Shown here: positions 1 to 64,000 of the stretch, piece after piece
Numbering within the stretch: position 1 is the stretch's first letter
How the letters are laid out: each line of letters begins with the position of its first letter
Virus record (IMG/VR): IMGVR_UViG_3300045988_121070
Length of the DNA stretch: 64,000 nt
From: a virus
Strand: one strand, 5' to 3'
Notes under the pieces: model-generated
The model's database searches: none
What the model was told of the DNA's origin: nothing
The model's input: only the letters and a program-made list of their open reading frames with translations
Program-made: the position numbers and the translations under genes

Positions 1-151
1 CTCCTTATTATACGATAGTGGCGCTATCTGATAGGGGGGGGGTAATTGGCGAACATGGGTCCAAATCAAATGGCCCCAACTCATCGATAACCCACTTTGG
101 TGTGTACCACTCATCGGAACTTACTACGGGATTGCGCTGTGTCTTGTTCAT
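1..151 (-). CDS. Phage Dam-type DNA N6-adenine methyltransferase, N-terminal part. The gene runs off the window edge and its frame is broken at a C9 tract.
   Basis: ATG at 151. Translation is MNKTQRNPVVSSDEWYTPKWVIDELGPFDLDPCSPITPP, carrying the (S)DEWYTP...LDPC signature of phage Dam-family enzymes. As written it stops at pos 1-3. With 8 rather than 9 C (sense strand, + strand G9 at 34-42) it stays open to the window edge (..PPYQIAPLSYNKE). Confidence 0.5.
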
Positions 152-154
152 TGC

Positions 155-376
155 TTATCTTGAATTATAAAGTGTGAAAGTATCTGGAATAAAGTGGCAG
201 AAGACCACTTGTTTTTTCTCGTCACAGCCGCCATAAAACGGGCAATCGTACTCCAACCACGAGCCGACATGAACTAAAGTCGGTCCTATTTTGCAGGTGT
301 CACAAGTAGCCTTCATCCCATGCGGACAGGGAGTCTTACTACTTTTAGATTTCATCTTAAACTTTATCTCCTCCAT
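155..376 (-). CDS. Hypothetical Cys-rich small protein (73 aa)
   Basis: ORF in the co-oriented block, tightly packed with its neighbours. Multiple Cys/His residues (CPHG..CDTC..CPFYGGC..CH) suggest zinc binding. Confidence 0.45.
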   Translation of the reverse strand: MEEIKFKMKSKSSKTPCPHGMKATCDTCKIGPTLVHVGSWLEYDCPFYGGCDEKKQVVFCHFIPDTFTLYNSR

Positions 377-611
377 TCTCTTTTACTTCATCAGGATTGT
401 AGGGTTGGCCACAGAAAGGGCAATACTTCGGATAGAGGTTAATGTCCTTTGGGTTCTTCGCACGAGAGCCATCCCTTTTGCTGGGATAGTAATAACCAGT
501 AACGACCATACGAGCGGTGCCGTCACTCATCAGCGCATAGTTAGCAAGAGCAGAGTCATTGAATTTCTCCTTCAGTTGCTTATTCCAGTTGTTAATACAA
601 TTACATGCCAT
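357..611 (-). CDS. Hypothetical protein (84 aa)
   Basis: ORF overlapping both neighbours by a few codons in the same orientation. Has a CPFCG motif near the C-terminus. Confidence 0.45.
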   Translation of the reverse strand: MACNCINNWNKQLKEKFNDSALANYALMSDGTARMVVTGYYYPSKRDGSRAKNPKDINLYPKYCPFCGQPYNPDEVKENGGDKV

Positions 612-858
612 AATTTTTGCGTAAAAATTTGTCTAAGGATGCGAGAGAATTTTCTATTATAATGATAACGATAGCCAATGCGCCAAAAAGACTGATGAAA
701 GGAAGACAGGCAATCATCCAATCTCTCATATATGAAGAATGGAGGCGCTGACCATTTTTAACCAGGCGAGAAATCTTCACAAGCTGGAATACTGATACTA
801 TAAGCATCGGTATCAAACAGCCGTAGAAGAGAATATCAAAAAACAAATCTTTCGTCAT
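601..858 (-). CDS. Small membrane protein (85 aa)
   Basis: Two hydrophobic segments (ILFYGCLIPMLIVSVFQLV and IACLPFISLFGALAIVIIII). Confidence 0.45.
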   Translation of the reverse strand: MTKDLFFDILFYGCLIPMLIVSVFQLVKISRLVKNGQRLHSSYMRDWMIACLPFISLFGALAIVIIIIENSLASLDKFLRKNYGM

Positions 859-1447
859 TTTTACTTAGGAGTTTGAAGGTGTAGGCCACGACTGTAGGGT
901 TGCTTTCCCAGGTGCCTTTGCCACAGATACTGTTGAACATGTCGGCGAATGCTTCGCGGGGGTTACAGTGGACGTAGTGGAAGATATGGACGTGGTACTT
1001 ACCGTTAGCGAGACGCTTACGTTTGATGTCTATCCAGGTATAGTCGCCCTCTTCGCCCGTTTCGAGGTTCCGGCATGGAACGTCACCATGAACGATACCC
1101 TCACGCATGATGTCGGCATCAGATATATCCTGAAGGAGCTGGTTGCGCTTCTCGATGATTTCTATACGATGCTGCATCAGTTCTGGACGCACGTAGAGTT
1201 TGTTTTCCCAGCCAGGGTGACGGGTAGGGTCTTCACAATCGAGTTCACGTTTTAGGCGATTGAGGTAGGCTTGTTTCTCTACATCAGGAAGACCGCGATA
1301 GATGAAACCGTAGGCTTCGGAAATAGCCAGGACTTCGCCCACGTCATACTGGCGATCTGTAGTCAGTCGGCGTGTGTTGTCCTTCAGTCCCTCAATGATA
1401 AGTTGGGTGAGAGCCTGACGGAAACGGATAGAGCGTAACTTATTCAT
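836..1447 (-). CDS. Hypothetical protein (203 aa), possibly ASCH/PUA-like at the N-terminus
   Basis: Long ORF in the operon. The N-terminal IRFRQALTQLIIEGLKDNTRR weakly resembles ASCH-type domains. Confidence 0.55.
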   Translation of the reverse strand: MNKLRSIRFRQALTQLIIEGLKDNTRRLTTDRQYDVGEVLAISEAYGFIYRGLPDVEKQAYLNRLKRELDCEDPTRHPGWENKLYVRPELMQHRIEIIEKRNQLLQDISDADIMREGIVHGDVPCRNLETGEEGDYTWIDIKRKRLANGKYHVHIFHYVHCNPREAFADMFNSICGKGTWESNPTVVAYTFKLLSKNDERFVF

Positions 1448-2007
1448 TGCTTTATCTTTTGCAGGCGTTCGTCAATAAATTCGAGGTCATCATCATGGTA
1501 TGTCATACCATTCTCGGTGTTGTGCCACATATTATAGTATGTGGTGTGGAAGAAGTCGATGGGGTGATCATCGACCAGCACTTCCTCGTCGGTATCGATG
1601 ACACGGGCACGGATTTTGGGCCAATCCTTTTTATGTGCCATGCGACGCATCCAGTCCTCGTGTTTCTGACGGATAGACTCAGGATTGCGCCACTTGCATT
1701 CGTCGCAGCGGTAGTGGCCCATTCCGTCGCAAGAGCCTTCAGGCGTACCTTTTTCGTAATCGTCACAGTCGAAGTCATCGGCAGGCGATGCCAGTACCCG
1801 CTGGTTATCTTTGCCAAAAGAGGGCTGCTGAATAATCATTACCTTGGGAGCCAGTTTGCTCATGCCTTGCATGAAGCTGGTCATTACAGGCATAGGGCAT
1901 GGTTCATTAGACATCCGTCGGATGTTGACCATAGCAAGGCTTTTGCCTTCGTCCTCTGTCACAAGGTCGAGCGCTATATAGACGCGATAGTTTTTCTTGT
2001 TTGCCAT
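1444..2007 (-). CDS. Hypothetical protein (187 aa)
   Basis: Long ORF whose ATGA overlaps the upstream gene stop. Cys cluster CDGMGHYRCDEC. Confidence 0.6.
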   Translation of the reverse strand: MANKKNYRVYIALDLVTEDEGKSLAMVNIRRMSNEPCPMPVMTSFMQGMSKLAPKVMIIQQPSFGKDNQRVLASPADDFDCDDYEKGTPEGSCDGMGHYRCDECKWRNPESIRQKHEDWMRRMAHKKDWPKIRARVIDTDEEVLVDDHPIDFFHTTYYNMWHNTENGMTYHDDDLEFIDERLQKIKQ

Positions 2008-2009
2008 TG

Positions 2010-2255
2010 TTAATTCTTTAATATGAGCCGGAGAGCGAAAAGGGCGTTACCAGCATCGCCTACACGGACTACTTCGTTATATACTCGTTCAAGACTTCGA
2101 GGATTGACCTCTTTAAACTTGTTCATTTCAGGGACGGTCAGTTTGTGACCTGCAATCGTAGCGATTTTGAAGATCATGGCGGTGCGGCTGAGACCGTTGC
2201 CTGCAAAGGGTGATTTTGCCCCCCCCTGATGCTTGGATGTTTGAAATATATTCAT
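2010..2255 (-). CDS. Hypothetical protein (81 aa) containing an in-frame G8 tract
   Basis: ORF reads KHQGGAKSP across C8 at 2219-2226 (+ strand). Confidence 0.45.
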   Translation of the reverse strand: MNIFQTSKHQGGAKSPFAGNGLSRTAMIFKIATIAGHKLTVPEMNKFKEVNPRSLERVYNEVVRVGDAGNALFALRLILKN

Positions 2256-2310
2256 GGGATTTTGAGGTTTTAAAGTCGCGATAAAATCGCGACATACAAG
2301 AAACGGGACA

Positions 2311-2673
2311 TTATTCGACTGGAATTACATTGGTAATGTCGTAGGCTTCACCACCTTTGCCAAAATCAACAGAGACACAACGGTCAGGACCACACCAGAA
2401 AACACCTGTATCGGCGAGAGTACCACGTTGTTTGCCAACCATGACCTTTTGACCTTTGCTTAACTTGCCGAACCATCGCTGTTGGAGAGTTTTACTCCAG
2501 ATGACTTCAAGGCGTTTGCCGCTATGGTCGTAGTGTACTGCCATGCCACCGAAGGTTGGTTCAAGAGCTTCTACCTTTTCGACGATCTGACGTTTAGAGA
2601 GGACAACATCAAAGTCCAGTTTTGCCAGTAGTGCATCTGGCAGTTTTTTACGAATTGCTGTTATAGGTTCCAT
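2311..2673 (-). CDS. Hypothetical protein (120 aa)
   Basis: ORF packed between the methyltransferase gene and a C-module repeat. Confidence 0.55.
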   Translation of the reverse strand: MEPITAIRKKLPDALLAKLDFDVVLSKRQIVEKVEALEPTFGGMAVHYDHSGKRLEVIWSKTLQQRWFGKLSKGQKVMVGKQRGTLADTGVFWCGPDRCVSVDFGKGGEAYDITNVIPVE

Positions 2674-2674
2674 A

Positions 2675-3442
2675 TTAAAATAATGTTTGTTGTGATAATT
2701 CTATTTTGATATTCTTCTCAGCCATTGCGAAATACTCAGGATGAATTTCAAAGCCAATGTAATGGCTTTTCTCCTTGATAGCTGCTATGGCTGTTGTTCC
2801 GCTACCTATGAAAGGGTCGAGAATTACCCCCCCCCGTGGCACGAAAAAATGTATGAGCGTCTGAGGTAAAAGAAGCGGGAATGCTGCCCGATGCTTACCT
2901 TTGTGGTTCTTTCCAATTCTCAACACATTGGATAGTTTACCACGTTCAGCGTTCAATAGAGGAAACTGGCGGCCTTTACAGTCGTGCTTATCGAAAGCGA
3001 TGATAAATTCATACTCACAGTTGAGCACTCCTGAGTGCATGGCCGGTTCAGACGATTTCTTATCCCAGATAAGGATATCACGGATGCGGTCAGCATAGTG
3101 GCCAAAGATTTTCATCAGAGCCACCTTATTACCTGTTATCATCATTATGTTATAGAAGACAGGTCCATTGCTGACACGTAACATTTCGTCGATACACTGA
3201 CATTGCCAGTTGAAATAGTCATCCATTGACATTGCATCATTCACACGGTTGTCGTAACGATTAGCAGGGAGGCCGGTATAACCAAACGTCTCTCCTTTCG
3301 TCCATTTGGTATATTTACCAGAATGGATGCGTAGGCCGAAGTTATAAGGCGGTGAAGTGATAACAGCATTTACGCTGTTATCCTCCATCTGCCTCATTCC
3401 TTCGAGACAATCCATGTTGTATATGGTGTCAATGTTCATCAT
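2675..3442 (-). CDS. DNA methyltransferase, beta class (N6A or N4C)
   Basis: Motif IV (VITSPPYNFG) precedes motif I (GGVILDPFIGSGTTAIAA). The likely start is MMNIDTIYNMDC at 3442; the tracked ORF up to 3619 overlaps the upstream gene. The GG of GGVIL is encoded by a 9-nt homopolymer at 2827-2835, in frame. Confidence 0.9.
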   Translation of the reverse strand: MMNIDTIYNMDCLEGMRQMEDNSVNAVITSPPYNFGLRIHSGKYTKWTKGETFGYTGLPANRYDNRVNDAMSMDDYFNWQCQCIDEMLRVSNGPVFYNIMMITGNKVALMKIFGHYADRIRDILIWDKKSSEPAMHSGVLNCEYEFIIAFDKHDCKGRQFPLLNAERGKLSNVLRIGKNHKGKHRAAFPLLLPQTLIHFFVPRGGVILDPFIGSGTTAIAAIKEKSHYIGFEIHPEYFAMAEKNIKIELSQQTLF

Positions 3443-3443
3443 A

Positions 3444-4271
3444 TTACTTCTGCTCTTCAGGAATTGGTTTGAAGACCAGGGCCGACCATAGCGCAGCGAA
3501 TTGGCGACCAGCGTATTTCGCAAGTTCGCTCGATTTGAAGGCCAGGCGAGCGCCGAAGCACGCGTTCGAGCGCGAGAAACCGAGACTCGAGTCCGCAGCC
3601 GAAAGACCGCAGCGCGCACCGCTAGCCGCGAGACCCCCGACGATCAGCAGCTGTGCCTTATCATCCTCACTCATTTCGTCTATCTCCTTCTGGGTATAGA
3701 GGTAGAAGTAAGGATAGTAGCGATATTCATCCTCAGTGAATTGTGGCACCCATCCTTCATTGAGGGCATAGGTGATGATGCGGAGCTGGATGTAAGCAAG
3801 CAGGTCAGGTGTACGTGGCGAATTAAACCAGAGGTCTATCATCAGTTCGTTAGCCAGTTTGTCGCCAGCCTGAGCACGGCGATTGAGGTCATTGCAAGCA
3901 TCCTCAAAGGTCTTGATGCGTTCTGTGACGGGGCGGTTGTCTGGAGTTTCTGTTTCATCCGCAGGTATGATGCAAGACCAATCCTCTGCCAAAATATCCT
4001 CCCATGAGGGAATGTAGTAGGTGGCAGAAGCCGGTGTTTTACCGTCGTCTGTGAAGGTAATCATAATCACCTGGTCGTGGTAGGATATTTCGCCACTTCC
4101 AACGGTGCTAATCTTTGGTTTGATAGATGCTGGCAGGGATGTCATCTTTGGCACCACATCCTTTGCTATACATTGGGGGATCTGCATGACGATTTCCTGA
4201 TTGTCATGCCACGTAGAACGGGAGGCATGGCCACCCTTTTTCAGACATTCAATAACTGCTGGAAAATTCAT
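3444..4271 (-). CDS. Protein with a DUF2829-like N-terminal domain
   Basis: MNFPAVIECLKKGGHASRSTWHDNQEIVMQIP resembles the DUF2829 pattern F.eAi.alk.Gkk..R.gW. The start is taken at 4271, downstream of an inverted A-module hairpin at 4292-4311. Confidence 0.6.
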   Translation of the reverse strand: MNFPAVIECLKKGGHASRSTWHDNQEIVMQIPQCIAKDVVPKMTSLPASIKPKISTVGSGEISYHDQVIMITFTDDGKTPASATYYIPSWEDILAEDWSCIIPADETETPDNRPVTERIKTFEDACNDLNRRAQAGDKLANELMIDLWFNSPRTPDLLAYIQLRIITYALNEGWVPQFTEDEYRYYPYFYLYTQKEIDEMSEDDKAQLLIVGGLAASGARCGLSAADSSLGFSRSNACFGARLAFKSSELAKYAGRQFAALWSALVFKPIPEEQK

Positions 4272-4316
4272 ATTACTTTTGGTTATTAGACCCCGCCGTT
4301 CTCGGCGGGGCATGGG

Positions 4317-5147
4317 TTATTGTTTTGTATCGGCGACAGAATCGCCGAGCACACTGTTATGTAGATCGGGACAGATAGACCAATCACGGCAGAAGCGGCG
4401 GATAGACTCTTTCCAAAGGATGCGGAAGTTGTGCTCTTTGGAGAGGCGCTGCACTTCACGGATGAAGCGCTCGCACTGGGCGGAGTCGTAGCGTTTCTTG
4501 CTGTAAGGAGAGAGTAGGCCAATGCGGAACTCCTGGCAGTCGGAGGCAATGGTGCGGATGATTGCCAGTGAGGAAACGAAGTCGATGACCGGCTCCATGC
4601 TGGCAAAGGTGCGGAACTGCATCTTTGAGAGATAGATAAGTGCTGTCTGACGCGATACGTTAGCCGGAGCACCAGGTTCGAGTTCGTCGTGGCCGGTGAG
4701 TGTGAAGCCGATGGTGAGGAGGTCACGGTGTGCATAGAGTGTGCCCATTACCCAATCCTCACGTACCCACCATGTAGCCTTGGTGAGGATGATGACGGGC
4801 ACCTGTTGGCTGAAGGCATATTCTATGCAGCTCAGGGTGAGCGTGATTTCCTCACGCAGCATCGGGTCTGTTGAGAAAGAAAAGAACAGCCCGCCATCGG
4901 CGGTAATCTGGTCACGATATTTATCAAGTTCTTGGCAGAAAAGATGATACGCTTTCTTAGGATCACCACCGAGTAGGGCCTTAATCTCTGGCACATCCTT
5001 ACCGAGAGTATGGCCAAACACACCACGCTTACAGTAGCAGTAGGTACAGGAATGAGAGCAGCCGTTGTAGAGGTTGCAAGCCCATGTGCTGTATTCTGCA
5101 GCAGCACCGTTAGGGCGGTAGATGGCGAGGTTCTTTGTTTTACTCAT
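4317..5147 (-). CDS. Radical SAM enzyme (276 aa)
   Basis: CxxxCxxC cluster motif: NGCSHSCTYCYC. Confidence 0.8.
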   Translation of the reverse strand: MSKTKNLAIYRPNGAAAEYSTWACNLYNGCSHSCTYCYCKRGVFGHTLGKDVPEIKALLGGDPKKAYHLFCQELDKYRDQITADGGLFFSFSTDPMLREEITLTLSCIEYAFSQQVPVIILTKATWWVREDWVMGTLYAHRDLLTIGFTLTGHDELEPGAPANVSRQTALIYLSKMQFRTFASMEPVIDFVSSLAIIRTIASDCQEFRIGLLSPYSKKRYDSAQCERFIREVQRLSKEHNFRILWKESIRRFCRDWSICPDLHNSVLGDSVADTKQ

Positions 5148-5195
5148 TTATCATAATTATTATTATATTGCAGTGGATATAACGCATCCATATAC

Positions 5196-5655
5196 TTAAC
5201 TTTCGGCGGTTTGGCGAGCCTTTTCGCAGACGAAAATCAGTGCTTGTTTGAGGACACCTGTTGCTGTTTCCCACTGACGTTGCAGTGCGTTGATAGCCAC
5301 TTTCTTCTCGTGTTTGAGGTCATAGATTTTCTTCTGCATATTGATGTCATTAAGTTGCATCTGATGATCGAGATTGTGCATTTCCTGACGCAGTGCTAAT
5401 GCTTTTTCGCGCTCATCGGGTGTGCCACCAGAGGGCAGTTGTGACCGTTTGAGGTCGATAAGGCAGATGATGCGGTTGCGTTCTACCTGCTGTTCGGTAC
5501 GGACGTTGAACACGTCATTGTCGCACTTGGTGCGGATCTGCATGATAGCTTCATCACGGTAGGTATTGACTTTACCAAACCATGCTCGTACTTCTTCCTC
5601 GGAGAGCTGTTTCAGGTCTTCCAGGGGGGGGGTAATTTACGAAATTTTGTTCCAT
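5196..5655 (-). CDS. Hypothetical coiled-coil protein with its 5' end frameshifted at a C9 tract
   Basis: ATG at 5655 gives MEQNFVNYPP, then goes out of frame at the sense-strand C9 (+ strand G9 at 5624-5632). With 8 C it reads MEQNFVNYPPLEDLKQLSEEEVRAWFGKVNTYRDEAIMQIRTKC.., joining the 115-aa ORF 5196-5543. Confidence 0.5.
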
Positions 5656-5714
5656 TGTTGTAAGATATTAAGAAATTGATACTATTGAGAGCCAGCCGAG
5701 AGCGGCTGGGCACT

Positions 5715-6647
5715 CTATACAAGCGTAGCTGCTTCTCCGGCATAGATGCGCATGGCCGGAAGAATGGCATCGTGAATGAGTTGAGCAGCGATGTGGGCAT
5801 TAGGATGCGGTTTGCCTGTCTCTCCAGTAAGACGGAGGCGCATGATGTTACGCCACTCGAAGACGTTATAGGTGTAGGCGACGCGTGTTCCAGCGTCGAG
5901 TACCAGAAATCCTCGTGCATCCTGAGCAGGAAGACCGAGTAAAAGGGCGAGTTTATAGGCCCATTCGCTACACTTCCACATGACACGGGCCAACAGTCGC
6001 TTAGACCAGTGAGCGCACTGGAACCAATGCGGCAGACAGATGGTAATACCACCCTTTTTGCCGAAGTTGACATAGCGGGTAGATTGTTCTGCGATGTTGT
6101 TGGGCGATGTGCGGTTTAGTTCACGGCTGGTAGATATCTGCGTGGTGACGCAAACCGTATAACGCACCAGGTTCATAGCTGCTGGGAAATTATCAGACGT
6201 AGCGTGTTCGACGAACTGCTGGAGTGTCACCTCGTATGGACGCAGCTTTTCTTCGATGCTGGGACTATCCATGAGATACTGGATGTTGGTGCTGATATAA
6301 TAGCAGCGTGTCTTTGCCTTTTTATCCTTATGATAGCGGATGCCCACATAGGGTGTGTTTGTGAGGACCGTAAAGAGCCAAAGCGGTGGTTGAGAGGACG
6401 CTTTCTTACCACCATTGCTGGGTGTAGCGTTAGTCAGTTCTGAAGGAACAACATCAGAAATAATGAAGTAACGTGATCCATGTCTGAACATCGACAGATG
6501 GTTACGTTTCTTCAACATTTCGCAGAACTCTTCTGCGGTTTTCTTGCCGCCTTCAGAGGCATAGCAGAGACGGGCAGCCCGTGCTACCTGTTCGTGCCAG
6601 TCTTCAGGAGCCGGCCAAAGTTCGACTGATGGTTTGATGAGATACAT
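5715..6647 (-). CDS. thyX: ThyX-like flavin-dependent thymidylate synthase family protein
   Basis: ThyX-like core SRELNRTSPNNIAEQSTRYV (compare SR..RHR..S...QSqRY) and C-terminal W..IMRLR. The canonical RHR triad is not conserved. Confidence 0.7.
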   Translation of the reverse strand: MYLIKPSVELWPAPEDWHEQVARAARLCYASEGGKKTAEEFCEMLKKRNHLSMFRHGSRYFIISDVVPSELTNATPSNGGKKASSQPPLWLFTVLTNTPYVGIRYHKDKKAKTRCYYISTNIQYLMDSPSIEEKLRPYEVTLQQFVEHATSDNFPAAMNLVRYTVCVTTQISTSRELNRTSPNNIAEQSTRYVNFGKKGGITICLPHWFQCAHWSKRLLARVMWKCSEWAYKLALLLGLPAQDARGFLVLDAGTRVAYTYNVFEWRNIMRLRLTGETGKPHPNAHIAAQLIHDAILPAMRIYAGEAATLV

Positions 6648-6654
6648 ATTTTAT

Positions 6655-7647
6655 TTATCTGAGAGTTATGCCCACTTCCTTACACCTGGCAAAGAAATAG
6701 TTGATGGTGATGGTTGTGGGATTGTTGTTGTAATCGAATTTGCGCTGACAGTCGGTAGCGTTATACTTAGAGCTGATGGCAGACACACGATGGAAGAACT
6801 TACTACCCCATGGTTCAGGGAGTGTGGCCAGTGACATGCCGAGACGAATCCATACGTCGTAATCGTTGGTGATATCGGTGTGTGTCAGTTCCAGTTTCTG
6901 CACCAGGCGCTCCACCTTATTGATAAGATCATCGTCCGTCTCGATGCGCTGTGTATAGACAGCAGCTTTCGGTGCCAACATCTGTTCGCCGAGGTCCACT
7001 CCAGAGTACGGAATGGCGTTGACGTTGATGTATGGCTTATCGTCGTAGGAGGCGAAGCGGATGCGCGTGGTGTCAGCACATTTGCGGTCGAGTGTGATGC
7101 CGAGAGCACCATATTCGCGGATGAGTGCGGCAAACTGTTGGCGATGGTATTGCGGGTATGCCAGCGGTATGAGAGCGAAATAGCCCGTTCCTGAGCATGA
7201 CTTCATCAGCAGTGCCACCTCTGGGCGGTGTCGGAGTGTGCGCAGGATAACCTTCATGTCAGCGAGCGACTGGTTATCCTGGTGATCGATGTCGATGCAA
7301 AGGAAGCCTGTGTGTTGCTGCAGATGAGCCTGGCGGCGCGACACATTCTCATAGCGCTGGTATTTCTCATTCCACACCTCGCGAAGTTCAAAGAGGCCGG
7401 ACAATGTGGCTCCAGGCAGGAGCGTCTTCGTCTGGCGGTAGTCATCCCGTGCCTTTGCCTCCTTTTCGCCATACTGAGCCACCATCGCCCTCAGTTTTTC
7501 GACCACAGGTTTCCAGCGGTCCGTCAGACAGAACTCGCGGATGGTCATCTGCTGGATGATCTCGCCAGTTTCCATGTCAACGAATCGCCCATAGTTGTCA
7601 TGGGCATCAGTATAGACAGAGCAGAGAACGTCGAACGGGTCAGTCAT
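6655..7647 (-). CDS. Primase-like protein (VirE/BT4734-type N-terminal domain plus PriCT-like C-terminus)
   Basis: FLCIDIDHQDN...MKSCSGTGYFALIP, followed by DVWIRLGMSLATL..FFHRVSAISSKYN, which resembles primase C-terminal (PriCT) domains. Confidence 0.5.
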   Translation of the reverse strand: MTDPFDVLCSVYTDAHDNYGRFVDMETGEIIQQMTIREFCLTDRWKPVVEKLRAMVAQYGEKEAKARDDYRQTKTLLPGATLSGLFELREVWNEKYQRYENVSRRQAHLQQHTGFLCIDIDHQDNQSLADMKVILRTLRHRPEVALLMKSCSGTGYFALIPLAYPQYHRQQFAALIREYGALGITLDRKCADTTRIRFASYDDKPYINVNAIPYSGVDLGEQMLAPKAAVYTQRIETDDDLINKVERLVQKLELTHTDITNDYDVWIRLGMSLATLPEPWGSKFFHRVSAISSKYNATDCQRKFDYNNNPTTITINYFFARCKEVGITLR

Positions 7648-7650
7648 ACC

Positions 7651-8037
7651 TTATTTATTTTTATAATAGCGGTGGGTTAAAGCCCAGAACCATTCTACGG
7701 TGATATTGAGGAACCATGCTCCGAATAAGCCGGTACCAAAGAGCCAGAACGAGCGCCAGAACATGAACGAGAGGCCGAAGGCGGTAGCAGCCATCAGCAG
7801 CTGTAAGCAGAACTCGGTAAAGTAGTCCTTTGCGAAATAACTGTGTCGCCAGCGCCATTCCTTTTCGTTGGAGGGGTCTTTGGCGAACTGAATCGTGATG
7901 CAGCCCACTGTTGAGAATGCTCCGAGGATGAGTCCGACAATGAATGAAGCACCCTGGATGAATGGATGTTGCCATAGGAATATACCGATGATGGCGGAGA
8001 GGAATACCCAGTTGAGTAGGATGAGATAATGTTTCAT
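7651..8037 (-). CDS. Membrane protein (128 aa, about 4 TM segments)
   Basis: Four hydrophobic helices. A Bacteroidota-type promoter lies directly upstream. Confidence 0.6.
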   Translation of the reverse strand: MKHYLILLNWVFLSAIIGIFLWQHPFIQGASFIVGLILGAFSTVGCITIQFAKDPSNEKEWRWRHSYFAKDYFTEFCLQLLMAATAFGLSFMFWRSFWLFGTGLFGAWFLNITVEWFWALTHRYYKNK

Positions 8038-8065
8038 ATCTAAGATTATATTTGTTATTTTGGCG

Positions 8066-8096
8066 CAAAATTAAAGATAAACTTTGATTTTACAAA
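8066..8096 (-). promoter_or_regulatory. Bacteroidota-type promoter for 7651-8037
   Basis: The minus strand reads TTTG (8096-8093), a 19-nt spacer, then TAATTTTG (8073-8066), matching -33 TTTG / -7 TAnnTTTG. Confidence 0.55.
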
Positions 8097-8810
8097 ATAA
8101 AATACCAATTATTTTCTGATTTGATATAAGTTTTAACACTTCCGAGGGAGATTTTTCCCTGAACGAGGAGATTTTCTTCCTTGAACTATCAAAATAACTT
8201 TTTGCAGCCCCATCCATCGGAACATGCAAGGTTGAAATTCGGGTAAAAAGTCGTGGAGAGTTACGGAAAGTTGTCAAAAAGACGTTTTGTTTTTCGTGTA
8301 AGTCGCTGATATTCATAGTGTTATTATGGTAAAAGTTATTTTACCACCTTTTTCTTCAAACTTTAGCGCATACAGGAGAAAAATAGAAATTCAGAAATAA
8401 CACTGAAAAGGAGCAAAACACGCCGCTTAACTGCTAACCCCGTTCCCCCACAACTTATTGATACTCAAAGGAGAAAGCGGAGCTTTCGCTTTATTGCTCA
8501 ATCACTTTTAGGGTGCGGGATTTTATTTTTTCTCCAAAAGAATTTTTCGCAAAATTAGGATGAGGTATGCCAAAATAATGTCATTTTGACTTTTTGGAGG
8601 GAGAAAATGGGCGCGAGGTGCGGTAGATAGGGAGAAGTGAGGGAGAATGATGCCATCCTTGAAATTACTTTTGCCGTCACTGAGGGGTGCGGGGTGGATA
8701 GATAGACCCAGCCGAGAACGGCTGGGAGTGGCTGAAGAGTCCTGGCCGCTATGACATAGCGACATACAGAACGGGAGCGGGAAAATAATTAGAAAATAGT
8801 GGCGAGAAAG

Positions 8811-8842
8811 TTTGCGTATGTCGCGGAAAATGATTATCTTTG
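8811..8842 (+). promoter_or_regulatory. Bacteroidota-type promoter inside a 0.9-kb non-coding region
   Basis: TTTG at 8811-8814, a 20-nt spacer, then TATCTTTG at 8835-8842. Confidence 0.5.
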
Positions 8843-8849
8843 CACCATA

Positions 8850-8988
8850 GATTAAATTGGGGTAATATGCGCCTTTTGTCGCTATATGGAAGATAGCGGC
8901 GTTGCCGCTATGAATGATACCACCGTAGGTGCCCGCCAGTGACACCGACACTGACACAGCGCCCAGCCGAGAACGGCTGGGCTTTTTG
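8850..8988 (+). ncRNA. Candidate small RNA of about 140 nt (promoter-to-terminator unit with no credible ORF)
   Basis: Bounded by the promoter at 8811-8842 and the intrinsic terminator GCCCAGCCGAGAACGGCTGGGC + TTTTT (8961-8987). It has internal stem-loops and only an Arg/Glu-rich junk ORF. Confidence 0.3.
8961..8988 (+). terminator. Intrinsic terminator (A-module hairpin plus T5)
   Basis: A 9-bp GC stem with an AGAA loop, followed by TTTTT. Confidence 0.6.
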
Positions 8989-9236
8989 ATTAGTAACGAG
9001 CCACAGGGAGAGTACGGAGAGGATATTACCAACAGAGCGCGGAGGTGGCGATACAATCGCCACACAATAGACGAAACGGGGAGAGAGAATAATTGTAAAG
9101 AACGCCAGAAAGGGCGCGAGAGAGAATATTACCAACGGAGCGCAAGAGAGGATATTAGTAAAGGCGGTGGCCGTGCTTCACAGCACAGCCACCGAACGAA
9201 AGAATTACCGACAGAGCGGTAGTACAAGATGTATCT

Positions 9237-10490
9237 CTACTTAAAGCGGGAGAGGAGCAGGGTACTATTGGTACCACCGAAGCCGAAGGCGTTGCAGAGA
9301 ATGGTCTGTAACGGGGTGATGGTTGGCGCTGTTGGAATGCGCAGAGCTGCTGCCGTCTCGTCAGGGTGCTGGAGGTTGATGTGAGGCGTTACGAATCCGC
9401 CTTGCATCTGTATCAGGGCATATACTACCTGGGACACGCCGGACATCCAGCATTCGTGGCCGGTGAGGGCCTTTGTGCTGATGACAAAGGGACGGCTATC
9501 ACCATTTGCAGCGGCATAGCCACTACCTACGGAAAAGAGGCGGCGGATGGCTTCTGCCTCGGCGCGGTCGCCATCTGGGGTCGATGTGGCGTGAGCCATG
9601 ATAGCGGAGATACCAGGACCCAGCGGAGAACCGCTGGGCACAGTGGCGGCAGACAGAGCGGCGAGCATAGAGCGGTAGATAGCATCAGCGGAGGGTGTTG
9701 CGAGGTCGGGACTGGTGGTGAAGCCGTAGCCTTTGACCGTGGCCAAGGGTTTGCGATTGCCCATAGCGGCATGGGCTGCTGTTTCGAGAATGACGCAGGC
9801 AGCACCACCAGAAGGCACGAGGCCGTCGCGGTCGCGGTCGAATGGTCGTGATGCAGCGGTGGGGTTGTCGGTGCGGTGACTGAAGATGCCGAGCGCATCA
9901 AAGGAGGTATAGGCATGTAGGCCCACTTCCTGAGCGCCCACCACTATGCAGCAGTCGAGTTTGCCGGACTGGATAAGCGAATGAGCGAGACCGATAGCAT
10001 GACCGCCACCGGCGCAGGCTGCAGAGACGGTAAAGGAGAGACCACCGATGCCAAAGATAGAAGCCAGCGACATAGAGACCGAGCTGTTGAGTGTGCGGAA
10101 CACCATGCCGGCACCGAGTCGGCGCGAGTCATGGTATTCAGCCATGATAGCCTCTGTCTCAGCGAGGGCACCAGCGGTGCTGTCATTGCTAACAATAAGT
10201 CCGCAGCGGTAGAGGTCGGCCACTGGAGCCATAGCAAGCGCTTCCTTCATGGCCATGTAGCCATATTCGCCTGGTTCGGAGAGAGTGATGCGCTGTGAGC
10301 GTCGCAATCCCTGAGCTTTGATGTCAGGACGCGGGACGATACCCGTGAGGGGTGACTGGTAGCCGTAGGCGGTACGCTCAGGATCGATGCCGATGCCACT
10401 CTTTCCGAGACGGAGAGACTGAGCCACCTCCTGAACGGACTGGCCGATGCAGGACCAGATGCCCATGCCCGTGATTACTGTGCGTCGCAT
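9237..10490 (-). CDS. fabF: Beta-ketoacyl-ACP synthase (KAS I/II, FabF-like)
   Basis: Active-site SAACAGGGHAIG, HATSTPDGD (HxTxTxxGD) and C-terminal NAFGFGGTNSTLLL. Confidence 0.9.
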   Translation of the reverse strand: MRRTVITGMGIWSCIGQSVQEVAQSLRLGKSGIGIDPERTAYGYQSPLTGIVPRPDIKAQGLRRSQRITLSEPGEYGYMAMKEALAMAPVADLYRCGLIVSNDSTAGALAETEAIMAEYHDSRRLGAGMVFRTLNSSVSMSLASIFGIGGLSFTVSAACAGGGHAIGLAHSLIQSGKLDCCIVVGAQEVGLHAYTSFDALGIFSHRTDNPTAASRPFDRDRDGLVPSGGAACVILETAAHAAMGNRKPLATVKGYGFTTSPDLATPSADAIYRSMLAALSAATVPSGSPLGPGISAIMAHATSTPDGDRAEAEAIRRLFSVGSGYAAANGDSRPFVISTKALTGHECWMSGVSQVVYALIQMQGGFVTPHINLQHPDETAAALRIPTAPTITPLQTILCNAFGFGGTNSTLLLSRFK

Positions 10491-10738
10491 AGGCTGGGTT
10501 TTTGTTCGATGATAGAACGGATGAGGTCACGCAAGGTATGCGTGTTCTTTGCATTCGTCATATCGAGTTTGACGTTAAAGTTTGTTTCGCACATCATAAT
10601 GAAGTCCACGATGTCGATAGAGTCGAGGTTGAGATCTTCGTGAAGATTGTCGTCGAGGTGAATATCCTCGGCGGGAGGCATGTTGTCGAAATGGGCTGTC
10701 AGGAGCGCCACGATGCGAGGGAAAAGTTTTTCTTCCAT
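10475..10738 (-). CDS. acpP: Acyl carrier protein
   Basis: 87 aa and acidic, with the phosphopantetheine-site motif LNLDSIDIVDFIMMCE (DSxD). Overlaps the KAS start. Confidence 0.8.
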   Translation of the reverse strand: MEEKLFPRIVALLTAHFDNMPPAEDIHLDDNLHEDLNLDSIDIVDFIMMCETNFNVKLDMTNAKNTHTLRDLIRSIIEQKPSLCDAQ

Positions 10739-10740
10739 GA

Positions 10741-10767
10741 TTTGATGAATTTATGAATTTATGAATG
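10741..10767 (-). promoter_or_regulatory. TTCAT-heptad leader directly upstream of the ACP start
   Basis: The minus strand reads ATTCATAAATTCATAAATTCATCAAATC-ATG. The same leader type precedes at least 12 genes on both strands. Confidence 0.45.
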
Positions 10768-10769
10768 AC

Positions 10770-10832
10770 GGCGATTAAATCGCCTGGCAATAGACGAAAC
10801 AGAGCAGCGAGACCCAGCCGATAACGGCTGGG
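10770..10832 (+). repeat. Mosaic palindromic element (C module + ACGAAACA flank + A module)
   Basis: GGCGATTAAATCGCC TGGCAATAGACGAAACA ... CCCAGCCGATAACGGCTGGG, between the tape measure gene and the ACP gene. Confidence 0.85.
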
Positions 10833-10839
10833 CATGTGG

Positions 10840-13800
10840 CTAACCTTTCCAGAGGCGGTCGCCGGAGTTGCGGCGCATGAAGTTAGCGCCATCCTGAGAC
10901 TCCTGCGTGATGCCACCACGTCCGTATTTATTGACATGGAGGCCGTTGCGCTTGATAGCCAGCATGACGGCGGTAAACTCGGAGAGCGTAGAACGGAGGC
11001 CGTCGATATCCTCTTTGGTGATGGTGTTGTCCGACGGAGAACCGTCGGGAGTGGTGGTGCCATCAGTGCCGAGGAAATCAGAGAGGTTGCCTTCGTCGTA
11101 GGTGCGGTAGGCATGGCCATTTGAGTAGTTTTTGTCGAACTTCACGATAGCCGCGAGGAGGTCGGGACGAGCCATCTGCATGGCAGCCGTCGTTTCGCGT
11201 CCAATCACCATTTCTGGGCCACGTTCTCCGACGAGAGACGGTTGACCGTTGACCATGGTCGCTATGGGCGATGTGACGAGACCCGTCTGCAGTTGTGGTA
11301 CCTGGCGAGCCTGATAGACATAGCCATCCGTACCGAGGACGGGTGTGCGGTCGCCACCATAGCCAGCGGGCGAACCGCTGGAAGCGGGTGTAGCAGAGGG
11401 AGAGTAGCCGGATGGAGAGGGACTTCCGGCGGAAGAACCGCCGGACACACTCTGGACGTTACCACTGTCATAGGTGAGCATACCAGTGGCGAGTTTGACG
11501 TTAGGAGTTGCAGCATCAGCGCCACCACTCTCGTCACCACCAAAGGCGAGTCCGATAGCCCATGATAGCAATCCCATCAACAAGGCGGTGATGACACCGA
11601 TGAGCGGAATACCCCACCATCCGAGGGTGCCAATGATCTTAGCAGCACCACCAGCGATACCGAGACCCACCTTACCAGTGGTAGCCCCCGCTTCCTCTGC
11701 CAGTTCGGTAGCATTCGAGGTAGAGTGCTGTGTGAGGCGGGCAGCATCGCCCGTTGCCTGAGCCGTGAGCATCAGCGTCTGGTAGAGTTGCTGTATCTGC
11801 AACATCGTAGCCTGGTGCATGGTCTCGTCGGCTTCTTCCTGACGATAGTAGAGCTGCTTAGTGACGCGACGTGTGAGGTCTTGTGCGATGAGTTGCAGAG
11901 ACATCTTCACATACGACTTCAGCATATCCTTCAGGAGGTCTTTGAATTTGACATCCGACTGTTCGGTGTCGTAGATCATATTACCCAGCGACTCCCCTAC
12001 CCCTTCAGCGAACGTGTTAAGCGGTTCAGAGAAGTTTTGGAGGAGAGACACGCGCTCTTGGAACTTACGTGCCACCGAGTCGGCCATTTCAGACTGAGCC
12101 TCCATCATCTGACGTTTAGCATCCGTCAGCTGCTGTTCAGAGATTTTATCCTGTTCACGCAGACGCGCCATATCCTCATAATAGAGACGGGCGCGTTCAG
12201 CCAGCAGGCGATAGCGCAAGATTTCAGGGTCAGAATCCATATTCCAGGACATGCCCATCTGCTGTCCCACGTTCTTATCCGACTCGAAGCGTTGCGTATC
12301 GCTGTTGATGGTTGACAGCTGCTGTGTCGATTTGTCGATACTCTGAATGGTAGGATTGTTATTGAAAACAAAATCCGCACGGCGCTTTGCCTCGTCGTAG
12401 GCTTTCTTCTGAGCATCCGTATAAGCATCCGAGTATTCAATCAGTTTCTGGTAGAACACCTTGAACTGGTCGGCAGACATGTTGAGCAGCGAAGAAAGGC
12501 CCGTACCAGCGAGATATGACTTATACTCTTTACCGAAGAGGATGGTAAGCACCTTATCCGGCGCATCCTCACTATTCGCATCGACAGAGAGCAGTTCCAC
12601 GATGTTTTCGCGAGTAGCGGTGAAAGCCTTTTGCCACTGAGCGGTGCGGTCGTCGATGAACTGCTGGATAGCCTCGTTATTACCCTTCTGCGACCACCCC
12701 ATCATCTGAGCGATCTGTTCGGAAGTCAATTCGGCGACACCAAACTGTTCCATCTGGTTCTCGTAGTCGAGGTTGACCTTCCCCGTATAGTTCTTTTCCA
12801 GGAGCACCTTCTGACGGTCCTGGTAAGCCTTATTCTGCTGGTTGGCGTTTTTCAATTCGTTTTCTGTAGCCTTACGCCATATCTGATCGAGCAATACAGA
12901 ACCATTCTGTCCCAACTCCTTAGAAAGCGTGGTAATCATGTCCTTCAGTTTCTCGACATCATTATGGATAATGTTATCGAGCAGCTGCGTGGACTGATTT
13001 GTGCCGTCAGCAGACAGCGGTTCGTAGAGGTCGTTAAGCATCGACTGGCGGAACTGTGCCCAATCGTTCTCAGTACCCGCAATCGCCTGACGGACGTTAG
13101 CCAGTGCATTGTTCATGCGGATTGTCATGCCGTCCACCAGTTTCTTCTGGAGTTCAGAATCCATGCCCGTCTTTGTCGCCATTTCCGTGATGGCAGCAAT
13201 CTGACGCTCGTAGTAATTCTTGACGTTATCGACAATCGCCTGAGCCTTGCCCTGTTCCTCTCTCATTTCCTGACGGAGCGCCTTGCGACGGGCTGCCTCT
13301 TCCGCCTTACGGCGACGTTCTGCCTCCTTATCGGGTGCATCGTTATCAAGAGCACCAGGAGACTCGTCTTCGGTGGCGGTAACGAGATCGTCTTCAAACG
13401 GCTTCCACTTTTTGTTGACGCGGTTCATGGCGTTGGTAGCCGAGTAAGCCTGCGTAGCATAACGGGTGGCAGCATAAAGCATCCGTTCGGCCTGGGTAAG
13501 GGCGCGGGTGTTGTTGGCACGGACCTCATTTGGTGTAAGTGTGCTTTCAGGACCGCTATTCATTCGCATGTCGCGAACATAGCCATGCACATCGAACCAT
13601 TCCGTCGGTGACTTGCTGGAACGAGACTTGTAAGCATCAGCGGCTATTTCGCCATTGACACCCAGTTTCCTTGCCAGGTCCTTGTTGATTTCTTCAACAG
13701 ACTTGCCGGCTTTCTGCATATCATCGACATAGGCTTTGAGCCATGTGCCGTTGTAGGGAGAGCCACCCGCCACGTTATCGTATTCCGTGAGGCGGTCGGC

Positions 13801-16656
13801 AGACCATCCGACACGAGGAGCCACCTGAGAGGTAATGTCCTTTTCCTTCATCTGAAGGGCGATCTTCGCACGGAGTTGCTTCACCACCTCCTTGTAAGCC
13901 TTTGCTACATCATAGGCAGTAGATTTTTCGGTGAGCATCTTCGAGAGATACTGGCCATACTCCTTGTTAAAGTTACGAATAGCAGCCGCACGTTGACGTG
14001 AGCCGTTGGCTGCTTCGTCGATAGCCTTCTTAAAGCGTTTCAGACGGTCATCAGCGATGGCAAACTCACGGTTGAAGTCAGACATCGTGCTATTGAAGCC
14101 CTGCATCCATGTAGTAGCCTTTTGTCCGCTCTTAATGACAGAACCGATAGCAATAGCGAGGCCCGTCAGAAGCGAGATACAGAGACCGATGACATTCATC
14201 TTCTGAGCCGTGTTCAGAGCGTGCCATGCAGCCACAAGTCCCTTAGTCTGGAGCGTGGCCAATACCGAAGCCTTACCCATGAGACCGATAGACGATGCCA
14301 AACCGATGATAGCCACCGAAGCACCCTTGAAGAGCAATCCCGTAAGAATAGCCGGCAGGAGTGCGAGGAGTATCTTCAATTCAGCAGCAATCAGTCCGAG
14401 GAGGTTTTTCATTATCCACATGGAAGCCTCGTTGGAAGTCATGGACTTTGAGAGGTCGTACCATGCCTGGGCCATCTGTTTTACCATATCGACACCCTCT
14501 GGGTTGGTGAAAGCCTTTGCCCAGAGGTTATTACCCTTTTCGAGGATAGCGTTAGCAGTGTCCTGTTTCAGAGCATACTCATTGGTGAGAGACGTTGCCT
14601 CTGCGAAAGCCTCGTTAGACTCTTCGACATGCGCACGGACCGTATCGACATTCTTAGACATGGTAGCCATGACACCGATAAGGCGCTGACCTTCAGAGCC
14701 GAGGTCTTTCCAGATGTTGCCGAGGGCATTCATGTTACCCTTTTCACGCATCTTTTCCATTATCTGAAGAATGGCCTCCATTGCCTTACCCTGTTGGAAA
14801 AGGTTATTGATTGTGCCCTTCTCCATGTTCAACTGCTGTTCGATGAGATTATGGTTGGTTTGCAGCGACGTGAAGAGTTTACCGAATGCCGTGGCCGCTA
14901 CTTCAGGAGCCTGGCCGAGCGCATCGGCAGCAGAGCCGAGTGCCAGCAGTTCTGGCGTAGTGATGCCCGTGATGCGGGAAAGACCCGTGAGGCGTTTAGC
15001 GAAGTCAACGATATGTGTTCCTGATGCAGTAGAAGTGGCCGACAGTTGGTTGATAGCCGAGCCGACAGACAGCATGGAGCGTTCGACACCCAGTTTGGGG
15101 ATAAGTCCCATGGTATCGACGAGTTTGGAAATTTGCAAGAGGCTGTCATCGCCGAGGTCGTCGGAGAGCGCCACCTTTACCTGGTCGGCAGCACGGACGA
15201 AAGCCGACATACCTTCGACACCATACTGTCCAAAGCCCATTTTACCACCCTGGTAGGCGAGGTCGGCGAGATCCTGCACCGTAGAGCGCGTGTTTATCTT
15301 AGCCAGGCTTTCAGACAATTCGTTGACCTCCTTGGTGGCGAGGCCCGTCACCTTACGGATGTCTGCGAGTTGGTCAGAATAAGCCAGGTTGCTTTGCAGC
15401 ATCCCCTGCAGTTTCTGCTGGGCGATAGAAAACAGTTGGAAGACACCGAAGTACATGGAGATATTGCGAAACGTCGTTTTCCATGCAGACCCCTGACGGT
15501 TGATAGCGCCGGTGGTACGTTCTATTTCCCCACGTATGGCTGCCAGCTGCTTCTGTTTGTCGATATACTGCTGTTGGTCGCGGTTGAGTTTAGCCATTTC
15601 CGTCTCTAACTGCTTTGCCGCCTTTTGGAGTGTTTCGAGCGGAGCCTTGCGGAGGTTAGCCGGCTGGAGGAGGTTGCCGATATCAACCAGTTCGTGATCA
15701 ACACCCGCGAGGATGTTTTGCAGCTGCTTCATCTGTTCGTTGAGTTTCTTGCGGGCCGTATCGCCTGTGCCGAGGTTGCTCAACTTACGCTGTATCTCAT
15801 CGATGGCAGCTTTTATTTCCTTTGGTGAGAACTTTTTAGGATCGAGGATGATATTGTCAGCCTTCTGCTGGAGTTGGTCGGTGGTGAGTTCTATCTGTTT
15901 CTCCTTACCCGCGATAGCATCCAGTTGGTCGTCACACTTCTTCAGTTCAGCATTGATGCGCTCGATCTCAGCAGCCACGTTGCCGGAAGCGGGGAGGATG
16001 CCACCTTTGCCCAACTGGTCACGATAACTGGCGAGGTTGGCACGAGCAGAGCGGAGCGCATCAGCAGAAGCCCCACCACCACTGATTGTAGCGACAGCGC
16101 GGCGAGCCTGTTCGTTTTGCAGTTGATGAAGGATATTGACCTGCGACTGATAGGCGCTGCTGGTTTTCTGTGTAGAAGCCACCAACTGCTTCTGCTGATT
16201 GATGGCGCGTTGCAACCAGGAATCCGTCTGTGTGGAGAGTTCGCCCATGTGCTTTTTGATGTTCAGCATTTCGCCCTGCATGACCTTGATTTGGTCGGTG
16301 ATAGCCTTATATTTCTGGCGCAGTTCTTCGAGTTTAGGGCTACTCTCGCTGGTGCGTGACATTTCCTTTTTGACCTGACGAAGCGCCTGGTTCAGTTGAG
16401 ACAGCGACGCATTAGAGAGGTTGGTAATGACCTTCTCCACCTTTTTCATGTCCGCCTCCTGCTGTTTGATGAGCGCACGGAGGTCGGCCATTTCCTTTTG
16501 CAGTTTCTGGGCACGTTGTGCGCCCGTTGCTGTGGAAGTGTTGATGGCATTATACGCCTTTTCCAGGCGCGACAGTTCGTTGCGCATGGCTTTGACGGCT
16601 GCTACTGGTTGTGCGGAGTCCGCACTGATCTTGATGTATATCTGTTTATCGGCCAT
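10840..16656 (-). CDS. Tail tape measure protein (1938 aa)
   Basis: Very long ORF with extensive coiled-coil sequence, a central cluster of hydrophobic helices and a Gly/Ser-rich C-terminal region, the typical tape measure architecture. Confidence 0.85.
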   Translation of the reverse strand: MADKQIYIKISADSAQPVAAVKAMRNELSRLEKAYNAINTSTATGAQRAQKLQKEMADLRALIKQQEADMKKVEKVITNLSNASLSQLNQALRQVKKEMSRTSESSPKLEELRQKYKAITDQIKVMQGEMLNIKKHMGELSTQTDSWLQRAINQQKQLVASTQKTSSAYQSQVNILHQLQNEQARRAVATISGGGASADALRSARANLASYRDQLGKGGILPASGNVAAEIERINAELKKCDDQLDAIAGKEKQIELTTDQLQQKADNIILDPKKFSPKEIKAAIDEIQRKLSNLGTGDTARKKLNEQMKQLQNILAGVDHELVDIGNLLQPANLRKAPLETLQKAAKQLETEMAKLNRDQQQYIDKQKQLAAIRGEIERTTGAINRQGSAWKTTFRNISMYFGVFQLFSIAQQKLQGMLQSNLAYSDQLADIRKVTGLATKEVNELSESLAKINTRSTVQDLADLAYQGGKMGFGQYGVEGMSAFVRAADQVKVALSDDLGDDSLLQISKLVDTMGLIPKLGVERSMLSVGSAINQLSATSTASGTHIVDFAKRLTGLSRITGITTPELLALGSAADALGQAPEVAATAFGKLFTSLQTNHNLIEQQLNMEKGTINNLFQQGKAMEAILQIMEKMREKGNMNALGNIWKDLGSEGQRLIGVMATMSKNVDTVRAHVEESNEAFAEATSLTNEYALKQDTANAILEKGNNLWAKAFTNPEGVDMVKQMAQAWYDLSKSMTSNEASMWIMKNLLGLIAAELKILLALLPAILTGLLFKGASVAIIGLASSIGLMGKASVLATLQTKGLVAAWHALNTAQKMNVIGLCISLLTGLAIAIGSVIKSGQKATTWMQGFNSTMSDFNREFAIADDRLKRFKKAIDEAANGSRQRAAAIRNFNKEYGQYLSKMLTEKSTAYDVAKAYKEVVKQLRAKIALQMKEKDITSQVAPRVGWSADRLTEYDNVAGGSPYNGTWLKAYVDDMQKAGKSVEEINKDLARKLGVNGEIAADAYKSRSSKSPTEWFDVHGYVRDMRMNSGPESTLTPNEVRANNTRALTQAERMLYAATRYATQAYSATNAMNRVNKKWKPFEDDLVTATEDESPGALDNDAPDKEAERRRKAEEAARRKALRQEMREEQGKAQAIVDNVKNYYERQIAAITEMATKTGMDSELQKKLVDGMTIRMNNALANVRQAIAGTENDWAQFRQSMLNDLYEPLSADGTNQSTQLLDNIIHNDVEKLKDMITTLSKELGQNGSVLLDQIWRKATENELKNANQQNKAYQDRQKVLLEKNYTGKVNLDYENQMEQFGVAELTSEQIAQMMGWSQKGNNEAIQQFIDDRTAQWQKAFTATRENIVELLSVDANSEDAPDKVLTILFGKEYKSYLAGTGLSSLLNMSADQFKVFYQKLIEYSDAYTDAQKKAYDEAKRRADFVFNNNPTIQSIDKSTQQLSTINSDTQRFESDKNVGQQMGMSWNMDSDPEILRYRLLAERARLYYEDMARLREQDKISEQQLTDAKRQMMEAQSEMADSVARKFQERVSLLQNFSEPLNTFAEGVGESLGNMIYDTEQSDVKFKDLLKDMLKSYVKMSLQLIAQDLTRRVTKQLYYRQEEADETMHQATMLQIQQLYQTLMLTAQATGDAARLTQHSTSNATELAEEAGATTGKVGLGIAGGAAKIIGTLGWWGIPLIGVITALLMGLLSWAIGLAFGGDESGGADAATPNVKLATGMLTYDSGNVQSVSGGSSAGSPSPSGYSPSATPASSGSPAGYGGDRTPVLGTDGYVYQARQVPQLQTGLVTSPIATMVNGQPSLVGERGPEMVIGRETTAAMQMARPDLLAAIVKFDKNYSNGHAYRTYDEGNLSDFLGTDGTTTPDGSPSDNTITKEDIDGLRSTLSEFTAVMLAIKRNGLHVNKYGRGGITQESQDGANFMRRNSGDRLWKG

Positions 16657-16668
16657 AGGAGGTAGATA

Positions 16669-17193
16669 TTAGAATTGGAACACGAGTGGTGGCAGGTCTT
16701 CAATATCACGGAACACCTCTACGGAGAGTTCGCGTCCGTAGAAGTCTTCGTAATAGCGCTGCATACGAGAGGCGACATGACGTGCCTCCATCATTATTGA
16801 GGGTCGGCTTGTTTCGCCCATAACGGCGAGCCACTGGCGCACATAGCGGCGGTTGTGGCGAGCCTTGCGGTCGCGGCGTACCACGTCGAGCGGTCGGCCA
16901 CCGACAGTACCCATATCGACAAAGCGGAGGTAGTCACGGAAACCGAGGCTGATTGCTTCGTGGCCAGGGGTGGCATCGATGCGCGAGGTGAACGAGCGAG
17001 CACCTTTGCCGGTGGCATACCATCCGCCATGGTCTTTGCGGTACTCGTTGACCTTACGGAAGCCAGGGTAGATTTCCGTTGGGAAGACGTGCTGTGTCTG
17101 CATGTTCGCCTGGAGTGCTTGCACGGCATCCATGGCAAAGCGGCGCAGAACCACGTTCGGGCGACGCATTGGTTTTTCGAGTTGTGCTGCCAT
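16669..17193 (-). CDS. Hypothetical virion-associated protein (174 aa) immediately upstream of the tape measure gene
   Basis: ORF preceded by a promoter-like TATCTTTG box (17219-17212). Function unknown. Confidence 0.6.
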   Translation of the reverse strand: MAAQLEKPMRRPNVVLRRFAMDAVQALQANMQTQHVFPTEIYPGFRKVNEYRKDHGGWYATGKGARSFTSRIDATPGHEAISLGFRDYLRFVDMGTVGGRPLDVVRRDRKARHNRRYVRQWLAVMGETSRPSIMMEARHVASRMQRYYEDFYGRELSVEVFRDIEDLPPLVFQF

Positions 17194-17264
17194 ATAATGC
17201 TTATTTTGTTACAAAGATACAAAGAAGCGGCAGCGAGGACGGGACAAAGAGACTTTGGAGGGAC

Positions 17265-17320
17265 GGTGATAAAATCGCCTTGCAATAGACGGAACAAAAA
17301 ACCGCTGGCAGAACCAGCGG
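17265..17320 (+). repeat. Mosaic palindromic element (C + B modules). Its B hairpin plus a T-run acts as a minus-strand terminator.
   Basis: GGTGATAAAATCGCC TTGCAATAGACGGAACA AAAAA CCGCTGGCAGAACCAGCGG. On the minus strand this is CCGCTGGTTCTGCCAGCGG followed by TTTTTTG, directly after cassette 12. Confidence 0.8.
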
Positions 17321-17325
17321 GAACA

Positions 17326-17568
17326 CTAAAAGAAGTATTCGATAAGGAGGACGGTTTTGGGGTAGTGAGCGAGAGAGAGGATGTCTTCAGGCAGCTGCAT
17401 GGCATCGTAGCGGGTGTTTAGGGTGCAAGCGACACCTCCTGATGCTACGTTGACGGGGACTATTTGCCCCCCCCCCCTAAACAGCCTTGGAGGTGCGGAG
17501 GTAGTTTGGGAAAGCGGGAGAGCTGTCATGCTATGACAGCATACGGAACGACTTTTCTTATAGGTCAT
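17326..17568 (-). CDS. TRD-like cassette 12 (80 aa), in frame across the 11-nt tract
   Basis: MTYKKSRSVCCHSMTALPLSQTTSAPPRLFRGGGQIVPVNVASGGVACTLNTRYDAMQLPEDILSLAHYPKTVLLIEYFF. The ..CTLNTRYD.. core is typical of m5C-methyltransferase target-recognition domains. C11 at 17467-17477. Confidence 0.6.
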   Translation of the reverse strand: MTYKKSRSVCCHSMTALPLSQTTSAPPRLFRGGGQIVPVNVASGGVACTLNTRYDAMQLPEDILSLAHYPKTVLLIEYFF

Positions 17569-17811
17569 ATTCAATAAATACACATTGGGATGTTTCGCCG
17601 GCCATTAGAGCAGAAGCGACACGGCCATCCTCCTTGACACGAGCACGGCGGAGTTTGGAGGTAGGGTAAGCCATATCGAAGACCCCATTGGGGAGGCATT
17701 CGATATATCCGCTTTCGGTGGCCTGGCGGACTTGGAGCACGATTTGCCCCCCCTATTGGCGATGGTAAGGAACGGGCGACGCAGTTCATAGTGATGGACG
17801 TTAGAACTCAT
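17558..17811 (-). pseudogene. TRD-like cassette 11, frame broken at C7 (8 needed)
   Basis: With 8 G it reads MSSNVHHYELRRPFLTIANRGGQIVLQVRQ...GRVASALMAGETSQCVFIEYDL-stop. The tract is at 17747-17753. Confidence 0.55.
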
Positions 17812-17976
17812 ATTCAATCAAGACATAAGGAGTGGTGTTATACATGCCTGTATCGGAATCTTTGCCAATACCCCCCCTGAAAACGAGGTAATGGTGTTGC
17901 AGATCTGCTTCAAGTTGTAACGGAGAACCAGACCTTTCGTATCACGAATCCAGCCGATGAAGTTATAGGTTGTCAT
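17801..17976 (-). pseudogene. TRD-like cassette 10, frame broken at C7 (8 needed)
   Basis: With 8 G it reads MTTYNFIGWIRDTKGLVLRYNLKQICNTITSFSGGGIGKDSDTGMYNTTPYVLIEYEF-stop. The tract is at 17871-17877. Confidence 0.55.
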
Positions 17977-18109
17977 ATTCTATCAGGAGGCAATGAGGAC
18001 ATTTATAATCAGTAGCACGAAGTGCCGGAGAGACCAAAAGCCATTTGCCCCCCCCTGACTTCCATTCAAAAGCGTGGGATAAAGGATGAACGCCTACCTT
18101 ATAAATCAT
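17963..18109 (-). CDS. TRD-like cassette 9 (48 aa), intact
   Basis: MIYKVGVHPLSHAFEWKSGGGKWLLVSPALRATDYKCPHCLLIEYDNL. SPALRATDYK matches the classic (a/s)PTLRA.DYK TRD signature. C8 at 18048-18055 is in frame. Confidence 0.6.
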   Translation of the reverse strand: MIYKVGVHPLSHAFEWKSGGGKWLLVSPALRATDYKCPHCLLIEYDNL

Positions 18110-18252
18110 ATTCTATCAGGATATACCCCCCCCCCATTTGCGGCCAACACCGTTTGGACGATGCCGGCAGTACCTTGAACATTACCATCAAAACCATTAC
18201 GGAAGGTATCGTAATATAGGTTCCCAATACGAAGGATGTTGCTATAAATCAT
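18099..18252 (-). pseudogene. TRD-like cassette 8, frame broken at C10 (9 needed)
   Basis: With 9 G it reads MIYSNILRIGNLYYDTFRNGFDGNVQGTAGIVQTVLAANGGGYILIEYDL-stop. The tract is at 18126-18135. Confidence 0.55.
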
Positions 18253-18543
18253 ATTCGATAATTACATTATTGACGTGAGCGGTGATGATTGTAGCAGAGG
18301 GGTTACGAAAATAATTACAGACGAGTTCGGGCACCCCCCCATCTTAGCATCCTGACGGTAGAAACGGAGGTCGCCATTCGGGAGCCAGTGAGCAGCGATG
18401 ATATCACGGCGAGAAAGACCAAGCCGAGAACGGCTGGGAGTGGTGGCGGAGGAACCAGCGGGGGAACCGCTGGACGCTGTGGAATTGGGGGCTGCGATAG
18501 TATCGCAGCATACGGGACAATCTACAATTCTCTTTCTATCCAT
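18242..18543 (-). pseudogene. TRD-like cassette 7, frame broken at C7 (8 needed). Its N-terminal 45 aa are encoded by C+B+A palindromic modules.
   Basis: MDRKRIVDCPVCCDTIAAPNSTASSGSPAGSSATTPSRSRLGLSRRD.... With 8 G it continues ..KMGGVPELVCNYFRNPSATIITAHVNNVIIEYDL-stop. The tract is at 18334-18340. Confidence 0.55.
18419..18519 (+). repeat. Mosaic palindromic element (A + B + C modules) embedded in cassette 7
   Basis: CCAAGCCGAGAACGGCTGGG AGTGG.. CCAGCGGGGGAACCGCTGG .. GCTGCGATAGTATCGCAGC ATACGGGACA. Confidence 0.85.
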
Positions 18544-18817
18544 ACGAGGTTATCTTTTTGCACGGAGGTGATGGTGTTTGTGACTTGGGCGGAACCGAGT
18601 TCGATAACTTGGTGAAAGTTGCGGTCAGCATGAGCACCACGGAATGAGAGGCAGTCGAGGTCACGATTAACCTGCGAACATATACGGACAGAAGCGGCAC
18701 GGCTGTCTGGGTCTCGGTCGTAGAGGTAGGTCATGGTTTGCCCCCCCTACCTCGGCTTGCTGAGATACGGACTTTGGCCATGTCTGCGGACGGTTCAGTA
18801 TCTTTAATCAAGAGCAT
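18522..18817 (-). pseudogene. TRD-like cassette 6, frame broken at C7 (8 needed)
   Basis: With 8 G it reads MLLIKDTEPSADMAKVRISASRGRGGQTMTYLYDRDPDS...GSAQVTNTITSVQKDNLVWIEREL-stop. The tract is at 18741-18747. Confidence 0.55.
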
Positions 18818-18985
18818 ATTCTACTAATAAGAGGTTATCTTTCTGAATGCCAGTGATAGTGTTAGAGCAGCCATCGGTTGCAGGGAGCAAAAAACGGTCG
18901 GAGAAACGGCAATGCCCCCCCCTATCTCCGTAGATACGGCGCACGGCTTTTGCGTGAGCGGTGCGGACAGCACGGAGGATAGAAG
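18804..18985 (-). other. TRD-like cassette 5. It has no ATG of its own and is in frame across C8.
   Basis: ..ASILRAVRTAHAKAVRRIYGDRGGHCRFSDRFLLPATDGCSNTITGIQKDNLLLVEYALD-stop. It lies just after the methyltransferase core stop and two hairpin modules, in the +1 frame relative to the core. The tract is at 18915-18922. Confidence 0.5.
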
Positions 18986-19040
18986 CCCCACCGAAAACGG
19001 CGGGGAGTGACGGCTTAGACCCGCTGGGAGAACCAGCGGG
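18986..19040 (+). repeat. Mosaic palindromic element (A + B modules) between the C5-methyltransferase core stop and cassette 5
   Basis: CCCCACCGAAAACGGCGGGG AGTGACGGCTTAGA CCCGCTGGGAGAACCAGCGGG CACACT. Confidence 0.85.
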
Positions 19041-19044
19041 CACA

Positions 19045-20412
19045 CTAACCTTTGGCACGGATGGCTGCGATTTCTTCATCAGAGAGTTTGTGATCGGTGA
19101 CGGTGTAGTAAATCTTAGCGGCAGCATCCGTCTCGTTTTTGGAGAGGAACTTTATCACGCTGTCCGGCTTCAGGAAGAACTTTTCACTAACCTCCTCTTC
19201 GAGAATGTCAGCGATGCAGGTGGTGAGTTCAAAGGGACGCGGGAACTCATACTGCGTATCGCCGAGGATATCCTGACGGATGGAGATCATATAGACCCGT
19301 TCGCGGTTCTGAGCTACGCCATAGTGTTTGCTGTTCAGAATGCCAAACTTCGTTTTCTTCTCACGTTTCTCTTTGCCCCAGGGGTAAGGGAATGACGGTG
19401 CGAGGAAGTTGACATAGCCATGTTTCTCCAGTAGGGCGCACCATTCTTTGAAGTCGGGCATGTTGACGCTGTTAATGAGGGCAGAGACATTTTCCTGAAG
19501 GAGGATTTTCGGGCGCATCTGTTCAACAGCCTTTTCGGTGTACCAAAGGACTGCAGAGCGGGTGTCAGAGCCTTTTTTGATGCCCGCACGTTTTCCCGCC
19601 TGACTGATGGACTGACAGGGCGTGGAGTAAGTCAAGAAATCGATGTCAGCATCCGAGAGGTCGCTCCAGTCACATTTGGTCATGTCGCCCCTATTGAGGG
19701 AGGCATACTGCGGGAAGAGCAAGTTATGAGCAACCACGGCAGGCTGTTCATTGATTGGCCTTTTGCTTTCGGGGTCGAACTCAGCCCATGCCACGAGTTC
19801 ATAGGCGAAATCAGGATAACGCTCACGGAGCATGTCAAAGGCTATGCACTGGGAGTCATAGCCAGAGCAAAGCGTAACCACCTTCAGAGGCTGTTCGCAG
19901 AAATTGCGAGACATCTGGAAAGTGGGTAGCGCAAACATATCCTGCACTTCACCAGGTATGCGGCGGTCGGTGGGGAATAAAAAAGCCTCGTAGATATACA
20001 TGAGGACATCGCAGACGATTGAATTGCCAGCGAGCTTGTAGTGGTTGGAGTTGGAGATTATCTGCACGGGGCCAAAACGCTCTTCGGTTTTGGCGGCCTT
20101 GATTTTTTCGTAAGCAAGGGTGTAGTTCTGACGGAGGAGTTCTATTTCCTCGGCATCATCATCCTCTTCATCCCCAGCGACGGAATCACTGGGCACAGTA
20201 TCTGGAGCATCTGCAGGTGCTTCGTTTTCTTCATCTGAGGGAGGTGTTTCGAGGCTTTCCAAAGAATCGCGGAAGGCTTCTTCTACTTCTTTCATTGTTG
20301 CCGAGGGTTCCAAACCGAACACGCTTAACTCATTATCGACATCAACGAAAGCGGTGTATGACTTTTGTTCAGTAGCCATCAACTGAGAAATCTGGCGTTC
20401 AGGAACGCCCAT
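19045..20412 (-). CDS. DNA (cytosine-5) methyltransferase core with permuted motif order (IX-X, then I-VIII)
   Basis: Order along the ORF: (RL)MGVPERQ (end of motif IX), an acidic insert, YKLAGNSIVCDVL (motif X), VVTLCSGYDSQ (I), TYSTPCQSISQAG (IV, PCQ), ILLQENVSAL (VI), GVAQNRERVYMISIR (VIII), then stop. No TRD follows motif VIII in this frame. Confidence 0.85.
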   Translation of the reverse strand: MGVPERQISQLMATEQKSYTAFVDVDNELSVFGLEPSATMKEVEEAFRDSLESLETPPSDEENEAPADAPDTVPSDSVAGDEEDDDAEEIELLRQNYTLAYEKIKAAKTEERFGPVQIISNSNHYKLAGNSIVCDVLMYIYEAFLFPTDRRIPGEVQDMFALPTFQMSRNFCEQPLKVVTLCSGYDSQCIAFDMLRERYPDFAYELVAWAEFDPESKRPINEQPAVVAHNLLFPQYASLNRGDMTKCDWSDLSDADIDFLTYSTPCQSISQAGKRAGIKKGSDTRSAVLWYTEKAVEQMRPKILLQENVSALINSVNMPDFKEWCALLEKHGYVNFLAPSFPYPWGKEKREKKTKFGILNSKHYGVAQNRERVYMISIRQDILGDTQYEFPRPFELTTCIADILEEEVSEKFFLKPDSVIKFLSKNETDAAAKIYYTVTDHKLSDEEIAAIRAKG

Positions 20413-20416
20413 TAGC

Positions 20417-20726
20417 CTATAGCATTCGGGGGGGGGTAAGTTTTCGGATGTCGAAGTACCTCACGGGGTGCTTCGGATCCTTTTTGCCCTGGAGGTCAGG
20501 GTGGTTGTCGGGATAAATTTTTGCAATCATACGCTCTTTATGTTTAATATCAAATCTTTCTTCACAAACAAAATAATGATTACGGGCAGAGATACCCGCC
20601 AGAATCGTTACAGCGATGCCATGATGCGACCGCTGATTATAGGTGTCGAGCATTTCGCCGTGAAAGTTCGGTCGCCATTGCCCCCCCCCTAATCATGGCA
20701 TTCAGCCGAGAATTAAAATGGTTCAT
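20417..20726 (-). pseudogene. TRD cassette 4 plus motif IX, the 5' extension of the C5-methyltransferase. It is split by two 9-nt tracts (8 needed in each).
   Basis: ATG at 20726 overlaps the cassette 3 stop (ATGA). With 8 nt at 20681-20689 and 20428-20436 it reads MNHFNSRLNAMIRGGQWRPNFHGEMLDTYNQRSHHGIAVTILAGISARNHYFV...VRYFDIRKLTPPECYRLMGVPERQ.., fusing in frame to the 19045-20412 ORF. Confidence 0.6.
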
Positions 20727-20911
20727 AAGTCATATTCTATTAAAACGACAGTCATTGGGAAGTGTGCAAGCGTCAGGATATTCGTAGGTCCGACAGCATC
20801 GTAACGAGTGGTAAGGGTAGCAGCGCAGCCGTCGGCTGTGACATTGACAGGAGCGATTTGCCCCCCCCTGGTAGTGCGGAATGCACCGATGTTTGTTATC
20901 TTACAGATCAT
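20723..20911 (-). CDS. TRD-like cassette 3 (62 aa), intact
   Basis: MICKITNIGAFRTTRGGQIAPVNVTADGCAATLTTRYDAVGPTNILTLAHFPMTVVLIEYDL. C8 at 20861-20868 is in frame. Paralogous to cassette 12. Confidence 0.6.
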   Translation of the reverse strand: MICKITNIGAFRTTRGGQIAPVNVTADGCAATLTTRYDAVGPTNILTLAHFPMTVVLIEYDL

Positions 20912-21110
20912 ATTCAATCAATACGCCAGTGGCACCACGAGTGGTTTTTAGAAGAAAATTAGCGACACTACTTTTCTGATACTGAGCTTTGATGGTTCGA
21001 CATACCCCCCCCTGATAAGCGTTAATAAGCCCCAGCCGAGAACGGCTGGGAGTGGTGTTTTTTTGAGCTGCGATGGTATCGCAGCATACGGGACACTTTT
21101 CATAGGTCAT
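20901..21110 (-). CDS. TRD-like cassette 2 (69 aa), intact. Its N-terminus is encoded by C + A palindromic modules.
   Basis: MTYEKCPVCCDTIAAQKNTTPSRSRLGLINAYQGGVCRTIKAQYQKSSVANFLLKTTRGATGVLIEYDL. C8 at 21005-21012 is in frame. Confidence 0.55.
   Translation of the reverse strand: MTYEKCPVCCDTIAAQKNTTPSRSRLGLINAYQGGVCRTIKAQYQKSSVANFLLKTTRGATGVLIEYDL
21030..21095 (+). repeat. Mosaic palindromic element (A + C modules) embedded in cassette 2
   Basis: CCCCAGCCGAGAACGGCTGGG AGTGG.. GCTGCGATGGTATCGCAGC ATACGGGACA. Confidence 0.85.
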
Positions 21111-21248
21111 ACTCGATGAGAATTTTGGGTTTGTCTGTATCGTGGCCATTGCCCCCCCTGCGAGACAGAGGGCGATACCTTTTGGGGACACCACTATGCC
21201 GTTTTGGGAAGGGCTATAACGACCGAGGATGATAGGACGTGTGACCAT
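21100..21248 (-). pseudogene. TRD-like cassette 1, frame shifted at C7 (8 needed). As written it reads through into cassette 2.
   Basis: MVTRPIILGRYSPSQNGIVVSPKGIALCLAGG. With 8 G it continues GNGHDTDKPKILIEYDL-stop. With the observed 7 it fuses to the cassette 2 frame (tracked ORF 20901-21248). The tract is at 21152-21158. Confidence 0.55.
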
Positions 21249-21249
21249 A

Positions 21250-21438
21250 TTACAAGAGTAGGATGATGACGATAATCAACAGCACGGCAAAGGTGCGAGA
21301 ACGACGGGGGCGGATGTCGCCACGGATGTAGGACTTTGTGGAGATCCTGGTGGGTGACGGGAGTGGACGCTTGATGTCGTAGGGATCGATGCGTTCGAGT
21401 CGTCGGGGGTCGTGGTTCTTTTTCTTCTGATGCTTCAT
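21250..21438 (-). CDS. Small protein with a C-terminal TM anchor (62 aa)
   Basis: Basic N-terminus, C-terminal FAVLLIIVIILLL. Its start overlaps the HNH gene stop. Confidence 0.4.
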   Translation of the reverse strand: MKHQKKKNHDPRRLERIDPYDIKRPLPSPTRISTKSYIRGDIRPRRSRTFAVLLIIVIILLL

Positions 21439-21851
21439 TCGTGATTGGACTGGGTGGCGGACCAGCGGAGGTTAGAGAAATGATTATTGGTGCGGTTGCC
21501 ATCGATGTGGATGACGTGGGGAAGGTTGTCGGGGTTAGGGACAAAGGCTTCTGCCACGAGGCGATGCACCTTAAAGTTCTTACCAGCGAGACGGACACGG
21601 CGATAGCCTTTGCCGTTGAAAGATGCTATCTCCTTGCAGAGAGCGCCAGGACTCGATGGAGAACCATCGAGCACGTTGGCTGTAGGAGCTGATAGGACAC
21701 GGCCATCTTTCGCAATGAAATAGGATGTGCGGCCATGCTGGAAGAAGCAGGCCACCTCTATACGGTGAGTAACACCAGGACAGTTGGTGACACAGCCCTC
21801 ATCAGCAACAAGTGACTTTGCGATAAAATCACAGTTATACATCTTATCCAT
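21435..21851 (-). CDS. HNH homing-type endonuclease
   Basis: GYRRVRLAGKNFKVHRLVAEAFVPNPDNLPHVIHIDGNRTNNHFSNLRW is a typical phage HNH_3 core. Start MDKMY at 21851, overlapping the dut stop (TAATG). Confidence 0.85.
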   Translation of the reverse strand: MDKMYNCDFIAKSLVADEGCVTNCPGVTHRIEVACFFQHGRTSYFIAKDGRVLSAPTANVLDGSPSSPGALCKEIASFNGKGYRRVRLAGKNFKVHRLVAEAFVPNPDNLPHVIHIDGNRTNNHFSNLRWSATQSNHE

Positions 21852-22285
21852 TACTTTGTGCCGGTATGTCCGTAACCGCCATCGCCACGTTCGGTATCGT
21901 CGAGGACTGTCACGGGGTTCCACTCTGCCTGTTCGTAGGATGCGATAACCAGTTGGGCAATGCGTTCGCCGTCGGCAATCTCGAAGGGGATGTTGCTTAG
22001 ATTGATGAGCAGCACACCGATTTCACCACGATAGTCGGCATCGATCGTGCCTGGTGCGTTGAGCACGGTGATACCATGTTTGAGAGCGAGGCCGGAGCGT
22101 GGGCGCACCTGAGCCTCGTAGCCTGCAGGGAGTGCGATATACAGGCCGGTGGGGACTAACACACGCTCCATGGGTTGCAGGACGATAGGCTCTGTGATGT
22201 TCGCACGAAGATCCATGCCGGCAGACTGAGCTGTGGCATATTCGGGAAGTGGGTGGTGGGAGTTGTTGATGATATCTATTTTCAT
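21851..22285 (-). CDS. dut: dUTP diphosphatase
   Basis: [28 protein letters not shown]..., [31 protein letters not shown]..., [11 protein letters not shown]: all trimeric dUTPase motifs are present. Confidence 0.9.
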
Positions 22286-22331
22286 AATTTTTGCGGTTAG
22301 GACCCAACGGGGAAACCGCTGGGCACAGTGG

Positions 22332-23480
22332 TTATTCCAGGGACATGGGCATACAGAGTTCGAGGAGAACGGAGTTGTCGGCATCCTCTTTGAGGAGGAG
22401 TGGGCGGTTAGGTGCTGACAGTTCTACGCGCACGTTATCGGTGCTGATGTTGCCGAGTAGGTTCATCAGTTGCGAAGCCTTGATGCCTATGGCGAAGTTA
22501 TCGGGTAGTGTCAGCGGGTTCTCCACCTCGGCGAGTGTCAGGTTCTCGGAAGCGGACTTTGAGAAGTCGATGTCGGCAGCAGATAGGTTGACAAACATGC
22601 CATCCTTAGAGAACTTAACCATGTTGGATGCGTCGGAAGCCATGAGTTGCACACGTTTGAGGGCACCCATGAATGAGGCCACCGGCAGGACGGCATGGTA
22701 GGGATTTTCCTTGGGGATGACTGAGTTGTAATTAGGATAACGCTGTTCGATGTCGCGGATGGTGAATGATATATCGCCGGCACGTAGGCATACATGCTTA
22801 CGGTCGAACAGCACTTCAATCTCCTCTACGCCGAGGAATGGAGTCTGCAGAGAGCCGACGATGGTGTTTGGAATAAGGATGACCGCCTTTTCGCCCGTGA
22901 GGAACGGTACACCATGGAAGTATTCATACTTATAGAGCGAGTGTCCGTCAGATCCGACGAATACCACCTTATCGTCGAGCACGTCGAGTGCCACAGCAGC
23001 CATCTGAGGACGCAGTGTGTCATTGAACGAAGTACATCCGCTTGCAGCCTTGACTGCAGGAAAAAAAATGTTAGCAGGTACGACAAACGATGTTGTTGGG
23101 TCGGTGACATCCGCCACCTTGGGGAACTCGGCAGACTCCTCGATAGGTACAGACACCTGTCCGCTCTGATAGATGACTGTGGCGAGGTGGCGCTCCAGGT
23201 CGATGTCGAACGTCACGGGCTGTTCAGGCAGAGAGCCGAGCAGTGGGATGATGTCGGCAGCAGGCAGGCAGAACGGATGGAACATATCGCCGGACTCCAT
23301 GAGGATGCCCACCGGCATGGTGAGGGCGTTTTCCTGTGAGGAGCCAGTGATGAAGAACTTATCACCCACCTGTGTAAAGAGGTGGTTGGTGAGGATGGGA
23401 AGGCTACATTTGCGCTGGATGACTGAGCCGGTAGCCTTCAGGATGCGGAGCAGTTCGCGGGATGATACGTTGAATTTCAT
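22332..23480 (-). CDS. dnaN: DNA polymerase III beta sliding clamp
   Basis: 382 aa. The N-terminus [35 protein letters not shown] and the overall length and three-domain pattern match DnaN. Confidence 0.8.
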
Positions 23481-23496
23481 AATCTTTTTTATTAGG

Positions 23497-23594
23497 GCAG
23501 CGATGGAATCGCTGCATACAAGAAACGGGACATTGGGGACCCCGCCGAGAACGGCGGGGGGGGGTGGCTATAGCCCAGCGGTTTCCCCGCTGGG
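23497..23594 (+). repeat. Mosaic palindromic element (C + A + inverted B modules), including an intergenic G9 tract
   Basis: GCAGCGATGGAATCGCTGC ATACAAGAAACGGGACA .. CCCCGCCGAGAACGGCGGGG GGGGG TGG .. CCCAGCGGTTTCCCCGCTGGG. G9 at 23556-23564. Confidence 0.85.
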
Positions 23595-23602
23595 CGCTGG
23601 TT

Positions 23603-24202
23603 TTAGAAGGGGAGGTCTTCGTCGGTGGCAGCGCCAGAGAACGGGTCGTAGTCGGACGATGCCGGAGCCGAGTAGCCTGCTACTCCCTGCGAGACAGGTG
23701 CGGAGCTGTTGCGTGGCTGTTGGCTGTTCTGGTCTTCGACGAGGTAAGAGTCGCCCATCTGGTAAGGCATAAGCATCGAGATAGCACGGGAGAGGTCGGT
23801 GCCCTGTGTATCGGATTGGTCTTTCCATTCAGGATGTTCGCTGATGACACGCGCTTTGAGTGCGGCGCGGATCTTGGTGCGCTTCTCTTCGGGGAGCGTG
23901 TAAGCCACCTGATAGGCAGGTACATTGTAGAGCGTGATATCTTCGCCTTTGCGCATGAGTGACTGTTTCACTGCATCGATGTACTTACCATTGCACGAGC
24001 GCTGGATGAAGTTGAGGAAAGCACGGATGCCAGAAGCATTGCGCTTGCCCTCGTCGCGGTTATCCTGCTGCACCTCTATGCCGTTGATGCCGGCAGGGAT
24101 GAAGATGCCAGGGATGGGTTTGCCACCCTCGGTGAGTGTGAGGTTTAGAAACCTGGCACCGATGAAGGTGCCGATGTCAACTGAAAATCTGTAACGAGCC
24201 AT
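23603..24202 (-). CDS. Putative ssDNA-binding protein with an SSB-type acidic tip
   Basis: A structured N-terminal region of about 130 aa, a Gln/Ser/Pro-rich linker and a C-terminal ...ATDEDLPF, which mimics the bacterial SSB tip DDDIPF. It sits between the clamp and primase-helicase genes. Confidence 0.5.
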   Translation of the reverse strand: MARYRFSVDIGTFIGARFLNLTLTEGGKPIPGIFIPAGINGIEVQQDNRDEGKRNASGIRAFLNFIQRSCNGKYIDAVKQSLMRKGEDITLYNVPAYQVAYTLPEEKRTKIRAALKARVISEHPEWKDQSDTQGTDLSRAISMLMPYQMGDSYLVEDQNSQQPRNSSAPVSQGVAGYSAPASSDYDPFSGAATDEDLPF

Positions 24203-24228
24203 AATTTCACTTTTAAGTTAATATTTAA

Positions 24229-27200
24229 TTAAAATGGTAAATCCTCTTCGGGTTGCTGGGTGCTGGCAGCAGAACTGCCAGCCACAGTGGTAGCGGTGGC
24301 TGCGGAGGTGGTGCGCTTACGCTGACGGCCATCGAGGTAAGAGCGCCAGCGCTGCTGTTCCTCTTCGGTGAGTACAACCACGTTGCCGTTGTCGTCGGTG
24401 ATTGGTGCTGGGTCGGGCTTAGACAAGAATGCCTCGTAGTCCTTCATCAGTTCATCGTTGTTGGCGGGGATAGTATCTTTGCCGGAGCGGTAGAAATATA
24501 CCGCATGTTCGGTGCGTACCAATTCGCGGATCTGCTTTGGAGCAATCGTTGCATCCTCCTCCCACTCGCGTCCCTCGAAGTAGCGGCGCGTACACCATGC
24601 CTGGTGCGCGAAGTAGTTGGTCTGTTCCGCCTTTTTGAGTACCTTGCCATCCGCTTTCTTGAAGAGCTGTGGCGGGTTCATCAGAATGCCGGCAGTCTCG
24701 CAGTAGTCGAGTATGCGGCGCTTGAAAGCCTTGGGAGAGAACGAGTCCGTCTTATTCTTTGATGCCTCGGCAAAGTCGGACTTGTATTCTTCCAGCATCG
24801 AATCGAGATCGACGGGAACACCATAGACATGTTCCTGAGCGAAGAACACACGAGCGAAACGCAGGAACGCCTCTCCGAGTGACTGTGTGAGGGTACGCTG
24901 TTCCATGTACTTTTTCTGAGCATCTACCTTCTCATCGTAGCGCATGACAAACTGCACGGCGAGGGCGCATATCATGGCAATCTGGTTACGGGAGGTGGCA
25001 GAGAGTTTTTCGGGAGAAACAGCGTTGAAGTCCGGCATGATGTCGGAGATATAGCGAGCCGCTTTGTTCTTCATTATGTTTTGTCCGCAAAAGCGGTGTG
25101 AGAAACCACCGAGACAGACACGGCGCATGGTAGAGTCGTCGAGGTCGTGAAGCGGATAGTTAGACGTGACTACATGGCCAGGACCCTCAGACAAAGGAAT
25201 AGTGATGCGGTCCTTATACATATAGCGCACGGAGAAATCGCCGGTTGTGAGGTTGTAGAGCTTACCGAAGTCGAGTGAGGCATCCACATCCTCCCAATGG
25301 ACGATGCGGTGCTTGTGGTGTTGATACTCAGCCAGGTTAGCCGAGAACTCCTTATTACTAATGAGGTCGCGTCCGTTGATGTTCAGGATATGCGCTGCAC
25401 AGCCCGCGAAGATACGCACGAAGGTTGACTTACCAGAGCCACCCTCGGCACGGTTGGCAGCCGACACCACATTCTCGATGAGATAAGAGATACAGTTAGA
25501 CTTCGAGTCGCGGTAGCGCCATAACATACGACCGAGGCAGAAGATGAGATTAGCAAAGCGGCAGTCCAATTCCATCTGTTCCTCAGACGAGAACTGCTTA
25601 CCATCGTGGATGAGACGCTGTTCCTGTTCCCATTCCTCGTTTGCGAAACCACGGATGACACGCAGTGTAGGCCACATTTCATCCTCATGCTTACCCTTCC
25701 AATCGACGAGCCAGCGATGCGACTGTGCCCATAGCGCCAGGTCGTTTTTATCCTGTTCCAGTTGGGAGAGCGTATAGAGCGGTTTGCCGTTATCATCCTT
25801 TTCCGCCTCCTTATTCTTGATAACCTCTAAGCGACGGCGATATTCGGGGTTCTCCGAAATCTCGAAAGGCAGGTCTTTAAGCGGTGTGATATTCCAATGC
25901 AGCTTCTCTCCACGTTCCACATTGAAGTCTATCTGGTCGTAAGGGAGCAGCGTTATCTCGTTCTCCGTGATGCGGAGCGCACCATTCTCGTAGAAGAAAT
26001 GTTCGATGTGGCGACCATAGCCCTCGTTATAGTTCATCTTAACAGCAGGCAGCGAGGCAATCGTCTTCTCGTTGATCTCCTTGTTAGCACGGAGCACCGA
26101 CTGCACCATCAACTCGTATTCATCAGGAAGTCCAGGACGCGCATCGTTGAGTTGACGGGCATACTCCTTTAGGTGTTCGATGGTGGCCTGCACCATAGAC
26201 TGCGGGTCCAGTTCGTCGGCAAACGGGCCATCGATATGCACATAGCGTCCTATTTTATCCGGCTCATCGGGTCGCACGTCGCGGGCATAGCCAGCAGAAG
26301 CCATGAACTCCCATAGCGTAGCCGGATTGATGGTATAGTACACCTCCTTCACCATGCCGTTCTTATCCCTTTTCTCTTTGCGCTCGAAGGGGTCGCTGCT
26401 GAGAGCCGACGTGATACATGATGAGAAGAGGCGGTTGATGTCCTCATCGTTCTGGAACGCCTCACGCGGCAGCATGTGATACGCCAGGAAGAAGTCGCGT
26501 ACCGTCTGTACTGGGTGGCAGAAGAGGCGAGGGAAATAGAGGTGTGCCCTATCCGTCATCGTCTCTGGCAGTTGGGCACGAAGCACGTCACGGTAGCGAC
26601 AGCTGATGTCGCGGGCGCGAAGCGTCTGTTTGGTGTCAGAGGCGAAGAGTGTGTAGATGTTGTCCGCGAAGCGGTGCATCTTATTATAGTGGATGCTGGA
26701 GAAAGGCACGTCGCCATAAGGGAAGCAGACGTGGTACCAGCGAGAACCGAACTGTTTGGGGTAAGTATGGCGCAATGCCGTGAGGTGGTAGTAAGTAGCG
26801 ATGGCATCCTGAGCCGAGGTACAATAAATGATGGCACGAGCCTTGATGTCCTTATCGCGGATAGGCACATCTGTCAGTTCCATTTTCGGGTTGCCGTTCT
26901 TATCGCTGGACTCCTGCCACTCCTGTTTTACCTCAGTAACCCGTTCGTTGGGGTCGAGTTCCTGAATGGCCTTACGGACACCCGTTGTGTCGGAGGTGCG
27001 CAGTTCGACAGCGCGGAGAAATACCTTATCGCCTGCCAGCCAACGGCTAACCTTAGCGGTGGTATGTTCCTCAGTAGTAGAGAACACCATAGGCGGTTGT
27101 TCCTCGATAGCCGGACGGAATATAGAGCCACAATCCTCGCGCTCATCATCAGCGAGAGCCACAAAGATAGGGTTCCAGGGTGTAGATATCAGCACCTCAG

Positions 27201-27876
27201 ACTGCGGTTCTCCCTGACGCGAGACAGCAGGCAGCGTAACCTTGCCGACCGCATAGACGTGGAAGTCCTGCTGTATCATTGACGGGTGGAAATGCCAGTC
27301 AGCATCCTTGTTTGCCGTGTCGAAGCCATACTGTTCGATGCCGTCACGCGAGAGCCATGTGGTGCAACCGAGAGCAGCGAGATCCTGCGGTGTAAAGTCC
27401 GTCTTAGGCTCGAACGTCAGTACCTCTTGTGGTCGTAAAGCCGTCTCGCGGTAGTCACGTTTCAGCAGCTGTGGCCATTTCTCCTGAATCTCCTCACGAG
27501 TATGTCCCATTTGTTCTGCCAGTCCGAGGCAGGCATGTCGGAGGTCTTCGCCCACACAGATGAACGTCTGTGGAGCGTGAGCATCCTTACGCCACCAGTA
27601 ACCGAGGCCCTTCATCGCTGCAAACAGTTCGATAGCCCCATAGCCACCCCGTCGTGTCTTGGTACAGAACCAGTATTCGACAGGTTTGCCATAGAGACCA
27701 CCACGACGGCGGTGGTAGATGATGAAGTGCGGGGTGGATTTCCCGCTGGCAGGAGCACCCTTACAGAACGGACACCAGCAAGCCGTCTGTCCCTCCTCAG
27801 TCTGCTGGTCGGCAGGCTGTATGAGGAGGTTCAGCGGTAATGCTGCAAGTTCGTCTATGAGTGGGTCGTAGATCAT
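24229..27876 (-). CDS. Primase / SF3 (D5-like) helicase fusion protein (1215 aa)
   Basis: N-terminal zinc motif CWCPFCKG, a central primase-like region, and the Walker A NRAEGGSGKSTFVRIF of D5/P4-type helicases. The C-terminus ends QQPEEDLPF. Confidence 0.8.
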   Translation of the reverse strand: MIYDPLIDELAALPLNLLIQPADQQTEEGQTACWCPFCKGAPASGKSTPHFIIYHRRRGGLYGKPVEYWFCTKTRRGGYGAIELFAAMKGLGYWWRKDAHAPQTFICVGEDLRHACLGLAEQMGHTREEIQEKWPQLLKRDYRETALRPQEVLTFEPKTDFTPQDLAALGCTTWLSRDGIEQYGFDTANKDADWHFHPSMIQQDFHVYAVGKVTLPAVSRQGEPQSEVLISTPWNPIFVALADDEREDCGSIFRPAIEEQPPMVFSTTEEHTTAKVSRWLAGDKVFLRAVELRTSDTTGVRKAIQELDPNERVTEVKQEWQESSDKNGNPKMELTDVPIRDKDIKARAIIYCTSAQDAIATYYHLTALRHTYPKQFGSRWYHVCFPYGDVPFSSIHYNKMHRFADNIYTLFASDTKQTLRARDISCRYRDVLRAQLPETMTDRAHLYFPRLFCHPVQTVRDFFLAYHMLPREAFQNDEDINRLFSSCITSALSSDPFERKEKRDKNGMVKEVYYTINPATLWEFMASAGYARDVRPDEPDKIGRYVHIDGPFADELDPQSMVQATIEHLKEYARQLNDARPGLPDEYELMVQSVLRANKEINEKTIASLPAVKMNYNEGYGRHIEHFFYENGALRITENEITLLPYDQIDFNVERGEKLHWNITPLKDLPFEISENPEYRRRLEVIKNKEAEKDDNGKPLYTLSQLEQDKNDLALWAQSHRWLVDWKGKHEDEMWPTLRVIRGFANEEWEQEQRLIHDGKQFSSEEQMELDCRFANLIFCLGRMLWRYRDSKSNCISYLIENVVSAANRAEGGSGKSTFVRIFAGCAAHILNINGRDLISNKEFSANLAEYQHHKHRIVHWEDVDASLDFGKLYNLTTGDFSVRYMYKDRITIPLSEGPGHVVTSNYPLHDLDDSTMRRVCLGGFSHRFCGQNIMKNKAARYISDIMPDFNAVSPEKLSATSRNQIAMICALAVQFVMRYDEKVDAQKKYMEQRTLTQSLGEAFLRFARVFFAQEHVYGVPVDLDSMLEEYKSDFAEASKNKTDSFSPKAFKRRILDYCETAGILMNPPQLFKKADGKVLKKAEQTNYFAHQAWCTRRYFEGREWEEDATIAPKQIRELVRTEHAVYFYRSGKDTIPANNDELMKDYEAFLSKPDPAPITDDNGNVVVLTEEEQQRWRSYLDGRQRKRTTSAATATTVAGSSAASTQQPEEDLPF

Positions 27877-27884
27877 ACCAAATA

Positions 27885-28523
27885 TTATGCGGGGTCAGGG
27901 AGAAGAGAGAAGCACTGCCATACAGACCAGGAGGTGCGGAGGCAGTCGTAAACGGCATTGTGGACGTTGCCATCGCCCGTATATTTAGGCAGGGCCTCGT
28001 AGATCTTAGAATGGTCGGCCAATGCCTCTTCGTTGGCAGCGAAATGGCTACCTATCTCGGCAATGAATGTACGAGCATCGCGATAGTTGTGGTATGGGAC
28101 AGGGAAGCGCTCTTCGAGGTTGTAGGTGCGCAATATGGTGCGCAAAACGCTGATATCGAAGTCGGAGCCTTGTGCCCAGAGGCAGAGCATGTCAGACTGC
28201 GTGGCCGTTTTTACCTCGTTGAGCCATTCGATGAAGTTAGAAAACACCTCCTGCAGCGGATAGCATTCGCCAGAGAGCACTTCGGCCTTTACCTCTTCCG
28301 GCTTTTCAGCCCACCACTTCACGGTAGATGGTGAGAAGTCGAACCCGTCGGCTACGCAAGAGCGGATATCCACCTTGCACTCGAACGGAGGGATATTGAT
28401 GGGAAACAACTCGTCAGCAGAGGACGCATGGCGATTGAAAACAACAGCAGCTATCTGTACGATGGCAGCATTGGAAGCCAATGACAGGCTTTCGAGGTCG
28501 AATGTAATATCAATCAGTTTCAT
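27885..28523 (-). CDS. DEDDh 3'-5' exonuclease
   Basis: Exo I ITFDLESLS, Exo II WAQGSDFDISVL, Exo III HNAVYDCLRT (H-x4-D). Confidence 0.75.
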   Translation of the reverse strand: MKLIDITFDLESLSLASNAAIVQIAAVVFNRHASSADELFPINIPPFECKVDIRSCVADGFDFSPSTVKWWAEKPEEVKAEVLSGECYPLQEVFSNFIEWLNEVKTATQSDMLCLWAQGSDFDISVLRTILRTYNLEERFPVPYHNYRDARTFIAEIGSHFAANEEALADHSKIYEALPKYTGDGNVHNAVYDCLRTSWSVWQCFSLLPDPA

Positions 28524-28539
28524 ATTTTTACTTTTAGTA

Positions 28540-28559
28540 CCCAGCCGAGAACGGCTGGG
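28540..28559 (+). repeat. A-module hairpin (intergenic)
   Basis: CCCAGCCGAGAACGGCTGGG. Confidence 0.85.
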
Positions 28560-28566
28560 ACGGTTG

Positions 28567-28956
28567 CTATACGTTTAGGAACTTATCAATGGTAAGCCAA
28601 TGGACTGAGCAGGGATGATGACGATGGAACGCTGCATCGATAAGTATGCGCATATCGTCCAGGCTGCAGAAGTGGTAGTTTGGTTCACAGAGTTTCACTG
28701 CCATGCGCCAATACCCCTTACCATTACGTTTGATGGTGTCATGCTCTTCGGTGATGACCACCTGACGGGCGATACCATTGCCATTGCCGATGAGGAAACG
28801 GAACACATCAGATAGCAGACGATGCGAAGCCCCACGAAAAAGGAAGAAAAGTTGTTCCTCGTTGGGACCCCGAAAGTCTGTTGTTGCCGCTATGATAAGA
28901 TGTCTGCGACGGTCTTTCAGCGGTCTGCCTGGTTTCCTTCGACATGGTTGTCTCAT
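28567..28956 (-). CDS. Hypothetical protein (129 aa)
   Basis: Its start overlaps the upstream stop (TAATG), which suggests translational coupling. Confidence 0.5.
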   Translation of the reverse strand: MRQPCRRKPGRPLKDRRRHLIIAATTDFRGPNEEQLFFLFRGASHRLLSDVFRFLIGNGNGIARQVVITEEHDTIKRNGKGYWRMAVKLCEPNYHFCSLDDMRILIDAAFHRHHPCSVHWLTIDKFLNV

Positions 28957-29426
28957 TATGTCTCACTTATGGCAGCTGCTTCACGTTCAAACTCCTGTAG
29001 GATGGTGAGTATTCCCACCCGTTCGTAGTCCGCCCAATCGTCGTTGGAGAACTTATTGATGACGGAGTTTGACCCCATGCCGAGTGTGTTCATGTGTTCC
29101 ATGAACAGTTTTTTCATGCCGATGGTCATGCCGAGCATACGATAGAACACGCCTTTTCCGTTGACCATATCATCGGGTGTAGGCTGAGACATATCCAGGT
29201 TGGGCGGAAAGATCTCCTCCTGATGTTGTGAGAGGAAGTCGCGCTTGATCTGGTCGATGCCTTTCAGTTCCCACTCCTTAAACCCAAAGCGGAAAAAGCG
29301 GTTGTAGGCCAGTCCCCACTTCATTTCATGGCGAAGCATGACCTCTGCCAACTGTTTTTTCTGAGTTGGTGTGAGGTCGTCGCACTGGAGGTGTGCCTCT
29401 GGCTGTTGTAACTTCTCAATAATCAT
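28956..29426 (-). CDS. Hypothetical protein (156 aa)
   Basis: Start taken at MIIEKLQQPE (29426), because the longer tracked ORF would overlap its own promoter. Confidence 0.55.
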   Translation of the reverse strand: MIIEKLQQPEAHLQCDDLTPTQKKQLAEVMLRHEMKWGLAYNRFFRFGFKEWELKGIDQIKRDFLSQHQEEIFPPNLDMSQPTPDDMVNGKGVFYRMLGMTIGMKKLFMEHMNTLGMGSNSVINKFSNDDWADYERVGILTILQEFEREAAAISET

Positions 29427-29459
29427 GTTGAACTTTGAAATATTTTTTGTAATTTTGCG

Positions 29460-29491
29460 CAAAGGTATAAATTTTAATTTGAAAAATCAAA
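29460..29491 (-). promoter_or_regulatory. Bacteroidota-type promoter (first gene of the minus block)
   Basis: The minus strand reads TTTG (29491-29488), a 20-nt spacer, then TACCTTTG (29467-29460). Confidence 0.55.
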
Positions 29492-29632
29492 GATTATATT
29501 AGTTTTTGTTAGAAATTTAACATTTTGATAAAATTTGATGTCAGTTTTTGGCGTTTATAAATTAAAGATTATATAAGGTATGAATGACGTGTGAGACTAC
29601 TTCTATTGTTAAATAAACATAAATAATTAGTT

Positions 29633-30427
29633 ATGGACTACAGTTTCAATTATGGTTTTCTGCGAGAGTTCAAAGAGGCCAACAAGTTATCGAAGAAAGA
29701 CCTGTTAGAGGCATTAGGGAGTTCAGATTATACGGGTATCAACAGATGGCTGGACGGGAAGACTCCTATCCATGTCACGGCGATGCTCAGGTTGTGTAAC
29801 TACTATAACATACCGATGAGCGGTTTTTTCTTCGACGGTGACGGAAGAAGTGTGCTGACCATTGAGCAGCCCACCAAGGATAGTCAGACGATGCCAACGG
29901 ACGGTTACGGTATCGGCAGTGGTGCGGGAAAGAGCATCATTGAGACGCGGGTCACGGAGCGCCAGATAAGCAGCAGGGCACAGGCAAAAGCGGTGACGGC
30001 AGGGCTGGAGCGCAAGGAACGGCTGTTGAAGAGAAGAGTGCAGGAGGAGGGGGCTGTAGCAGCGGCAGAGCCACTGCCTGCGGAGAAGGCAGCACCTCAG
30101 CCGAGAACGGCTGGGAGTAGTGATGGTGGCGAAGCAATCACCCCACACGAAGCCCATGATGCAGACCATAGTAGCGAGAGTGAGAGCGAGGCTATACTGC
30201 GACTGCGTTTGGAGCATACCAGGGAGATTATCAAGTTGGAGCGTGAGCACCATGACCGCGAAGACCACATCAGGAGGGACTGTCAGGCGAGCATTGACGC
30301 GGAGCGCAATCGGCTGATGGATATTATAGAGCGGCAGAATGCCGAGTTGACGAAGTTCTACCAAAGGAGTCACGGATGTGTGCCGATGATAGCGGCTGAT
30401 AACGGGCCGGAGGGGAGCGAGAAGTAA
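29633..30427 (+). CDS. XRE-family HTH regulator (candidate repressor) with a module-derived linker
   Basis: N-terminal LSKKDLLEALGSSDYTGINRWLDGKTPIHVTAMLRLCNYYNIPMSGFF is a Cro/CI-type HTH. The linker AAAEPLPAEKAAPQPRTAGSSDGG is encoded by D + A modules (30064-30115). Confidence 0.75.
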   Translation: MDYSFNYGFLREFKEANKLSKKDLLEALGSSDYTGINRWLDGKTPIHVTAMLRLCNYYNIPMSGFFFDGDGRSVLTIEQPTKDSQTMPTDGYGIGSGAGKSIIETRVTERQISSRAQAKAVTAGLERKERLLKRRVQEEGAVAAAEPLPAEKAAPQPRTAGSSDGGEAITPHEAHDADHSSESESEAILRLRLEHTREIIKLEREHHDREDHIRRDCQASIDAERNRLMDIIERQNAELTKFYQRSHGCVPMIAADNGPEGSEK

Positions 30428-30428
30428 C

Positions 30429-30482
30429 GGCGATGCAATCGCCTTGCAAAGGACGAGACAGAACCGCTGGAGAAACCAGCGG
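30429..30482 (+). repeat. Mosaic palindromic element (C + B modules)
   Basis: GGCGATGCAATCGCC TTGCAAAGGACGAGACA GAA CCGCTGGAGAAACCAGCGG. Confidence 0.85.
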
Positions 30483-30686
30483 ACACCCTGGTGGATAGAA
30501 AAACCGCCTGCTGTGTCATCGCGACAGGGCAGGCGGCAACCTTAAAATCTAATACCATGAATTACATTCGATATTTAACCTTATGTCACAAAGTCACACT
30601 TGACGATGTTGCGGTATAAACTACTACTAAATACTAAAACAAATCATTTACTTAATAACTAAATTTTTAATCGTATGAGGTGAAGT

Positions 30687-31547
30687 TTAGTTGTCACGCT
30701 GGCGTTTGGCTGCATTCATGTTACAGATGAAATTTCCCTCGGTGGTGGGGTGCAGTCCCTCAGCATGGCAGGGGTACTCGGTACCAATGAAGAAAGTTTC
30801 ACCATGCAGGAAGAATTGCGGAGTAACATTAAGCGTCACGCTGTGGCCGGTGGTAGCCGGTCGCATATCGAGCATCGCCATGAGGGGATAGATCTCTACG
30901 ACGGGAAGAGCCTGGCGGTCTTTCTCAGCGCGGATAGCCTTGCGGAGCCACTGGGGGCAGTCGGCAGCGGTGTTGATGCGTGAACGACTGGGTGGCACAG
31001 CGGACTTTTTGCCAGCGGGAGAACCGCTGGGCGCACTATCATCGCCATAGAACTGAAGGAAAGAGACGAAGGTGTAGCGGGACATACGCTCATCGAGCGC
31101 ATTCATGTCAGCCTTGCGGTCGCCGGTGCCTTTGAACTTAGCAATGGCAGCCCACTGGTCAAAGGTCTTCATCTGTTTAACTTCCTGCCAGGAGAGGTGC
31201 TTACGGGAGTAAGTCTTATCCCATGTATCGGATGGATGGAAGCGGTCATCGGGTATGATAAGCACGTCGGAGCGATACATGCAGTTAGGTTCGTAGAGAT
31301 CGGTGCCCTCGGCATCCGTCAGTTTTTTACGCCACACACGAGTATCGGGTGTGCGGTCGAAGATGAGGTAATCTACCCCACCCTCAAAGTATTGCACAGG
31401 AGCCTCGTAAGACGAAGCGCCATACTTGCGAGCATAGTCATCAGCACGGGAAGCGGCACGGAGTACATTGTCCCAATATTTTTGGAGCTGCTTTCCGATG
31501 GTGCTATACATGTCGCACTGGTAGTAGTGTTTAATTTTTGACATCAT
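30687..31547 (-). CDS. Hypothetical protein (286 aa)
   Basis: Long ORF with a promoter-like TACCTTTG box upstream (31624-31617). An internal B module (31010-31030) is translated as APSGSPAGKK. Confidence 0.6.
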   Translation of the reverse strand: MMSKIKHYYQCDMYSTIGKQLQKYWDNVLRAASRADDYARKYGASSYEAPVQYFEGGVDYLIFDRTPDTRVWRKKLTDAEGTDLYEPNCMYRSDVLIIPDDRFHPSDTWDKTYSRKHLSWQEVKQMKTFDQWAAIAKFKGTGDRKADMNALDERMSRYTFVSFLQFYGDDSAPSGSPAGKKSAVPPSRSRINTAADCPQWLRKAIRAEKDRQALPVVEIYPLMAMLDMRPATTGHSVTLNVTPQFFLHGETFFIGTEYPCHAEGLHPTTEGNFICNMNAAKRQRDN

Positions 31548-31698
31548 CTTAGTTTTTAGGGTTCTGCGATAGGAACACAGGATAAAAAAACGGTACTACT
31601 TTATTGTTTTCGGGGGCAAAGGTACATAAAATTTTTGAGAAAAACGGATTTTATATTTGGGATTTTCATAAAAATTACAAAATAAACCTTAGTTTTAA

Positions 31699-31728
31699 TT
31701 TGTAATTATAAAATTATTTGTACCTTTG
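31699..31728 (+). promoter_or_regulatory. Bacteroidota-type promoter for the plus-strand block
   Basis: TTTG at 31699-31702, an 18-nt spacer, then TACCTTTG at 31721-31728, about 30 nt upstream of the ATG at 31758. Confidence 0.5.
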
Positions 31729-31757
31729 CCAAAGTTTATATAAGTTTTATCAACGAT

Positions 31758-32084
31758 ATGGGTAAGAAAAAGAAAGATGTTTTTGAAGAAGCCAAGGAAG
31801 AGGGCGCGTCGTTAGAGGATTTTGTCATCCCCCAGAAGATTGATGCGTTCGTGGATGCCTTTCAGCCAGTGGAAGAAGAGTCGGTGGCTACGCTATTCTT
31901 TGACGAGACGAAGTTGCGAACTTTCTTCAAAGCCTACCCCACAAAGTTAGGAGACCCGCTGACGATTTATCTGAGCCGTCTGGAGGACAAAGGGTTTGTG
32001 ATGCGCGTGGGCATGATGAATGAGCCTGCCATCTTTGTGACGGAGCGAGCTGTGGGCGGCGTAGCGCTGATAGACTCTATATAA
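31758..32084 (+). CDS. Hypothetical protein (108 aa)
   Basis: First ORF after the plus-strand promoter. Confidence 0.55.
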   Translation: MGKKKKDVFEEAKEEGASLEDFVIPQKIDAFVDAFQPVEEESVATLFFDETKLRTFFKAYPTKLGDPLTIYLSRLEDKGFVMRVGMMNEPAIFVTERAVGGVALIDSI

Positions 32085-32093
32085 TATAAACAA

Positions 32094-32127
32094 GGTGGCG
32101 ATGCAATCGCCACATACAATTAAAAAA
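32094..32127 (+). repeat. C-module element
   Basis: GGTGGCGATGCAATCGCCAC ATACAAT. Confidence 0.8.
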
Positions 32128-32166
32128 GAGCTGCCATGACGTAGCAGCACAAAGAACGGAAGACAG

Positions 32167-32604
32167 ATGGTAGTACACCGATTTATGAGTAATGAAGAGT
32201 GGCGACGGTTGCAAGCCGGACAGCTGCTGGTGAATGAGAGCAAGCACAGAGGCTTTCGTTCAGAGAGTCGTGGTTTTTGTTTTACAACGGATGATCCGAA
32301 AGAAGCCATCCACTACCTGAGCGGCAATGTCGATACGGATGTATGTGTAACGATGGAGGTGCCGGAGGGGATGCTTCGTAAAACAAAGGCCATTTACCGT
32401 GACCATAAGCAAGACATAAACATGATGGCGCTGCCTACCTGTCTGGATGACGTACCCCACCTGACGAAGACGGAATACTGCTGTACGCGGTACTCGCTGA
32501 AAAAAGTCAAGGTGATAGCATCGACGACAGAGTTTGCCGGTGTGCCTGGTATTAAAGAGACGGCTGCCATGATGCGGGCGTTAGGGTACAGGAGAAACGG
32601 ATAG
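32167..32604 (+). CDS. Hypothetical protein (145 aa)
   Basis: ORF between two C-module elements. Confidence 0.55.
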   Translation: MVVHRFMSNEEWRRLQAGQLLVNESKHRGFRSESRGFCFTTDDPKEAIHYLSGNVDTDVCVTMEVPEGMLRKTKAIYRDHKQDINMMALPTCLDDVPHLTKTEYCCTRYSLKKVKVIASTTEFAGVPGIKETAAMMRALGYRRNG

Positions 32605-32608
32605 GAAC

Positions 32609-32661
32609 GGCGAGGCAATCGCCGAACAATAAACGAAACAAGACCCAGCGCTGAAGCGCGG
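32609..32661 (+). repeat. Mosaic palindromic element (C module + ACGAAACA + A-variant)
   Basis: GGCGAGGCAATCGCC GAACAATAAACGAAACA AGA CCCAGCGCTGAAGCGCGG. Confidence 0.85.
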
Positions 32662-32671
32662 ACACAGAACG

Positions 32672-33487
32672 ATGATGACACTCAAAGAGGCATACGAACA
32701 ATGGGGAAAACTGAAGGAACGGCAGACGCTCTATATCAAGACGCGGAATGCCTTTATGCAGGTGTGGAAGAAGTTGGACTTTTCCATTCCTTGTAAGGAG
32801 GTGACGCTGGCGGTGCTGAGAGAGGCCCTGGCAAAACGCGGACCTGTCTATGCAGAAGATAAAGTACGGGCGGCGAGCGTGATGGTGCATGTGCTGACCT
32901 TTGCCCATCAAGAGCAACCGCAAGAATGCCCCATGCCGAGGTTCGACTATAGTGCGCTACTGAAAGATGCAGAGACGATGCCTCTGCCTGCGGAAAAGGA
33001 GCAGAAAGAACGGAAAGCGTTAAAATTGGAACAGAAAAAGCCGAAATTGGAACGAAAAGTGTTAAAATCAGAACAAAATACGCCAGATATGGAACAAAGG
33101 AAACAAACACGGGTGACACCGAAGATACCCTACCAGGGTGAGCGAGACACGTTAGGAAGAAGTAAGAACCGAGCCAAGCGCAAGGTGGCACAGATAGATC
33201 CCTCGACGCTGAAGATTGTCAGGGTGTGGGACTCCATGGGTGCTGCAGAGAACGGGCTGGGCATCAGGAACGTCACCAGAGCTATTGATAAGAAGCGCAT
33301 GGCTGGAGGGTTCTACTGGTGTGATGAAAAGGATGCTGCCACCTTTGAGCCGAGAGAAGACATGAGAGGGCGTAAGAGCGGACCGCTGAGAAACCAGCAG
33401 GAGCAGCGACAGAGCCACTGCCTACGGAACAAAAGACCAGCAAGGATGACGAAGACGTGGCGAATGCGCCAGAAGCCGAGGACATAG
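32672..33487 (+). CDS. Hypothetical DNA-binding-like protein (271 aa). The C-terminal 40 aa are probably out of frame.
   Basis: A KxEQK repeat region, then IDPSTLKIVRVWDSMGAAENGLGIRNVTRAIDKKRMAGGFYW (NUMOD1/HTH-like). The Arg-rich tail begins where the B/D modules start (33384-33421). Confidence 0.5.
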   Translation: MMTLKEAYEQWGKLKERQTLYIKTRNAFMQVWKKLDFSIPCKEVTLAVLREALAKRGPVYAEDKVRAASVMVHVLTFAHQEQPQECPMPRFDYSALLKDAETMPLPAEKEQKERKALKLEQKKPKLERKVLKSEQNTPDMEQRKQTRVTPKIPYQGERDTLGRSKNRAKRKVAQIDPSTLKIVRVWDSMGAAENGLGIRNVTRAIDKKRMAGGFYWCDEKDAATFEPREDMRGRKSGPLRNQQEQRQSHCLRNKRPARMTKTWRMRQKPRT

Positions 33488-33684
33488 CAAACGCTGTGGA
33501 GAGAGACATTGACGATTTTATCGGCGGGTTCGGACATGGGGCTGTGCAGCCTGGAAAAACGGCTGTTGCCCCTACCCTTTCGGAGTTTACGGATAAGGAG
33601 CTGATAGACGAAGTACAGAGACGTGGCTGGAAGGGTGACGTGACACTGAAGGTAGATAACGTAGAAGTAAAGATTACACTATAA
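33457..33684 (+). CDS. Hypothetical acidic protein. Its frame is open from 33376 and it may be a -1 continuation of 32672-33487.
   Basis: Frame B reads ERTAEKPAGAATEPLPTEQKTSKDDEDVANAPEAEDIANAVERDIDDF.... It has no ATG, only a GTG at 33457. Confidence 0.4.
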   Translation: MANAPEAEDIANAVERDIDDFIGGFGHGAVQPGKTAVAPTLSEFTDKELIDEVQRRGWKGDVTLKVDNVEVKITL

Positions 33685-33698
33685 CTATCAATAGCGAT

Positions 33699-35432
33699 AT
33701 GGGAGGACTACATGACATCAAGAAAAAGGACTGGGAGCGGCTGTTGAAAAAGAACGGCTTTGTGCTCGACAGGACTAACAAGCACCATGTGTGGAAGCAC
33801 CCTGACGGGCGAACGATACCCGTGGCCAACAGTGGGGTAAATCCGTGCATCGCCAGGAGAATGGTCAAAGAGTTCCATTTGGAGGGTGCGCCCTTTGGAT
33901 GGAGTGACCGCATAGAGAACACCGAGTCTGAGACCAAAGCGAAACCTACGACGCAGTGGCAGGATCAGTTGCAAAAGGCTCAGGTGGCTCTTGCTGAAAA
34001 GGAGGAGAAGAGCCTACGCGACTGGGAGCAGCAGGCGCTGGAAGCATCGAAACGCTACGAGGAACAGCAGCGGGAGGAGAAACCCGCCGGAGAACCGACG
34101 GGAGTGGTAGCGAGCAAGGCGACAGCTACCAGCGGTGGAACCGCTGGACGCAGTGAGAACGAGGAAGCAGCGGCAGAGCCACTGCCTACGGAGAAGAGCA
34201 GCCGAGAGACTCCAGCAATGAAACGCGGAGAGGCTGCGATGGTATCAAAGCATACGGGACAGAATAACGACTTTACCTTAGAAAACTTATATATGAATGA
34301 TCAGAGACTAAAGAAATTCCACGAGTACCTTTGTGCGGTTGTGGAGTATTATCAGCAGAACAAATCGCTGAAGAATTTTTCGGCACTGGCAAAACAGTAC
34401 CAAGTGAAAGCCATTACGCAGGAGCAGTTCTACCAGAGTAAGTTGGATGAATTGAAGCCTGGTCAGAAACCCGACCGTCAGACATCGGATAAGATACGCA
34501 TGATGATGGCGGAGGAGGACTTAAAGCGCCGGCAGAACATGTTGGCATCGTTCCTGAAGGCTCAGGAAGAACAGGATGCCGAGGGTGGTGTGATAGAAGC
34601 TGCTGAGGTAAAGATGCCTACGTTGGCAGAACGCATAGACACCTTCGAGGCACGGTTTGACTTGTTAGGTCCTGTGTTCTCCACTATCATCGGTGAGGTG
34701 TATGACCGTTTCCGCAAGGAGTTTGGTGAGTCAACGAGTGACCTATTAGGCAGAGACAGTGCATCGGTGCGTCTGGATCCATGGCCATACATGAAAGACT
34801 GGGCCGAGTGTGTGGAATTTGACCTGACAAAGATGGTCTTTGACAAAGCAGAGCCGGAAGAGGTCAAAGCACTGTTGCCTACATGGAATGAGAAGATACT
34901 GCATGGTTATCTGACCTGGTTGTATGGCGGCAAAGACGGAAGACAGTTGAAGTTGCACTTTGACGAGCGTGGCAATGATGGTGGCGACAATGAGCAGCTG
35001 ATAGAGTTGCTGCGTGACCAGGGCCTGCTGGAGAACATGCTCTTTGTGAAGTTAGAGTCGTGGAAAGGTGTTGCGCTGTGTGCTGCTATCTATCAGGATG
35101 CACCCGACGTGCTGATGGTTATCAATGAGGACACGGTGAAGTTCTATACCATAGAGGATAACATCTGGTATTCGGCAGGAGGTGACACTATTATCAATCC
35201 TGAAAACAACTTAGGCTTTGGCGGTTATGGCACCCGTACCATCGTGGGTAAGTGTCTGCGTCAGATGCTGAATGATGAGAACCACAAGGCGGCACTCATG
35301 GAGCAGAAGAACGTGACGAAGCCGATGCGTGGTAAGCTGATGAATGACATCAACCATTACCGTGACATCTGGAACATGTATCACGAGGAATGGGAGAAGA
35401 AACGTAACAGTACGATGCTGGACTTTGGATAA
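33699..35432 (+). CDS. HicA-like N-terminal domain fused to a large domain of unknown function (577 aa)
   Basis: KDWERLLKKNGFVLDRTNKHHVWKHPDGRTIPVANSGVNPCIARRMVKEFHL resembles HicA/YcfA toxins. The linker (34083-34261) is built from B, B, D and C modules. Confidence 0.6.
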   Translation: MGGLHDIKKKDWERLLKKNGFVLDRTNKHHVWKHPDGRTIPVANSGVNPCIARRMVKEFHLEGAPFGWSDRIENTESETKAKPTTQWQDQLQKAQVALAEKEEKSLRDWEQQALEASKRYEEQQREEKPAGEPTGVVASKATATSGGTAGRSENEEAAAEPLPTEKSSRETPAMKRGEAAMVSKHTGQNNDFTLENLYMNDQRLKKFHEYLCAVVEYYQQNKSLKNFSALAKQYQVKAITQEQFYQSKLDELKPGQKPDRQTSDKIRMMMAEEDLKRRQNMLASFLKAQEEQDAEGGVIEAAEVKMPTLAERIDTFEARFDLLGPVFSTIIGEVYDRFRKEFGESTSDLLGRDSASVRLDPWPYMKDWAECVEFDLTKMVFDKAEPEEVKALLPTWNEKILHGYLTWLYGGKDGRQLKLHFDERGNDGGDNEQLIELLRDQGLLENMLFVKLESWKGVALCAAIYQDAPDVLMVINEDTVKFYTIEDNIWYSAGGDTIINPENNLGFGGYGTRTIVGKCLRQMLNDENHKAALMEQKNVTKPMRGKLMNDINHYRDIWNMYHEEWEKKRNSTMLDFG

Positions 35433-35451
35433 ACCCTATAATACCTATAAT

Positions 35452-35586
35452 ATGAATAAGACTATTGAGAACCAGATTATCTCTCTGCATAAAGAGGGCT
35501 GGAAAGTAGAGAACATCGCGAGCCTTGCCAAGGTGAAGCCGGCGAGAGTGAAAGCCATTCTTAGAGAGAAAAACCTGTTGATGTGA
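35452..35586 (+). CDS. Small HTH-like protein (44 aa)
   Basis: MNKTIENQIISLHKEGWKVENIASLAKVKPARVKAILREKNLLM. Its stop overlaps the next start (TGATG). Confidence 0.45.
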   Translation: MNKTIENQIISLHKEGWKVENIASLAKVKPARVKAILREKNLLM

Positions 35587-36184
35587 TGAGCGAGAATAAA
35601 GACTGGGTAGGTGGCAGAGCTTCGGTGTTCAAGACATTGGGGGCGAGTAACCACACGGACCATGAACGTGCGTGGGGTGACTATTATGCCACCGAACCCA
35701 AAGCGACGGAATGGCTGCTGAAGTTGGAGCAGTTTGACGGTCCCATTCTGGAACCGGCATGTGGCGAGGGACATATCTCGAAAGTGCTGATTAGGGGGGG
35801 CAAAACGTCACTTCGCGAGACATCATCGACAGAGGCTATGGCGAGGTGGCCGACTTCCTGGCCATCGACAACCAGGAATGGAACGGGAACATCGTCACCA
35901 ATCCGCCATACGCCTATGCTCAGGAGTTTGTGGAGAAGGCGCTGCAGATTATCCCAGACGGGAAAAAGGTGTGTATGTTTTTGAAGCTAACCTTTTTGGA
36001 GGGGAAGCAGAGAAAGCACCTTTTCAGGACCCAGCCACCTGCAAGGGTATGGGTGAGTTCGTCGAGACTGCTATGTGCCATGAATGGTGAGTTTGATAAG
36101 ATCAGCGGGAGCGCTACGGCCTATGCCTGGTTTGTGTGGGTAAAGGGCTATAAGGGCGAGACGGTGATTAAGTGGTTTAACTGA
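35586..36184 (+). pseudogene. DNA N6-adenine methyltransferase (NPPY), split at a G7 tract (8 needed)
   Basis: YATEP...ILEPACGEGHISKVLIRGG, then a frame break at 35793-35799. With 8 G it continues QNVTSRDIIDRGYGEVADFLAIDNQEWNGNIVTNPPYAYAQEF... Confidence 0.75.
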
Positions 36185-36188
36185 GGAC

Positions 36189-36220
36189 GGCGATGCAATC
36201 GCCTTGCAACAAACGAAACA
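36189..36220 (+). repeat. C-module element
   Basis: GGCGATGCAATCGCC TTGCAACAAACGAAACA, 10 nt upstream of the next ATG. Confidence 0.85.
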
Positions 36221-36229
36221 TTGAGAGCT

Positions 36230-36397
36230 ATGGAAAATTTGATGTTACTCTGTCATGGGGAGCGCTGCCTGTTGAAGCAGAGCTGTGAGCGCTTTCAGCA
36301 GGCGACGGCATTCTGTCCGCAAAGGGCAAAAGACGATGAACCGACATTCGTTGACCACTGCGACGAAGAGGAGCGGGAGTTATATGTGACAAAATAA
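36230..36397 (+). CDS. Small Cys-rich protein (55 aa, below the ORF-track cutoff)
   Basis: MENLMLLCHGERCLLKQSCERFQQATAFCPQRAKDDEPTFVDHCDEEERELYVTK, translated by hand. Confidence 0.35.
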   Translation: MENLMLLCHGERCLLKQSCERFQQATAFCPQRAKDDEPTFVDHCDEEERELYVTK

Positions 36398-36460
36398 GGC
36401 GGTTGAAAACTGCTTAATTTGACAAAAATGTAAAAATAAGACGGTTGAAAAGTGCTTAAT
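36391..36460 (+). promoter_or_regulatory. Two 28-nt direct repeats (operator-like)
   Basis: AAAATAAGGCGGTTGAAAACTGCTTAAT (36391-36418) and AAAATAAGACGGTTGAAAAGTGCTTAAT (36433-36460). Period 42 nt, 2 mismatches. Confidence 0.4.
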
Positions 36461-36476
36461 ATGCCAAACAAAAAGG

Positions 36477-36659
36477 ATGAATAATAACGAGACGAGGATG
36501 CAGCGACTGGTGAGATTAACGACAATGGCAGGGAAACTCTATATGAGGGACCTGGTGGAGGTTTCGACGGTGAGCAACATCCATCTGAACAGATACCGGC
36601 AGCTGGCAACGGCAGCACGGGAGGAATGGAACAAGAATAAGAGAAGGAAGGCATGTTAG
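36477..36659 (+). CDS. Hypothetical small protein (60 aa)
   Basis: ORF overlapping the start of the downstream methyltransferase gene. Confidence 0.4.
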   Translation: MNNNETRMQRLVRLTTMAGKLYMRDLVEVSTVSNIHLNRYRQLATAAREEWNKNKRRKAC

Positions 36660-37462
36660 AAGTGAACCATATCTATGAGGGTGACTGCCTGGAACTGATG
36701 GCAGAAATAGCGGATGAGAGCGTGGATGCTATCATCTGCGATTTGCCTTACCAGGTGCTGCATAAGGATAACCCGAATGCGCAATGGGACAGAATGATAC
36801 CGTTTGAGCCTCTTTGGGCGCACTATGAGCGTATCATTAAGCCGAGGGGTGTGATTGTGCTCTTCGGGCAGGGAATGTTTACCAGCGACCTGATGCAGAG
36901 CAACAGGAAGTTGTGGAGATATAACCTGATATGGTACAAAGGACGCGGAACGGGGTTCCTGAATGCGAATAGGATGCCGATGCGCTGCCATGAGGACATC
37001 TGTGTATTCTATAAGCACCTGCCAGTGTATAACCCTCAGATGGGCATTGGTGAGCCGAACCACTCGCAAGGGCGATGTGAGCAGCCGAGGAAGAACAGCT
37101 GCTATGGGAAGTTCAAGACGGGCAGGACGTATGACTATGATAAGCAGATCAGGAAGGTAGCCCCTACCCGACCGAACGAGAAATTTCCCCAGTCGATTAT
37201 CTACATTCAGAAGGAGCACGAGACGACGGTGTATCATCCAACACAGAAGCCCGTGGATCTGCTTCGCTATCTGATTAGGACTTATACCAATTCGGGGGGG
37301 GTAATTTTAGACAATACGATGGGCAGCGGTACGACATGTGTTGCTGCCATCATGGAGAAACGGAGGTACATAGGGATAGAGAAAGACCCGAAGTATTTTG
37401 CCGTGGCCGAGAAGAGAATAAAAGAAGCGGGGCGGTGGATGACGCTGGACTTCGAGGAATAA
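36653..37462 (+). CDS. DNA methyltransferase, beta class (N4C/N6A)
   Basis: Motif IV AIICDLPYQV precedes motif I GGVILDNTMGSGTTCVAA. G8 at 37294-37301 encodes the GG of GGVIL, in frame. Confidence 0.9.
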   Translation: MLEVNHIYEGDCLELMAEIADESVDAIICDLPYQVLHKDNPNAQWDRMIPFEPLWAHYERIIKPRGVIVLFGQGMFTSDLMQSNRKLWRYNLIWYKGRGTGFLNANRMPMRCHEDICVFYKHLPVYNPQMGIGEPNHSQGRCEQPRKNSCYGKFKTGRTYDYDKQIRKVAPTRPNEKFPQSIIYIQKEHETTVYHPTQKPVDLLRYLIRTYTNSGGVILDNTMGSGTTCVAAIMEKRRYIGIEKDPKYFAVAEKRIKEAGRWMTLDFEE

Positions 37463-37494
37463 GACGATACCATCGTCTGACAATGGACGAAACA
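37462..37494 (+). repeat. C-module variant
   Basis: AGACGATACCATCGTCT GACAATGGACGAAACA. Confidence 0.75.
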
Positions 37495-37509
37495 TTAAAT
37501 AATTGAAAA

Positions 37510-38337
37510 ATGAAAGAAGAGTACATGTATTGCCATCAGTGGTGGGTGGAGTCGGTGATATGGAGGCTGGAATGCCAGGAAAGCGGTTTCGGTCCCGTTA
37601 GGGGACTGACAGTAGAGGAGTATGAGAAACTGAAGCCAGCAGTAGAGAAACTGACGGTGGAAGACTTCTGCATTATAAAGAAGCCTGGGCTGCATATAGC
37701 GGAACCCACGAAAGAAGATATACAGAAGCAGATTACCTATCTGAAGGAGCGGTTCAAGGATTTGGAGGCGCATCCAGAGAAGTTGGGTAAGACAGCAAGG
37801 GATATCACCTATAAGGAAGAGGACTGGTGGCGACCGGCGAAGCCTGGTGATAAAAAGCCTTTCTTCGGGCGTGAAGGTTTATGGGGAAAACTATGGGAAA
37901 TACCTACTGGTTTTTCTTACCTGAGCGCTGGCATCGATGGATGTGCCGGTCCGTCTGCCTTGGGCAGTATTCCTGGCAGGGTGATACAAGTGCCGGAGTA
38001 TCTGAGGAAGGAATGGGCAGAAAGAATAAACGGATTAAAATGCACATTCATGGAAACGCAAGAAATAGACGATGAGAAGCTGATGGAGAATGCCATCGGG
38101 CTATGGGCTAAGACTGACGAACAGCTGGCGAGGGAGCATAAGATGCCGAAGACGCTGAAGGTAGAGATAGAACTGACGTACCCTGCTGGTGACTACTACT
38201 CTGCTAAGGATGCAGCGGAGTTTGTGAAAGAGAATATCCAGGACTGGCTGAATGCGAACCTGAGTGACGGGGACGATAGGCTGAGACTAATAAGAACAAG
38301 AGTGGAGAGTGAGAACTTTACGATAGAGTTGCGATAG
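37510..38337 (+). CDS. Hypothetical protein (275 aa)
   Basis: Long ORF in the plus block. Confidence 0.6.
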   Translation: MKEEYMYCHQWWVESVIWRLECQESGFGPVRGLTVEEYEKLKPAVEKLTVEDFCIIKKPGLHIAEPTKEDIQKQITYLKERFKDLEAHPEKLGKTARDITYKEEDWWRPAKPGDKKPFFGREGLWGKLWEIPTGFSYLSAGIDGCAGPSALGSIPGRVIQVPEYLRKEWAERINGLKCTFMETQEIDDEKLMENAIGLWAKTDEQLAREHKMPKTLKVEIELTYPAGDYYSAKDAAEFVKENIQDWLNANLSDGDDRLRLIRTRVESENFTIELR

Positions 38338-38371
38338 ACGAAACAAGAATAATTCATAAATTCATTAAGTT

Positions 38372-38818
38372 ATGGTACAGTTTACATTAAAAGAAGTGCA
38401 GGAGAAGACCTGCCAGGCTATTGAGCAACAAGAATGGGTGAAGAACCTATTGAAGCAGGTAGAAGCTGCTGCTGACGATGGTAAAACGAGAGTAGAACTG
38501 AACTTCAAGGGGACACCTGCTGAAAATTTGGGTGATGATTACCTGATGCTCATCGACTACTTTAACATGCGTGGTTTTGGTGTGAATGACGACAGCAAAG
38601 AAAACGTACTTACAGTAGTATGGGACCCTCGTCATCTTAGAGTGATCCATCCAATAGACCGTTTGGTTGCTGTGAATCAGAAGATGACGGAGGTGTTGTG
38701 TAACCTGACCAAGGCTATCTGTGAGGATGACGAGGAGAAGAAGGCTATACTCAAAGAGGAAATGGATGCCATCATTGATAGTCTGCCTGAAGGATATAAC
38801 TTTTTGGGGAGTTTTTAA
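38372..38818 (+). CDS. Hypothetical protein (148 aa)
   Basis: ORF preceded by the AATTCATAAATTCAT leader. Confidence 0.6.
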   Translation: MVQFTLKEVQEKTCQAIEQQEWVKNLLKQVEAAADDGKTRVELNFKGTPAENLGDDYLMLIDYFNMRGFGVNDDSKENVLTVVWDPRHLRVIHPIDRLVAVNQKMTEVLCNLTKAICEDDEEKKAILKEEMDAIIDSLPEGYNFLGSF

Positions 38819-38821
38819 GGG

Positions 38822-39214
38822 ATGAACACGAAACAAGAGGATAAAATCATCGAGCAGGCGCAGGAGATCCTGGAACGTAGGCAGGATGAGCGGGCGAGAA
38901 TGTTTGCCGTTGAGCACGAGGTGAAAATCAGTGTGCAACGACTGGCCATGTATGCCTCCTACTACCAGGGTGCCCGTGACATGGGGCAGAAGTTGATGGA
39001 GCGACTGATGACGGACTCTAAGCCCAAGGGTGAAGAGTGGGTGTATCTGGAAGCGGAATGGCGACTGTTTATGTCGTCGAAGCGTAACTGTCAGCTGTTC
39101 CTCGACGGCACGGATATAAGATACCGTAACCACGAGCGGGATAAAAAGGGTAAATTGATTAGGTGTGAGGCTTATTTCGTAGAACGTCATACAATATTTA
39201 CTGAAGTTAAATAA
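38822..39214 (+). CDS. Hypothetical protein (130 aa)
   Basis: ORF 3 nt after the upstream stop. Confidence 0.55.
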   Translation: MNTKQEDKIIEQAQEILERRQDERARMFAVEHEVKISVQRLAMYASYYQGARDMGQKLMERLMTDSKPKGEEWVYLEAEWRLFMSSKRNCQLFLDGTDIRYRNHERDKKGKLIRCEAYFVERHTIFTEVK

Positions 39215-39228
39215 ATCATTTTAATTAT

Positions 39229-39801
39229 ATGATTATGGAACAGATATATCATCTTTACATCACGCACAAATGCGGCCACAACTGCCCGCTATGTTGCAAC
39301 AGACTCTATGATATAGACAAACTACCTGTAATTACCGTAGAGGATCTGAAACAAGCTCATACGGTATGCCTCACTGGTGGCGACCCGTTCTACCTTCTGA
39401 GAGAGGAATTGATATCAATCGTTGACAGACTTCGCATCCACTATAAGAATATCCAAAAGATATACATCTATACCAGCGGAAAGATGCTGTGGATAGAAGG
39501 TGCATTTTCTCATTGGCACGAGCTGATGCAGACTGTCAGCGGTATCAATATAGCACCGAAATACTATGGCGATTGGGACAGACTCGACTATCTTCTTCAA
39601 CAGCCGAAATGGTTGGAAATGACGGCACAAACAGGCATGTCTAATCGCCTATACATCTTTGATGACCAGTGGGACACATGGAACACCATCAGCAAGGATG
39701 TTACGCTACCGGCAACATGGCAGGTGATAGGGCGCAAATGGGATAAGGAGTTTAAGACTCCAGAGAATGAGCATTTTGTAAGACTACCTATATTATACTG
39801 A
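39229..39801 (+). CDS. Small radical SAM enzyme (190 aa)
   Basis: HKCGHNCPLCCN (CxxxCxxC) near the N-terminus. Confidence 0.7.
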   Translation: MIMEQIYHLYITHKCGHNCPLCCNRLYDIDKLPVITVEDLKQAHTVCLTGGDPFYLLREELISIVDRLRIHYKNIQKIYIYTSGKMLWIEGAFSHWHELMQTVSGINIAPKYYGDWDRLDYLLQQPKWLEMTAQTGMSNRLYIFDDQWDTWNTISKDVTLPATWQVIGRKWDKEFKTPENEHFVRLPILY

Positions 39802-39803
39802 TT

Positions 39804-40070
39804 ATGGGAAAGATAAATTTCAGTATCGCTATTGAGATACCAAACACGATAAGTCAGACTATCTTTAACCTCGATGTGGTAGAAGCATGTCGAAAACTAA
39901 AAACAGGCGATGTGCTCTATGAACTGCGCGAGAAAAAACTACATCCTAATGGCGAACGTAGAAGCTGCAAGGGCGCTTTTGTAATGAGCGGTCAGATGCT
40001 TTGTCAGGACACAGATGGGTGGTGGCATAGACTAACAAAGGAACATTATCAAGAAATCATCAATTCATAG
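39804..40070 (+). CDS. Hypothetical protein (88 aa)
   Basis: Tightly packed ORF. Confidence 0.5.
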   Translation: MGKINFSIAIEIPNTISQTIFNLDVVEACRKLKTGDVLYELREKKLHPNGERRSCKGAFVMSGQMLCQDTDGWWHRLTKEHYQEIINS

Positions 40071-40077
40071 ATATATT

Positions 40078-40575
40078 ATGGTAGATTTTAAGAGACTGAG
40101 TAAGATTAACCAGGCTGCGGAGGAAGCGATAGCGGAAGAAGAGAAGCATCGCAGTCCGATGAGCAAGGATGAGAAGCGCGTAGCGCACTCTTTTTTCCAT
40201 AGGGGTTCTATATGGGAGAGGAAGCAGAGTGAAGTAATTATCCACGAAAACCTTTGGTGGTGGGGTAAGTCGTTTACCATTATTGTCAATGGTGGTAAGG
40301 GTTCTGTGGTTCTGAGAATTGAGAATGAACGTCCTGATGCCGGTGGTATTTGTTCACTGATAGTTCTGGAAGAGGAACGTCAGAAAGGCATGGGGACCAA
40401 GTTAATGAAGATGGTAGAGGAACTGGCAAAGAAGCAAGGATGTGAACAGATTTACCTCTGTGCCGCTAAGGGAACTTTCCTCATACCCTGGTATAGAAAG
40501 TTAGGGTTTGAGATTTACGACGAGAATCCTGAAGGTCAAGAGGGGTACGTGGTTAGTATGAATAAAATGATATAA
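40078..40575 (+). CDS. GNAT-family acetyltransferase
   Basis: LIVLEEERQKGMGTKLMKMVEELAKKQG matches GNAT motif A (Q/R-x-x-G-x-G/A). Confidence 0.7.
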   Translation: MVDFKRLSKINQAAEEAIAEEEKHRSPMSKDEKRVAHSFFHRGSIWERKQSEVIIHENLWWWGKSFTIIVNGGKGSVVLRIENERPDAGGICSLIVLEEERQKGMGTKLMKMVEELAKKQGCEQIYLCAAKGTFLIPWYRKLGFEIYDENPEGQEGYVVSMNKMI

Positions 40576-40580
40576 AGGAT

Positions 40581-40964
40581 ATGAACGGATTTGCTTACTA
40601 TAACCCCAATCCAAAAGGGCTTACAAACGCTTACGACTGTGTAGTACGAGCCTACACTTACTTCTTTGGTGTTACATGGCACAAGGCTTTTTTCGATGCT
40701 ATAAATTGGTGCGCCGAAAGAGGACTGGTAAGATGGAATTTTCCCAGCATCTACACACAATATCTGAAAGACAAAGGATATCAGCGTCACAGAGCGCCCA
40801 GAAAGGGCATAACGGTAGGACAATTCCGTGATGAGTTTGCAGACATAAATAAGACTTATATCATATCAGGACCACATCATCTAACTATTATTGCCAAAAA
40901 GGACATTCTGGACTTAGGAGATTGCTCTGATATGGTGATGTTCGCATATTGGGAAAGACAATAA
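40581..40964 (+). CDS. Hypothetical protein (127 aa), possibly Cys/His peptidase-like
   Basis: NAYDCVVRAY...GPHHLTIIAKKDILDLGD hints at a papain-like Cys...His...Asp arrangement. The evidence is weak. Confidence 0.5.
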   Translation: MNGFAYYNPNPKGLTNAYDCVVRAYTYFFGVTWHKAFFDAINWCAERGLVRWNFPSIYTQYLKDKGYQRHRAPRKGITVGQFRDEFADINKTYIISGPHHLTIIAKKDILDLGDCSDMVMFAYWERQ

Positions 40965-40983
40965 TTCATAAATTCATCAAATT

Positions 40984-41160
40984 ATGAGTAAGACGAAGAT
41001 TTTAGCGCCTGGTGTGGAGGTGGCACAGGACACGGGAGAAGTGTTGCTGATGCGCTGTCCGAAATGCGGGAAAGAGAACTGGGCACCGAATGTGGCTCTG
41101 GGTATCTGTACGTGGTGCGGGTATGACGGGCACGAACTATTGAAGGAGGAAGACGTATGA
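40984..41160 (+). CDS. Zinc-ribbon small protein (58 aa, below the ORF-track cutoff)
   Basis: MSKTKILAPGVEVAQDTGEVLLMRCPKCGKENWAPNVALGICTWCGYDGHELLKEEDV (CPKC...CTWC). ATGA overlap with the next ORF. Confidence 0.5.
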   Translation: MSKTKILAPGVEVAQDTGEVLLMRCPKCGKENWAPNVALGICTWCGYDGHELLKEEDV

Positions 41161-41516
41161 CGAAAGAAGAGAAAAAGGCGCTCATCGTTCAGATGAAGTT
41201 GGCAAAGAAAACTCCTGATGAACTGGCATCCATATATAAGGCGTGGGGCTATAAGTATAAGCCGGAATATTCGCTCTTTCTCCATGAAGTAGTGGTATCA
41301 AGTACAAAGCCGAGCTTTGTGGAGTACCTACTGGAAGTACGTGCCCAAGCATACTACACACAGAGCCAGACTACATGTGATTATGCTTTTAAAGTGTTGG
41401 CATGTCTGATACATATTGCTGCCATCGAGCAGATAGAAACGCCCTTTGACCATGTGATCAGGAGTGATAAGGATTTTGAATGGAAGTTGAATAATTTACA
41501 CTTTGAGAAGAAATGA
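41157..41516 (+). CDS. Hypothetical protein (119 aa)
   Basis: Overlap-coupled ORF. Confidence 0.55.
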   Translation: MTKEEKKALIVQMKLAKKTPDELASIYKAWGYKYKPEYSLFLHEVVVSSTKPSFVEYLLEVRAQAYYTQSQTTCDYAFKVLACLIHIAAIEQIETPFDHVIRSDKDFEWKLNNLHFEKK

Positions 41517-42004
41517 ATATATCAAAATTTAGAGGGAAAACGGCTGATGGCGAGTGGGTGTATGGCTCACTCATCAAGGGTACAGCCACAAACGAAAAAC
41601 ATCCTGAAGGGTTTACCGTTGCCTTTATAGTGCCTGAATTACCATGTGCCAGTGAGCCATCGGACTTATGGACTGTCAAGATGTATCGCGTAGATCCTAA
41701 CAGCGTGGGACAGTTTACCGGCTGTCTGGATAAGCATGGTAACGAAGTATATGAGGGGGACATTGTAGATGCCTGGAGTGCAGGAAGTCATTGTACGCAT
41801 GGACTGGTACGGTTTGCAAGTTGCCATTTCTACATTCTGCTAAATGGCGAGAGCGGACCTATTGGGCATTGGCATCTGGCACCCAGTCAATACACACAAA
41901 AAGATGAGCATCTGACGGTGGTTGGCAATGTAATAGACAATGCAGACATGGTAGCTGGATATCTGAATTATTGCAAAGAACACCATCACGATTGGTTTGA
42001 CTGA
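41513..42004 (+). CDS. YopX-family protein
   Basis: FRGKTADGEWVYG...VDPNSVGQFTGCLDKHGNEVYEGDIV matches the YopX signature (QfTGl.DknG..IyEGDI). Confidence 0.7.
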   Translation: MNISKFRGKTADGEWVYGSLIKGTATNEKHPEGFTVAFIVPELPCASEPSDLWTVKMYRVDPNSVGQFTGCLDKHGNEVYEGDIVDAWSAGSHCTHGLVRFASCHFYILLNGESGPIGHWHLAPSQYTQKDEHLTVVGNVIDNADMVAGYLNYCKEHHHDWFD

Positions 42005-42008
42005 TAGG

Positions 42009-42045
42009 GTTGCGATAGAATCGCAACATACAAGAAACGGAACAT
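42009..42045 (+). repeat. C-module element
   Basis: GTTGCGATAGAATCGCAAC ATACAAGAAACGGAACA. Confidence 0.8.
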
Positions 42046-42071
42046 TCACCAATTCATTAAAACATTAAATT

Positions 42072-42944
42072 ATGGGTATAAATAAATTCAAATGGGATGT
42101 AAACTGTTGTGATGGGATATATAACTCATTCGACGTACACTTTACATCAGCCTGCGACAACCGATGTAGGCATTGCATTGATATGAAGTACCAGGGTAAA
42201 GGTATTATAAAACCAGACCCGAAAGCAATAGCACAAACTATCATCGACCATTCAAACGGTTTCGATGATGTGTTATTCCTCGGAGGTGAACCATGTTTAT
42301 ATCTGGATGAACTTTACGACTGCATCTGTAGAATTAAGGCAGCGACTAATCTAAAATGCTTTGTTACAACATCAGTTCCTAAGACATGCTATACAAATTA
42401 TTCTGTATTTCTACGAATATTAGAAATATTGGACGGCATGAATCTATCAGTACAACACTACCGAGAGGATGTTGCAGACGAAATACGTTGTGTAAAGTCA
42501 ACCTTTGACAGACAAAAATTCTATTCAGAATTACCCATGAAAGGAAAGATGCGCATCAATCTAAACATTGTCAAACCGTATCTATATAAGCGTGAAGATC
42601 TGTTAGCCTGTCTAAAGCACTACGATGACATGGGTTATAGAGAAATAAAACTCTCAGAAATCCAACACGGCACCGAGCACTTCGTATCTTTCGAGAAGAC
42701 ATTAGGCATGAAGATGAAATCACCATTTGCCTACGGCTGTCAACAATGGGTGGATATGCGCCCATACATACCTGGGTACAAAGGCCGTCTGCTACTTAAA
42801 CGATCATGCTTCCTCTGCGAGGAGACCTTAAAAGCCAGTTTTATGGACGGCATGAAGGTTATGCGCAAATATCTGTTACGGCCACAAAAAGGCCATTATG
42901 CAGTAGTATATGAAGATGGCTCACTTGCTAACGGGTGGGTATAA
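42072..42944 (+). CDS. Radical SAM enzyme (290 aa)
   Basis: FTSACDNRCRHCID (CxxxCxxC). Additional Cys residues near the C-terminus (RSCFLCEE). Confidence 0.8.
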   Translation: MGINKFKWDVNCCDGIYNSFDVHFTSACDNRCRHCIDMKYQGKGIIKPDPKAIAQTIIDHSNGFDDVLFLGGEPCLYLDELYDCICRIKAATNLKCFVTTSVPKTCYTNYSVFLRILEILDGMNLSVQHYREDVADEIRCVKSTFDRQKFYSELPMKGKMRINLNIVKPYLYKREDLLACLKHYDDMGYREIKLSEIQHGTEHFVSFEKTLGMKMKSPFAYGCQQWVDMRPYIPGYKGRLLLKRSCFLCEETLKASFMDGMKVMRKYLLRPQKGHYAVVYEDGSLANGWV

Positions 42945-42968
42945 GTTTAACTTTTTAATTTCAAGATT

Positions 42969-43157
42969 ATGTGGACGAGATTGTTAAGAGACCTGATGCT
43001 TCAGGTGACGTTAAAAATGGGACATTGCAGTGATGGCGGCGGTGGCGGATGGGGTCATTGCGGCGGCAGCGAGACACTTTATCGCAAGATAGGCAGCGGC
43101 CATTGTGCCACCTATGAGCCTGTCAATCGAGGCGGACACACGGGACATTGTTATTAA
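42969..43157 (+). CDS. Gly/His/Cys-repeat peptide (62 aa), a candidate radical-SAM substrate
   Basis: MWTRLLRDLMLQVTLKMGHCSDGGGGGWGHCGGSETLYRKIGSGHCATYEPVNRGGHTGHCY. It has four G-H-C triplets, each encoded GGN CAT TGY, and starts 25 nt after the radical-SAM gene. Confidence 0.5.
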   Translation: MWTRLLRDLMLQVTLKMGHCSDGGGGGWGHCGGSETLYRKIGSGHCATYEPVNRGGHTGHCY

Positions 43158-43177
43158 ATTCTTATATCATTATAATT

Positions 43178-43321
43178 ATGGCTTTTTGCAAAAAACGTGG
43201 TGTGGAAATAAGCGGTCCGAACTGCATGGGATGTTACCAATGTAATGAAGAAAAATCAGAAACTCTTAGAAACTTATATGCAAGTTGTATAAGAATAATG
43301 AACGAACCTGATAAACAATGA
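43178..43321 (+). CDS. Cys-rich small peptide (47 aa, below the ORF-track cutoff)
   Basis: MAFCKKRGVEISGPNCMGCYQCNEEKSETLRNLYASCIRIMNEPDKQ. ATGA overlap with the next ORF. Confidence 0.4.
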   Translation: MAFCKKRGVEISGPNCMGCYQCNEEKSETLRNLYASCIRIMNEPDKQ

Positions 43322-43545
43322 AAACAATACATGAAATGGCTGTAGAGTATGGGGAAAAACACCAAGGCACCTGCAATATCGAGGATTTCGAGGCAGGAGC
43401 TTTGGCTGTGGTCCTTATTTTCTTCAAGATAGATCAAGAGTCTTTCGATGACAACGCTCTGTCTTGTGCCGTAGAAAATGCTATAGGAGATTTAACAATA
43501 GATTATTCGTATGAAGAACTTAAAGCCAGGAATGCTGACGTATGA
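43318..43545 (+). CDS. Hypothetical acidic protein (75 aa)
   Basis: Overlap-coupled ORF. Confidence 0.5.
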   Translation: MKTIHEMAVEYGEKHQGTCNIEDFEAGALAVVLIFFKIDQESFDDNALSCAVENAIGDLTIDYSYEELKARNADV

Positions 43546-44128
43546 TTTAGCAGACGTGCCGGCATTTGATACGACGAAGGTGTATCTAATTAAGCCGTCG
43601 ATAGACCACCCTATTGTGCCTGGGCAGCCGGTGCCGATGTCGAACGTAATAGAGCTGCATAACGTCAAGGTGACTCCTTCTGTCTTTATAGAGCCAGAAA
43701 TGGTAGCGCCGAAAGTGGAGGTGCCAAAGGAGCCTTTTAGCATAAGCGTGAATGTGAAGCACTACTTCAGTAAAGCGGATAAGAAGAGGATTAAGAGAAT
43801 GTTCTTTAAAAAGGTGCGATTGCCGAGGAAGTTGAAGAAGGCGTATAGAAAGATGACTATCCGCGACATGGATCCACATGTGGAACTGGGAGGTGAAAAG
43901 AATGGTAACGACGTGAAAATTACCATGAGCAGTTATCTGGGCATGAAGCATGGCTATAAGCGCACGAAGTGGGTTAATAAGGCTTTCTGCCACTTTAAAA
44001 AGATGCACAAGGCATGGGAGGAGCGCACAACGAAGCAGATGCAGGAGTACATGAAGCAGCAGGCAGTGGAAATGGTTGTGACGAAAGAGCAACAGGTGCG
44101 GCTGGCGGACATGCTAAGGAAGAAATGA
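43511..44128 (+). CDS. Hypothetical basic protein (205 aa)
   Basis: Lys/Arg-rich centre (KKRIKRMFFKKVRLPRKLKKAYRK). Confidence 0.55.
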   Translation: MKNLKPGMLTYDLADVPAFDTTKVYLIKPSIDHPIVPGQPVPMSNVIELHNVKVTPSVFIEPEMVAPKVEVPKEPFSISVNVKHYFSKADKKRIKRMFFKKVRLPRKLKKAYRKMTIRDMDPHVELGGEKNGNDVKITMSSYLGMKHGYKRTKWVNKAFCHFKKMHKAWEERTTKQMQEYMKQQAVEMVVTKEQQVRLADMLRKK

Positions 44129-44132
44129 GGAC

Positions 44133-44164
44133 GGCGATAAAATCGCCTGACAATAAACGAAACA
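44133..44164 (+). repeat. C-module element
   Basis: GGCGATAAAATCGCC TGACAATAAACGAAACA, 12 nt before the next ATG. Confidence 0.85.
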
Positions 44165-44175
44165 AAAATTGAGAC

Positions 44176-45177
44176 ATGCTGATAGGACTGGTGGACGTGG
44201 ACGGACACGCCAAGAAAAAGAAATGGGGTGCAACGATATACCCCAACCTCGCACTCGCTAAGATAGCGAGGTACTGGAGAAATAGGGGGGGGCAAATTGA
44301 ATGGGCCACTCCCATGAAGCATTACGACATCATATACATGTCAAAGGTGTTTAACTTTTCGCCTGACGATACCTATATATATAATGCCGACGAGATAGTG
44401 AAAGGCGGGACGGGCTATGACCCTACGAGCCAGTTGCCGGAGGAGATAGACCGTCTGCAGCCGGACTACTCGATATACCCCAACGTGCCGAAAGATACTG
44501 CCTACGGATTTCTGACGAGAGGATGCCCGAACAGGTGTAAGTGGTGTGTGGTGCCCAGAAAAGAGGGTGCCATACGTCCGTATATGGATGTAGATGAGAT
44601 AGCCATTGAGGGCAGGCGAAAGTTGGTGCTGATGGATAACAACATCTTAGCGGCAGGCGACTACTGCATGGAGCAGTTGGAGAAGATCATTGAGAGAGGG
44701 TATAGGGTGGACTTTAACCAGGCTCTCGATGCGCGACTGGTGACTGACGAGGTGGCACAGCTGCTGGCGAGGGTGAAATGGCTTGATAACAACCGCATCC
44801 GCTTTGGGTGTGACACGCACGGACAGATAGCGGAGTGTGAGCGGGCTATGGCGCTCATCAACAAGTATGGCTTCACGGGGCAGTATTTCCTTTATACGAT
44901 GCTGACGGATGACTTCAGGGAGTGTTACGAGCGGATAGTGTATTGGTGGCACAGAACGCAAGAGACGCGGGCCAATCATCATGGGAGGTACGTCTATCCC
45001 CATGCACAGCCCTACCGTGACCCGATGAATCCCAACCACCACATACCACAATGGCAAAAGGACATGGCGGGATGGGTAAATAAGAAGGCGCACTTTGTGG
45101 CGCACTCGTTTGAGGACTTTGAGCCGAGGAAAGGGTTTAGGTGTAAGCAGTACCTGAGAGAGGCAGGGATAATATAG
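44176..45177 (+). CDS. Radical SAM enzyme (333 aa)
   Basis: FLTRGCPNRCKWCVV (CxxxCxxC). G8 at 44285-44292 encodes RGGQ, in frame. Confidence 0.8.
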   Translation: MLIGLVDVDGHAKKKKWGATIYPNLALAKIARYWRNRGGQIEWATPMKHYDIIYMSKVFNFSPDDTYIYNADEIVKGGTGYDPTSQLPEEIDRLQPDYSIYPNVPKDTAYGFLTRGCPNRCKWCVVPRKEGAIRPYMDVDEIAIEGRRKLVLMDNNILAAGDYCMEQLEKIIERGYRVDFNQALDARLVTDEVAQLLARVKWLDNNRIRFGCDTHGQIAECERAMALINKYGFTGQYFLYTMLTDDFRECYERIVYWWHRTQETRANHHGRYVYPHAQPYRDPMNPNHHIPQWQKDMAGWVNKKAHFVAHSFEDFEPRKGFRCKQYLREAGII

Positions 45178-45180
45178 GGC

Positions 45181-45242
45181 GGCGATGCAATCGCCGGACA
45201 ATGGACGAAACAAACGAGAGGCCCAGCCGAGAACGGCTGGGC
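45181..45242 (+). repeat. Mosaic palindromic element (C + A modules). The A hairpin probably serves as a bidirectional terminator between convergent genes.
   Basis: GGCGATGCAATCGCC GGACAATGGACGAAACA AACGAGAG GCCCAGCCGAGAACGGCTGGGC, followed by TTCTGTTATTT. Confidence 0.8.
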
Positions 45243-45247
45243 TTCTG

Positions 45248-45865
45248 TTATTTGCATAGGAAGTAGCGGGCGACGAGGAAGATGAGGACACCGAGGATGC
45301 CAAAGAGGGCGATGTAACCCAGATGGAGGACTAAGCCATCCCACCACGACTGAATGCGGGAGGGCGCTGGTTCTTTATATGATTGCTGATTGAGGGAGTC
45401 GAGCCAGTTGACCTGTTGGAGCATGTAGAGGGCTTCTGAGAGGGAGTCGGTACGGGCCGTTTCCTGTGATAGCTGCTGTTGGAGAGCAGAGATCTGTTGC
45501 TCGTAGCGGAGTTCTGTCTGGCGGGAAAGGTTGCGGTCGATGGTGCGGTTTTCCTGACGTACCTCACGGCCAAGGGAGTCGAGGTAGGTAGTGACGGACT
45601 CCTGAATGCGCTCAGTGGACTGTTCCTGTGTGGACTGCTGGGCGGTGATGCGAGCCTGCATCTGGGAGAAGAGGGAGTCGTAGCGGGAGAGCTGCTGTAA
45701 CATGGCTGCATACTGGACTTGCAAGGCACGGAGGCTGTCACCTTCGCTATGGGTGACAGTGGTGGTGGCGGTGCGAGACGTTGTGCAGGAGAGCACGGAG
45801 AAGACACAGAGGGCTGCTATCATATAGCAGCACACGAAACGAGGGAAGAGTGATTTTTTTGACAT
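45248..45865 (-). CDS. Lipoprotein with a coiled-coil and a C-terminal TM anchor (unimolecular-spanin-like architecture)
   Basis: Start at MSKKSLFPRFVCCYMIAALCVFSVLSCTTS (signal peptide plus lipobox-like LSC). Central heptad-rich region. C-terminal LVLHLGYIALFGILGVLIFLVARYF. Confidence 0.55.
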   Translation of the reverse strand: MSKKSLFPRFVCCYMIAALCVFSVLSCTTSRTATTTVTHSEGDSLRALQVQYAAMLQQLSRYDSLFSQMQARITAQQSTQEQSTERIQESVTTYLDSLGREVRQENRTIDRNLSRQTELRYEQQISALQQQLSQETARTDSLSEALYMLQQVNWLDSLNQQSYKEPAPSRIQSWWDGLVLHLGYIALFGILGVLIFLVARYFLCK

Positions 45866-45938
45866 GGCTATAATTGCTTTGATTACTGAGGCAAAGGTAG
45901 GGAGAATGGGCGAGAACATGGGGACAAAGAAGGAGACG

Positions 45939-46072
45939 GCGATGGAATTGCCGAGCAAGAGACGAAGCGAGACCCAGCGCTAAAGCGCGGGGCATAGAAC
46001 GAAAAGCCCCACCGAGAACGGCGGGGAGTAGTGGAGGGGTTCATGGTCGCTATGGCATAGCGACATGCCAAA
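45939..46072 (+). repeat. Dense mosaic of four palindromic modules (degenerate C, A-variant, A, C)
   Basis: GGCGATGGAATTGCC.., CCCAGCGCTAAAGCGCGGGG, CCCCACCGAGAACGGCGGGG AGTAGTGG, GGTCGCTATGGCATAGCGAC ATGCCAAACA. Confidence 0.85.
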
Positions 46073-46095
46073 CAAAGGGGTAAAAAAGCGTAACT

Positions 46096-47565
46096 TCAGG
46101 GCAGGCGGTACTGGATTTTAGAGCGGGGGAAGTATTTGCGCACAAGAGAAAACCAGAAGTCCTGATAGATGCCTTTGGCGATGGTGTTGCCCTGGTCGTC
46201 GGTGGTAGGTTCTATCTGGTCGAAGATTTCCTTGCCGGCGAGGGCGACGGTGAGTGTGTGAGTTTCTTCGTCGTAGCGCTCGATGTTGATCTGACGAGCG
46301 CGGAGAGGGGTCTGTGCGCTGAGTTCCTGCATCAGCGAACGCCACCTACTTTCTGCCTGCTGCTGGACGAAGAGGTCGTACTGACGTTTGCGCTCTACCT
46401 CCAAACGGCGAGCCTCGTTGGTCTTATTCTTGACCCATGTCTGCAGGAGGGTGAGGACATATTCGGCTACATGGTCTGGCTGTGTCTTCTCCACCTGGCG
46501 GCGCACATCATCATAGGCATAGTTGCAGAAGTCGTCGAGCCAGTCGTCAGCAACATCTTTAGCCACTTCGAGGAGGTCATAGGCATGGAGGTCGGACCAC
46601 TGACGAGTAAGGGCATTGATGAGTGCCTGTATCTGGTTGTGGCGCTTGCGTTCCTGTTCGCGTTCGATGCCGAGGGCACCAGGGACAATGACAAACTCGA
46701 TATGGGTAGGATTTCCCTTTTTGCGCCCATCCTTATAGAGCGGTTCGTAGGTGAAAGAGAAGTCTATTTTGCGGTCAGCAGAGAACGTATCCATTTCGGC
46801 CTTAGAAGGATCGAGAATGAGTTTCTTGACCTTTGAAAACTTATGGAAAGGATTGTCGGTAGGTTTGACATCGGGCTTCTCGGCCTTATGAGTGGCGACA
46901 TAGGTAGCATCGTCGATGCCGAGAAATTCGCAGAGTTCGGGGTACTCCACCTCGTTACGTCCTTTGTACTTGAAGGTGGAGAGATAGATATAGATGCGCG
47001 GTGTGCGCTGTTTCTTAGAGAACTGGGCTATGCGGGCGATATGGTCAGTATAGCCACGATCCATAGAGAGGAAATCGTTGACATTCTCCTTATCCATCTT
47101 GACACGGATTTTGCCGGTGCGCCAGCCATTATCAGAGGTAGGCATTTCGATGCGAGAGAAGAGCGAGGCGAAGACATAGACGGTCTTATTGCCCTTTTTC
47201 TTCGGGTAGCCTATCTTCATGCTTACGAGGTCGCCGAGTGCCTGAGCCAGTTCGGGATAGTGGCCAGGAGTAACACCCAGGTCACGAGCCTCGATCTCGA
47301 AGTCAACGGAGGTATTCATTTCCTCTGGTGCAAATAGAGGAAGCCAGAGCTGCTGGTTTTTTTGGTGTTCGGAGGCAGAATAGGCGATGCGGTCCTGCAA
47401 CTTTTCGAGTACACCCATGAGGACGCGCTGGTGCATGAGGGAGAAGTCGCCTGCCACCTGAGCATAGACTTTTGGATTGTAGATCCATTTCTGGTCGCGG
47501 AGTTCGCGGATGATGCTATTGTCAGACTTGATGAGCTGCTGCATCTTATCAGTTTTCTTTGCCAT
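46096..47565 (-). CDS. Plasmid-type replication initiator (Rep_3/RepB-like)
   Basis: The N-terminal IKSDNSIIREL..DFSLMHQRVLMGVLEKLQ resembles the Rep_3 initiator pattern. An iteron array and an AT-rich tract lie directly upstream. Confidence 0.6.
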   Translation of the reverse strand: MAKKTDKMQQLIKSDNSIIRELRDQKWIYNPKVYAQVAGDFSLMHQRVLMGVLEKLQDRIAYSASEHQKNQQLWLPLFAPEEMNTSVDFEIEARDLGVTPGHYPELAQALGDLVSMKIGYPKKKGNKTVYVFASLFSRIEMPTSDNGWRTGKIRVKMDKENVNDFLSMDRGYTDHIARIAQFSKKQRTPRIYIYLSTFKYKGRNEVEYPELCEFLGIDDATYVATHKAEKPDVKPTDNPFHKFSKVKKLILDPSKAEMDTFSADRKIDFSFTYEPLYKDGRKKGNPTHIEFVIVPGALGIEREQERKRHNQIQALINALTRQWSDLHAYDLLEVAKDVADDWLDDFCNYAYDDVRRQVEKTQPDHVAEYVLTLLQTWVKNKTNEARRLEVERKRQYDLFVQQQAESRWRSLMQELSAQTPLRARQINIERYDEETHTLTVALAGKEIFDQIEPTTDDQGNTIAKGIYQDFWFSLVRKYFPRSKIQYRLP

Positions 47566-47628
47566 AGTTACGAAGATTTACCCCTTAAATGACTGGTTGC
47601 TATGACACAGCAACATGCACGGACGGGG

Positions 47629-47815
47629 GAGAGTTACGGAAAATGACCCCTTACGGAAGAGTTGCGATGGTAGCACAACATAGAGAACAACTGGGAGAGA
47701 GTTACGGAAAATGACCCCTAACGAAGAGAGTGGCCGGAAATGCACCCCACCGTTACCAGGAACAGCCCCAAGGTTACGGAGAATGCCACCGAAGGCTACG
47801 GAGAAATACCCCACC
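47629..47815. repeat. Iteron array upstream of rep
   Basis: GAGAGTTACGGAAAATGACCCCT at 47629-47651 and 47697-47719, plus degenerate copies (GGTTACGGAGAATGCCACC, CTACGGAGAAATACCCC) up to 47812. Confidence 0.7.
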
Positions 47816-47867
47816 GAAACGGCAGAAAGCCAGTATTTACGGGGGTTGCGAGCCAATGGAGGGCGCA

Positions 47868-47945
47868 GGTAATTATATATTCTTATAATCATATAAAAGA
47901 AAATTTATCAATACTATATAATAAATAAAGATATATATCAAGTTT
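47868..47945. other. AT-rich tract (candidate DNA-unwinding element of the origin)
   Basis: About 80 nt at roughly 85% A+T, between the iterons and the 18-mer repeats. Confidence 0.5.
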
Positions 47946-48009
47946 AGGGGTAAAAAAGCGTAACCCTATGGGGATAAGGAACGTAATTTAGGGGTAAAAA
48001 AGCGTAACC
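47943..48009. repeat. Two copies of TTTAGGGGTAAAAAAGCGTAACC (candidate centromere or Rep-binding sites). A third copy is at 46075-46095.
   Basis: Exact 18-mer GGGGTAAAAAAGCGTAAC at 47947, 47991 and 46078. The copies flank rep and lie just downstream of the par operon. Confidence 0.6.
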
Positions 48010-48024
48010 TATACCCCACCCCAC

Positions 48025-48369
48025 TCAGACGGGATGCCGTTCGCAATACTCCTGAATGGCCTGTGCCACGATGTCGCCGATGGAGGTACGCTGTCCGGCA
48101 AAATACTTCATGCGGTTCAGTTTCTCATAGATTGAGAGCGGTACACGCGTCTGGACGTTCTTCAGCGGTTCGGTGTTGAGCGTGGAGAAAACACCGACGG
48201 AGGTGCCCGATGCTGACGCAGTGGGAGCGGGGGCAGCGGGAGAACCACTTGGAGCGGGTTCGGCAGACTCAGCACGGACGGAGGACATGATCTGCTCGTG
48301 TTCCTCGATAGCGGGGGAACCGGCAACGATGGACTTCTTAGAAGTCTTTTTGAATGATTTGACAGCCAT
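48025..48369 (-). CDS. Ribbon-helix-helix partition adaptor (ParG/CopG-like)
   Basis: Start MAVKSFKKTSKK at 48369, 3 nt after the parA stop. Disordered N-terminus and an RHH-like C-terminus (VPLSIYEKLNRMKYFAGQRTSIGDIVAQAIQEYCERH). Confidence 0.55.
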   Translation of the reverse strand: MAVKSFKKTSKKSIVAGSPAIEEHEQIMSSVRAESAEPAPSGSPAAPAPTASASGTSVGVFSTLNTEPLKNVQTRVPLSIYEKLNRMKYFAGQRTSIGDIVAQAIQEYCERHPV

Positions 48370-48371
48370 AA

Positions 48372-49235
48372 TTATTCGGGATTTTGGGTTTTGATGAGTT
48401 CGGAAACGAAGTCGCGGTAGTCGTGAGAGGCGGTACATTCGGGGGCATAGGTGAAGATATCCTCATGCTGGAACTGGCTTTCGCCTACCTTGACACACTG
48501 ACGTATGCGCGTCTTAAAGATAGTGGTGTCGTACTGGTCGCGGAGGTAGTCGGTAGTCTCACGAGCCAGTCGGGTGCGCTCGTCGGCCATGACAATGAGC
48601 AAGCCCCGCATATCGAGGTCGGCATTGAGTTTGCGCTTGACATTCTTGTAGGCTTCGACCATGCGGCCAATGCCATCGACTGAGAGCGAGCCGAGCTGCA
48701 CGGGGATGATGACACCAGAGGCGGCAGCGAGCGCGTTGAAGGTGAGTTCGGAGAGTGCGGGGGCACAATCGATAAGCACATAGTCGAAGGTGTCTTCAAT
48801 GTATTCGCCATCGAGTGCCTTTGCACCGAGGTAGAGGTGGTCCATGTCGAAGATGTCATTGCCAAAGAGTGACGAGAGCACCAGCTTGGACTGCATCTGA
48901 CGATGGAGGTCAGGGTCGATGTCGGACAGTCCAGCAGAGGCAGGGACATAATAGAGACCCTTGCGAGACTGATAGACAGGCAGGTGGTTGTTGTCGCCAT
49001 CGCGGAGCGCATCGGCTACGGTGAGAGTGGTGAGGTTCTTAGCGTGGTACTCCTTCATCTTATCGCGCCAGCCGAGGAGGGAAGAAAGATTGCCCTGCGG
49101 GTCGAGATCGATGCAGAGAATGCGCAGACGGCTGTTGCGCCGAAGAAGACCGGCAGCGACGTTCTGAACGGTGGTGGTTTTGGCTACCCCACCCTTGTTG
49201 TTGGCGAATGCCAGGATTTCTTTAATACGTGCCAT
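48372..49235 (-). CDS. parA: ParA-family partition ATPase
   Basis: Deviant Walker A NNKGGVAKTTT, plus the DCAP and IIPV motifs. Confidence 0.85.
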   Translation of the reverse strand: MARIKEILAFANNKGGVAKTTTVQNVAAGLLRRNSRLRILCIDLDPQGNLSSLLGWRDKMKEYHAKNLTTLTVADALRDGDNNHLPVYQSRKGLYYVPASAGLSDIDPDLHRQMQSKLVLSSLFGNDIFDMDHLYLGAKALDGEYIEDTFDYVLIDCAPALSELTFNALAAASGVIIPVQLGSLSVDGIGRMVEAYKNVKRKLNADLDMRGLLIVMADERTRLARETTDYLRDQYDTTIFKTRIRQCVKVGESQFQHEDIFTYAPECTASHDYRDFVSELIKTQNPE

Positions 49236-49263
49236 AATGATTTGTTTTTTAGTATTTCTGTTG

Positions 49264-49294
49264 CAAAGTTAATCTTTAATTTTGAATTGACAAA
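49264..49294 (-). promoter_or_regulatory. Bacteroidota-type promoter for the par operon
   Basis: The minus strand reads TTTG (49294-49291), a 19-nt spacer, then TAACTTTG (49271-49264). Confidence 0.55.
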
Positions 49295-49399
49295 ATAAAA
49301 TTGTTATTATTTTATGAATTTATGAATATATGAATGTATGAATTGATGAAATTATGAAATTTTGTGATTTTTGAGGTGCTCTATAACGACATATAGGGG

Positions 49400-50218
49400 C
49401 TAACGGTGGCCATAGTCTTCGGGAGCTATACCCTGGGCGGCATTATTGGCGGTGGCCTCCTTGATGGTGCGTATCATGCCATAGTCGGCAGCGCCTTGTG
49501 GCGCTTTGGAGTGAAGCAGATCGGGGCGACGGCTGGGGTCAATGAAGGTATGACCGAGGCCACGTTTGCGAGGCATCCAGGGACGGAGGTCGGGATCGTA
49601 AGGGTCAATCCAGGAATCGAGGGGTTGGATATCTGAGAACTGAGAGGCACGAGCACGACGATCGGCGCGGTCGTAGATATTCTGTGCCCACTGCATCATG
49701 GAGTCGAGCGTGGCGAGGATGCCATTGTCGCCGAGCCATTCGGGATCTTCATCAGGAAGCGGCTGGAGGCAGCCTACGAGTTCGAGATAGACATTAAGAC
49801 CAGGCACCTTGCAGACGATGCGCGGCTCATCGAGTTCTTCGTCATAGACACGTCCCTGCTGTTCGATGAGCTGACGGATGGTGATGTCCTGACGGTCGGC
49901 CTCGATACGATTGCGGAACGCCTGCTGGCGCTGCTGGAGGTATTCGACGCGGGACTGTTCCTCACGTTCGGCCATGGCCACCAGTTTAGGGTTGTCGGTG
50001 CGTCCGGCAGCTGCTGCTGTCTTGAAGCCGTGGATCTTGCAAGTGATATAAGGCGGACGGGTGCTGATGATGCAGTCGCCGAGGTCGGAACGCTGCTGAT
50101 ACTTAGTGACGATGAAGGGTGCATGGAACTGCATACCCGACATGAAGTGCTGACTATACTGTGAGAGTTCGCCATCCCAGATGGGGTTGGGCTGAACGGT
50201 GTTGAATTGATTTTCCAT
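49400..50218 (-). CDS. Hypothetical protein (272 aa)
   Basis: Long ORF with a TTCAT-type leader upstream. Confidence 0.6.
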   Translation of the reverse strand: MENQFNTVQPNPIWDGELSQYSQHFMSGMQFHAPFIVTKYQQRSDLGDCIISTRPPYITCKIHGFKTAAAAGRTDNPKLVAMAEREEQSRVEYLQQRQQAFRNRIEADRQDITIRQLIEQQGRVYDEELDEPRIVCKVPGLNVYLELVGCLQPLPDEDPEWLGDNGILATLDSMMQWAQNIYDRADRRARASQFSDIQPLDSWIDPYDPDLRPWMPRKRGLGHTFIDPSRRPDLLHSKAPQGAADYGMIRTIKEATANNAAQGIAPEDYGHR

Positions 50219-50266
50219 TGAATGATGATTTGATGAATTGATGAAATTTGTGATTTGGTAGGGTGG

Positions 50267-51901
50267 CTATACGCGGAGGGTGCCGGCTATGAGGGGCAGA
50301 CAGAAGACGGCAGCACCCAGGACTACTGCACCAAAACAACAGAGGACTGCAGCACAGGCGACAGTGGCGAGGACTGCGGCGGTGGTGCTATGGTGAGGAG
50401 TGGCGGGTTCCTCGGTGGGAGAACCACCGAGCGCTGTGGTAGGAGCGGCTTCTTCGTCAGAGGCGGCAGGGGTAGCGGGGGCGGGAGCTTCGTCGGAGAA
50501 GAGAGAGGGGGCGAGCCAGGCTTCTTCCTCTTCGTCATCGGTGGCGATAGTATCGCCACATACGGGACAATCGGCGGGGGCTTCGTCAGAGGCGGAAGAT
50601 AAGGGGTTATTTTCCGTAACATTGTCCCCTACCCCAGCCGAGAGCGGCTGAGAGGGAGCGACGGCAGAGCCATCGCCTACGGAGGAAACAGGAGCGCCGG
50701 CAGAGGCTATAACACGATAGACCTTGGGGGTAATGTCGTTTGACAGACCCACCTCGATGGTGGCACCTGGATAGATGCCGAGGTCGTTGGCTGTCTTCTC
50801 TGAATAGAGGGAGGCGGAATGTACTTCGCGGTAGAGGAGGGTCACAGAGTCGAAGTAGGCCACGGGTGTACGCTTGCCACTCTTTCCGACCGTCACCTCT
50901 ATGCGGCGGCAGGTGGTGATGGCCTTAGCGGGTGCGAACTTATAAGCGATAGAGCCGTGAGGATGGTGTGCGGTGGCACCGAGGGCGCGGAAATAGTCAT
51001 CGTGCATGATGCGGAAGACGATACCATCAACGGGAAAGTCGAAAGCGGCACGTTCTGCCTCGCGTTTCTCCAGGAGCTGTTGAACATCGTCGAGGGTGTG
51101 GGCGGTCCATACTTCTGGACGGTGGATGAAGCAAAGGCGGTGGAGGAAGTCGAACTTATGCCAGGGGTAGCCGAGCGGGGTGCAAGAAAACTGAATCTGA
51201 CTGCTGATAGCGTCGTCGATATAGGCATCCCAGGGGATGAAGTCGAGCATGGCGAGGTCGATAGCGTCTGGTACAGACTGGTTGCAGAGAGCGGAAGCTG
51301 CTGTGCGGCAATCGGTGTAACGAGTGGAAAGGAGGTGGAGGTTGCGCTTGCTGCAGACAATTTCGCCACGTACCTCGATACGACCGGCGAGGGAGTAGGT
51401 GGCACCCGTCTCGCGGAGCTGCTGAGGGATGGAGGGGATGCAGAGGGCATGGGCGGTGATGTCCTGCCCTACCCTACCATCGCCACGAGTGGCGGCGCTG
51501 ATGAGTTGGCCATCCTGATATACGAGAGAGCATGAAATGCCGTCGTACTTCCACATGGCTACGAGCTTGTAACCGCCAGTGTGGTTGTCGCCGGTGAGGG
51601 CGTTCATGCGCTGGTTGGTCTTGTTGATCCATGAAGCAACCTTCTGAATGTCCTGAGCCTTCTGACAGGAGAGCATGGGGGTGCGGTGAGCGATACGGCC
51701 ATTGCCATTGAGGTCGGAGCCTACCTGCTGGGTGGGACTGTCTGGGAGGATGTGTGAGGGATTGAGGCGTTCGTACTGCTCGATCTGAGCGACGAGGGCA
51801 TCAAACTCGGCATCGCTCACAACGGGAGCGGATGCGACGTAGTACATGTGGGAGTAGTAGTTGGCGCGGCCAACGGCGTTGATGTAATCTGAATGTGTCA
51901 T
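50267..51901 (-). CDS. ligA: NAD-dependent DNA ligase (adenylation + OB domains only) with an aberrant C-terminal tail
   Basis: YYVASAPVVSDAEFDAL (domain Ia), the adenylation lysine motif WKYDGISCSLVY (KxDG), and an OB-like region. The Zn/HhH/BRCT domains are absent. The last 150 aa or so are encoded by A, C, B and D palindromic modules plus a hydrophobic stretch. Confidence 0.8.
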   Translation of the reverse strand: MTHSDYINAVGRANYYSHMYYVASAPVVSDAEFDALVAQIEQYERLNPSHILPDSPTQQVGSDLNGNGRIAHRTPMLSCQKAQDIQKVASWINKTNQRMNALTGDNHTGGYKLVAMWKYDGISCSLVYQDGQLISAATRGDGRVGQDITAHALCIPSIPQQLRETGATYSLAGRIEVRGEIVCSKRNLHLLSTRYTDCRTAASALCNQSVPDAIDLAMLDFIPWDAYIDDAISSQIQFSCTPLGYPWHKFDFLHRLCFIHRPEVWTAHTLDDVQQLLEKREAERAAFDFPVDGIVFRIMHDDYFRALGATAHHPHGSIAYKFAPAKAITTCRRIEVTVGKSGKRTPVAYFDSVTLLYREVHSASLYSEKTANDLGIYPGATIEVGLSNDITPKVYRVIASAGAPVSSVGDGSAVAPSQPLSAGVGDNVTENNPLSSASDEAPADCPVCGDTIATDDEEEEAWLAPSLFSDEAPAPATPAASDEEAAPTTALGGSPTEEPATPHHSTTAAVLATVACAAVLCCFGAVVLGAAVFCLPLIAGTLRV

Positions 51902-51958
51902 AATTGTTTTCTGTTTTTTAGTGAAACGGTGAATAACTGGGGGTGGTATAACGGGAGG

Positions 51959-52789
51959 TTAGTCGGAGATCATACAGTCGAGAGCGAGGGTGTAATTCCA
52001 AGTGTCGTATGAATAGTGAGAGACGTGGCGGTCTAACAGTTCGTAGTAGCTGATATCGTAAGTAGAAGTGCGGATAAACTCGTTATCGCCAACCTCTTTG
52101 TCTTCGATTTCCTTAACCTTCTCGAAGAGTGCATGGGCGGCCATGTCTTCAACCATTTCGTCAGATGCGGTCTCGCGGAGGAAGTCGGCATACTCTTTGA
52201 ATGAGCCAAAGGTAAGGGCGTTGTCATCGCGATTTTCCAGGATATTCTGGAAGTCGTATAACTCGTAGGCTGTGCCCTGAGACTCCCAGAGCTGCCAGCC
52301 ATCCTTGCGACGGAGCGATACAACCTCTACGCCATAGAGTTCGGCCATACGTTCCATGCTCTCGAAGGTGGCATCCTTATCATTCAGGAGGACACAACCA
52401 CGAAGGCCACGGGGATAGCCATTCATACCCTCTGTAATCTCGGCACACTCTAAATCGTAATCGTCTGCAATCATGTCGCGGAGGTCGTAGCTGCTGGTGA
52501 TGTAGTTGTCGGGGTCGATAGCCAGGCAAATGAAGTCATTACCACGGAAGAGCGTCCAGATGTCACAGTCGGAGTGCTCAGAACGAAAATTCTGGTCGGC
52601 CACGTCTTCGTCATCGTCGGCGGTATTGTAAGCCAGAAGAGACAGGCGGAGTTCGCGGAAGTCGTCTTCAGAAGTATAGGCACCACCCTCGGAGCTGTTG
52701 GCTACCATGTAGTAAGGAACAGAACCACCCTGACGAATGGTATTCAAAACTGCGTTTACCACTTTATAAAAATCTGCTGAATGTTTCAT
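51959..52789 (-). CDS. Hypothetical acidic protein (276 aa)
   Basis: Long ORF, strongly acidic. Confidence 0.6.
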   Translation of the reverse strand: MKHSADFYKVVNAVLNTIRQGGSVPYYMVANSSEGGAYTSEDDFRELRLSLLAYNTADDDEDVADQNFRSEHSDCDIWTLFRGNDFICLAIDPDNYITSSYDLRDMIADDYDLECAEITEGMNGYPRGLRGCVLLNDKDATFESMERMAELYGVEVVSLRRKDGWQLWESQGTAYELYDFQNILENRDDNALTFGSFKEYADFLRETASDEMVEDMAAHALFEKVKEIEDKEVGDNEFIRTSTYDISYYELLDRHVSHYSYDTWNYTLALDCMISD

Positions 52790-52839
52790 AGTTGTATGTT
52801 TTAATGAATTGATGATTTGATGAATGTATGAATGAATAA

Positions 52840-53256
52840 TTAGATTTGCCAGCGGTTTTCGAGGTAGTCCCAGATGGCTTTTGCATCGAGGTCAGTCAGT
52901 GACTGCCAGTTGCGGGCTGCATCCTGTTCGCGCTCAAAGTCGGCACGGTCATTCGCCAGGCACTTGTTATAGGCTTCGAGGTCTTCGGGATCTGCATCGT
53001 CGCCAGGCTCATCGTCGGCCCATGAGCTAAACAGGTTCTCCCACTCATCGAAACTGGTAACGTCTGTACCCAGCGTTACTAACGACAGAGCTGCATCGAG
53101 CAACAGTCGGGCGTAGTCTTCTTCTGTCTCAAAAGAGCACTCAGTATTGACTGCATCAGATAGCACGAAGTGGCCACGTTCTAACGCTACGGTCATGGTG
53201 TCGCCCTGAACGGTGACTTCCAGTTGGTTGTTGAAATTGTCGATTGTTACTTTCAT
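52840..53256 (-). CDS. Hypothetical acidic protein (138 aa)
   Basis: ORF downstream of the promoter + leader-hairpin cassette. Confidence 0.6.
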   Translation of the reverse strand: MKVTIDNFNNQLEVTVQGDTMTVALERGHFVLSDAVNTECSFETEEDYARLLLDAALSLVTLGTDVTSFDEWENLFSSWADDEPGDDADPEDLEAYNKCLANDRADFEREQDAARNWQSLTDLDAKAIWDYLENRWQI

Positions 53257-53317
53257 ATTCTTTGTTTATTTGTGAGGGCTGACCCTCGGTTATACATATT
53301 GTTTATGTTTTACGTTG

Positions 53318-53349
53318 CAAAGATACGAATATATTTTGATACTACCAAA
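53318..53349 (-). promoter_or_regulatory. Bacteroidota-type promoter
   Basis: The minus strand reads TTTG (53349-53346), a 20-nt spacer, then TATCTTTG (53325-53318). The leader contains the hairpin GAGGGTCAGCCCTC (53274-53287). Confidence 0.6.
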
Positions 53350-53433
53350 TATTTTTCGAGAAAAATTTGATTTTTGGCGAAAATTTTTTGTTTTAGGGGA
53401 AATTTCCCGCTATTTTCCGCTATTTTCCGCTAC

Positions 53434-53485
53434 GGTCGCTATGACATAGCGACATACGGAACAGGCCCAGCCGAGAACGGCTGGG
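53434..53485 (+). repeat. Mosaic palindromic element (C + A modules), preceded by three copies of TTTTCCGCTA
   Basis: GGTCGCTATGACATAGCGAC ATACGGAACAGG CCCAGCCGAGAACGGCTGGG. The direct repeats are at 53404-53433. Confidence 0.85.
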
Positions 53486-53493
53486 AGTGGTGG

Positions 53494-53838
53494 CTACTGG
53501 GCAGGATGTGTGGCAGCCCAGTAGTCGGCAGCTGCTTGGAGGCAGTCGCGGAGAATGGCGGCGACATGCTGGTAGTTCTGGCGGGTGATGGGGATGGTGG
53601 GGTGCTCATCGGAACCACCACCGGCCTGAATAGCCACGAAGTCGGTGCGCCCTGAGACGGTGGCTACTCCCCCACCCCGCTTGTTGAGCGCTTCGAGAAT
53701 GAGGGAGCGTTGAGAGTCGGGTGTGGGGATAATCTGGACGTTCATCCAGGGGTATTCGTTGGCGGTGAGCAACGGGTACTGATGGCCGTGGTCGCCGGTG
53801 GCTGTGGAGAGGGTGAATGTGTAGGGATAGTGTGACAT
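53494..53838 (-). CDS. Hypothetical protein (114 aa)
   Basis: ORF in the minus block. Confidence 0.5.
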   Translation of the reverse strand: MSHYPYTFTLSTATGDHGHQYPLLTANEYPWMNVQIIPTPDSQRSLILEALNKRGGGVATVSGRTDFVAIQAGGGSDEHPTIPITRQNYQHVAAILRDCLQAAADYWAATHPAQ

Positions 53839-53893
53839 GATGTTTTCTGATTTAGTCCCAGCCGAAAGCGGCTGGGAGGTGTGGATATTATGA

Positions 53894-54331
53894 TTAGGCA
53901 GCCCAGGGAATGTCTGCCAACTTTTCGGGACAATAGTTTTTAATGAGTGCTAAGAACCAGCCTCGCTGTTTAGGGTCAGAGAGGAAGCCAGACCACCCTT
54001 CTTCTTTCGTCTGTGTGAAATAATCGATGTGGTCGATATCTTCACCATGGTAAAGACAGTTCGCCACGTTTTCTGCTTCATCGTTACCATCGTCTGTGTC
54101 TTCATCGTAAGGCTTCAGACCGGCATAGACATCCAGCAGGCGTGTCGCGGACTCGTCAGGTTCCCACTCGTCATACTCTGTGCCATCTTCATCGATGACC
54201 TGGCATAGCGTCTCAGCAAAGAAGAAAGTCAGCGGCTTGTCACTTAGGACCTCGATAGTGCCCACAAAATCGTAGTCATGGCCTGTAGAAGACAGGCGCA
54301 GGTCGCTATTCTCGAATAATGTTGTAGCCAT
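53894..54331 (-). CDS. Hypothetical acidic protein (145 aa)
   Basis: ORF with a TTCAT-type leader. Confidence 0.55.
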   Translation of the reverse strand: MATTLFENSDLRLSSTGHDYDFVGTIEVLSDKPLTFFFAETLCQVIDEDGTEYDEWEPDESATRLLDVYAGLKPYDEDTDDGNDEAENVANCLYHGEDIDHIDYFTQTKEEGWSGFLSDPKQRGWFLALIKNYCPEKLADIPWAA

Positions 54332-54367
54332 GATTTAATGAATTGATGAATGTATGAATTGATGAAT

Positions 54368-54934
54368 TTATGCAGCTTTGTGTGAGACTGAAAGGCGTTT
54401 CGGGTTGACGAAGTTCTGACCGTCCCAGGTGACAGAATAGAGAGAGTGATATTCGTTGATGTCGTGATCTGAATTTTTATGGTGCAAGAAATAATGCACG
54501 GCGGTGGCATCGTCTGGGCGGTCGAAATACCACTTGCGTCTGCGTCCGTCCCAGTCGGTGATGTTCATATAGTACCACCGACTGTTGGTAATCTTAGGCA
54601 GATGATATGGCAGCCATTCAGCCAGCGTGTTCCATACGCGCTCGAAAATCTTAGGACCACAAGAGACCTCAGAAGAGCATGAGCCAGGATAGAGGGCAGA
54701 ATGGTGGCGGCGATAGTCCTGCCACCACTTATAGGTTTGCTTACACGTCCAGCCATTCAGGGTGAGACCACGCATAGCAACAGAGGCGATAGTCTGGGTG
54801 TCATAGTGACCCAACTTGATATGAGGTGAATGCAGCATGGGCAGAGTGCCCTCGTTCTCGTTAGCATAACGATTTATCATGCGCTGTTCTTCGACCATAT
54901 ATGGTCTGATAACTCCAAAATTAAATTTAGCCAT
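54368..54934 (-). CDS. Hypothetical protein (188 aa)
   Basis: ORF with a TTCAT-type leader. Trp/Tyr/His-rich. Confidence 0.55.
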   Translation of the reverse strand: MAKFNFGVIRPYMVEEQRMINRYANENEGTLPMLHSPHIKLGHYDTQTIASVAMRGLTLNGWTCKQTYKWWQDYRRHHSALYPGSCSSEVSCGPKIFERVWNTLAEWLPYHLPKITNSRWYYMNITDWDGRRRKWYFDRPDDATAVHYFLHHKNSDHDINEYHSLYSVTWDGQNFVNPKRLSVSHKAA

Positions 54935-54991
54935 AATTGTTTAGTGTTTTTTAGTGAAACGGTGAATTGATGAATTTATGAATTGATGAAA

Positions 54992-55426
54992 TCATGCAGC
55001 AAAATTGAATGTGAGTTGCACGGCATGATCGGAAGAGGTCTGACGGCGAGAGCGTGAAGGGTGGGAGCGGTGCCAGGCAGCACGACGGGCTGCAGCCTGA
55101 CGTGCAAGCTGTTCTTGCTGCTGGATGTAGGACTGCTCATCGGCAGAGAGGGCGGGAGCCTGAAAGGTGTCGAGAGCCTTCAGGAACTCACGTTGTGAAA
55201 CCTCAGAGTCGTTAATACGATACTCGGTGTTAGTGTAAGAGTGATGGCGATGGCGGACACGGCCAGTGCGATAGGTGAAAGCACCCAGGCGGTACTCACG
55301 ATAGAACCATACATCGCGCCACCATGTAAGGCCCCATGAGCGAGACCATGCACGAGAGGCATTGTCGCTGTTGTCGAAGGTGTGACCTCGGCGGGCGGCT
55401 TCGTTCTTAAATTCTTGAAGTGTCAT
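54992..55426 (-). CDS. Hypothetical protein (144 aa)
   Basis: Start taken at MTLQEFKNEAARRGH (55426), downstream of the promoter/leader cassette. Confidence 0.55.
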   Translation of the reverse strand: MTLQEFKNEAARRGHTFDNSDNASRAWSRSWGLTWWRDVWFYREYRLGAFTYRTGRVRHRHHSYTNTEYRINDSEVSQREFLKALDTFQAPALSADEQSYIQQQEQLARQAAARRAAWHRSHPSRSRRQTSSDHAVQLTFNFAA

Positions 55427-55482
55427 AAGCGAAAAATGTTTTTTGTGAGGGATGCCCTCGGTTAAACTTTTATTTGTCGGTG

Positions 55483-55514
55483 CAAAGATACGAATATAAT
55501 TTGATATTACCAAA
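55483..55514 (-). promoter_or_regulatory. Bacteroidota-type promoter
   Basis: The minus strand reads TTTG (55514-55511), a 20-nt spacer, then TATCTTTG (55490-55483). Leader hairpin GAGGGCATCCCTC at 55447-55459. Confidence 0.6.
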
Positions 55515-55558
55515 TATTTTTCGATAAAATTTTGATTTTTGGTGATTTTTTTTGTTTT

Positions 55559-55618
55559 GGCGATAAAATCGCCTGACAATAAACGAAACAGAGCACCCCA
55601 CTGGGGGAACCAGTGGGG
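55559..55618 (+). repeat. Mosaic palindromic element (C + B modules)
   Basis: GGCGATAAAATCGCC TGACAATAAACGAAACA GAGCA CCCCACTGGGGGAACCAGTGGGG. Confidence 0.85.
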
Positions 55619-55628
55619 CGGGTAGGGG

Positions 55629-57137
55629 TTAGGCGGTTTTTTGTTTTTTCGACTTCTTAGGTGTGACCTTTGGGAGGTCCCAGCCTTTTGTCTTGGACTT
55701 CTGGACGGCGACCTCGTAATTGAAACGTGCCCACACGTCTTCGTCCAGAAACTCAAAGTGCATGGTGCCCTTCTTATAGCCACGGCAGCGGAAGAAGCCC
55801 CACTCGAACCACTGTCCCCACTGTTGGCCACGGCCTACCTGAGTTAGGTGGCCTATCTCGTCGTAATTGCGTCCAGTGAGATAGCACAGTGCCTTGCAGA
55901 CATCCTCCATGCGGTCGGTACGGCCACCACAAGGGAAGTCAACGGTGGGACGGGTGGAGCCATAGAAATAGCCCTCTGTGATATAGTCAACGATGAAACG
56001 GCGATTGACCATATAGTTAGCGTTGGTCTTCCATTTCTCGCCAGCGGTGGAGTTCTCGGCAGATAGTGAGCAAATGAGGTCGAAGGCTTCTTCCAGGGCG
56101 GTAAGCATTCGCTGTCCGTTGGTCTGGATGACCATATCGATGACGCGATAGATGTTTTTCATGGTGAATGGTGCGCACTTCTGGGACTCGATGAAGCGGT
56201 TGATCTGCTCACGAAGTTCACGGGTGGCATACTTCTCCATATTGAGCTTCTGGAAAATGATATGCCAGTAATGCTTCTGCAGTTCTCGCTTGTAGCGCTG
56301 GTGGCTGATAGCGGTGGGGTGTTCGCCCTTGGTCTGAGCGCCAAAGGTGATAGGCAGTCCGCCATAGTATTGTGGCTCCTGGCGAGTTTCGCCGGTCTTA
56401 GGGTCGGTGACGGTGCGGAAGTCGTAGAAGTCGGCCACCTCATTGATGCGCTTTGACATAGCCATAACTTCATCGAACATGCGGACAGCAGAGACGTAAC
56501 GGTTCACAATATCGCGCACGAAGTTGTATTGCATAAGTCCTTCCTGAGTGCCAGCAGTGTCGGAGTCGTACTGCTCAAAGATATAACCGTCGAACTCACT
56601 GGCACCGGCACCCTCCTTGTATAGCTTGATAAGTTCGATGTTGACATCTGTCTGACGGTCGGCAGTGTGGAAGACGTTACCCAGCGACTCGCGCTGTCCG
56701 TAGAGATCGATAGTCTCGGCGAGGCGCTGTTTGGTCTTATTACAATAGCAAGAGTCGAAGTTGCTGCTATTACAGAGGGCCACGATGGTACAACCAGCGG
56801 GGGCAATATCGAAGGCATGAAGGATGTGCTCGGCACCATGAGAGAAGGGCGGGTTCATTACGATATAGTTGCAGTGGCTGACCTGCTCGGAGGTGACTGT
56901 CAGGAAGTCTTCAGCCAGGATGTCGCACTTGCCGCGTAGGATGCGGAGTAGGGTAGGGTCATTCTCGCAGGCGATGACCTCCTTGGCTCCATTCTCTTTA
57001 AGCCAGTCAACGATATTGCCAGAACCGGCAGAGGGTTCGAGAATGGTTTTACCTACTATATCTTCGCCCATCATCATCTGAGCAATGACTTCTTTCGGGG
57101 TGGGGTAGAAATCGGAGTTATAAGAAAACATGTTCAT
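55629..57137 (-). CDS. DNA N6-adenine methyltransferase (gamma class) with a large C-terminal domain
   Basis: FYPTP, motif I ILEPSAGSGNIV, motif IV YIVMNPPFSHG. Confidence 0.85.
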   Translation of the reverse strand: MNMFSYNSDFYPTPKEVIAQMMMGEDIVGKTILEPSAGSGNIVDWLKENGAKEVIACENDPTLLRILRGKCDILAEDFLTVTSEQVSHCNYIVMNPPFSHGAEHILHAFDIAPAGCTIVALCNSSNFDSCYCNKTKQRLAETIDLYGQRESLGNVFHTADRQTDVNIELIKLYKEGAGASEFDGYIFEQYDSDTAGTQEGLMQYNFVRDIVNRYVSAVRMFDEVMAMSKRINEVADFYDFRTVTDPKTGETRQEPQYYGGLPITFGAQTKGEHPTAISHQRYKRELQKHYWHIIFQKLNMEKYATRELREQINRFIESQKCAPFTMKNIYRVIDMVIQTNGQRMLTALEEAFDLICSLSAENSTAGEKWKTNANYMVNRRFIVDYITEGYFYGSTRPTVDFPCGGRTDRMEDVCKALCYLTGRNYDEIGHLTQVGRGQQWGQWFEWGFFRCRGYKKGTMHFEFLDEDVWARFNYEVAVQKSKTKGWDLPKVTPKKSKKQKTA

Positions 57138-57150
57138 AATATCGGAGTTT

Positions 57151-57417
57151 TTAAGATTTTACTTCTGTGAAAAATTCAGTCCAACTGTCGTGACAGAGTG
57201 GATTGTTCTGAGGGTCGTATGGCCAGGCATGATAAGTATTACCAAAGTTATTCGTAATATGGCCACATGTGTACTTGAAATTCGGTGTATTAGGTGCATA
57301 CGGTGAATTTACCTCGCACTTATAGATATGTCCTTTTGTGTAGTAGATTTGGCGATTACCACCTACTACTGACTTCTTACACAGGTAACTGTGTCCGTGG
57401 ATAATTCTTGGTTCCAT
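57151..57417 (-). CDS. Hypothetical protein (88 aa)
   Basis: Tightly packed ORF. Confidence 0.5.
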   Translation of the reverse strand: MEPRIIHGHSYLCKKSVVGGNRQIYYTKGHIYKCEVNSPYAPNTPNFKYTCGHITNNFGNTYHAWPYDPQNNPLCHDSWTEFFTEVKS

Positions 57418-57419
57418 AA

Positions 57420-57917
57420 TTAAGCTGCTGAATGAAATGTAAAACCTTTGTTCTGGTCGTAAGAAATGACAATCCCCATACGCTCCAGTTCCTTGAATGA
57501 TGATTTGAATTTTTCTACTGCCAGGTCCTGCTGGTGGGTAAGTTCGTGCTCAATACCTCGTGAGGCATCGATGATGTCGCGGAGTTCTGCAAGCCAGAGT
57601 TCTAAGTCTTCGACATGTTCTGCCTGATTATCGAACGGTACACCACAACCGGCCACACCGTCAGGCCACCAGATAGCAACCTCTTCGTTGACATCAAAGC
57701 TGTTGACATACTCTTCGAGAGCGTCGGCACTGATTTCTTCCAGATTGATATACATATCGCCACCGGCGTTCGTGCTCATATTCAATTCAACACTGAGGGG
57801 CTTATCGTCCCATGCGGGGCCGTCCCATGTTAAATCGTGTTCTTCCCAGAGATCGAGAAGCTGCTGTTTATCTTTCGGCAATGAGTTGTACCATGCCATG
57901 CTATTATCTTTTGCCAT
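57420..57917 (-). CDS. Hypothetical acidic protein (165 aa)
   Basis: Start at MAKDNSMAWYNS (57917). TTCAT-type leader upstream. Confidence 0.55.
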   Translation of the reverse strand: MAKDNSMAWYNSLPKDKQQLLDLWEEHDLTWDGPAWDDKPLSVELNMSTNAGGDMYINLEEISADALEEYVNSFDVNEEVAIWWPDGVAGCGVPFDNQAEHVEDLELWLAELRDIIDASRGIEHELTHQQDLAVEKFKSSFKELERMGIVISYDQNKGFTFHSAA

Positions 57918-58003
57918 AGTTGTATGCTTTAATGAATTGATGAATGTATGAATTGATGAAAGAAGAGAAAGAAACCCAGCGGAAAACCGCTGGGCACGTT
58001 GGT

Positions 58004-58681
58004 TCAGGCAGCAACAGCCATAACAGCGGCCTTCATCTGCCAGCGTGGGCACTCGGCTGGGCCATAGATAGCCTCGCCATTAGAGAAGACACCACCACAC
58101 AGCAGCTCGTGCTCGCAGAACTCGCTGAAGGCATCCTCGGCCTGGTCGGTGAGGGTAGCCAGTTCCTTATAAATGCGGGTAATGATTTTTGCAGCGTGGA
58201 TTTTGCTGAGACCTTGGTTGCCGGTCCAGTTGTCAGTGATGCACTCGGCAGCGGTGACAGCATCGGAGCCGGTCAGATCATACTCGGAGTTGTACCACTC
58301 ATCAGGGAGGTGAACCTCCAGGGATGCACGATAGTCGAAGTTGGCACCCTCGTAATAGGCAGAAGTGGCACCAGCATCGACAATAATGGTAAAGTCGATA
58401 CCACACATGGAGAAATAGTGGCGGATGCGTGAAAAATAATGGGTGGGGTAGCTGCGGTCACGGTCGGACTCGTCGATATCTTTCCAGCCCTTAGCGGTCA
58501 GTTCACTCTGGACGTTGGCAATGGCATCGTCGTAGTCACACTGTGTGAGGATTTCGTCATACTGTCCCAGCAGCTCCTGGGGATAGTTGTTAGCATCGAT
58601 AGTGTCTTGATCGATGTACTTGTTCATGCCAAATGCGTAGATACGGCTGGCGGTAGGGATTGCGAAATTAGGTGCGCTCAT
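58004..58681 (-). CDS. Hypothetical acidic protein (225 aa)
   Basis: ORF downstream of the promoter/leader cassette. Confidence 0.6.
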   Translation of the reverse strand: MSAPNFAIPTASRIYAFGMNKYIDQDTIDANNYPQELLGQYDEILTQCDYDDAIANVQSELTAKGWKDIDESDRDRSYPTHYFSRIRHYFSMCGIDFTIIVDAGATSAYYEGANFDYRASLEVHLPDEWYNSEYDLTGSDAVTAAECITDNWTGNQGLSKIHAAKIITRIYKELATLTDQAEDAFSEFCEHELLCGGVFSNGEAIYGPAECPRWQMKAAVMAVAA

Positions 58682-58737
58682 AATTTAATACTTTTTTTGT
58701 GAGCCTCGTGGCTCGGTTAAACTTTTATTTGTCGGTG

Positions 58738-58769
58738 CAAAGATACGAATATATTTTGATACTACCAAA
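58738..58769 (-). promoter_or_regulatory. Bacteroidota-type promoter
   Basis: The minus strand reads TTTG (58769-58766), a 20-nt spacer, then TATCTTTG (58745-58738). Leader hairpin at 58701-58714. Confidence 0.6.
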
Positions 58770-58820
58770 TATTTTTGCAGAAAAATTAAAATAAAATCGA
58801 AATTTGTTAGTTTACGAGGG

Positions 58821-59069
58821 TTATGCGACGGGTCGCAATGAGATTTTCATAGTGCCTCGTGCCGGATGACCAGAGGCGAGAACTTCATAGCGGCGACGAT
58901 TGAAGGTGATGTACTGATAACCAGCATTATCATAGTAGCGATCGCCATGAGTGTGACAGACACGCTCGCTGGTGCCATCGGTTACGAGGAGAGAGCCATA
59001 GGGCATGATATGGTTATTACCAAATGTGGGAAAAGTCCAGGAAAGAACTTGTTTGATTTTTACGTCCAT
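58821..59069 (-). CDS. Hypothetical protein (82 aa)
   Basis: ORF preceded by a leader hairpin (59087-59100). Confidence 0.5.
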   Translation of the reverse strand: MDVKIKQVLSWTFPTFGNNHIMPYGSLLVTDGTSERVCHTHGDRYYDNAGYQYITFNRRRYEVLASGHPARGTMKISLRPVA

Positions 59070-59155
59070 AATGCGTGATGTTTTGTGAGGGTGTGCCCTC
59101 GGTTAATGAATTGATGAAATAATGAAACGATGAAAACGGGGGTTTTTGAGAGGGA

Positions 59156-59407
59156 CTATAATGACCAGATATTTTCGAGAGCATCGGTGAGACGCTGGCG
59201 CAGATGATCGACGCGCTGCTGACAGCCCTGCAGGTTCTTCATGGCACCACGTAGATCCATGACTGTTTCCTGATTGGCTTCTGCTGCCAGATAATAGCGA
59301 TACTTAGATACTGCCCGCTGCTGGGCTTCCAGTTCGCACTCAGCTTCAAAAAGTTGGTCGTTAAGCTGCTTAACGGTGGCGATTGCATTCTGTGAAATTG
59401 TAACCAT
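59156..59407 (-). CDS. Hypothetical coiled-coil protein (83 aa)
   Basis: ORF in the minus block. Confidence 0.5.
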   Translation of the reverse strand: MVTISQNAIATVKQLNDQLFEAECELEAQQRAVSKYRYYLAAEANQETVMDLRGAMKNLQGCQQRVDHLRQRLTDALENIWSL

Positions 59408-59481
59408 GATTTTGTAGATTTTTAAAATTTTCTGATTTTAGAAGTGCTCTATATTTAGGGTAGGGGAGGAAAGCCGCTATA

Positions 59482-61872
59482 TTATGCGGCCTTCCTGAAA
59501 GGGTCGGGATCATCAGGGCTGACAGCCTCGCGGACTGCTTGCGCCTGGTTCTCTGTCTGTGTGCGCTCGATGAGGTCGAAGAGCTGGGCGCGGGCGTAAT
59601 CGGTGGCACCCTGGAGGGTGTCTGGGTCGGTGCCGGTCTTGATCTTGTCGGAGAGCGTCCAGAAGATGACACCCAGCGCGTCGAACTGTTCGCGGCTGTC
59701 AGGCGTGAGGCTGCCCAGACAGGCGCACACTTCAGAGAGACGGGCGGCGGCGTTCTGGGTGCCCTCGGTGGCCTGCTGCTTCCATCGTTCGAGGGTGGCG
59801 GCTGGGATGGTCACGCCCTCCCACCGTTTGGCCTGCTGGATGATGTCGGCAAAGATGCGGAAGAGGTCGGCCACTGCCTCGAAGAGTGGGGAAACGCTGG
59901 CGGGCTGCTGTGTGTCGTCGCTGACGGCCTCGGAGTCGGTGGGCTGTGTGTTGGTCTGCTCGGCTATCTCGGCGCTGTCCTGAGCGTTTTCTGTGATGTT
60001 CTGGGCATCCTCTAACGTGTCGGCCTCTGGGGTGGTCTGCTCCTCAGATCGAAGAGCAAACCAGGCGCGAACCTTGGCCACGTCGTTGGGGTCTGTAGCC
60101 TCCCAGCGTTTCGCCTCCTTGTTCCAGTGGCAGCCGTGGGCCTTGATGTGCTTTTTATTAAAATACGTCGTTTTCCAGTCCTCAGAGACGACGGCCACAC
60201 CCTCGGCGATGTCGATGAGCCGCAAGCCATCTGCGGGGGCTTCTGCTACGACTGTTTGCGGGGCGCTGACGGCCTCGGAGTCGCTGGGCTGGGTGCTGGT
60301 CGGCTGCTTAGTCTCGGCGCTGTCCTGGTGCTTCTGTGCGGTCTGCTTTGCCTCCCACTGGCGGCGCTGGCGCTCGATGTCTGCAAGGTCGGCACGAAGG
60401 GCGGCGGCTGTCTCTGGTGTAATGCCTGTTATTTCTACGTCGGCATAGGTGGAAGAACTGCCGGAGCTGCTGAGAGTGTAACCTGCGGCGGCGAACTTTT
60501 CAGCGCGGGCCTTCTGCACCTTATAACCGCCATTATTTACACCCCAATAACTTACGGACTCGATATTACCTTCTGCGTCGGTGTACTCGTGTTTTTTTCC
60601 ATAGGCTACAGCCTCGCCACGTTCCAGGGCCTCGATGAGTTCAGACAAAGAAAGCGGGGTATTTTGGCGGGTTTTGCTGTCATGCTGCCAGAATGCGGCA
60701 GACTGACCGCCTACGAGCTTAAACAGTGCGCGAAGTGTGGCACCATAACGGGGGGCGAACTCTGCGGGCTTCTCGGCCTTCTTCTCGTCATCCGTTTTAA
60801 ATGTGATGAAGTCGGCCAGGGCGTTGATCCAACCGGCTAAGGTCTTGCGGCTGTCCATATAGTCGCGGAAGTTGTGGCGGCTTGTGCGCTGTGCGCTCTT
60901 CTGTTCTGCTGTCACGCTGTCAAAGTCAGCGCCAAAGATACGGAAAAATTCTCTGATTTTTTCCTCGTCTATAAAGACGGCGATATCTTCCCAGCTGTTG
61001 CAGTCGTAACGCTTGCGGGCCTCTGGGTCTGTAAAGTCAGGATTAAGACGCTTTAAAACGTCGGCCATTTTCTGCCTGTTCTCGTCGCTTATAGTGCGAT
61101 CAAATTCAACCTGACCACGAAGGCCGCTGTATTTATCGGCAAAGTCTGTAAAATCTGCCCGCTCATAGTCGGCATAGTCTGTCATACCGTCGAAGGTGTC
61201 CCAACCAGATACGAATAAATCGAAATCGGTTGCAGCTTTGAACTCTTCCAGGCTTGGGCCGTCAGTCCATGCGATAGTAAAACCACCACCCCAGCCGTTA
61301 TCGTAACGAAGGGAGAATTTAACACCCTTAAAAGCTGTTTGCGCCATCTTCAAGAGATTACGGCGGCGGGCTGCATGTGTGGCAGTTCTGGCGGCTTTCG
61401 TGGCTTTGCCTGCCTCCTTATATTCTGCAGAACGATAGCCGAAAGCCTCGGCAGCCTTGCGCTCGTTTTTATAGGCATTATTTTCAGCCTCTATAAATGG
61501 GGTCAAATCTTCCATGAGGTGCGCCCATTTCTTGCAGCGCTTTTCGTAGATGGGGCGGGCTTTCGCTTTGCGCTCTTCCTCTGCTTTGCGCTCTGCTTCC
61601 CGTTCCTGGCGCTGGCGCTCCTGGTAGGCTTCCCACTCTCGGCGCTCTTCCTCCTCCTCACGGCGGCTGGCTTCTTCTGCCTGGCGTTCTGCTTCGCTCT
61701 GGGCGTGTTGTTTAGTTCCTGACAGGTTGCGGGCGATCTGCTCGTATTCGTTCATCATGGCGGCGAACTTCTCGGCATCGCCTCCCGTGTCTGGGTGCAA
61801 CTTCAGAGACAGGGCGCGGAACTCATTTTTTAAACTCTCGGCAGTATAGGGGAAATTTACAAAGTATTTCAT
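59482..61872 (-). CDS. J-domain (DnaJ-like) protein, 796 aa
   Basis: N-terminal AESLKNEFRALSLKLHPDTGGDAEKFAAMMNEYEQI carries the HPD tripeptide, followed by a charged E/R/K-rich coil and a long C-terminal region with internal repeats (TQP(S/T)DSEAVS). Confidence 0.75.
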   Translation of the reverse strand: MKYFVNFPYTAESLKNEFRALSLKLHPDTGGDAEKFAAMMNEYEQIARNLSGTKQHAQSEAERQAEEASRREEEEERREWEAYQERQRQEREAERKAEEERKAKARPIYEKRCKKWAHLMEDLTPFIEAENNAYKNERKAAEAFGYRSAEYKEAGKATKAARTATHAARRRNLLKMAQTAFKGVKFSLRYDNGWGGGFTIAWTDGPSLEEFKAATDFDLFVSGWDTFDGMTDYADYERADFTDFADKYSGLRGQVEFDRTISDENRQKMADVLKRLNPDFTDPEARKRYDCNSWEDIAVFIDEEKIREFFRIFGADFDSVTAEQKSAQRTSRHNFRDYMDSRKTLAGWINALADFITFKTDDEKKAEKPAEFAPRYGATLRALFKLVGGQSAAFWQHDSKTRQNTPLSLSELIEALERGEAVAYGKKHEYTDAEGNIESVSYWGVNNGGYKVQKARAEKFAAAGYTLSSSGSSSTYADVEITGITPETAAALRADLADIERQRRQWEAKQTAQKHQDSAETKQPTSTQPSDSEAVSAPQTVVAEAPADGLRLIDIAEGVAVVSEDWKTTYFNKKHIKAHGCHWNKEAKRWEATDPNDVAKVRAWFALRSEEQTTPEADTLEDAQNITENAQDSAEIAEQTNTQPTDSEAVSDDTQQPASVSPLFEAVADLFRIFADIIQQAKRWEGVTIPAATLERWKQQATEGTQNAAARLSEVCACLGSLTPDSREQFDALGVIFWTLSDKIKTGTDPDTLQGATDYARAQLFDLIERTQTENQAQAVREAVSPDDPDPFRKAA

Positions 61873-61924
61873 AATCGGAAAATTTTAAAAATCTGTGAAT
61901 AATAAAACGGGCTATAAATAGGGG

Positions 61925-62260
61925 TTATTTGTTGGCACTCTTGCGGCGGATCACTGGCGGGGCGTAGCGGTGGAAGGTGGCCGGTGCATCGTTGGTTCCT
62001 GGCAGCTCGCAACCATGCACAAAATACAAATAATCATCGTTTCGCAGCTCATAGACAGCAACGGCGGCAGAGTGTCGGAAAATGCGGGCGGCGGTTGCCA
62101 TGCTCGCGGCGTTCGTTCTCATTTCGTCAGGGGTTCCCCACCATTCAGAAGCGCACAGGCTCCAGAGACGGCCAGAAACGGCGATAATATAAGTATAACA
62201 GCGGCGGCCCTCAGAATCAGCAACAGGGGCGGCGGTGGTGGTGTTCTTTGTGGTGTTCAT
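61925..62260 (-). CDS. Hypothetical protein (111 aa)
   Basis: ORF in the minus block. Confidence 0.5.
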   Translation of the reverse strand: MNTTKNTTTAAPVADSEGRRCYTYIIAVSGRLWSLCASEWWGTPDEMRTNAASMATAARIFRHSAAVAVYELRNDDYLYFVHGCELPGTNDAPATFHRYAPPVIRRKSANK

Positions 62261-62264
62261 AGTT

Positions 62265-62471
62265 TTATAAATAAGTAGTAAAACGATAATTTAAAAAGAT
62301 ATAAACGACGGCCCAGAGAGAGCCGGCCCAGAGGATAGCGGAAACGGTGCGCGGGTAGCGGTCAGCGATACGGGCAGCAGCGATGGCCAGCCGGAGGGCC
62401 AGACGATAGAAAGCGGGTGCGGGCTTCAGTTCCTGAAGTTCGGCGCGATAGATACGGGCGTAATTTGTCAT
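62265..62471 (-). CDS. Small membrane protein (68 aa)
   Basis: Two hydrophobic segments. Confidence 0.45.
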   Translation of the reverse strand: MTNYARIYRAELQELKPAPAFYRLALRLAIAAARIADRYPRTVSAILWAGSLWAVVYIFLNYRFTTYL

Positions 62472-62518
62472 AATATAATAATATTAAATGGTTATAACAT
62501 GAGGAGAGAAACCAGGCT

Positions 62519-62869
62519 TTAAAGCCTGATTTCTTCCATTTTCTCCAGGTCAAAGATTGCGATCTGATTATTACGGCGGCCCAGTATTAAAGCGGTTTCG
62601 AGATCGTCACAAATAACTGTAGCGTCGTAGTAATATTTACCACTTTTAGAGTCAAGCCAACCGCCGATCGCGTTCACGGTGTCGGCGTGGTTCTGGGCGT
62701 AGTCTATAACAGAGAGAAGGCCGGCGGTGTCGTGGCTGTTCTGAGTAGCTGCCAGGGCTACGGCGTAACCTTTGTTAATTGGTTGCAAGGTCTGAGCGTT
62801 AACGGTGAATCCTTCAGGGTTAGCGGTTGCAATCTCCATGAGTGCGAGAACAAAAGCGGAATTTTTCAT
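62519..62869 (-). CDS. Hypothetical protein (116 aa)
   Basis: Start at MKNSAFVLALMEI (62869), downstream of the promoter. Confidence 0.55.
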   Translation of the reverse strand: MKNSAFVLALMEIATANPEGFTVNAQTLQPINKGYAVALAATQNSHDTAGLLSVIDYAQNHADTVNAIGGWLDSKSGKYYYDATVICDDLETALILGRRNNQIAIFDLEKMEEIRL

Positions 62870-62924
62870 ATTTTTTTTAATTTTGTGCGCCGGTGGCGCG
62901 GTGAATAACTTTTTAAATCTGCTG

Positions 62925-62956
62925 CAAAGGTAAAAATAAAATTTGATACTACCAAA
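62925..62956 (-). promoter_or_regulatory. Bacteroidota-type promoter (start of the long minus-strand block)
   Basis: The minus strand reads TTTG (62956-62953), a 20-nt spacer, then TACCTTTG (62932-62925). Confidence 0.55.
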
Positions 62957-63044
62957 CAAAAAACAAAATAAATTCGTATTTAATCGAATTTTTAACACTT
63001 ATAAACAAATTATACTTTGTTTTACCTTATTATATATATAAAAG

Positions 63045-63300
63045 CACACACCACCACCGGCACCACCTCGGCACCCTGGGCGGCGGTTCTGGCATCGATG
63101 AGCACCACCACCAGCGCGGGCACCCTTCAGGATGTCAGCAGCGCACACCACCACCGGCACCACCTCGGCACCCTGGGCGGCGTTCTGGCATCGATGAGCA
63201 CCACCACCAGCGCGGGCACCTCTTCAGGATGTCAGCAGAGCAACACCACCGGCCACCGATGGCGGGCACCACCTCGGCACCCTGGGCGGCGTTCTGGGTG
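63045..63300. repeat. GC-rich tandem repeat (about 2.5 copies, periods 97 and 109 nt)
   Basis: GGCACCACCTCGGCACCCTGGGCGGCG recurs at 63059, 63156 and 63265. Local G+C is about 68%, against about 48% elsewhere. The 97-nt period is not a multiple of 3. Confidence 0.8.
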
Positions 63301-63616
63301 ATGATCTGAGCCAGCCGGACACCCTCGGCACCTCTTCGAGGGCATCCGGCACCCTTCCAGGAGGGCCGGCGGCATATTTGCAGCAATTCAGGGGGAAGGG
63401 GGAGGGGGTGCCCATCCAGTGAGGCGGCGGTCGAGCGCGAGTGTGGGGCTGTTTTTTCGAGGTGGTTACTCTGAATATCAGATATTTACAAGCGATTTTG
63501 GGCGACACGCCACCACCGCACCCCTCAAATCTGTTGTAATTTTCAACACGGATTGCACATCGTTTTTGGGGTGTGCAAAATAATTCATTTTTCGCTATCA
63601 AACGAAAAAAAATCTA

Positions 63617-63703
63617 TTATTTCAACAATTCATTGATTTATGAATTGTTGAAATAATGGATTTATGAACAGAAAATACTAACCTGAGTGGGGTTAGTATT
63701 TTG
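63617..63703. repeat. Two strong palindromes
   Basis: TTATTTCAACAATTCAT-TGATTT-ATGAATTGTTGAAATAA (17-bp arms) and AAAATACTAACC-TGAGTGG-GGTTAGTATTTT (12-bp arms). Confidence 0.75.
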
Positions 63704-63780
63704 TTGTACTAAGGTTTGTACCAACCTAATTGGAGATTGGTACTGTGTTGTACTAAGGTTTGTACTAACCTGGGCGAATA

Positions 63781-64000
63781 GTTAGAGGAAAAATGACGTT
63801 GTTAGAGAAAAATAGTGTATGCAGTTAGAGAAAAATAGTGTAATGAGTTAGAGAAAAATGGTATAGAGAGGTATAGAAAGGTGTAAAAATGCGGTGTAGA
63901 AAGGTATAGAGCGCGATGCGGATAGTTAGAGAAAAAGATGCACGAAGTTAGAGAAAAATAGTGTAATGAGTTAGAGAAAAATGGTATAGAGAGGTATAGA
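63781..64000 (+). repeat. Iteron-like array of GTTAGAGAAAAAT (7 copies) that runs off the window
   Basis: Copies start at 63781, 63801, 63824, 63847, 63925, 63947 and 63970. Spacing is mostly 20-23 nt. A 54-nt super-repeat occurs at 63824-63877 and again at 63947-64000. Confidence 0.8.

What the first reader, a model, noticed from the sequence alone, without database searches (positions are those of the whole stretch)
34..44292. 21 G/C homopolymer tracts (7-11 nt), 17 of them in DNA methyltransferase ORFs and many exactly 1 nt out of frame: candidate phase-variable methylome
**Tract positions (+ strand).** G9 34-42; C8 2219-2226; C9 2827-2835; G9 5624-5632; C11 17467-77; C7 17747-53; C7 17871-77; C8 18048-55; C10 18126-35; C7 18334-40; C7 18741-47; C8 18915-22; G9 20428-36; C9 20681-89; C8 20861-68; C8 21005-12; C7 21152-58; G9 23556-64; G7 35793-99; G8 37294-301; G8 44285-92.

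**Enrichment.** With roughly 24% G and 24% C, about 4-5 runs of 7 or more and about 1 run of 8 or more would be expected in 64 kb on both strands.

**Where they lie.** Seventeen of the 21 sit in methyltransferase-related ORFs: the Dam-like gene (1-151), the two beta-class enzymes, the NPPY enzyme and 13 tracts in the C5 locus. Most encode Gly-Gly (RGGQ, GGVIL).

**Frames read by hand.**
- In frame (ON): 2219, 2827, 17467, 18048, 18915, 20861, 21005, 37294, 44285.
- Out of frame by exactly one nucleotide (OFF): 34, 5624, 17747, 17871, 18126, 18334, 18741, 20428, 20681, 21152, 35793.
- For each OFF tract, changing the run by one nucleotide restores a long ORF with the expected downstream motifs (for example NPPY, LTPPECYRLMG or LIEYDL).

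**Is it a sequencing artefact?** A/T runs of 8 inside long ORFs are intact (for example A8 at 23061-68 in dnaN), so a generic homopolymer sequencing error is less likely.

**Interpretation.** The pattern resembles the poly-G contingency loci of Campylobacter, Neisseria and Helicobacter, but on a phage and concentrated in its anti-restriction methyltransferases. It would produce a combinatorially heterogeneous methylome in the phage population.
Basis: partly seen in the sequence, partly recalled or inferred. Interest (0 to 1): 0.88.

Follow-up and report, generated by a model that had tools for sequence, protein, structure and literature searches.

The report
Phage switches its DNA-methylation genes individually
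An uncultured gut/rumen phage carries about 20 slippage-prone runs of G or C, mostly inside its DNA-methylation genes, including a cytosine methylase whose twelve target-recognition modules are separate mini-genes each with its own run, so a phage population can carry many different methylation patterns as a hedge against host defences.

Summary
In detail: 21 G/C runs of 7-11 nt, where background models predict about 1-2, and only one run of length 6.

The tracts are real contingency loci. They sit at the same positions in related phages down to about 61-68% identity. Among near-identical contigs, their lengths differ in 57 of 87 comparisons; A/T runs of 6 or more differ in 4 of 44. Both ON and OFF alleles exist in public data. 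Sequence on both sides of the tracts is under purifying selection (dN/dS 0.05-0.3).

It holds a circularly permuted cytosine-5 methyltransferase flanked by twelve small, translationally coupled ORFs. These ORFs are detached target-recognition domains (TRDs): a profile of one places it between motifs VIII and IX of canonical enzymes, and ten match tandem TRDs of fused multi-TRD proteins. Each carries its own poly-G switch.

Whether the free TRD peptides work in trans with the core is inferred, not shown.

Every tract in this clade is followed by pyrimidine-A, whatever the codon phase or strand. That is unexplained.

Phage contingency loci and phase-variable methylases are known, so this is a new variant.

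The parts
1..151 (-). Dam-family N6-adenine methyltransferase, 5' part; the gene runs off the window. Tract 34-42 is C9 on the coding strand (ITPPP) and is OFF.
   Evidence: Minus-strand translation MNKTQRNPVVSSDEWYTPKWVIDELGPFDLDPCSPI, followed by a frame break. The ortholog in L027 has C8 and a continuous ORF of 37+123 codons.
2010..2255 (-). 81-aa ORF of unknown function. Tract 2219-2226 (G8, codons 10-12, QGGA) is ON.
   Evidence: No Pfam or PHROG hit. Orthologs: G8 ON (L025); G10 and G7 OFF (L027, L033).
2675..3619 (-). N6_N4 (beta-class) DNA methyltransferase. Tract 2827-2835 (G9, GGVILDPF just before motif I) is ON.
   Evidence: PF01555 at 2.7e-29 over the full profile. Orthologous tracts are G7-G9 in L025-L032.
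5196..5655 (-). 153-aa ORF of unknown function, not a methyltransferase. Tract 5624-5632 (C9 on the coding strand, codons 8-11, NYPPP) is OFF if the ATG at 5655 is the start.
   Evidence: No Pfam or PHROG hit. Orthologs carry C8, C8, C9 and C10. With this start codon, C7 or C10 would be in frame.
21100..21248 (-). TRD mini-ORF 'zeta'. Tract 21152-21158 is G7, one G short (OFF).
   Evidence: The downstream peptide NGHDTDKPKILIEYDL is 88-94% identical in L003-L005 with dS saturated. The tract is G6-G9 in near-identical contigs and G8 (ON) in L092.
20901..21110 (-). TRD mini-ORF 'A1'. Tract 21005-21012 is G8 (ON). The leader contains the two-hairpin insert.
   Evidence: It matches a TRD unit of P0242 (5e-10 in a set of 80 proteins). 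In L001 and L002 the stretch 20917-21031 is replaced by a different module family.
20723..20911 (-). TRD mini-ORF 'alpha' (RGGQIAPVNV...AATLTTRYD...LIEYDL). Tract 20861-20868 is G8 (ON).
   Evidence: Orthologs in L003-L005 give dN/dS about 0.07. The tract is G7-G9 in near-identical contigs.
19045..20726 (-). Circularly permuted C5 cytosine methyltransferase core with an N-terminal TRD (A3). The order is TRD-IX-X-I-IV-VI-VIII. Two tracts: 20681-20689 (G9, one extra, OFF) and 20428-20436 (C9 on the coding strand, the PP of motif IX RKLTPPEC, one extra, OFF).
   Evidence: PF00145 at 8e-36. Setting both tracts to 8 gives a 559-aa protein. Natural intact alleles of 555-559 aa exist (P0056, P0065; L092, L098). 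Alignment to M.MpeI puts motif IX N-terminal to motifs IV-VIII.
18804..19079 (-). TRD mini-ORF 'eta'. Its ATG overlaps the 3' end of the core gene. Tract 18915-18922 is G8 (ON).
   Evidence: It matches TRD units of P0201 and P0290 (3e-10, 2e-09). The tract is G7 or G8 in near-identical contigs.
18522..18817 (-). TRD mini-ORF 'theta'. Tract 18741-18747 is G7, one short (OFF).
   Evidence: It is ON (G8) in L003, L008, L011 and L093. In L004 the tract at this position is lost (RGRG) and a new one sits elsewhere in the same module.
18242..18543 (-). TRD mini-ORF 'B3'. Tract 18334-18340 is G7, one short (OFF). The leader contains the two-hairpin insert.
   Evidence: G8 (ON) in L002, L012 and L013.
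18099..18252 (-). TRD mini-ORF 'epsilon'. Tract 18126-18135 is G10, one extra (OFF); the ON length is 9.
   Evidence: G9 (ON) in L001; G7-G8 elsewhere. The upstream part has dN/dS 0.08 against L003.
17963..18109 (-). TRD mini-ORF 'iota'. Tract 18048-18055 is G8 (ON).
   Evidence: The tract ranges from G7 to G11 in more than 30 assemblies.
17801..17976 (-). TRD mini-ORF 'delta' (CNTITSFSGG-IGKDS...LIEYEF). Tract 17871-17877 is G7, one short (OFF).
   Evidence: It matches TRD units in P0191 and P0201. The tract is G6-G9 elsewhere.
17558..17811 (-). TRD mini-ORF 'gamma', 84 aa when ON. Tract 17747-17753 is G7, one short (OFF).
   Evidence: The ON alleles P0001 (G8) and P0002 (G11) and the OFF allele P0050 are in public data. 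The 84-aa and 60-aa forms are each on about 100 contigs. A profile of the family hits the TRD slot of canonical C5 methyltransferases such as P0200.
17326..17568 (-). TRD mini-ORF 'beta', the last of the array. Tract 17467-17477 is G11 (ON).
   Evidence: The tract is G7-G11 elsewhere. Its final Tyr codon is TAC, so there is no overlapping ATG.
17302..17320 (-). Intrinsic-terminator-like hairpin with a T-run, closing the C5 operon.
23556..23564 (-). Intergenic C9 (minus strand), 76 nt upstream of dnaN. It forms the 5' arm of a copy of the dispersed CCCCGCCG-TTCT-CGGCGGGG hairpin and breaks the Y-A flank rule, so it is probably a different class of run.
   Evidence: The roughly 75-nt element is absent from L002.
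35586..36184 (+). NPPY N6-adenine DNA methyltransferase (motif I EPACGEGH, motif IV NPPY). Tract 35794-35800 is G7 (RGGQ), one short (OFF).
   Evidence: The repaired protein hits phrog_799 'DNA methyltransferase' at 1e-62. G8 is ON in L034; G7 and G9 are OFF in L035, L040 and L058.
36653..37462 (+). N6_N4 (beta-class) DNA methyltransferase. Tract 37294-37301 is G8 (GGVIL) and ON.
   Evidence: PF01555 at 1.7e-30 over the full profile. G8 in 7 relatives; G7 or G9 in 6.
44176..45177 (+). Radical-SAM-domain protein. Tract 44285-44292 is G8 (NRGGQI) and ON.
   Evidence: phrog_9298 at 5.5e-98. G9 is OFF in L040 and G8 is ON in L058. In L034 the tract is interrupted, which locks it ON.

Best explanation
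**What it is.** The long G/C runs are hypermutable contingency loci. A clade of uncultured phages, known only from metagenome assemblies (one set is labelled pig gut), keeps them in genes that modify its own DNA.

**The switch.** Replication slippage adds or removes a G. That moves the downstream part of the gene in or out of frame, so each gene is heritably but reversibly ON or OFF. Shown here:
- the runs are conserved in position;
- they are polymorphic in length between near-identical genomes;
- both alleles exist;
- both flanks are under purifying selection.

Inferred: switching happens at high frequency within a population.

**Where the switches sit.** In this window there are 20 switches in genes:
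- a Dam-family enzyme, two beta-class N6/N4 enzymes and an NPPY adenine methyltransferase;
- a radical-SAM protein and two small unknown proteins;
- 13 in the cytosine-5 methyltransferase operon.

**The operon.** It encodes one circularly permuted catalytic core (IX-X-I...VIII) and twelve short ORFs of 48-97 aa. Each ORF starts at an ATG that overlaps the previous stop, and each carries its own poly-G. The ORFs are detached target-recognition domains (TRDs), homologous to the TRDs of canonical and multi-TRD C5 methyltransferases (shown).

**Most likely mechanism (inferred).** Each expressed TRD peptide docks on the core and adds one sequence specificity. Unbundling the TRDs lets each be switched without truncating the rest of the enzyme, so the population samples up to 2^12 cytosine-methylation patterns, multiplied by the adenine enzymes. 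The likely benefit is bet-hedging between hosts whose restriction enzymes are blocked by methylation and hosts whose enzymes attack methylated DNA.
For: - **Enrichment and bimodal lengths:**
- **Conserved position:** orthologous tracts occur in relatives at about 98%, 68% and 61% identity and are absent from distant homolog loci.
- **Length polymorphism:** 57 of 87 comparisons differ for G/C runs of 7 or more, against 4 of 44 (A/T runs of 6 or more), 0 of 95 (A/T runs of 5) and 0 of 10 (G/C runs of 5-6). Tracts hold 5-10 indels per 100 nt, against 1-8 per 5-19 kb elsewhere.
- **ON/OFF mixture:** 118 tract calls in 13 contigs give 44 ON, 59 one short and 15 one extra, with a distinct vector per genome. 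Twenty more assemblies show G6-G11.
- **Both alleles in public data:**
- **Purifying selection:** dN/dS is 0.05-0.3 on both sides of the tracts, with dS saturated.
- **Tracts are replaced when lost:** in L004 a lost tract is replaced by a new one elsewhere in the same module.
- **Permuted core:**; natural precedents are in PMC5944983.
- **Modules are TRDs:** the gamma profile hits 567 proteins, falling between motifs VIII and IX of canonical PF00145 enzymes such as P0200. Ten of twelve modules match adjacent units of fused multi-TRD proteins.
- **Modules are free-standing genes:** 47 gamma clusters are all 76-93 aa. An overlapping ATG lies 5, 8 or 11 nt before the stop at about 45 of 55 junctions, and TAC or CAC replaces TAT or CAT at most terminal modules.
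- **A core without a cis TRD exists:** in L099 the core (P0091, 138 members) starts right after a module's stop codon.
- **Split C5 methyltransferases can assemble:** PMC5944983 and PMC2836561.
Against: - No read-level data, so heterogeneity within a sample and the switching rate are unknown.
- G7, one short of ON, is the commonest length (55 of 118 calls). The zeta tract is OFF in 5 of 6 divergent genomes. Some expression may therefore depend on slippage during transcription or translation rather than on DNA switching.
- L009 shares all six comparable tract lengths with the window despite about 3.5% divergence, so the lengths are not fully randomised.
- The motif-IX tract is OFF in about half the assemblies, which silences the whole C5 system in those genomes.
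- Trans action of TRD-only peptides has no precedent; known split enzymes keep the TRD attached to motifs I-VIII or to IX-X.
- AlphaFold gave low confidence for the gamma peptide (pLDDT 50) and for the cis TRD (below 50).
- The strict G(n)-Y-A flank is not predicted by simple slippage.
Confidence: 0.75

Rival explanations
1. The runs are recoding signals. RNA polymerase slippage or -1 ribosomal frameshifting on the G-run restores the frame at some fixed efficiency. On this view the 'OFF' (mostly G7) genes are expressed at a low level, and the DNA length differences are incidental.
For: G7, one short of in-frame, is the modal state (55 of 118 calls). It is conserved for the zeta module in 5 of 6 divergent genomes, yet the downstream part is under strong purifying selection. 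In the one-short state the ribosome is in the frame of the next module. G GGG GGY has the form of a slippery heptamer.
Against: In-frame alleles (G8, G11) of the same tracts are common. The tract sits in all three codon phases and on both coding strands. Lengths range from 6 to 11, and no conserved downstream stimulatory structure was seen. The two mechanisms are not mutually exclusive.
Confidence: 0.1
2. The mini-ORFs are a reservoir of TRD cassettes that are shuffled by recombination, with the tracts and junction repeats as crossover sites. The free-standing copies are not functional proteins themselves.
For: L098 and P0049 show a deletion joining two modules exactly at GGGGGGGGCAAAT. Module order differs between genomes, and one module is replaced between the window and L001/L002.
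Against: Silent cassettes would not need start codons. The overlapping ATGs are conserved, with a TAT-versus-TAC contrast between internal and terminal junctions. The leaders upstream of the tracts are also under purifying selection. The gamma family has a constant length of about 84 aa across 57-99% identity. In L099 no expression site with a cis TRD exists.
Confidence: 0.07
3. The frame breaks are homopolymer errors of sequencing or assembly, and the true genome has all genes in frame.
For: Homopolymers are error-prone on some platforms. The window's own reads are not available.
Against: Independent assemblies from several projects differ by up to 4 nt at the same tract. A/T runs and shorter G/C runs are stable. 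All A/T runs of 7 or more are in frame. An artefact cannot explain conservation of the runs in diverged genomes or the lack of length-6 runs.
Confidence: 0.03
4. The frameshifted genes are decaying pseudogenes, and the runs are mutationally unstable but neutral.
For: Eleven of the 20 in-gene tracts are out of frame in this window, including both tracts in the core gene.
Against: dN/dS is 0.05-0.3 with saturated dS on both sides of the tracts. Intact alleles are frequent. Tracts are re-acquired at new positions. Runs are purged elsewhere in the genome.
Confidence: 0.02

Closest known systems
Poly-G contingency loci of Campylobacter phages (Fletchervirus receptor-binding proteins; Sorensen et al. 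2021, as cited in 10.1101/2025.10.21.683753 and PMC12823448) and A-run contingency loci of T-even phages, including agt (Gomez et al. 2025 preprint)
   Same: They are phage-encoded homopolymer tracts, 7-11 G in Fletchervirus, that shift frame and create population heterogeneity as a hedge. The T2 agt case also concerns a DNA-modification gene caught between two kinds of restriction.
   Different: Here about 20 tracts are concentrated in methyltransferases and their specificity modules rather than in receptor-binding proteins. The tracts are conserved across a diverged clade and obey a strict G(n)-Y-A flank rule. The host lineage and environment are different.
Phase-variable DNA methyltransferases of bacteria (phasevarions: Type III mod genes of Haemophilus, Neisseria, Helicobacter and Moraxella; e.g. 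PMC5700931, PMC6902483)
   Same: A simple repeat inside a methyltransferase ORF switches methylation ON or OFF.
   Different: These are orphan phage enzymes with no restriction partner in sight, and the presumed purpose is self-protection, not host gene regulation. Switching acts on separate specificity modules as well as on whole enzymes.
Multispecific C5 methyltransferases of Bacillus phages (SPR, phi3T, rho11s; from my own knowledge of the Trautner-lab literature) and the fused multi-TRD proteins found here (P0201, P0306, P0199)
   Same: One catalytic core is combined with several tandem TRDs, and the TRD units are homologous to the window's modules. Both are phage anti-restriction enzymes.
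   Different: In those enzymes the TRDs are in one polypeptide. Here every TRD is its own ORF with its own start, stop and poly-G switch, and the core is circularly permuted.
Circularly permuted C5 methyltransferases (M.BssHII, M.Alw26I and others) and naturally split ones (M.AquI, M.EcoHK31I) (PMC5944983, PMC2836561)
   Same: The permutation point lies in the variable region, so motifs IX-X precede I-VIII. Activity can be reconstituted from separate polypeptides split near the TRD.
   Different: In known split enzymes the TRD stays attached to motifs I-VIII or to IX-X, with a single fixed partner. Here the TRD alone would be the detachable subunit, with about 12 alternatives.
Phase-variable Type I specificity subunits (hsdS shuffling; from my own knowledge)
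   Same: Methylation specificity is changed by changing which TRD is used with a constant catalytic subunit.
   Different: Those systems act by site-specific inversion or recombination of hsdS, not by homopolymer frameshifts, and belong to a different enzyme class.

Membership tests
Simple-sequence-repeat contingency loci (phase variation) | A mononucleotide repeat, over-represented relative to chance, lies within an ORF or promoter | tested here: met
   21 runs of 7 or more against 0.8-1.7 expected; 20 of 21 lie in ORFs.
Simple-sequence-repeat contingency loci (phase variation) | Repeat length is hypervariable between closely related genomes while the flanks are stable | tested here: met
   57 of 87 orthologous comparisons differ, against 0-9% for control runs.
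Simple-sequence-repeat contingency loci (phase variation) | Length changes toggle the reading frame, and both ON and OFF alleles occur | tested here: met
   44 ON and 74 OFF among 118 calls. P0001 and P0002 are ON and P0050 is OFF. Core proteins of 559, 535, about 490 and 455 aa occur.
Simple-sequence-repeat contingency loci (phase variation) | The gene is kept functional by selection, so it is not a pseudogene | tested here: met
   dN/dS is 0.05-0.3 on both sides of the tracts.
Simple-sequence-repeat contingency loci (phase variation) | High-frequency, reversible switching within a clonal population | not testable with these tools
   This needs reads or plaque-level amplicons. Only consensus assemblies are available.
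C5 cytosine DNA methyltransferase, circularly permuted type | Catalytic motifs I, IV (PCQ), VI (ENV), VIII (QxRxR), IX and X are present | tested here: met
   LCSGYDS, STPCQS, LQENV, QNRERV, RKLTPPECYRLMG and AGNSIV in the repaired protein. PF00145 and TIGR00675 hits.
C5 cytosine DNA methyltransferase, circularly permuted type | Motifs IX-X precede motif I, with the N-terminus in the variable region | tested here: met
   Query residues 93-122 align to M.MpeI 335-364 and query 320-497 to M.MpeI 80-251. The definition is from PMC5944983.
Multispecific phage C5 methyltransferases | Several TRDs are homologous to TRDs of other C5 methyltransferases | tested here: met
   The gamma profile falls in the VIII-IX interval of P0200. 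Ten of twelve modules match units of fused multi-TRD proteins.
Multispecific phage C5 methyltransferases | The TRDs lie in tandem inside one polypeptide, between motifs VIII and IX | tested here: not met
   Each module ends in a stop and the next starts at its own ATG. This is conserved in six diverged genomes. All gamma-family proteins are 76-93 aa.
Multispecific phage C5 methyltransferases | Each TRD confers an independent target specificity | not testable with these tools
   This needs methylome data or biochemistry.
Split (heteromeric) C5 methyltransferases such as M.AquI and M.EcoHK31I | Essential parts are encoded as separate polypeptides that must associate | tested here: inconclusive
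   In L099 the core has no cis TRD, which implies a trans requirement. In the window one TRD (A3) is fused to the core. Association was not testable, and the AlphaFold models were of low confidence.
Phasevarion (phase-variable Type III mod with a res partner) | The methyltransferase is part of a restriction-modification system | tested here: not met
   The genes next to the tract-bearing methyltransferases are small ORFs, a Tad2-like protein, ThyX and dUTPase. No Res-like or other endonuclease partner was seen apart from an HNH homing-type ORF.
Programmed -1 ribosomal frameshift site | A fixed slippery heptamer in a defined codon phase with a downstream stimulator | tested here: not met
   Tract length is polymorphic and the codon phase varies (fU 0, 1 or 2). 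Tracts occur on both coding strands, and in-frame alleles are common.

The most novel reading that the evidence does not exclude
The twelve mini-ORFs encode free-standing TRD peptides. These act as exchangeable specificity subunits for a TRD-less, circularly permuted C5 methyltransferase core, and each is under its own poly-G switch. That would be a combinatorial, Type-I-like subunit logic not known for cytosine-5 methyltransferases. In addition, the clade-specific, near-invariant G(n)-Y-A flank may mark a sequence-dependent mechanism that creates or destabilises the tracts.
Probability: 0.4. Interest if true: 0.9.

Novelty: new variant of a known kind. Interest (0 to 1): 0.78.

Why it matters
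**For phage-host biology.** A phage can diversify its own epigenome combinatorially, not only its receptor-binding proteins. That is a direct answer to hosts that carry both methylation-blocked and methylation-dependent restriction. It makes testable whether methylation patterns of phage populations track the defence repertoire of a gut community.

**For enzymology.** The unbundled TRD array suggests that C5 methyltransferase specificity can be supplied by small detachable peptides. This would be useful for engineering targeted methylation.

**For genome annotation.** The many 'frameshifted' methyltransferase fragments and tiny hypothetical proteins in gut and rumen viromes may be switchable genes, not junk or assembly errors.

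Tried and rejected
**Searches that found nothing useful**
- Megablast and blastn against isolated phages found no relative. Only dUTPase matched at 69-76%.
- tblastn of the core found nothing closer than 44% identity, over the catalytic half only.
- An Rfam scan of 16.5-24.5 kb gave only sub-threshold chance hits.
- Pfam, NCBIfam and a PDB profile search did not recognise the modules. There were only weak PHROG methyltransferase hits at about 1e-3. The exhaustive profile search was needed to show TRD identity.

**Structure predictions that were uninformative**
- AlphaFold of the gamma peptide alone gave pLDDT 50. In the natural full-length enzyme P0065 the TRD had pLDDT below 50. Both are too weak for fold searches or docking inference, so no fold search was run.

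**Readings I withdrew or corrected**
- I first read the L005 core as fused in frame to a C-terminal module. That is wrong: 'ta' plus the first G of the tract makes a TAG stop.
- The 'longest ORF' heuristic mis-scored 37294 and 5624, and I corrected those by hand.

**Mechanisms I considered and dropped**
- Translational bypassing, introns, or +1 frameshifting at the LIEYDL*/ATG junctions. No matching take-off and landing codons or slippery sites exist, and the conserved element is the ATG itself.

**A check that gave no answer**
- I looked for ON and OFF alleles in the same sample. None appeared among the ten places shown for each allele.

Full report
**1. The observation**

The window contains exactly the 21 G/C runs listed. 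One is offset by a base: the G7 lies at 35794-35800. The run-length distribution is bimodal, with 36 runs of exactly five, one of exactly six and 21 of seven or more. Background models built with the tracts masked predict 0.8-1.7 runs of seven or more and 4-7 runs of six. So long runs are enriched at least tenfold while intermediate runs are depleted. All ten A/T runs of seven or more lie in intact long ORFs.

Gene identities:
- Tract 34: a Dam-family gene on the minus strand.
- Tracts 2827 and 37294: two PF01555 enzymes.
- Tract 35794: an NPPY adenine methyltransferase (phrog_799, 1e-62).
- Thirteen tracts: the C5 operon.
- Tract 44285: a radical-SAM protein.
- Tracts 2219 and 5624: two small unknown ORFs.
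- Tract 23556: an intergenic run beside a hairpin.

Tract 5624 encodes NYPPP in a non-methyltransferase ORF, not an NPPY motif.

**2. Are the tracts hypermutable and maintained?**

No isolated phage is related. Metagenomic collections, however, hold many relatives.

*Position.* Relatives at about 98%, 68% and 61% identity carry 12-13 long runs at corresponding positions of the C5 operon and in the other genes, and again have almost no runs of six. More distant homolog loci have none.

*Length.* Among contigs 96-98% identical to the window, orthologous tracts range from 6 to 11 nt. For example, tract 17467 reads G11, G7, G8 and G10 in different contigs. Tracts hold 5-10 indel events per 100 nt, against 1-8 events in 5-19 kb elsewhere.

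| Run class | Orthologous comparisons that differ in length |
|---|---|
| G/C runs of 7 or more | 57 of 87 |
| A/T runs of 6 or more | 4 of 44 |
| A/T runs of 5 | 0 of 95 |
| G/C runs of 5-6 | 0 of 10 |

*State.* Of 118 tract calls in 13 contigs, 44 are in frame, 59 are one G short and 15 are one G long. Each non-duplicate genome has its own ON/OFF vector. Twenty further assemblies show the same spread.

Within one 90% cluster, the 84-aa form and the 60-aa form expected from OFF alleles are each on about 100 contigs. The core gene, doubly frameshifted here, is an intact 559-aa ORF in L092 and L098.

*Selection.* Against the 68% relatives, dS is saturated while dN/dS is 0.05-0.3 both upstream and downstream of the tracts. 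This includes pairs in which the downstream part is out of frame in both assemblies. In L004 one module has lost the tract at the usual place and gained one elsewhere.

Together these results exclude assembly artefact and pseudogene decay, and they fit contingency loci. Switching within a population could not be examined.

**3. What the C5 locus really is**

On the minus strand the order is dnaN, dUTPase, an HNH ORF, three small ORFs, the methyltransferase, eight more small ORFs and a terminator.

*The core.* With its two tracts set to 8, the methyltransferase is a 559-aa protein reading TRD-IX (RKLTPPECYRLMG)-acidic linker-X (GNS)-I-IV (PCQ)-VI (ENV)-VIII (QNRER). Alignment to M.MpeI confirms that motif IX precedes motifs IV-VIII. 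This is the natural permutation type described for M.BssHII and others (PMC5944983).

*The small ORFs.* They are 48-97 aa, and each:
- begins at an ATG made from a Tyr-Asp/Glu (TAT-GA) or His-Asp (CAT-GA) pair lying 5, 8 or 11 nt before the stop of the preceding ORF;
- contains one poly-G encoding Gly-Gly(-Gly);
- ends in [LIV][IV]EY[DE]x-stop.

This layout is conserved in six diverged genomes. In four of the five arrays checked, the last module uses TAC or CAC instead, so the ATG is missing exactly where no module follows. That is a synonymous-codon signature of selection on the overlapping start codons.

**4. The small ORFs are detached target-recognition domains**

Pfam, NCBIfam and a PDB profile search did not recognise them.

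An exhaustive profile search with the gamma family found 567 proteins. Many are C5 methyltransferases of 300-700 aa with the match at an internal position. In P0200, a canonical PF00145 enzyme, the match lies between QNRERVF (motif VIII) and FSDREIFRLMG (motif IX).

Other hits are polypeptides made of several TRD units in tandem, followed by motifs IX and X. Ten of the window's twelve modules match distinct, adjacent units in such proteins. In P0201, for example, eta, gamma and delta match residues 77-125, 127-181 and 255-290.

All 47 clusters of close gamma relatives are stand-alone proteins of 76-93 aa. The window therefore holds an unbundled version of a multispecific C5 methyltransferase.

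**5. How it most likely works**

*Shown:* one permuted core; twelve separately translated TRD genes, each with its own frameshift switch; and two further switches in the core gene.

*Inferred:* TRD peptides act in trans on the core. Support:
- In L099 the core (P0091, 138 member sequences) starts at the conserved MIAKIYP... directly after the stop of a module, so it has no cis TRD.
- In the pig-gut relative L100 a module is separated from the core by a single in-frame stop.
- Many core calls start at MIAKIYP.
- C5 methyltransferases split next to the TRD reassemble efficiently, and natural heteromeric enzymes exist (PMC5944983, PMC2836561).

Against it: no enzyme is known in which the TRD alone is the separate subunit, and AlphaFold gave low confidence for the gamma peptide and for the cis TRD.

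Separate ORFs make functional sense. In a fused multi-TRD protein, one frameshift would truncate everything downstream. Unbundling allows each specificity to be switched independently.

The likely selective logic is the one shown for T2 agt (10.1101/2025.10.21.683753): methylation protects against some restriction systems and sensitises to others.

**6. Rivals**

- *Expression-level slippage.* G7 is modal, and the zeta tract is OFF in five of six diverged genomes, so this cannot be excluded and may coexist. It does not explain the frequent in-frame alleles or the variable codon phase.
- *A cassette reservoir for recombination.* This is partly true. L098 and P0049 show a deletion joining two modules exactly at GGGGGGGGCAAAT, and one module differs between the window and L001/L002. 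But silent cassettes would not keep start codons and selected leaders.
- *Artefact and pseudogene readings.* The evidence in section 2 contradicts both.

**7. Unexplained**

In the G orientation, every long tract of this clade is followed by pyrimidine-A. Over 109 non-redundant tracts, +1 is Y in 99% and +2 is A in 96%. After G3-G5 runs the figures are about 69% and 27-30%.

The rule holds for tracts that encode RGGQ, GGV, GGI, GGA or GGY, and for the three tracts that are C on the coding strand. It is therefore independent of codon phase and of transcription direction. Long G-runs in unrelated phages do not follow it (about 6 of 27). It points to a DNA-level constraint on how these tracts arise, slip or recombine.

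**8. Comparison and novelty**

Already described:
- phage contingency loci (Fletchervirus poly-G in receptor-binding proteins; T-even A-runs, including agt);
- a poly-G in a Bordetella phage methylase gene, mentioned in the Gomez preprint;
- bacterial phase-variable methyltransferases;
- multispecific and permuted C5 methyltransferases.

New here:
- the scale: about 20 switches concentrated in the DNA-modification genes of one phage, conserved across a clade;
- the unbundling of a multispecific enzyme into individually switchable TRD mini-genes;
- the flank rule.

I rate it a new variant of a known kind, of high interest to people working on phage-host conflict and on methyltransferases.

Noticed in passing
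all 21 tracts in the window; 109 non-redundant tracts in L001-L059: There is a strict 3' flank rule: G(7 or more)-Y-A. +1 is a pyrimidine in 99% and +2 is A in 96%, and the upstream side is AT-rich (A-T-T-A). The rule is independent of codon phase and coding strand, and unrelated phages do not show it.
   Followed up: partly
window 4295, 5695, 8711, 8966, 10817, 18423, 18990, 21035, 23544, 28544, 30100, 45226, 46011, 50637, 53470, 53861: A dispersed hairpin, CCCAGCCG-TTCT-CGGCTGGG, occurs 16 times against 0.7 expected. All but one copy are on the minus strand, often just after stop codons. It is sometimes paired with a second hairpin (GCTGCGAT-nnn-ATCGCAGC) that shows compensatory changes (GCTGTCAT/ATGACAGC). 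Copies also sit in frame inside the leaders of three TRD mini-ORFs, read in different frames. The copy upstream of dnaN is absent from L002.
   Followed up: partly
L098 4834-4846 (= window 17742-17753 joined to 17467-17474); protein P0049: Two poly-G tracts recombined and deleted the gamma TRD, which fused the gamma leader to the beta TRD. The tracts plus CAAAT therefore also act as crossover points.
   Followed up: yes
window 20917-21031 vs L001 3451-3569 and L002 9381-9500: One TRD module is replaced by a different module family between genomes that are otherwise about 97% identical. Module order also differs among L003, L004 and L005.
   Followed up: partly
module junctions, e.g. window 17558-17568, 17801-17811, 20723-20726; last module 17326-17340: Internal junctions use TAT-GA or CAT-GA, which creates the next ORF's ATG. 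The last module of most arrays uses TAC or CAC instead. Because the ATG is always in the +1 frame, a tract that is one G short puts the ribosome in the next module's frame. In the window this makes a 115-aa read-through ORF (20901-21248) from the zeta leader into module A1.
   Followed up: partly
window 3444-4313, 4317-5147, 5715-6647, 21851-22384: The tract-bearing genes at the left end sit in what looks like an anti-defence and nucleotide-metabolism island: a Tad2-like (Thoeris anti-defence) protein, a second radical-SAM-like protein, ThyX and dUTPase.
   Followed up: no
L009 vs window 18741-21158: L009 shares all six comparable tract lengths with the window despite about 3.5% nucleotide divergence. 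That is unexpected if the lengths were fully randomised, and it may reflect selection for a particular ON/OFF pattern or a recent exchange of this segment.
   Followed up: no
L004 and L005 motif IX; L034 radical-SAM gene; P0040: Some relatives have lost individual switches and are locked ON. Motif IX reads TPVEC or TPREC without a C-run in L004 and L005. The radical-SAM tract is interrupted in L034. One gamma homolog reads SRGV instead of RGGQ.
   Followed up: no
core protein residues about 150-195 (window about 20150-20290); P0097, P0107, P0109: There is an acidic low-complexity linker between motifs IX and X of the permuted enzyme. Some relatives have large extra insertions before motif IV.
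   Followed up: no
whole window: G/C runs of exactly six are almost absent (1 observed, 4-22 expected). This suggests that runs near the slippage threshold are purged from the other genes.
   Followed up: partly

Follow-up and report, generated by a model that had tools for sequence, protein, structure and literature searches.

Two hairpin families at the gene boundaries of a Bacteroidales phage-plasmid, one of them oriented by the DNA strand

In the 64,000 nucleotides of viral DNA analysed here (hereafter the window), the orientation of one family of GC-rich hairpin modules (family 2) follows the replicon's DNA strand and not its genes, whereas the uniform orientation of the other (family 1) is best explained as mostly a reflection of transcription, in minus-strand operons. 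The window is part of an approximately 100-kb phage-plasmid of gut/rumen Bacteroidales, of the iteron/Rep/ParA type and with strand-specific codon usage. Gene calls confirmed the predicted layout, i.e. minus-strand genes from 1 to 29.5 kb, plus-strand genes from 29.6 to 45.2 kb and minus-strand genes again from 45.2 to 63.6 kb. Several of the module-containing open reading frames (ORFs) of the original prediction are not genes (none is called at 8316-9237, for example); ORF calls are greedy. The Rep initiator has homologues that are 60–98% identical and adjoin the same iterons.

46096..47565; -; Rep initiator (weak Rep3_C match)
47567..48009; no strand; plasmid-type origin: six direct iterons (GTTACGGAAAATGACCCC type), AT-rich stretch, two inverted iterons
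48372..49235; -; ParA-type partition ATPase

Two families of hairpin modules

The dense GC-rich modules originally reported (more than 50) are real: a scan for perfect hairpins and two covariance models recovered them where they had been placed. The window contains approximately 67 modules (36 of family 1, 26 of family 2, including two degenerate copies within the origin, and five of a variant, D), or about one per kb. The A motif is matched 16 times at no more than two mismatches (0.00 expected) and the B motif eight times (0.22 expected). All the combinations listed earlier (C-A, A-C, A-B-C, C-B and A-B) are present as given. The four modules A–D themselves reduce to two families: A and B are a single one, with a conserved loop on variable stems, and D is a variant of C.

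Family 1 (A/B) consists of a variable GC stem of 7–9 bp, a conserved (N)AGAA loop and a CACAGTGG or AGTGG flank. Family 2 (C/D) consists of a stem of 6–8 bp, a 3-nt loop, ATAC or CTAC, a spacer of 2 or 9 nt and the octamer ACGRRACA; the tag that adjoins the hairpin foot is ATAC/CTAC on the plus strand, i.e. GTAT/GTAG on the other. Elements of the two families measure 20–45 nt. Compensatory stem changes indicate that the hairpins are under selection in both: 92.6% of the stem cells of family 2 are paired, with 29 cells in which both sides have changed, and 95.8% of those of family 1, with 17 such cells, values reached in 0 of 500 shuffles in either case.

Family 2 elements and D variants:
2270..2314; +; family 2 element, hairpin + ATAC + 9-nt spacer form + ACGGGACA
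8740..8784; +; family 2 element
9040..9084; +; family 2 element; ACA/TGT loop flip in a relative
9508..9533; +; D variant (weak hairpin + CTAC + GGA...), within minus-strand KAS gene
10763..10807; +; family 2 element; approximately 44-nt presence/absence difference versus 86% relatives
17258..17302; +; family 2 element
17517..17561; +; family 2 element
18486..18530; +; family 2 element, ATACGGGACA form
21062..21106; +; family 2 element
23492..23536; +; family 2 element
30059..30084; +; D variant, within plus ORF
30422..30466; +; family 2 element, immediately 3' of plus-gene stop
32090..32134; +; family 2 element, between plus genes; family 1 module instead in three relatives
32602..32646; +; family 2 element, between plus genes
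33403..33428; +; D variant, within plus ORF
34167..34192; +; D variant, within plus ORF
34228..34272; +; degenerate family 2 element, within plus ORF
36182..36226; +; family 2 element, plus block
37456..37500; +; family 2 element, between plus genes
42004..42048; +; family 2 element, between plus genes
44126..44170; +; family 2 element, between plus genes; one relative lacks 17 internal nt
45174..45218; +; family 2 element, plus block end
45808..45852; +; family 2 element
45931..45975; +; family 2 element, recovered by covariance model though outside its training set
46041..46085; +; family 2 element, next to the 3' end of rep; copy retained even in sister lineages
47591..47636; +; degenerate family 2 copy, between origin iterons; perfect hairpin in 97% relative
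47656..47700; +; degenerate family 2 copy, between origin iterons
50536..50580; +; family 2 element, tail of ligase ORF
50658..50683; +; D variant, tail of minus-strand ligase ORF
53430..53474; +; family 2 element; different family 2 + family 1 pair in a relative
55552..55596; +; family 2 element

Family 1 hairpins:
4291..4310; -; loop reversed (TTCT); AGAA in relatives
4330..4348; +; TCGGCGA-cagaa-TCGCCGA
5692..5709; +; A type
8707..8726; +; A exact 20-mer
8961..8982; +; A, with T-run; loop TTCT in 96% relative; module missing from two others
9619..9638; +; in frame within beta-ketoacyl synthase gene, coding PSGSPLG
10813..10832; +; A
11031..11048; +; within 3' part of tape-measure ORF
11363..11381; +; B, within tape-measure ORF
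11425..11445; +; B, within tape-measure ORF
17302..17320; +; B, terminator-like on minus strand
18419..18438; +; A
18455..18473; +; B
18986..19005; +; A variant
19020..19040; +; B
21031..21050; +; A
21652..21671; +; family 1; different, fully compensated stem in an orthologue
22303..22323; +; family 1; missing from two relatives
23540..23559; +; A variant
23573..23595; -; loop reversed (TTTCC); GGGAA in a relative
24262..24282; +; within last codons of primase-helicase ORF
28540..28559; +; A
30096..30115; +; within plus-strand ORF
30464..30482; +; convergent junction; deletion here in relatives
31012..31030; +; in frame within minus-strand ORF (PSGSPAG)
34083..34102; +; within plus-strand ORF
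34129..34147; +; within plus-strand ORF
45221..45242; +; A, where convergent blocks meet; terminator-like on either strand; flipped loop in one relative
45973..45992; +; variant
46007..46026; +; A variant
50411..50431; +; tail of ligase ORF
50633..50652; +; tail of ligase ORF
53466..53485; +; A
53856..53877; +; A
55596..55618; +; B variant
57975..57994; +; family 1

Orientation, transcription and strand composition

The one-strand bias originally described was recovered: 34 modules of family 1 carry the purine loop on the plus strand and two are reversed, precisely the two exceptions already named (4291-4310 and 23573-23595), and all family 2 and D modules lie on the plus strand. Indeed, the 24 full-length covariance-model matches to family 2 in the window (at least 20 bits) are all on this strand, the only minus-strand matches being to palindromic cores within these loci (0 independent), and ACGRRACA occurs 24 times on the plus strand versus 0 on the minus strand. 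The further claim that orientation ignores transcription holds for family 2 but not for family 1. Family 2 copies were found in 42 contexts between minus-strand genes and 11 between plus-strand genes, for intergenic spaces of 7785 and 1713 nt, respectively, and are thus proportional to the available space (these context counts, like the locus counts below, are not independent, many loci being orthologous). D copies are always on the plus strand, though they lie inside three plus-strand and two minus-strand ORFs.

In other replicons, family 2 orientation was uniform within each of the 22 loci with at least two matches (22/22), the intergenic copies of which are sense in 17 cases and antisense in 34. 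In 42 of 47 viral and 27 of 30 metagenome loci (69/77 when pooled), the flank lies on the strand richer in G at third codon positions, genes being mostly sense in 16 of the 30 metagenome loci and mostly antisense in the other 14. The sign of the skew also agrees at three chromosomal loci, one of these skews (+0.010) being negligible.

For family 1, 82 contexts lie between minus-strand genes versus 3 between plus-strand genes; in the plus block, these modules occur only at convergent junctions or within ORFs, and in one lineage (L226) related modules are inverted, in a plus-gene block. Given this distribution, and with the exact A 20-mer located at the ends of genes in chromosomes of Prevotella and Bacteroidaceae, the view that the modules are not simple terminators is unsupported for family 1. 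Neither is ‘BIME-like’ an adequate description, as the alternation of orientation that defines these mosaics is missing.

Strand asymmetry also extends to base composition. The plus strand has a GC3 skew of +0.27 whichever way genes run, substitution asymmetry is identical across all three gene blocks, no skew switch occurs at the origin, and module orientation is unchanged in relatives' loci spanning most of the approximately 40 kb outside the window. Judging from composition only, replication seems to proceed unidirectionally from the iteron origin. As to the exposed strand, the GC skew, by its sign, suggests the plus strand; C>T changes, with a twofold excess on the minus strand, and stem mismatches (23 A.C versus 5 G.T on the plus strand) suggest the minus strand.

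Turnover and distribution

Collinear sister lineages display a skew of approximately 0 and 0–2 modules per 13–20 kb, so that strand skew and dense modules, both missing there, are linked at the level of the lineage. The proposed comparison of orthologous intergenic regions revealed differences in module presence among relatives, together with swaps of module type at one site and hairpins kept with a different stem; further insertions have occurred in origin spacers and, with the reading frame kept, in genes. Such turnover looks mobility-like from sequence comparison. Loops flip between close relatives, the purine state being dominant.

Family 2 is also found between housekeeping genes on Bacteroidales-type contigs of 354 and 112 kb, and in Mu-like, P22-like, SPP1-like and crAss-related phages which have no proteins in common with the present genome. 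The modules do lie in phage-plasmid DNA, as opposed to host DNA carrying its own REP sequences, but both families are present in host-type chromosomes as well.

Possible origins of the strand bias

A family locked to one strand whatever the gene direction points to a step acting on the DNA strand, not on transcription. We give slightly less than even odds (approximately 45%) to a colonization of the gene boundaries of the phage-plasmid by two hairpin families common to host-type chromosomes and unrelated phages, one REP-like and oriented by the DNA strand, the other a host-type gene-end hairpin. Family 2 would be REP-like in its hairpin, the tag at its foot, its fixed spacer and its conserved 8-mer, and may have been copied in, or retained, through a step on single-stranded DNA at the fork, which a host enzyme of Y1/HUH type (RAYT- or IS200-like) would carry out in trans. 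Family 1 would provide a terminator or 3'-end stabilizer for minus-strand operons; its unpaired loop bases would flip through hairpin-mediated inversion, and loops would be held purine-rich on the plus strand by the same replicon-wide pressure as codon usage.

The HUH/RAYT mechanism that we infer for family 2 has a background in the literature: Y1 transposases work on the lagging-strand template, and Bacteroidetes possess their own RAYT subclasses (PMC6006769). One end of a REP bears a tag, GTAG or CGTC (PMC3733652), whereas the family 2 tag is mostly GTAT, with a frequency of 76% that is inflated because CATAC is contained in two scan patterns. As originally noted, no RAYT-like gene is apparent in the window, and the suggested search of the rest of the element for RAYT, Y1 or HUH genes revealed none among the Pfam matches listed. 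Y1/HUH families were absent from the best 25 of the 33 Pfam families listed for the 83 window ORFs, from the Pfam matches listed for the 53 ORFs of the rest of the genome, and from the best 25 of 44 families for 148 ORFs of other family-2-bearing phages; tblastn with an IS200 TnpA query gave 0 matches in 4.47 Mb of loci. One RAYT-like gene was detected on a bacterial contig also bearing a family 2 copy, its flanks being a different palindrome family.

It is rather unlikely that both families act instead at the transcript level, as terminators, 3'-end stabilizers or inter-cistron processing sites, their orientation being a by-product of gene strand to which a replicon-wide pressure for purine-rich unpaired plus-strand bases would add. 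Modules do fill the stretch from stop codon to next start, and a change of type at an orthologous site leaves a module in place; the dominance of purine loops despite flips, the ties of family 1 to minus-strand genes and host gene ends, its T-rich tails (approximately 10 copies) and its terminator-like scores (a third of the copies) are in line with this reading. That A.C mismatches outnumber G.T ones would likewise fit minus-sense RNA folding in family 1, although mutation bias alone predicts an A.C excess of approximately 2:1. However, family 2 has no U-tract at either side, D copies lie within ORFs of both orientations, and the asymmetric family 2 flank, which cannot act in RNA both ways, is equally frequent and conserved in both gene orientations. 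Moreover, third-position base ratios predict a loop purine bias of only approximately 4:1 (arithmetic from GC3 data), as opposed to the 175:8 observed.

We regard as improbable that family 2 elements are replication signals, namely single-strand initiation (ssi) or primosome-assembly sites on the strand exposed in unidirectional or strand-displacement replication, read by the phage primase-helicase or by host PriA/DnaG as with plasmid ssi and the G4 complementary-strand origin. Precedents are known in RSF1010, F and G4, and such signals would be consistent with a uniform strand aligned with the skew, a hairpin with a conserved flank at fixed distance, a spacing of approximately one per 2.7 kb (the scale of Okazaki fragments), and a genome having its own primase-helicase, PriCT_2 protein, sliding clamp and ligase. 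Two copies even lie among the origin iterons, but these are lineage-specific insertions, decaying in the present genome, and the origin is without an opposite-strand copy to start the leading strand. Furthermore, there are gaps of 4–6 kb free of any module, collinear sister lineages whose primase-helicase is 85% identical cope with 1–2 copies per 20 kb, and the element is shared with unrelated (including Mu-like) phages and chromosomes, the replication machinery of which is very different.

Finally, it is very improbable that the family 2 flank is a polar double-stranded protein site, either a Rep half-site (common TACGGRRMA) or a Chi- or KOPS-like signal for a translocase or nuclease: while Chi and KOPS are co-oriented with the G-rich strand, ACGRRACA is one-sided, and TACGGRRMA occurs 13 times on the plus versus 2 on the minus strand (four being origin iterons and eight directly following family 2 or D hairpins), the stems co-vary, which is not required of such a site, the element is present in replicons without the present Rep protein, KOPS logic does not allow a single orientation all the way round a circle, and sister-lineage iterons conserve only GTTACG....TTTACCCC, so that the purine-rich middle of iterons and family 2 is lineage-specific and probably compositional.

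Two hairpin families in a phage-plasmid

The motifs of the four hairpin modules (A, B, C and D) described in the original prediction are real, their occurrence far exceeding chance, and its coordinates, module combinations and exceptions are correct. The hairpins themselves stand as well, but a hairpin scan reduces the four types to two families. Family 1 (A and B) has a GC stem of 7–9 bp and variable sequence (e.g. CCCAGCCG, CCAGCGG, CCGCTGG, CTCGATGG, GCTGGCAG or CCCCACTGG), a G-C closing pair, then a conserved (N)AGAA loop, and a 3' flank of the type CACAGTGG, AGTGG or CACACT. In family 2 (C), the hairpin reads G-Y-N-GCGAT nnn ATCGC-N-R-C or is a 6-bp version of this; after it come ATAC (or a similar tetramer), 2 or 9 nt of spacer and then ACGRRACA. 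Module D is a variant of this family, with a weak stem and then CTAC-GGAGAA. Compensatory stem changes occur in both families, well above shuffled and slid controls, and DNA folding z-scores range from -3 to -6, the D type (-0.9) being the exception. Nothing in the window matched Rfam at gathering score. The complementary strand of family 2 reads GTAT-hairpin and that of the D type GTAG-hairpin: ATAC, the reverse complement of GTAT, is present in 119 of 156 unique family 2 copies (a proportion biased by search patterns that contained CATAC), and the tag of the D type, CTAC, is GTAG on the reverse complement. Family 1 is devoid of any tag of the GTAG/CGTC type.

No cultured phage is similar to the window at the DNA level, while identical proteins are known from human-gut metagenomes and IMG/VR relatives, about 100 kb each, display 81–98% DNA identity. 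The window encodes a tape-measure protein, an NAD ligase, a sliding clamp, DNA methyltransferases, a 1215-aa primase-helicase-like protein, an ACP, a ketoacyl synthase, ThyX and a PriCT_2 protein, together with a maintenance module (46096-49360):

46096-47565, Rep initiator
47567-48009, origin with six direct iterons, an AT-rich stretch and two inverted iterons
48025-48438, small ORF
48372-49235, ParA
49305-49360, 8-bp TATGAAT tandem repeats, which may be a centromere

From this gene content, the maintenance module and the size of the relatives, we take the window to belong to a phage-plasmid some 100 kb long. Its auxiliary genes comprise an ACP/beta-ketoacyl synthase pair (9237-10738), ThyX (5715-6647) and a Tad2-like anti-Thoeris protein (3444-4313). 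Pfam matches among the window ORFs additionally include radical SAM, GNAT, HicA and several DNA methyltransferases (N6/N4, C5), and a Dam methylase lies just beyond the window.

We read the hairpins of this replicon as REP-like and bound to one DNA strand, those of family 1 serving at gene ends as well. A probability of about 0.45 is given to this reading, since its closest logic is that of REP/RAYT and IS200/IS605 systems, yet no Y1 gene was found among the Pfam matches listed and the strand evidence is split.

Orientation, gene context and strand composition

When both strands of the window were searched with a covariance model, family 2 gave 24 full-length matches scoring 20 bits or more, every one of them on the + strand. 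Two weaker copies in the origin are on the + strand too, the minus strand has no independent match, and all five D copies are likewise on the + strand. Orientation and context were also counted in 71 related loci totalling 739 kb, with unique module sequences only and every locus turned to its majority orientation.

Orientation and gene context of unique module sequences in 71 related loci
Family 2, orientation: majority strand 73; other strand 0
Family 2, context: between minus genes 42; between plus genes 11; convergent junctions 12
Family 1, orientation: majority strand 175; other strand 8
Family 1, context: between minus genes 82; between plus genes 3; convergent junctions 11

As intergenic space in the window amounts to 7785 nt between minus genes and 1713 nt between plus genes, family 2 copies are spread in proportion to the space available. 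This result was extended by running the family 2 model on another 185 loci, taken from viral and metagenome collections. Indeed, the 22 loci with at least two matches all displayed them on one strand only, a later exception being a 1.3-kb contig (L402) with the sole inverted pair, and intergenic copies were sense in 17 cases and antisense in 34. At third codon positions, the strand reading ATAC-ACGRRACA is the G-rich one in 42 of the 47 viral loci and 27 of the 30 metagenome loci; the G-rich strand is thus the flank strand in 69 of 77 loci irrespective of gene direction, although many of these loci are orthologous, ORFs were called greedily by length, and two of the collection scans used patterns containing CATAC. 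In the 30 metagenome loci, genes are mostly sense in 16 and mostly antisense in 14. Three bacterial chromosomal loci with family 2 have the same sign of skew, one value (+0.010) being negligible. Strand-locked orientation, claimed in the original prediction for the modules as a whole, is therefore true and general for C and D, and the orientation of family 2 agrees with GC skew, a comparison proposed in that prediction.

The replicon itself is strongly asymmetric. GC skew is positive across the whole window, without a switch at the origin, and third-position GC skew on the coding strand is +0.265 in plus genes and -0.271 in minus genes, i.e. the + DNA strand is G-rich by about 0.27 whichever the gene direction. 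Codon usage varies with it: CTC represents 48% of Leu codons in minus genes versus 8% in plus genes. Oligomers are extremely biased over the window (CGATAG 50 versus CTATCG 0; CGGAG 126 versus CTCCG 8; GCGG 494 versus CCGC 103; GCGGAG 45:0; CGGTGA 45:0), and in all three gene blocks. In relatives' loci spanning most of the approximately 40 kb outside the window, module orientation is unchanged, which fits replication proceeding one way around the circle, as deduced from composition. Among 1037 polarised substitutions, read on the + strand (G>A 337, A>G 179, C>T 121, T>C 77), purine transitions exceed pyrimidine transitions about two-fold per base in each of the three gene blocks. A mutation-driven skew was rejected, as the dominant change, G>A, runs counter to the G-richness of the + strand; the skew thereby looks selected or out of equilibrium.

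For family 1, the situation is less clear-cut. About 30 loci were detected in the window by the covariance model on both strands, two of them scoring best on the minus strand. Between plus genes, this family is depleted approximately five-fold (3 of 85 copies for an expected fraction of 0.18; P ~1e-4, by our own arithmetic), and in the plus block of the window it is found only at convergent ends (30464, 45221), in a minus-strand gene (31012) and in plus ORFs (30096, 34083, 34129). The exact A 20-mer gave 17 single matches among 185,579 species genomes; in several chromosomal contigs of Prevotella/Bacteroidaceae it occurs once per contig, at gene ends, between GH88/GH28, CstA and PurN-type genes. 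A simple terminator scan was passed by about 10 of 36 copies, on one or both strands. Finally, a more distant lineage (L226), whose primase-helicase is 72% identical to that of the window, has family-1-like modules that run opposite to the backbone: of its five hairpins detected, four fall in a plus-gene block with negative skew, as do three of the four modules with a conserved CCACAGCCACCGTT flank (5435, 17103, 19198, 19512). Together, the contexts, the host gene ends, the terminator scan and L226 make ‘follows transcription’ inseparable from ‘follows strand’. The strand-locked orientation claimed for A and B is accordingly not demonstrated by copies so concentrated between minus genes (82 versus 3 between plus genes), and the simpler reading is that family 1 is a host-type gene-end hairpin. 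Half of the modules originally described (A and B) would then be the ordinary part, as they look like host-type gene-end hairpins.

Like intrinsic terminators, family 1 hairpins are GC-rich and immediately follow stop codons or occupy convergent junctions, and an identical hairpin stands at gene ends in Prevotella chromosomes, as 3'-end hairpins do. However, a T-rich tail follows only about a third of the family 1 copies, their loop and flank are conserved in sequence, some copies lie within coding regions, and family 2 is without any tail. That all these elements act purely at the level of the transcript is improbable in our opinion.

Sister lineages, turnover and distribution

The sister lineages compared have a Rep 60–69% identical or a primase-helicase 85–86% identical to that of the window. 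Those sampled around rep are collinear with the window over approximately 36–57 kb, with like gene order and orientation. Their GC3 skew on the same strand is about -0.17 to +0.06, with 0–1 GC-rich hairpins and 1–2 family 2 matches per 13–20 kb, whereas the window clade displays a skew of +0.18 to +0.28 and 4–10 hairpins per 13–20 kb. A single family 2 copy, located immediately 3' of rep, is common to all lineages. Dense modules and strong skew thus coincide in one clade. This constitutes a natural experiment, in which dense modules and strand-specific codon usage are present in one clade and absent from its collinear sisters, on how replication mode relates to the shape of a phage genome. As regards replication priming signals of the ssi type, a reading to which we give a small probability, family 2 is uniformly oriented and has copies in the origin, but sister lineages with the same primase-helicase can do without it.

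Comparisons of genomes 85–98% identical revealed a rapid remodelling of the elements. Loops are inverted in place (AGAA/TTCT at 4291, 8961 and 45221; GGGAA/TTTCC at 23573; ACA/TGT at 9045; GCA/TGC at 32095), a flip-flop that occurs between genomes as close as 95–98% and leaves stems and flanks unchanged. Stems are replaced with full compensation (21652, 31012, 50411, 11031, 57975, 50633), modules are present or absent (8961, 10770, 22303, 30464, 44133) or of another type at the same site (32095, 53435), and family 2 has been inserted into inter-iteron spacers in the window clade only. Some modules lie in frame within real genes, for instance in a variable loop of the ketoacyl synthase (KAS; copy at 9619). 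In spite of frequent flips, more than 95% of the loops are purine-rich on the + strand, so something acts on unpaired bases; composition alone was rejected as the cause, since the replicon-wide pressure predicts a loop bias of about 4:1 (own arithmetic), for 175:8 observed. Beside this, a polar protein site in double-stranded DNA, for all the asymmetric conserved flank of family 2, is highly improbable.

Elements of family 2 are not private to this phage, as copies reside in chromosomes and in unrelated phages. Among the matches listed, the 21-base family 2 pattern was retrieved from rumen and gut metagenomes. A 354-kb contig with a BACON-domain gene has copies in the interval from pdxA to an Fe-alcohol dehydrogenase gene, and on a 112-kb contig they adjoin capsule and PRPP-synthetase genes. 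The BACON-domain gene beside a family 2 copy and the exact A 20-mer in Prevotella/Bacteroidaceae genomes both indicate Bacteroidales hosts. Among the loci tested, 13 that bear family 2 have no protein similarity to this genome; these and further family-2-bearing loci encode Mu-like, P22-like, SPP1-like and crAss-related proteins. No family 2 copy was detected in the cultured phage and plasmid collections. The elements thus belong to the host clade and its mobile elements, and the earlier distinction from host REP sequences holds only in part, the elements being shared with the host.

To our knowledge, REP-type elements are regarded as chromosomal. Literature searches on palindromic or stem-loop repeats in phages, on Bacteroidetes/Prevotella REPs and on Prevotella phage-plasmids returned nothing specific, and those on REPs and phages no phage case. 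New here is a dense, co-oriented REP-like instance in phage genomes, associated with an unusual strand-specific codon usage: a REP-type family reaching approximately one copy per kb in a phage-plasmid and recurring in phages of several unrelated kinds.

Comparison with known systems and possible mechanism

The hairpin of family 2, in which pairing is selected, is accompanied by an asymmetric conserved flank; the element is co-oriented with strand composition independently of genes, gained and lost between related genomes, and common to chromosomes and phages. By analogy, its closest known logic would be that of REP/RAYT and IS200/IS605. REPs carry GTAG or CGTC tags (PMC3733652), Y1/HUH enzymes recognise a hairpin and a short tag in ssDNA and act on the lagging-strand template (PMC6006769, PMC3733652), and the orientation of IS200/IS605-type copies is linked to the replication strand, not to genes (PMC6006769 and references cited there).

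Like REP/RAYT systems, the present elements are short, hairpin-forming GC-rich palindromes (20–45 nt), mostly extragenic and downstream of genes, with several sub-types per genome in mosaic clusters; they likewise reside in bacterial chromosomes and turn over rapidly. The short conserved sequence at the hairpin foot (GTAG in D, GTAT in most C) may correspond to the REP tag. Unlike these systems, they have no cognate RAYT gene that we found, the RAYT-like gene seen nearby having other REPs; copies are co-oriented rather than arranged in inverted doublets (REPINs); stems are short and perfect, with 3-nt loops and a second conserved 8-mer at a fixed spacer; and they are dense in phage genomes (approx. 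1 per kb), some copies being in frame in genes. With IS200/IS605, family 2 shares an orientation tied to the strand, replication direction being here deduced from skew only, and a hairpin with a short conserved sequence at a set distance. However, it measures approximately 40 nt with one hairpin, whereas IS200/IS605 elements have two subterminal hairpins around a gene, and no TnpA(Y1) was found in this genome (among the Pfam matches listed) or in other carrier loci. More generally, no Y1/HUH or RAYT gene appears among the Pfam matches listed for this genome and the other family-2-bearing phages, which agrees with the original prediction that the window has no RAYT-like gene.

BIMEs, by definition, alternate REP orientation (PMC2817692). 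The window does resemble them in its mosaic clusters of different palindromic units at gene ends, such as the gene-free 900 bp at 8316-9237, but the units here point one way, and the BIME label initially proposed was abandoned. Rickettsia palindromic elements are short palindromic repeats of approximately 100–150 nt, chromosomal, found in frame in protein genes and tolerated as extra surface peptides; we know of no indication that they are strand-locked. The in-frame copy in the KAS gene is reminiscent of them, but the elements described here are shorter and lie in a phage.

As to the strand that would be exposed, the sign of GC skew suggests the + strand. The two-fold higher C>T rate of the minus strand suggests the minus strand, as does the position of the tag, and the stem mismatches of family 2 point the same way (on the + strand, A.C 23 versus G.T 5, for approximately 1.2:1 estimated from mutation bias alone). 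A wider reading, which we consider doubtful, is that gut and rumen Bacteroidales have in family 2 a REP-like element not described before, common to chromosomes and many unrelated phages, that would be inserted strand-specifically at the fork by a host ssDNA enzyme acting in trans. Its orientation would then report the replication direction of any carrier replicon. Where it has multiplied, in one phage-plasmid clade, replication would have switched to a mode exposing one strand, the same switch yielding Borrelia-like strand-specific codon usage in a phage. If the fork does set orientation, family 2 could mark replication direction in uncultured phages and plasmids, and the elements could lead to a new single-strand DNA enzyme of Bacteroidales.

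Other candidates were rejected: N4-type hairpin promoters, because orientation is not gene-following and no giant RNA polymerase is in view; boxB/N-type antitermination loops, because the purine loops would be in RNA for plus genes only; and target hairpins of a diversity-generating retroelement, the hairpins being far too numerous for the one reverse transcriptase ORF found, which lies outside the window. A Rep half-site lost weight, as the part of the sister iterons that corresponds to the shared 9-mer TACGGRRMA is variable.

Several minor features deserve mention. The reverse transcriptase (RVT_1) ORF, one ORF among the fetched loci L001–L054, may belong to a diversity-generating retroelement. 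The 900 bp without called gene (8316-9237) hold five or six modules and a hairpin with a 12-bp stem (9165-9194); a spurious 180-aa minus-strand ORF spans them because the purine-rich + strand offers no stop codons for the minus strand. The same stretch includes a single hairpin, GAAAGC-GGA-GCTTTC (8473-8487), which we take to resemble the promoter hairpin of the N4 virion RNA polymerase, although this one copy is probably due to chance. A bacterial contig with a family 2 copy (L453) contains a RAYT-like gene (262 aa, NHVH and YIHQNP motifs) flanked by another palindrome family, CCTATCACTGGGGCC...GGTGATAGG, with one long palindrome upstream and an inverted pair downstream (8549-8578 and 9440-9520); hosts of this kind thus seem to have a REP/RAYT system distinct from family 2. 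Lastly, a second repeat-rich region (63610-64000) has a 24-nt inverted repeat (63610-63663), followed by 22–23 bp direct repeats containing AGTTAGAGAAAAA that extend to the window end; it may serve as a second origin, in partition or in packaging.
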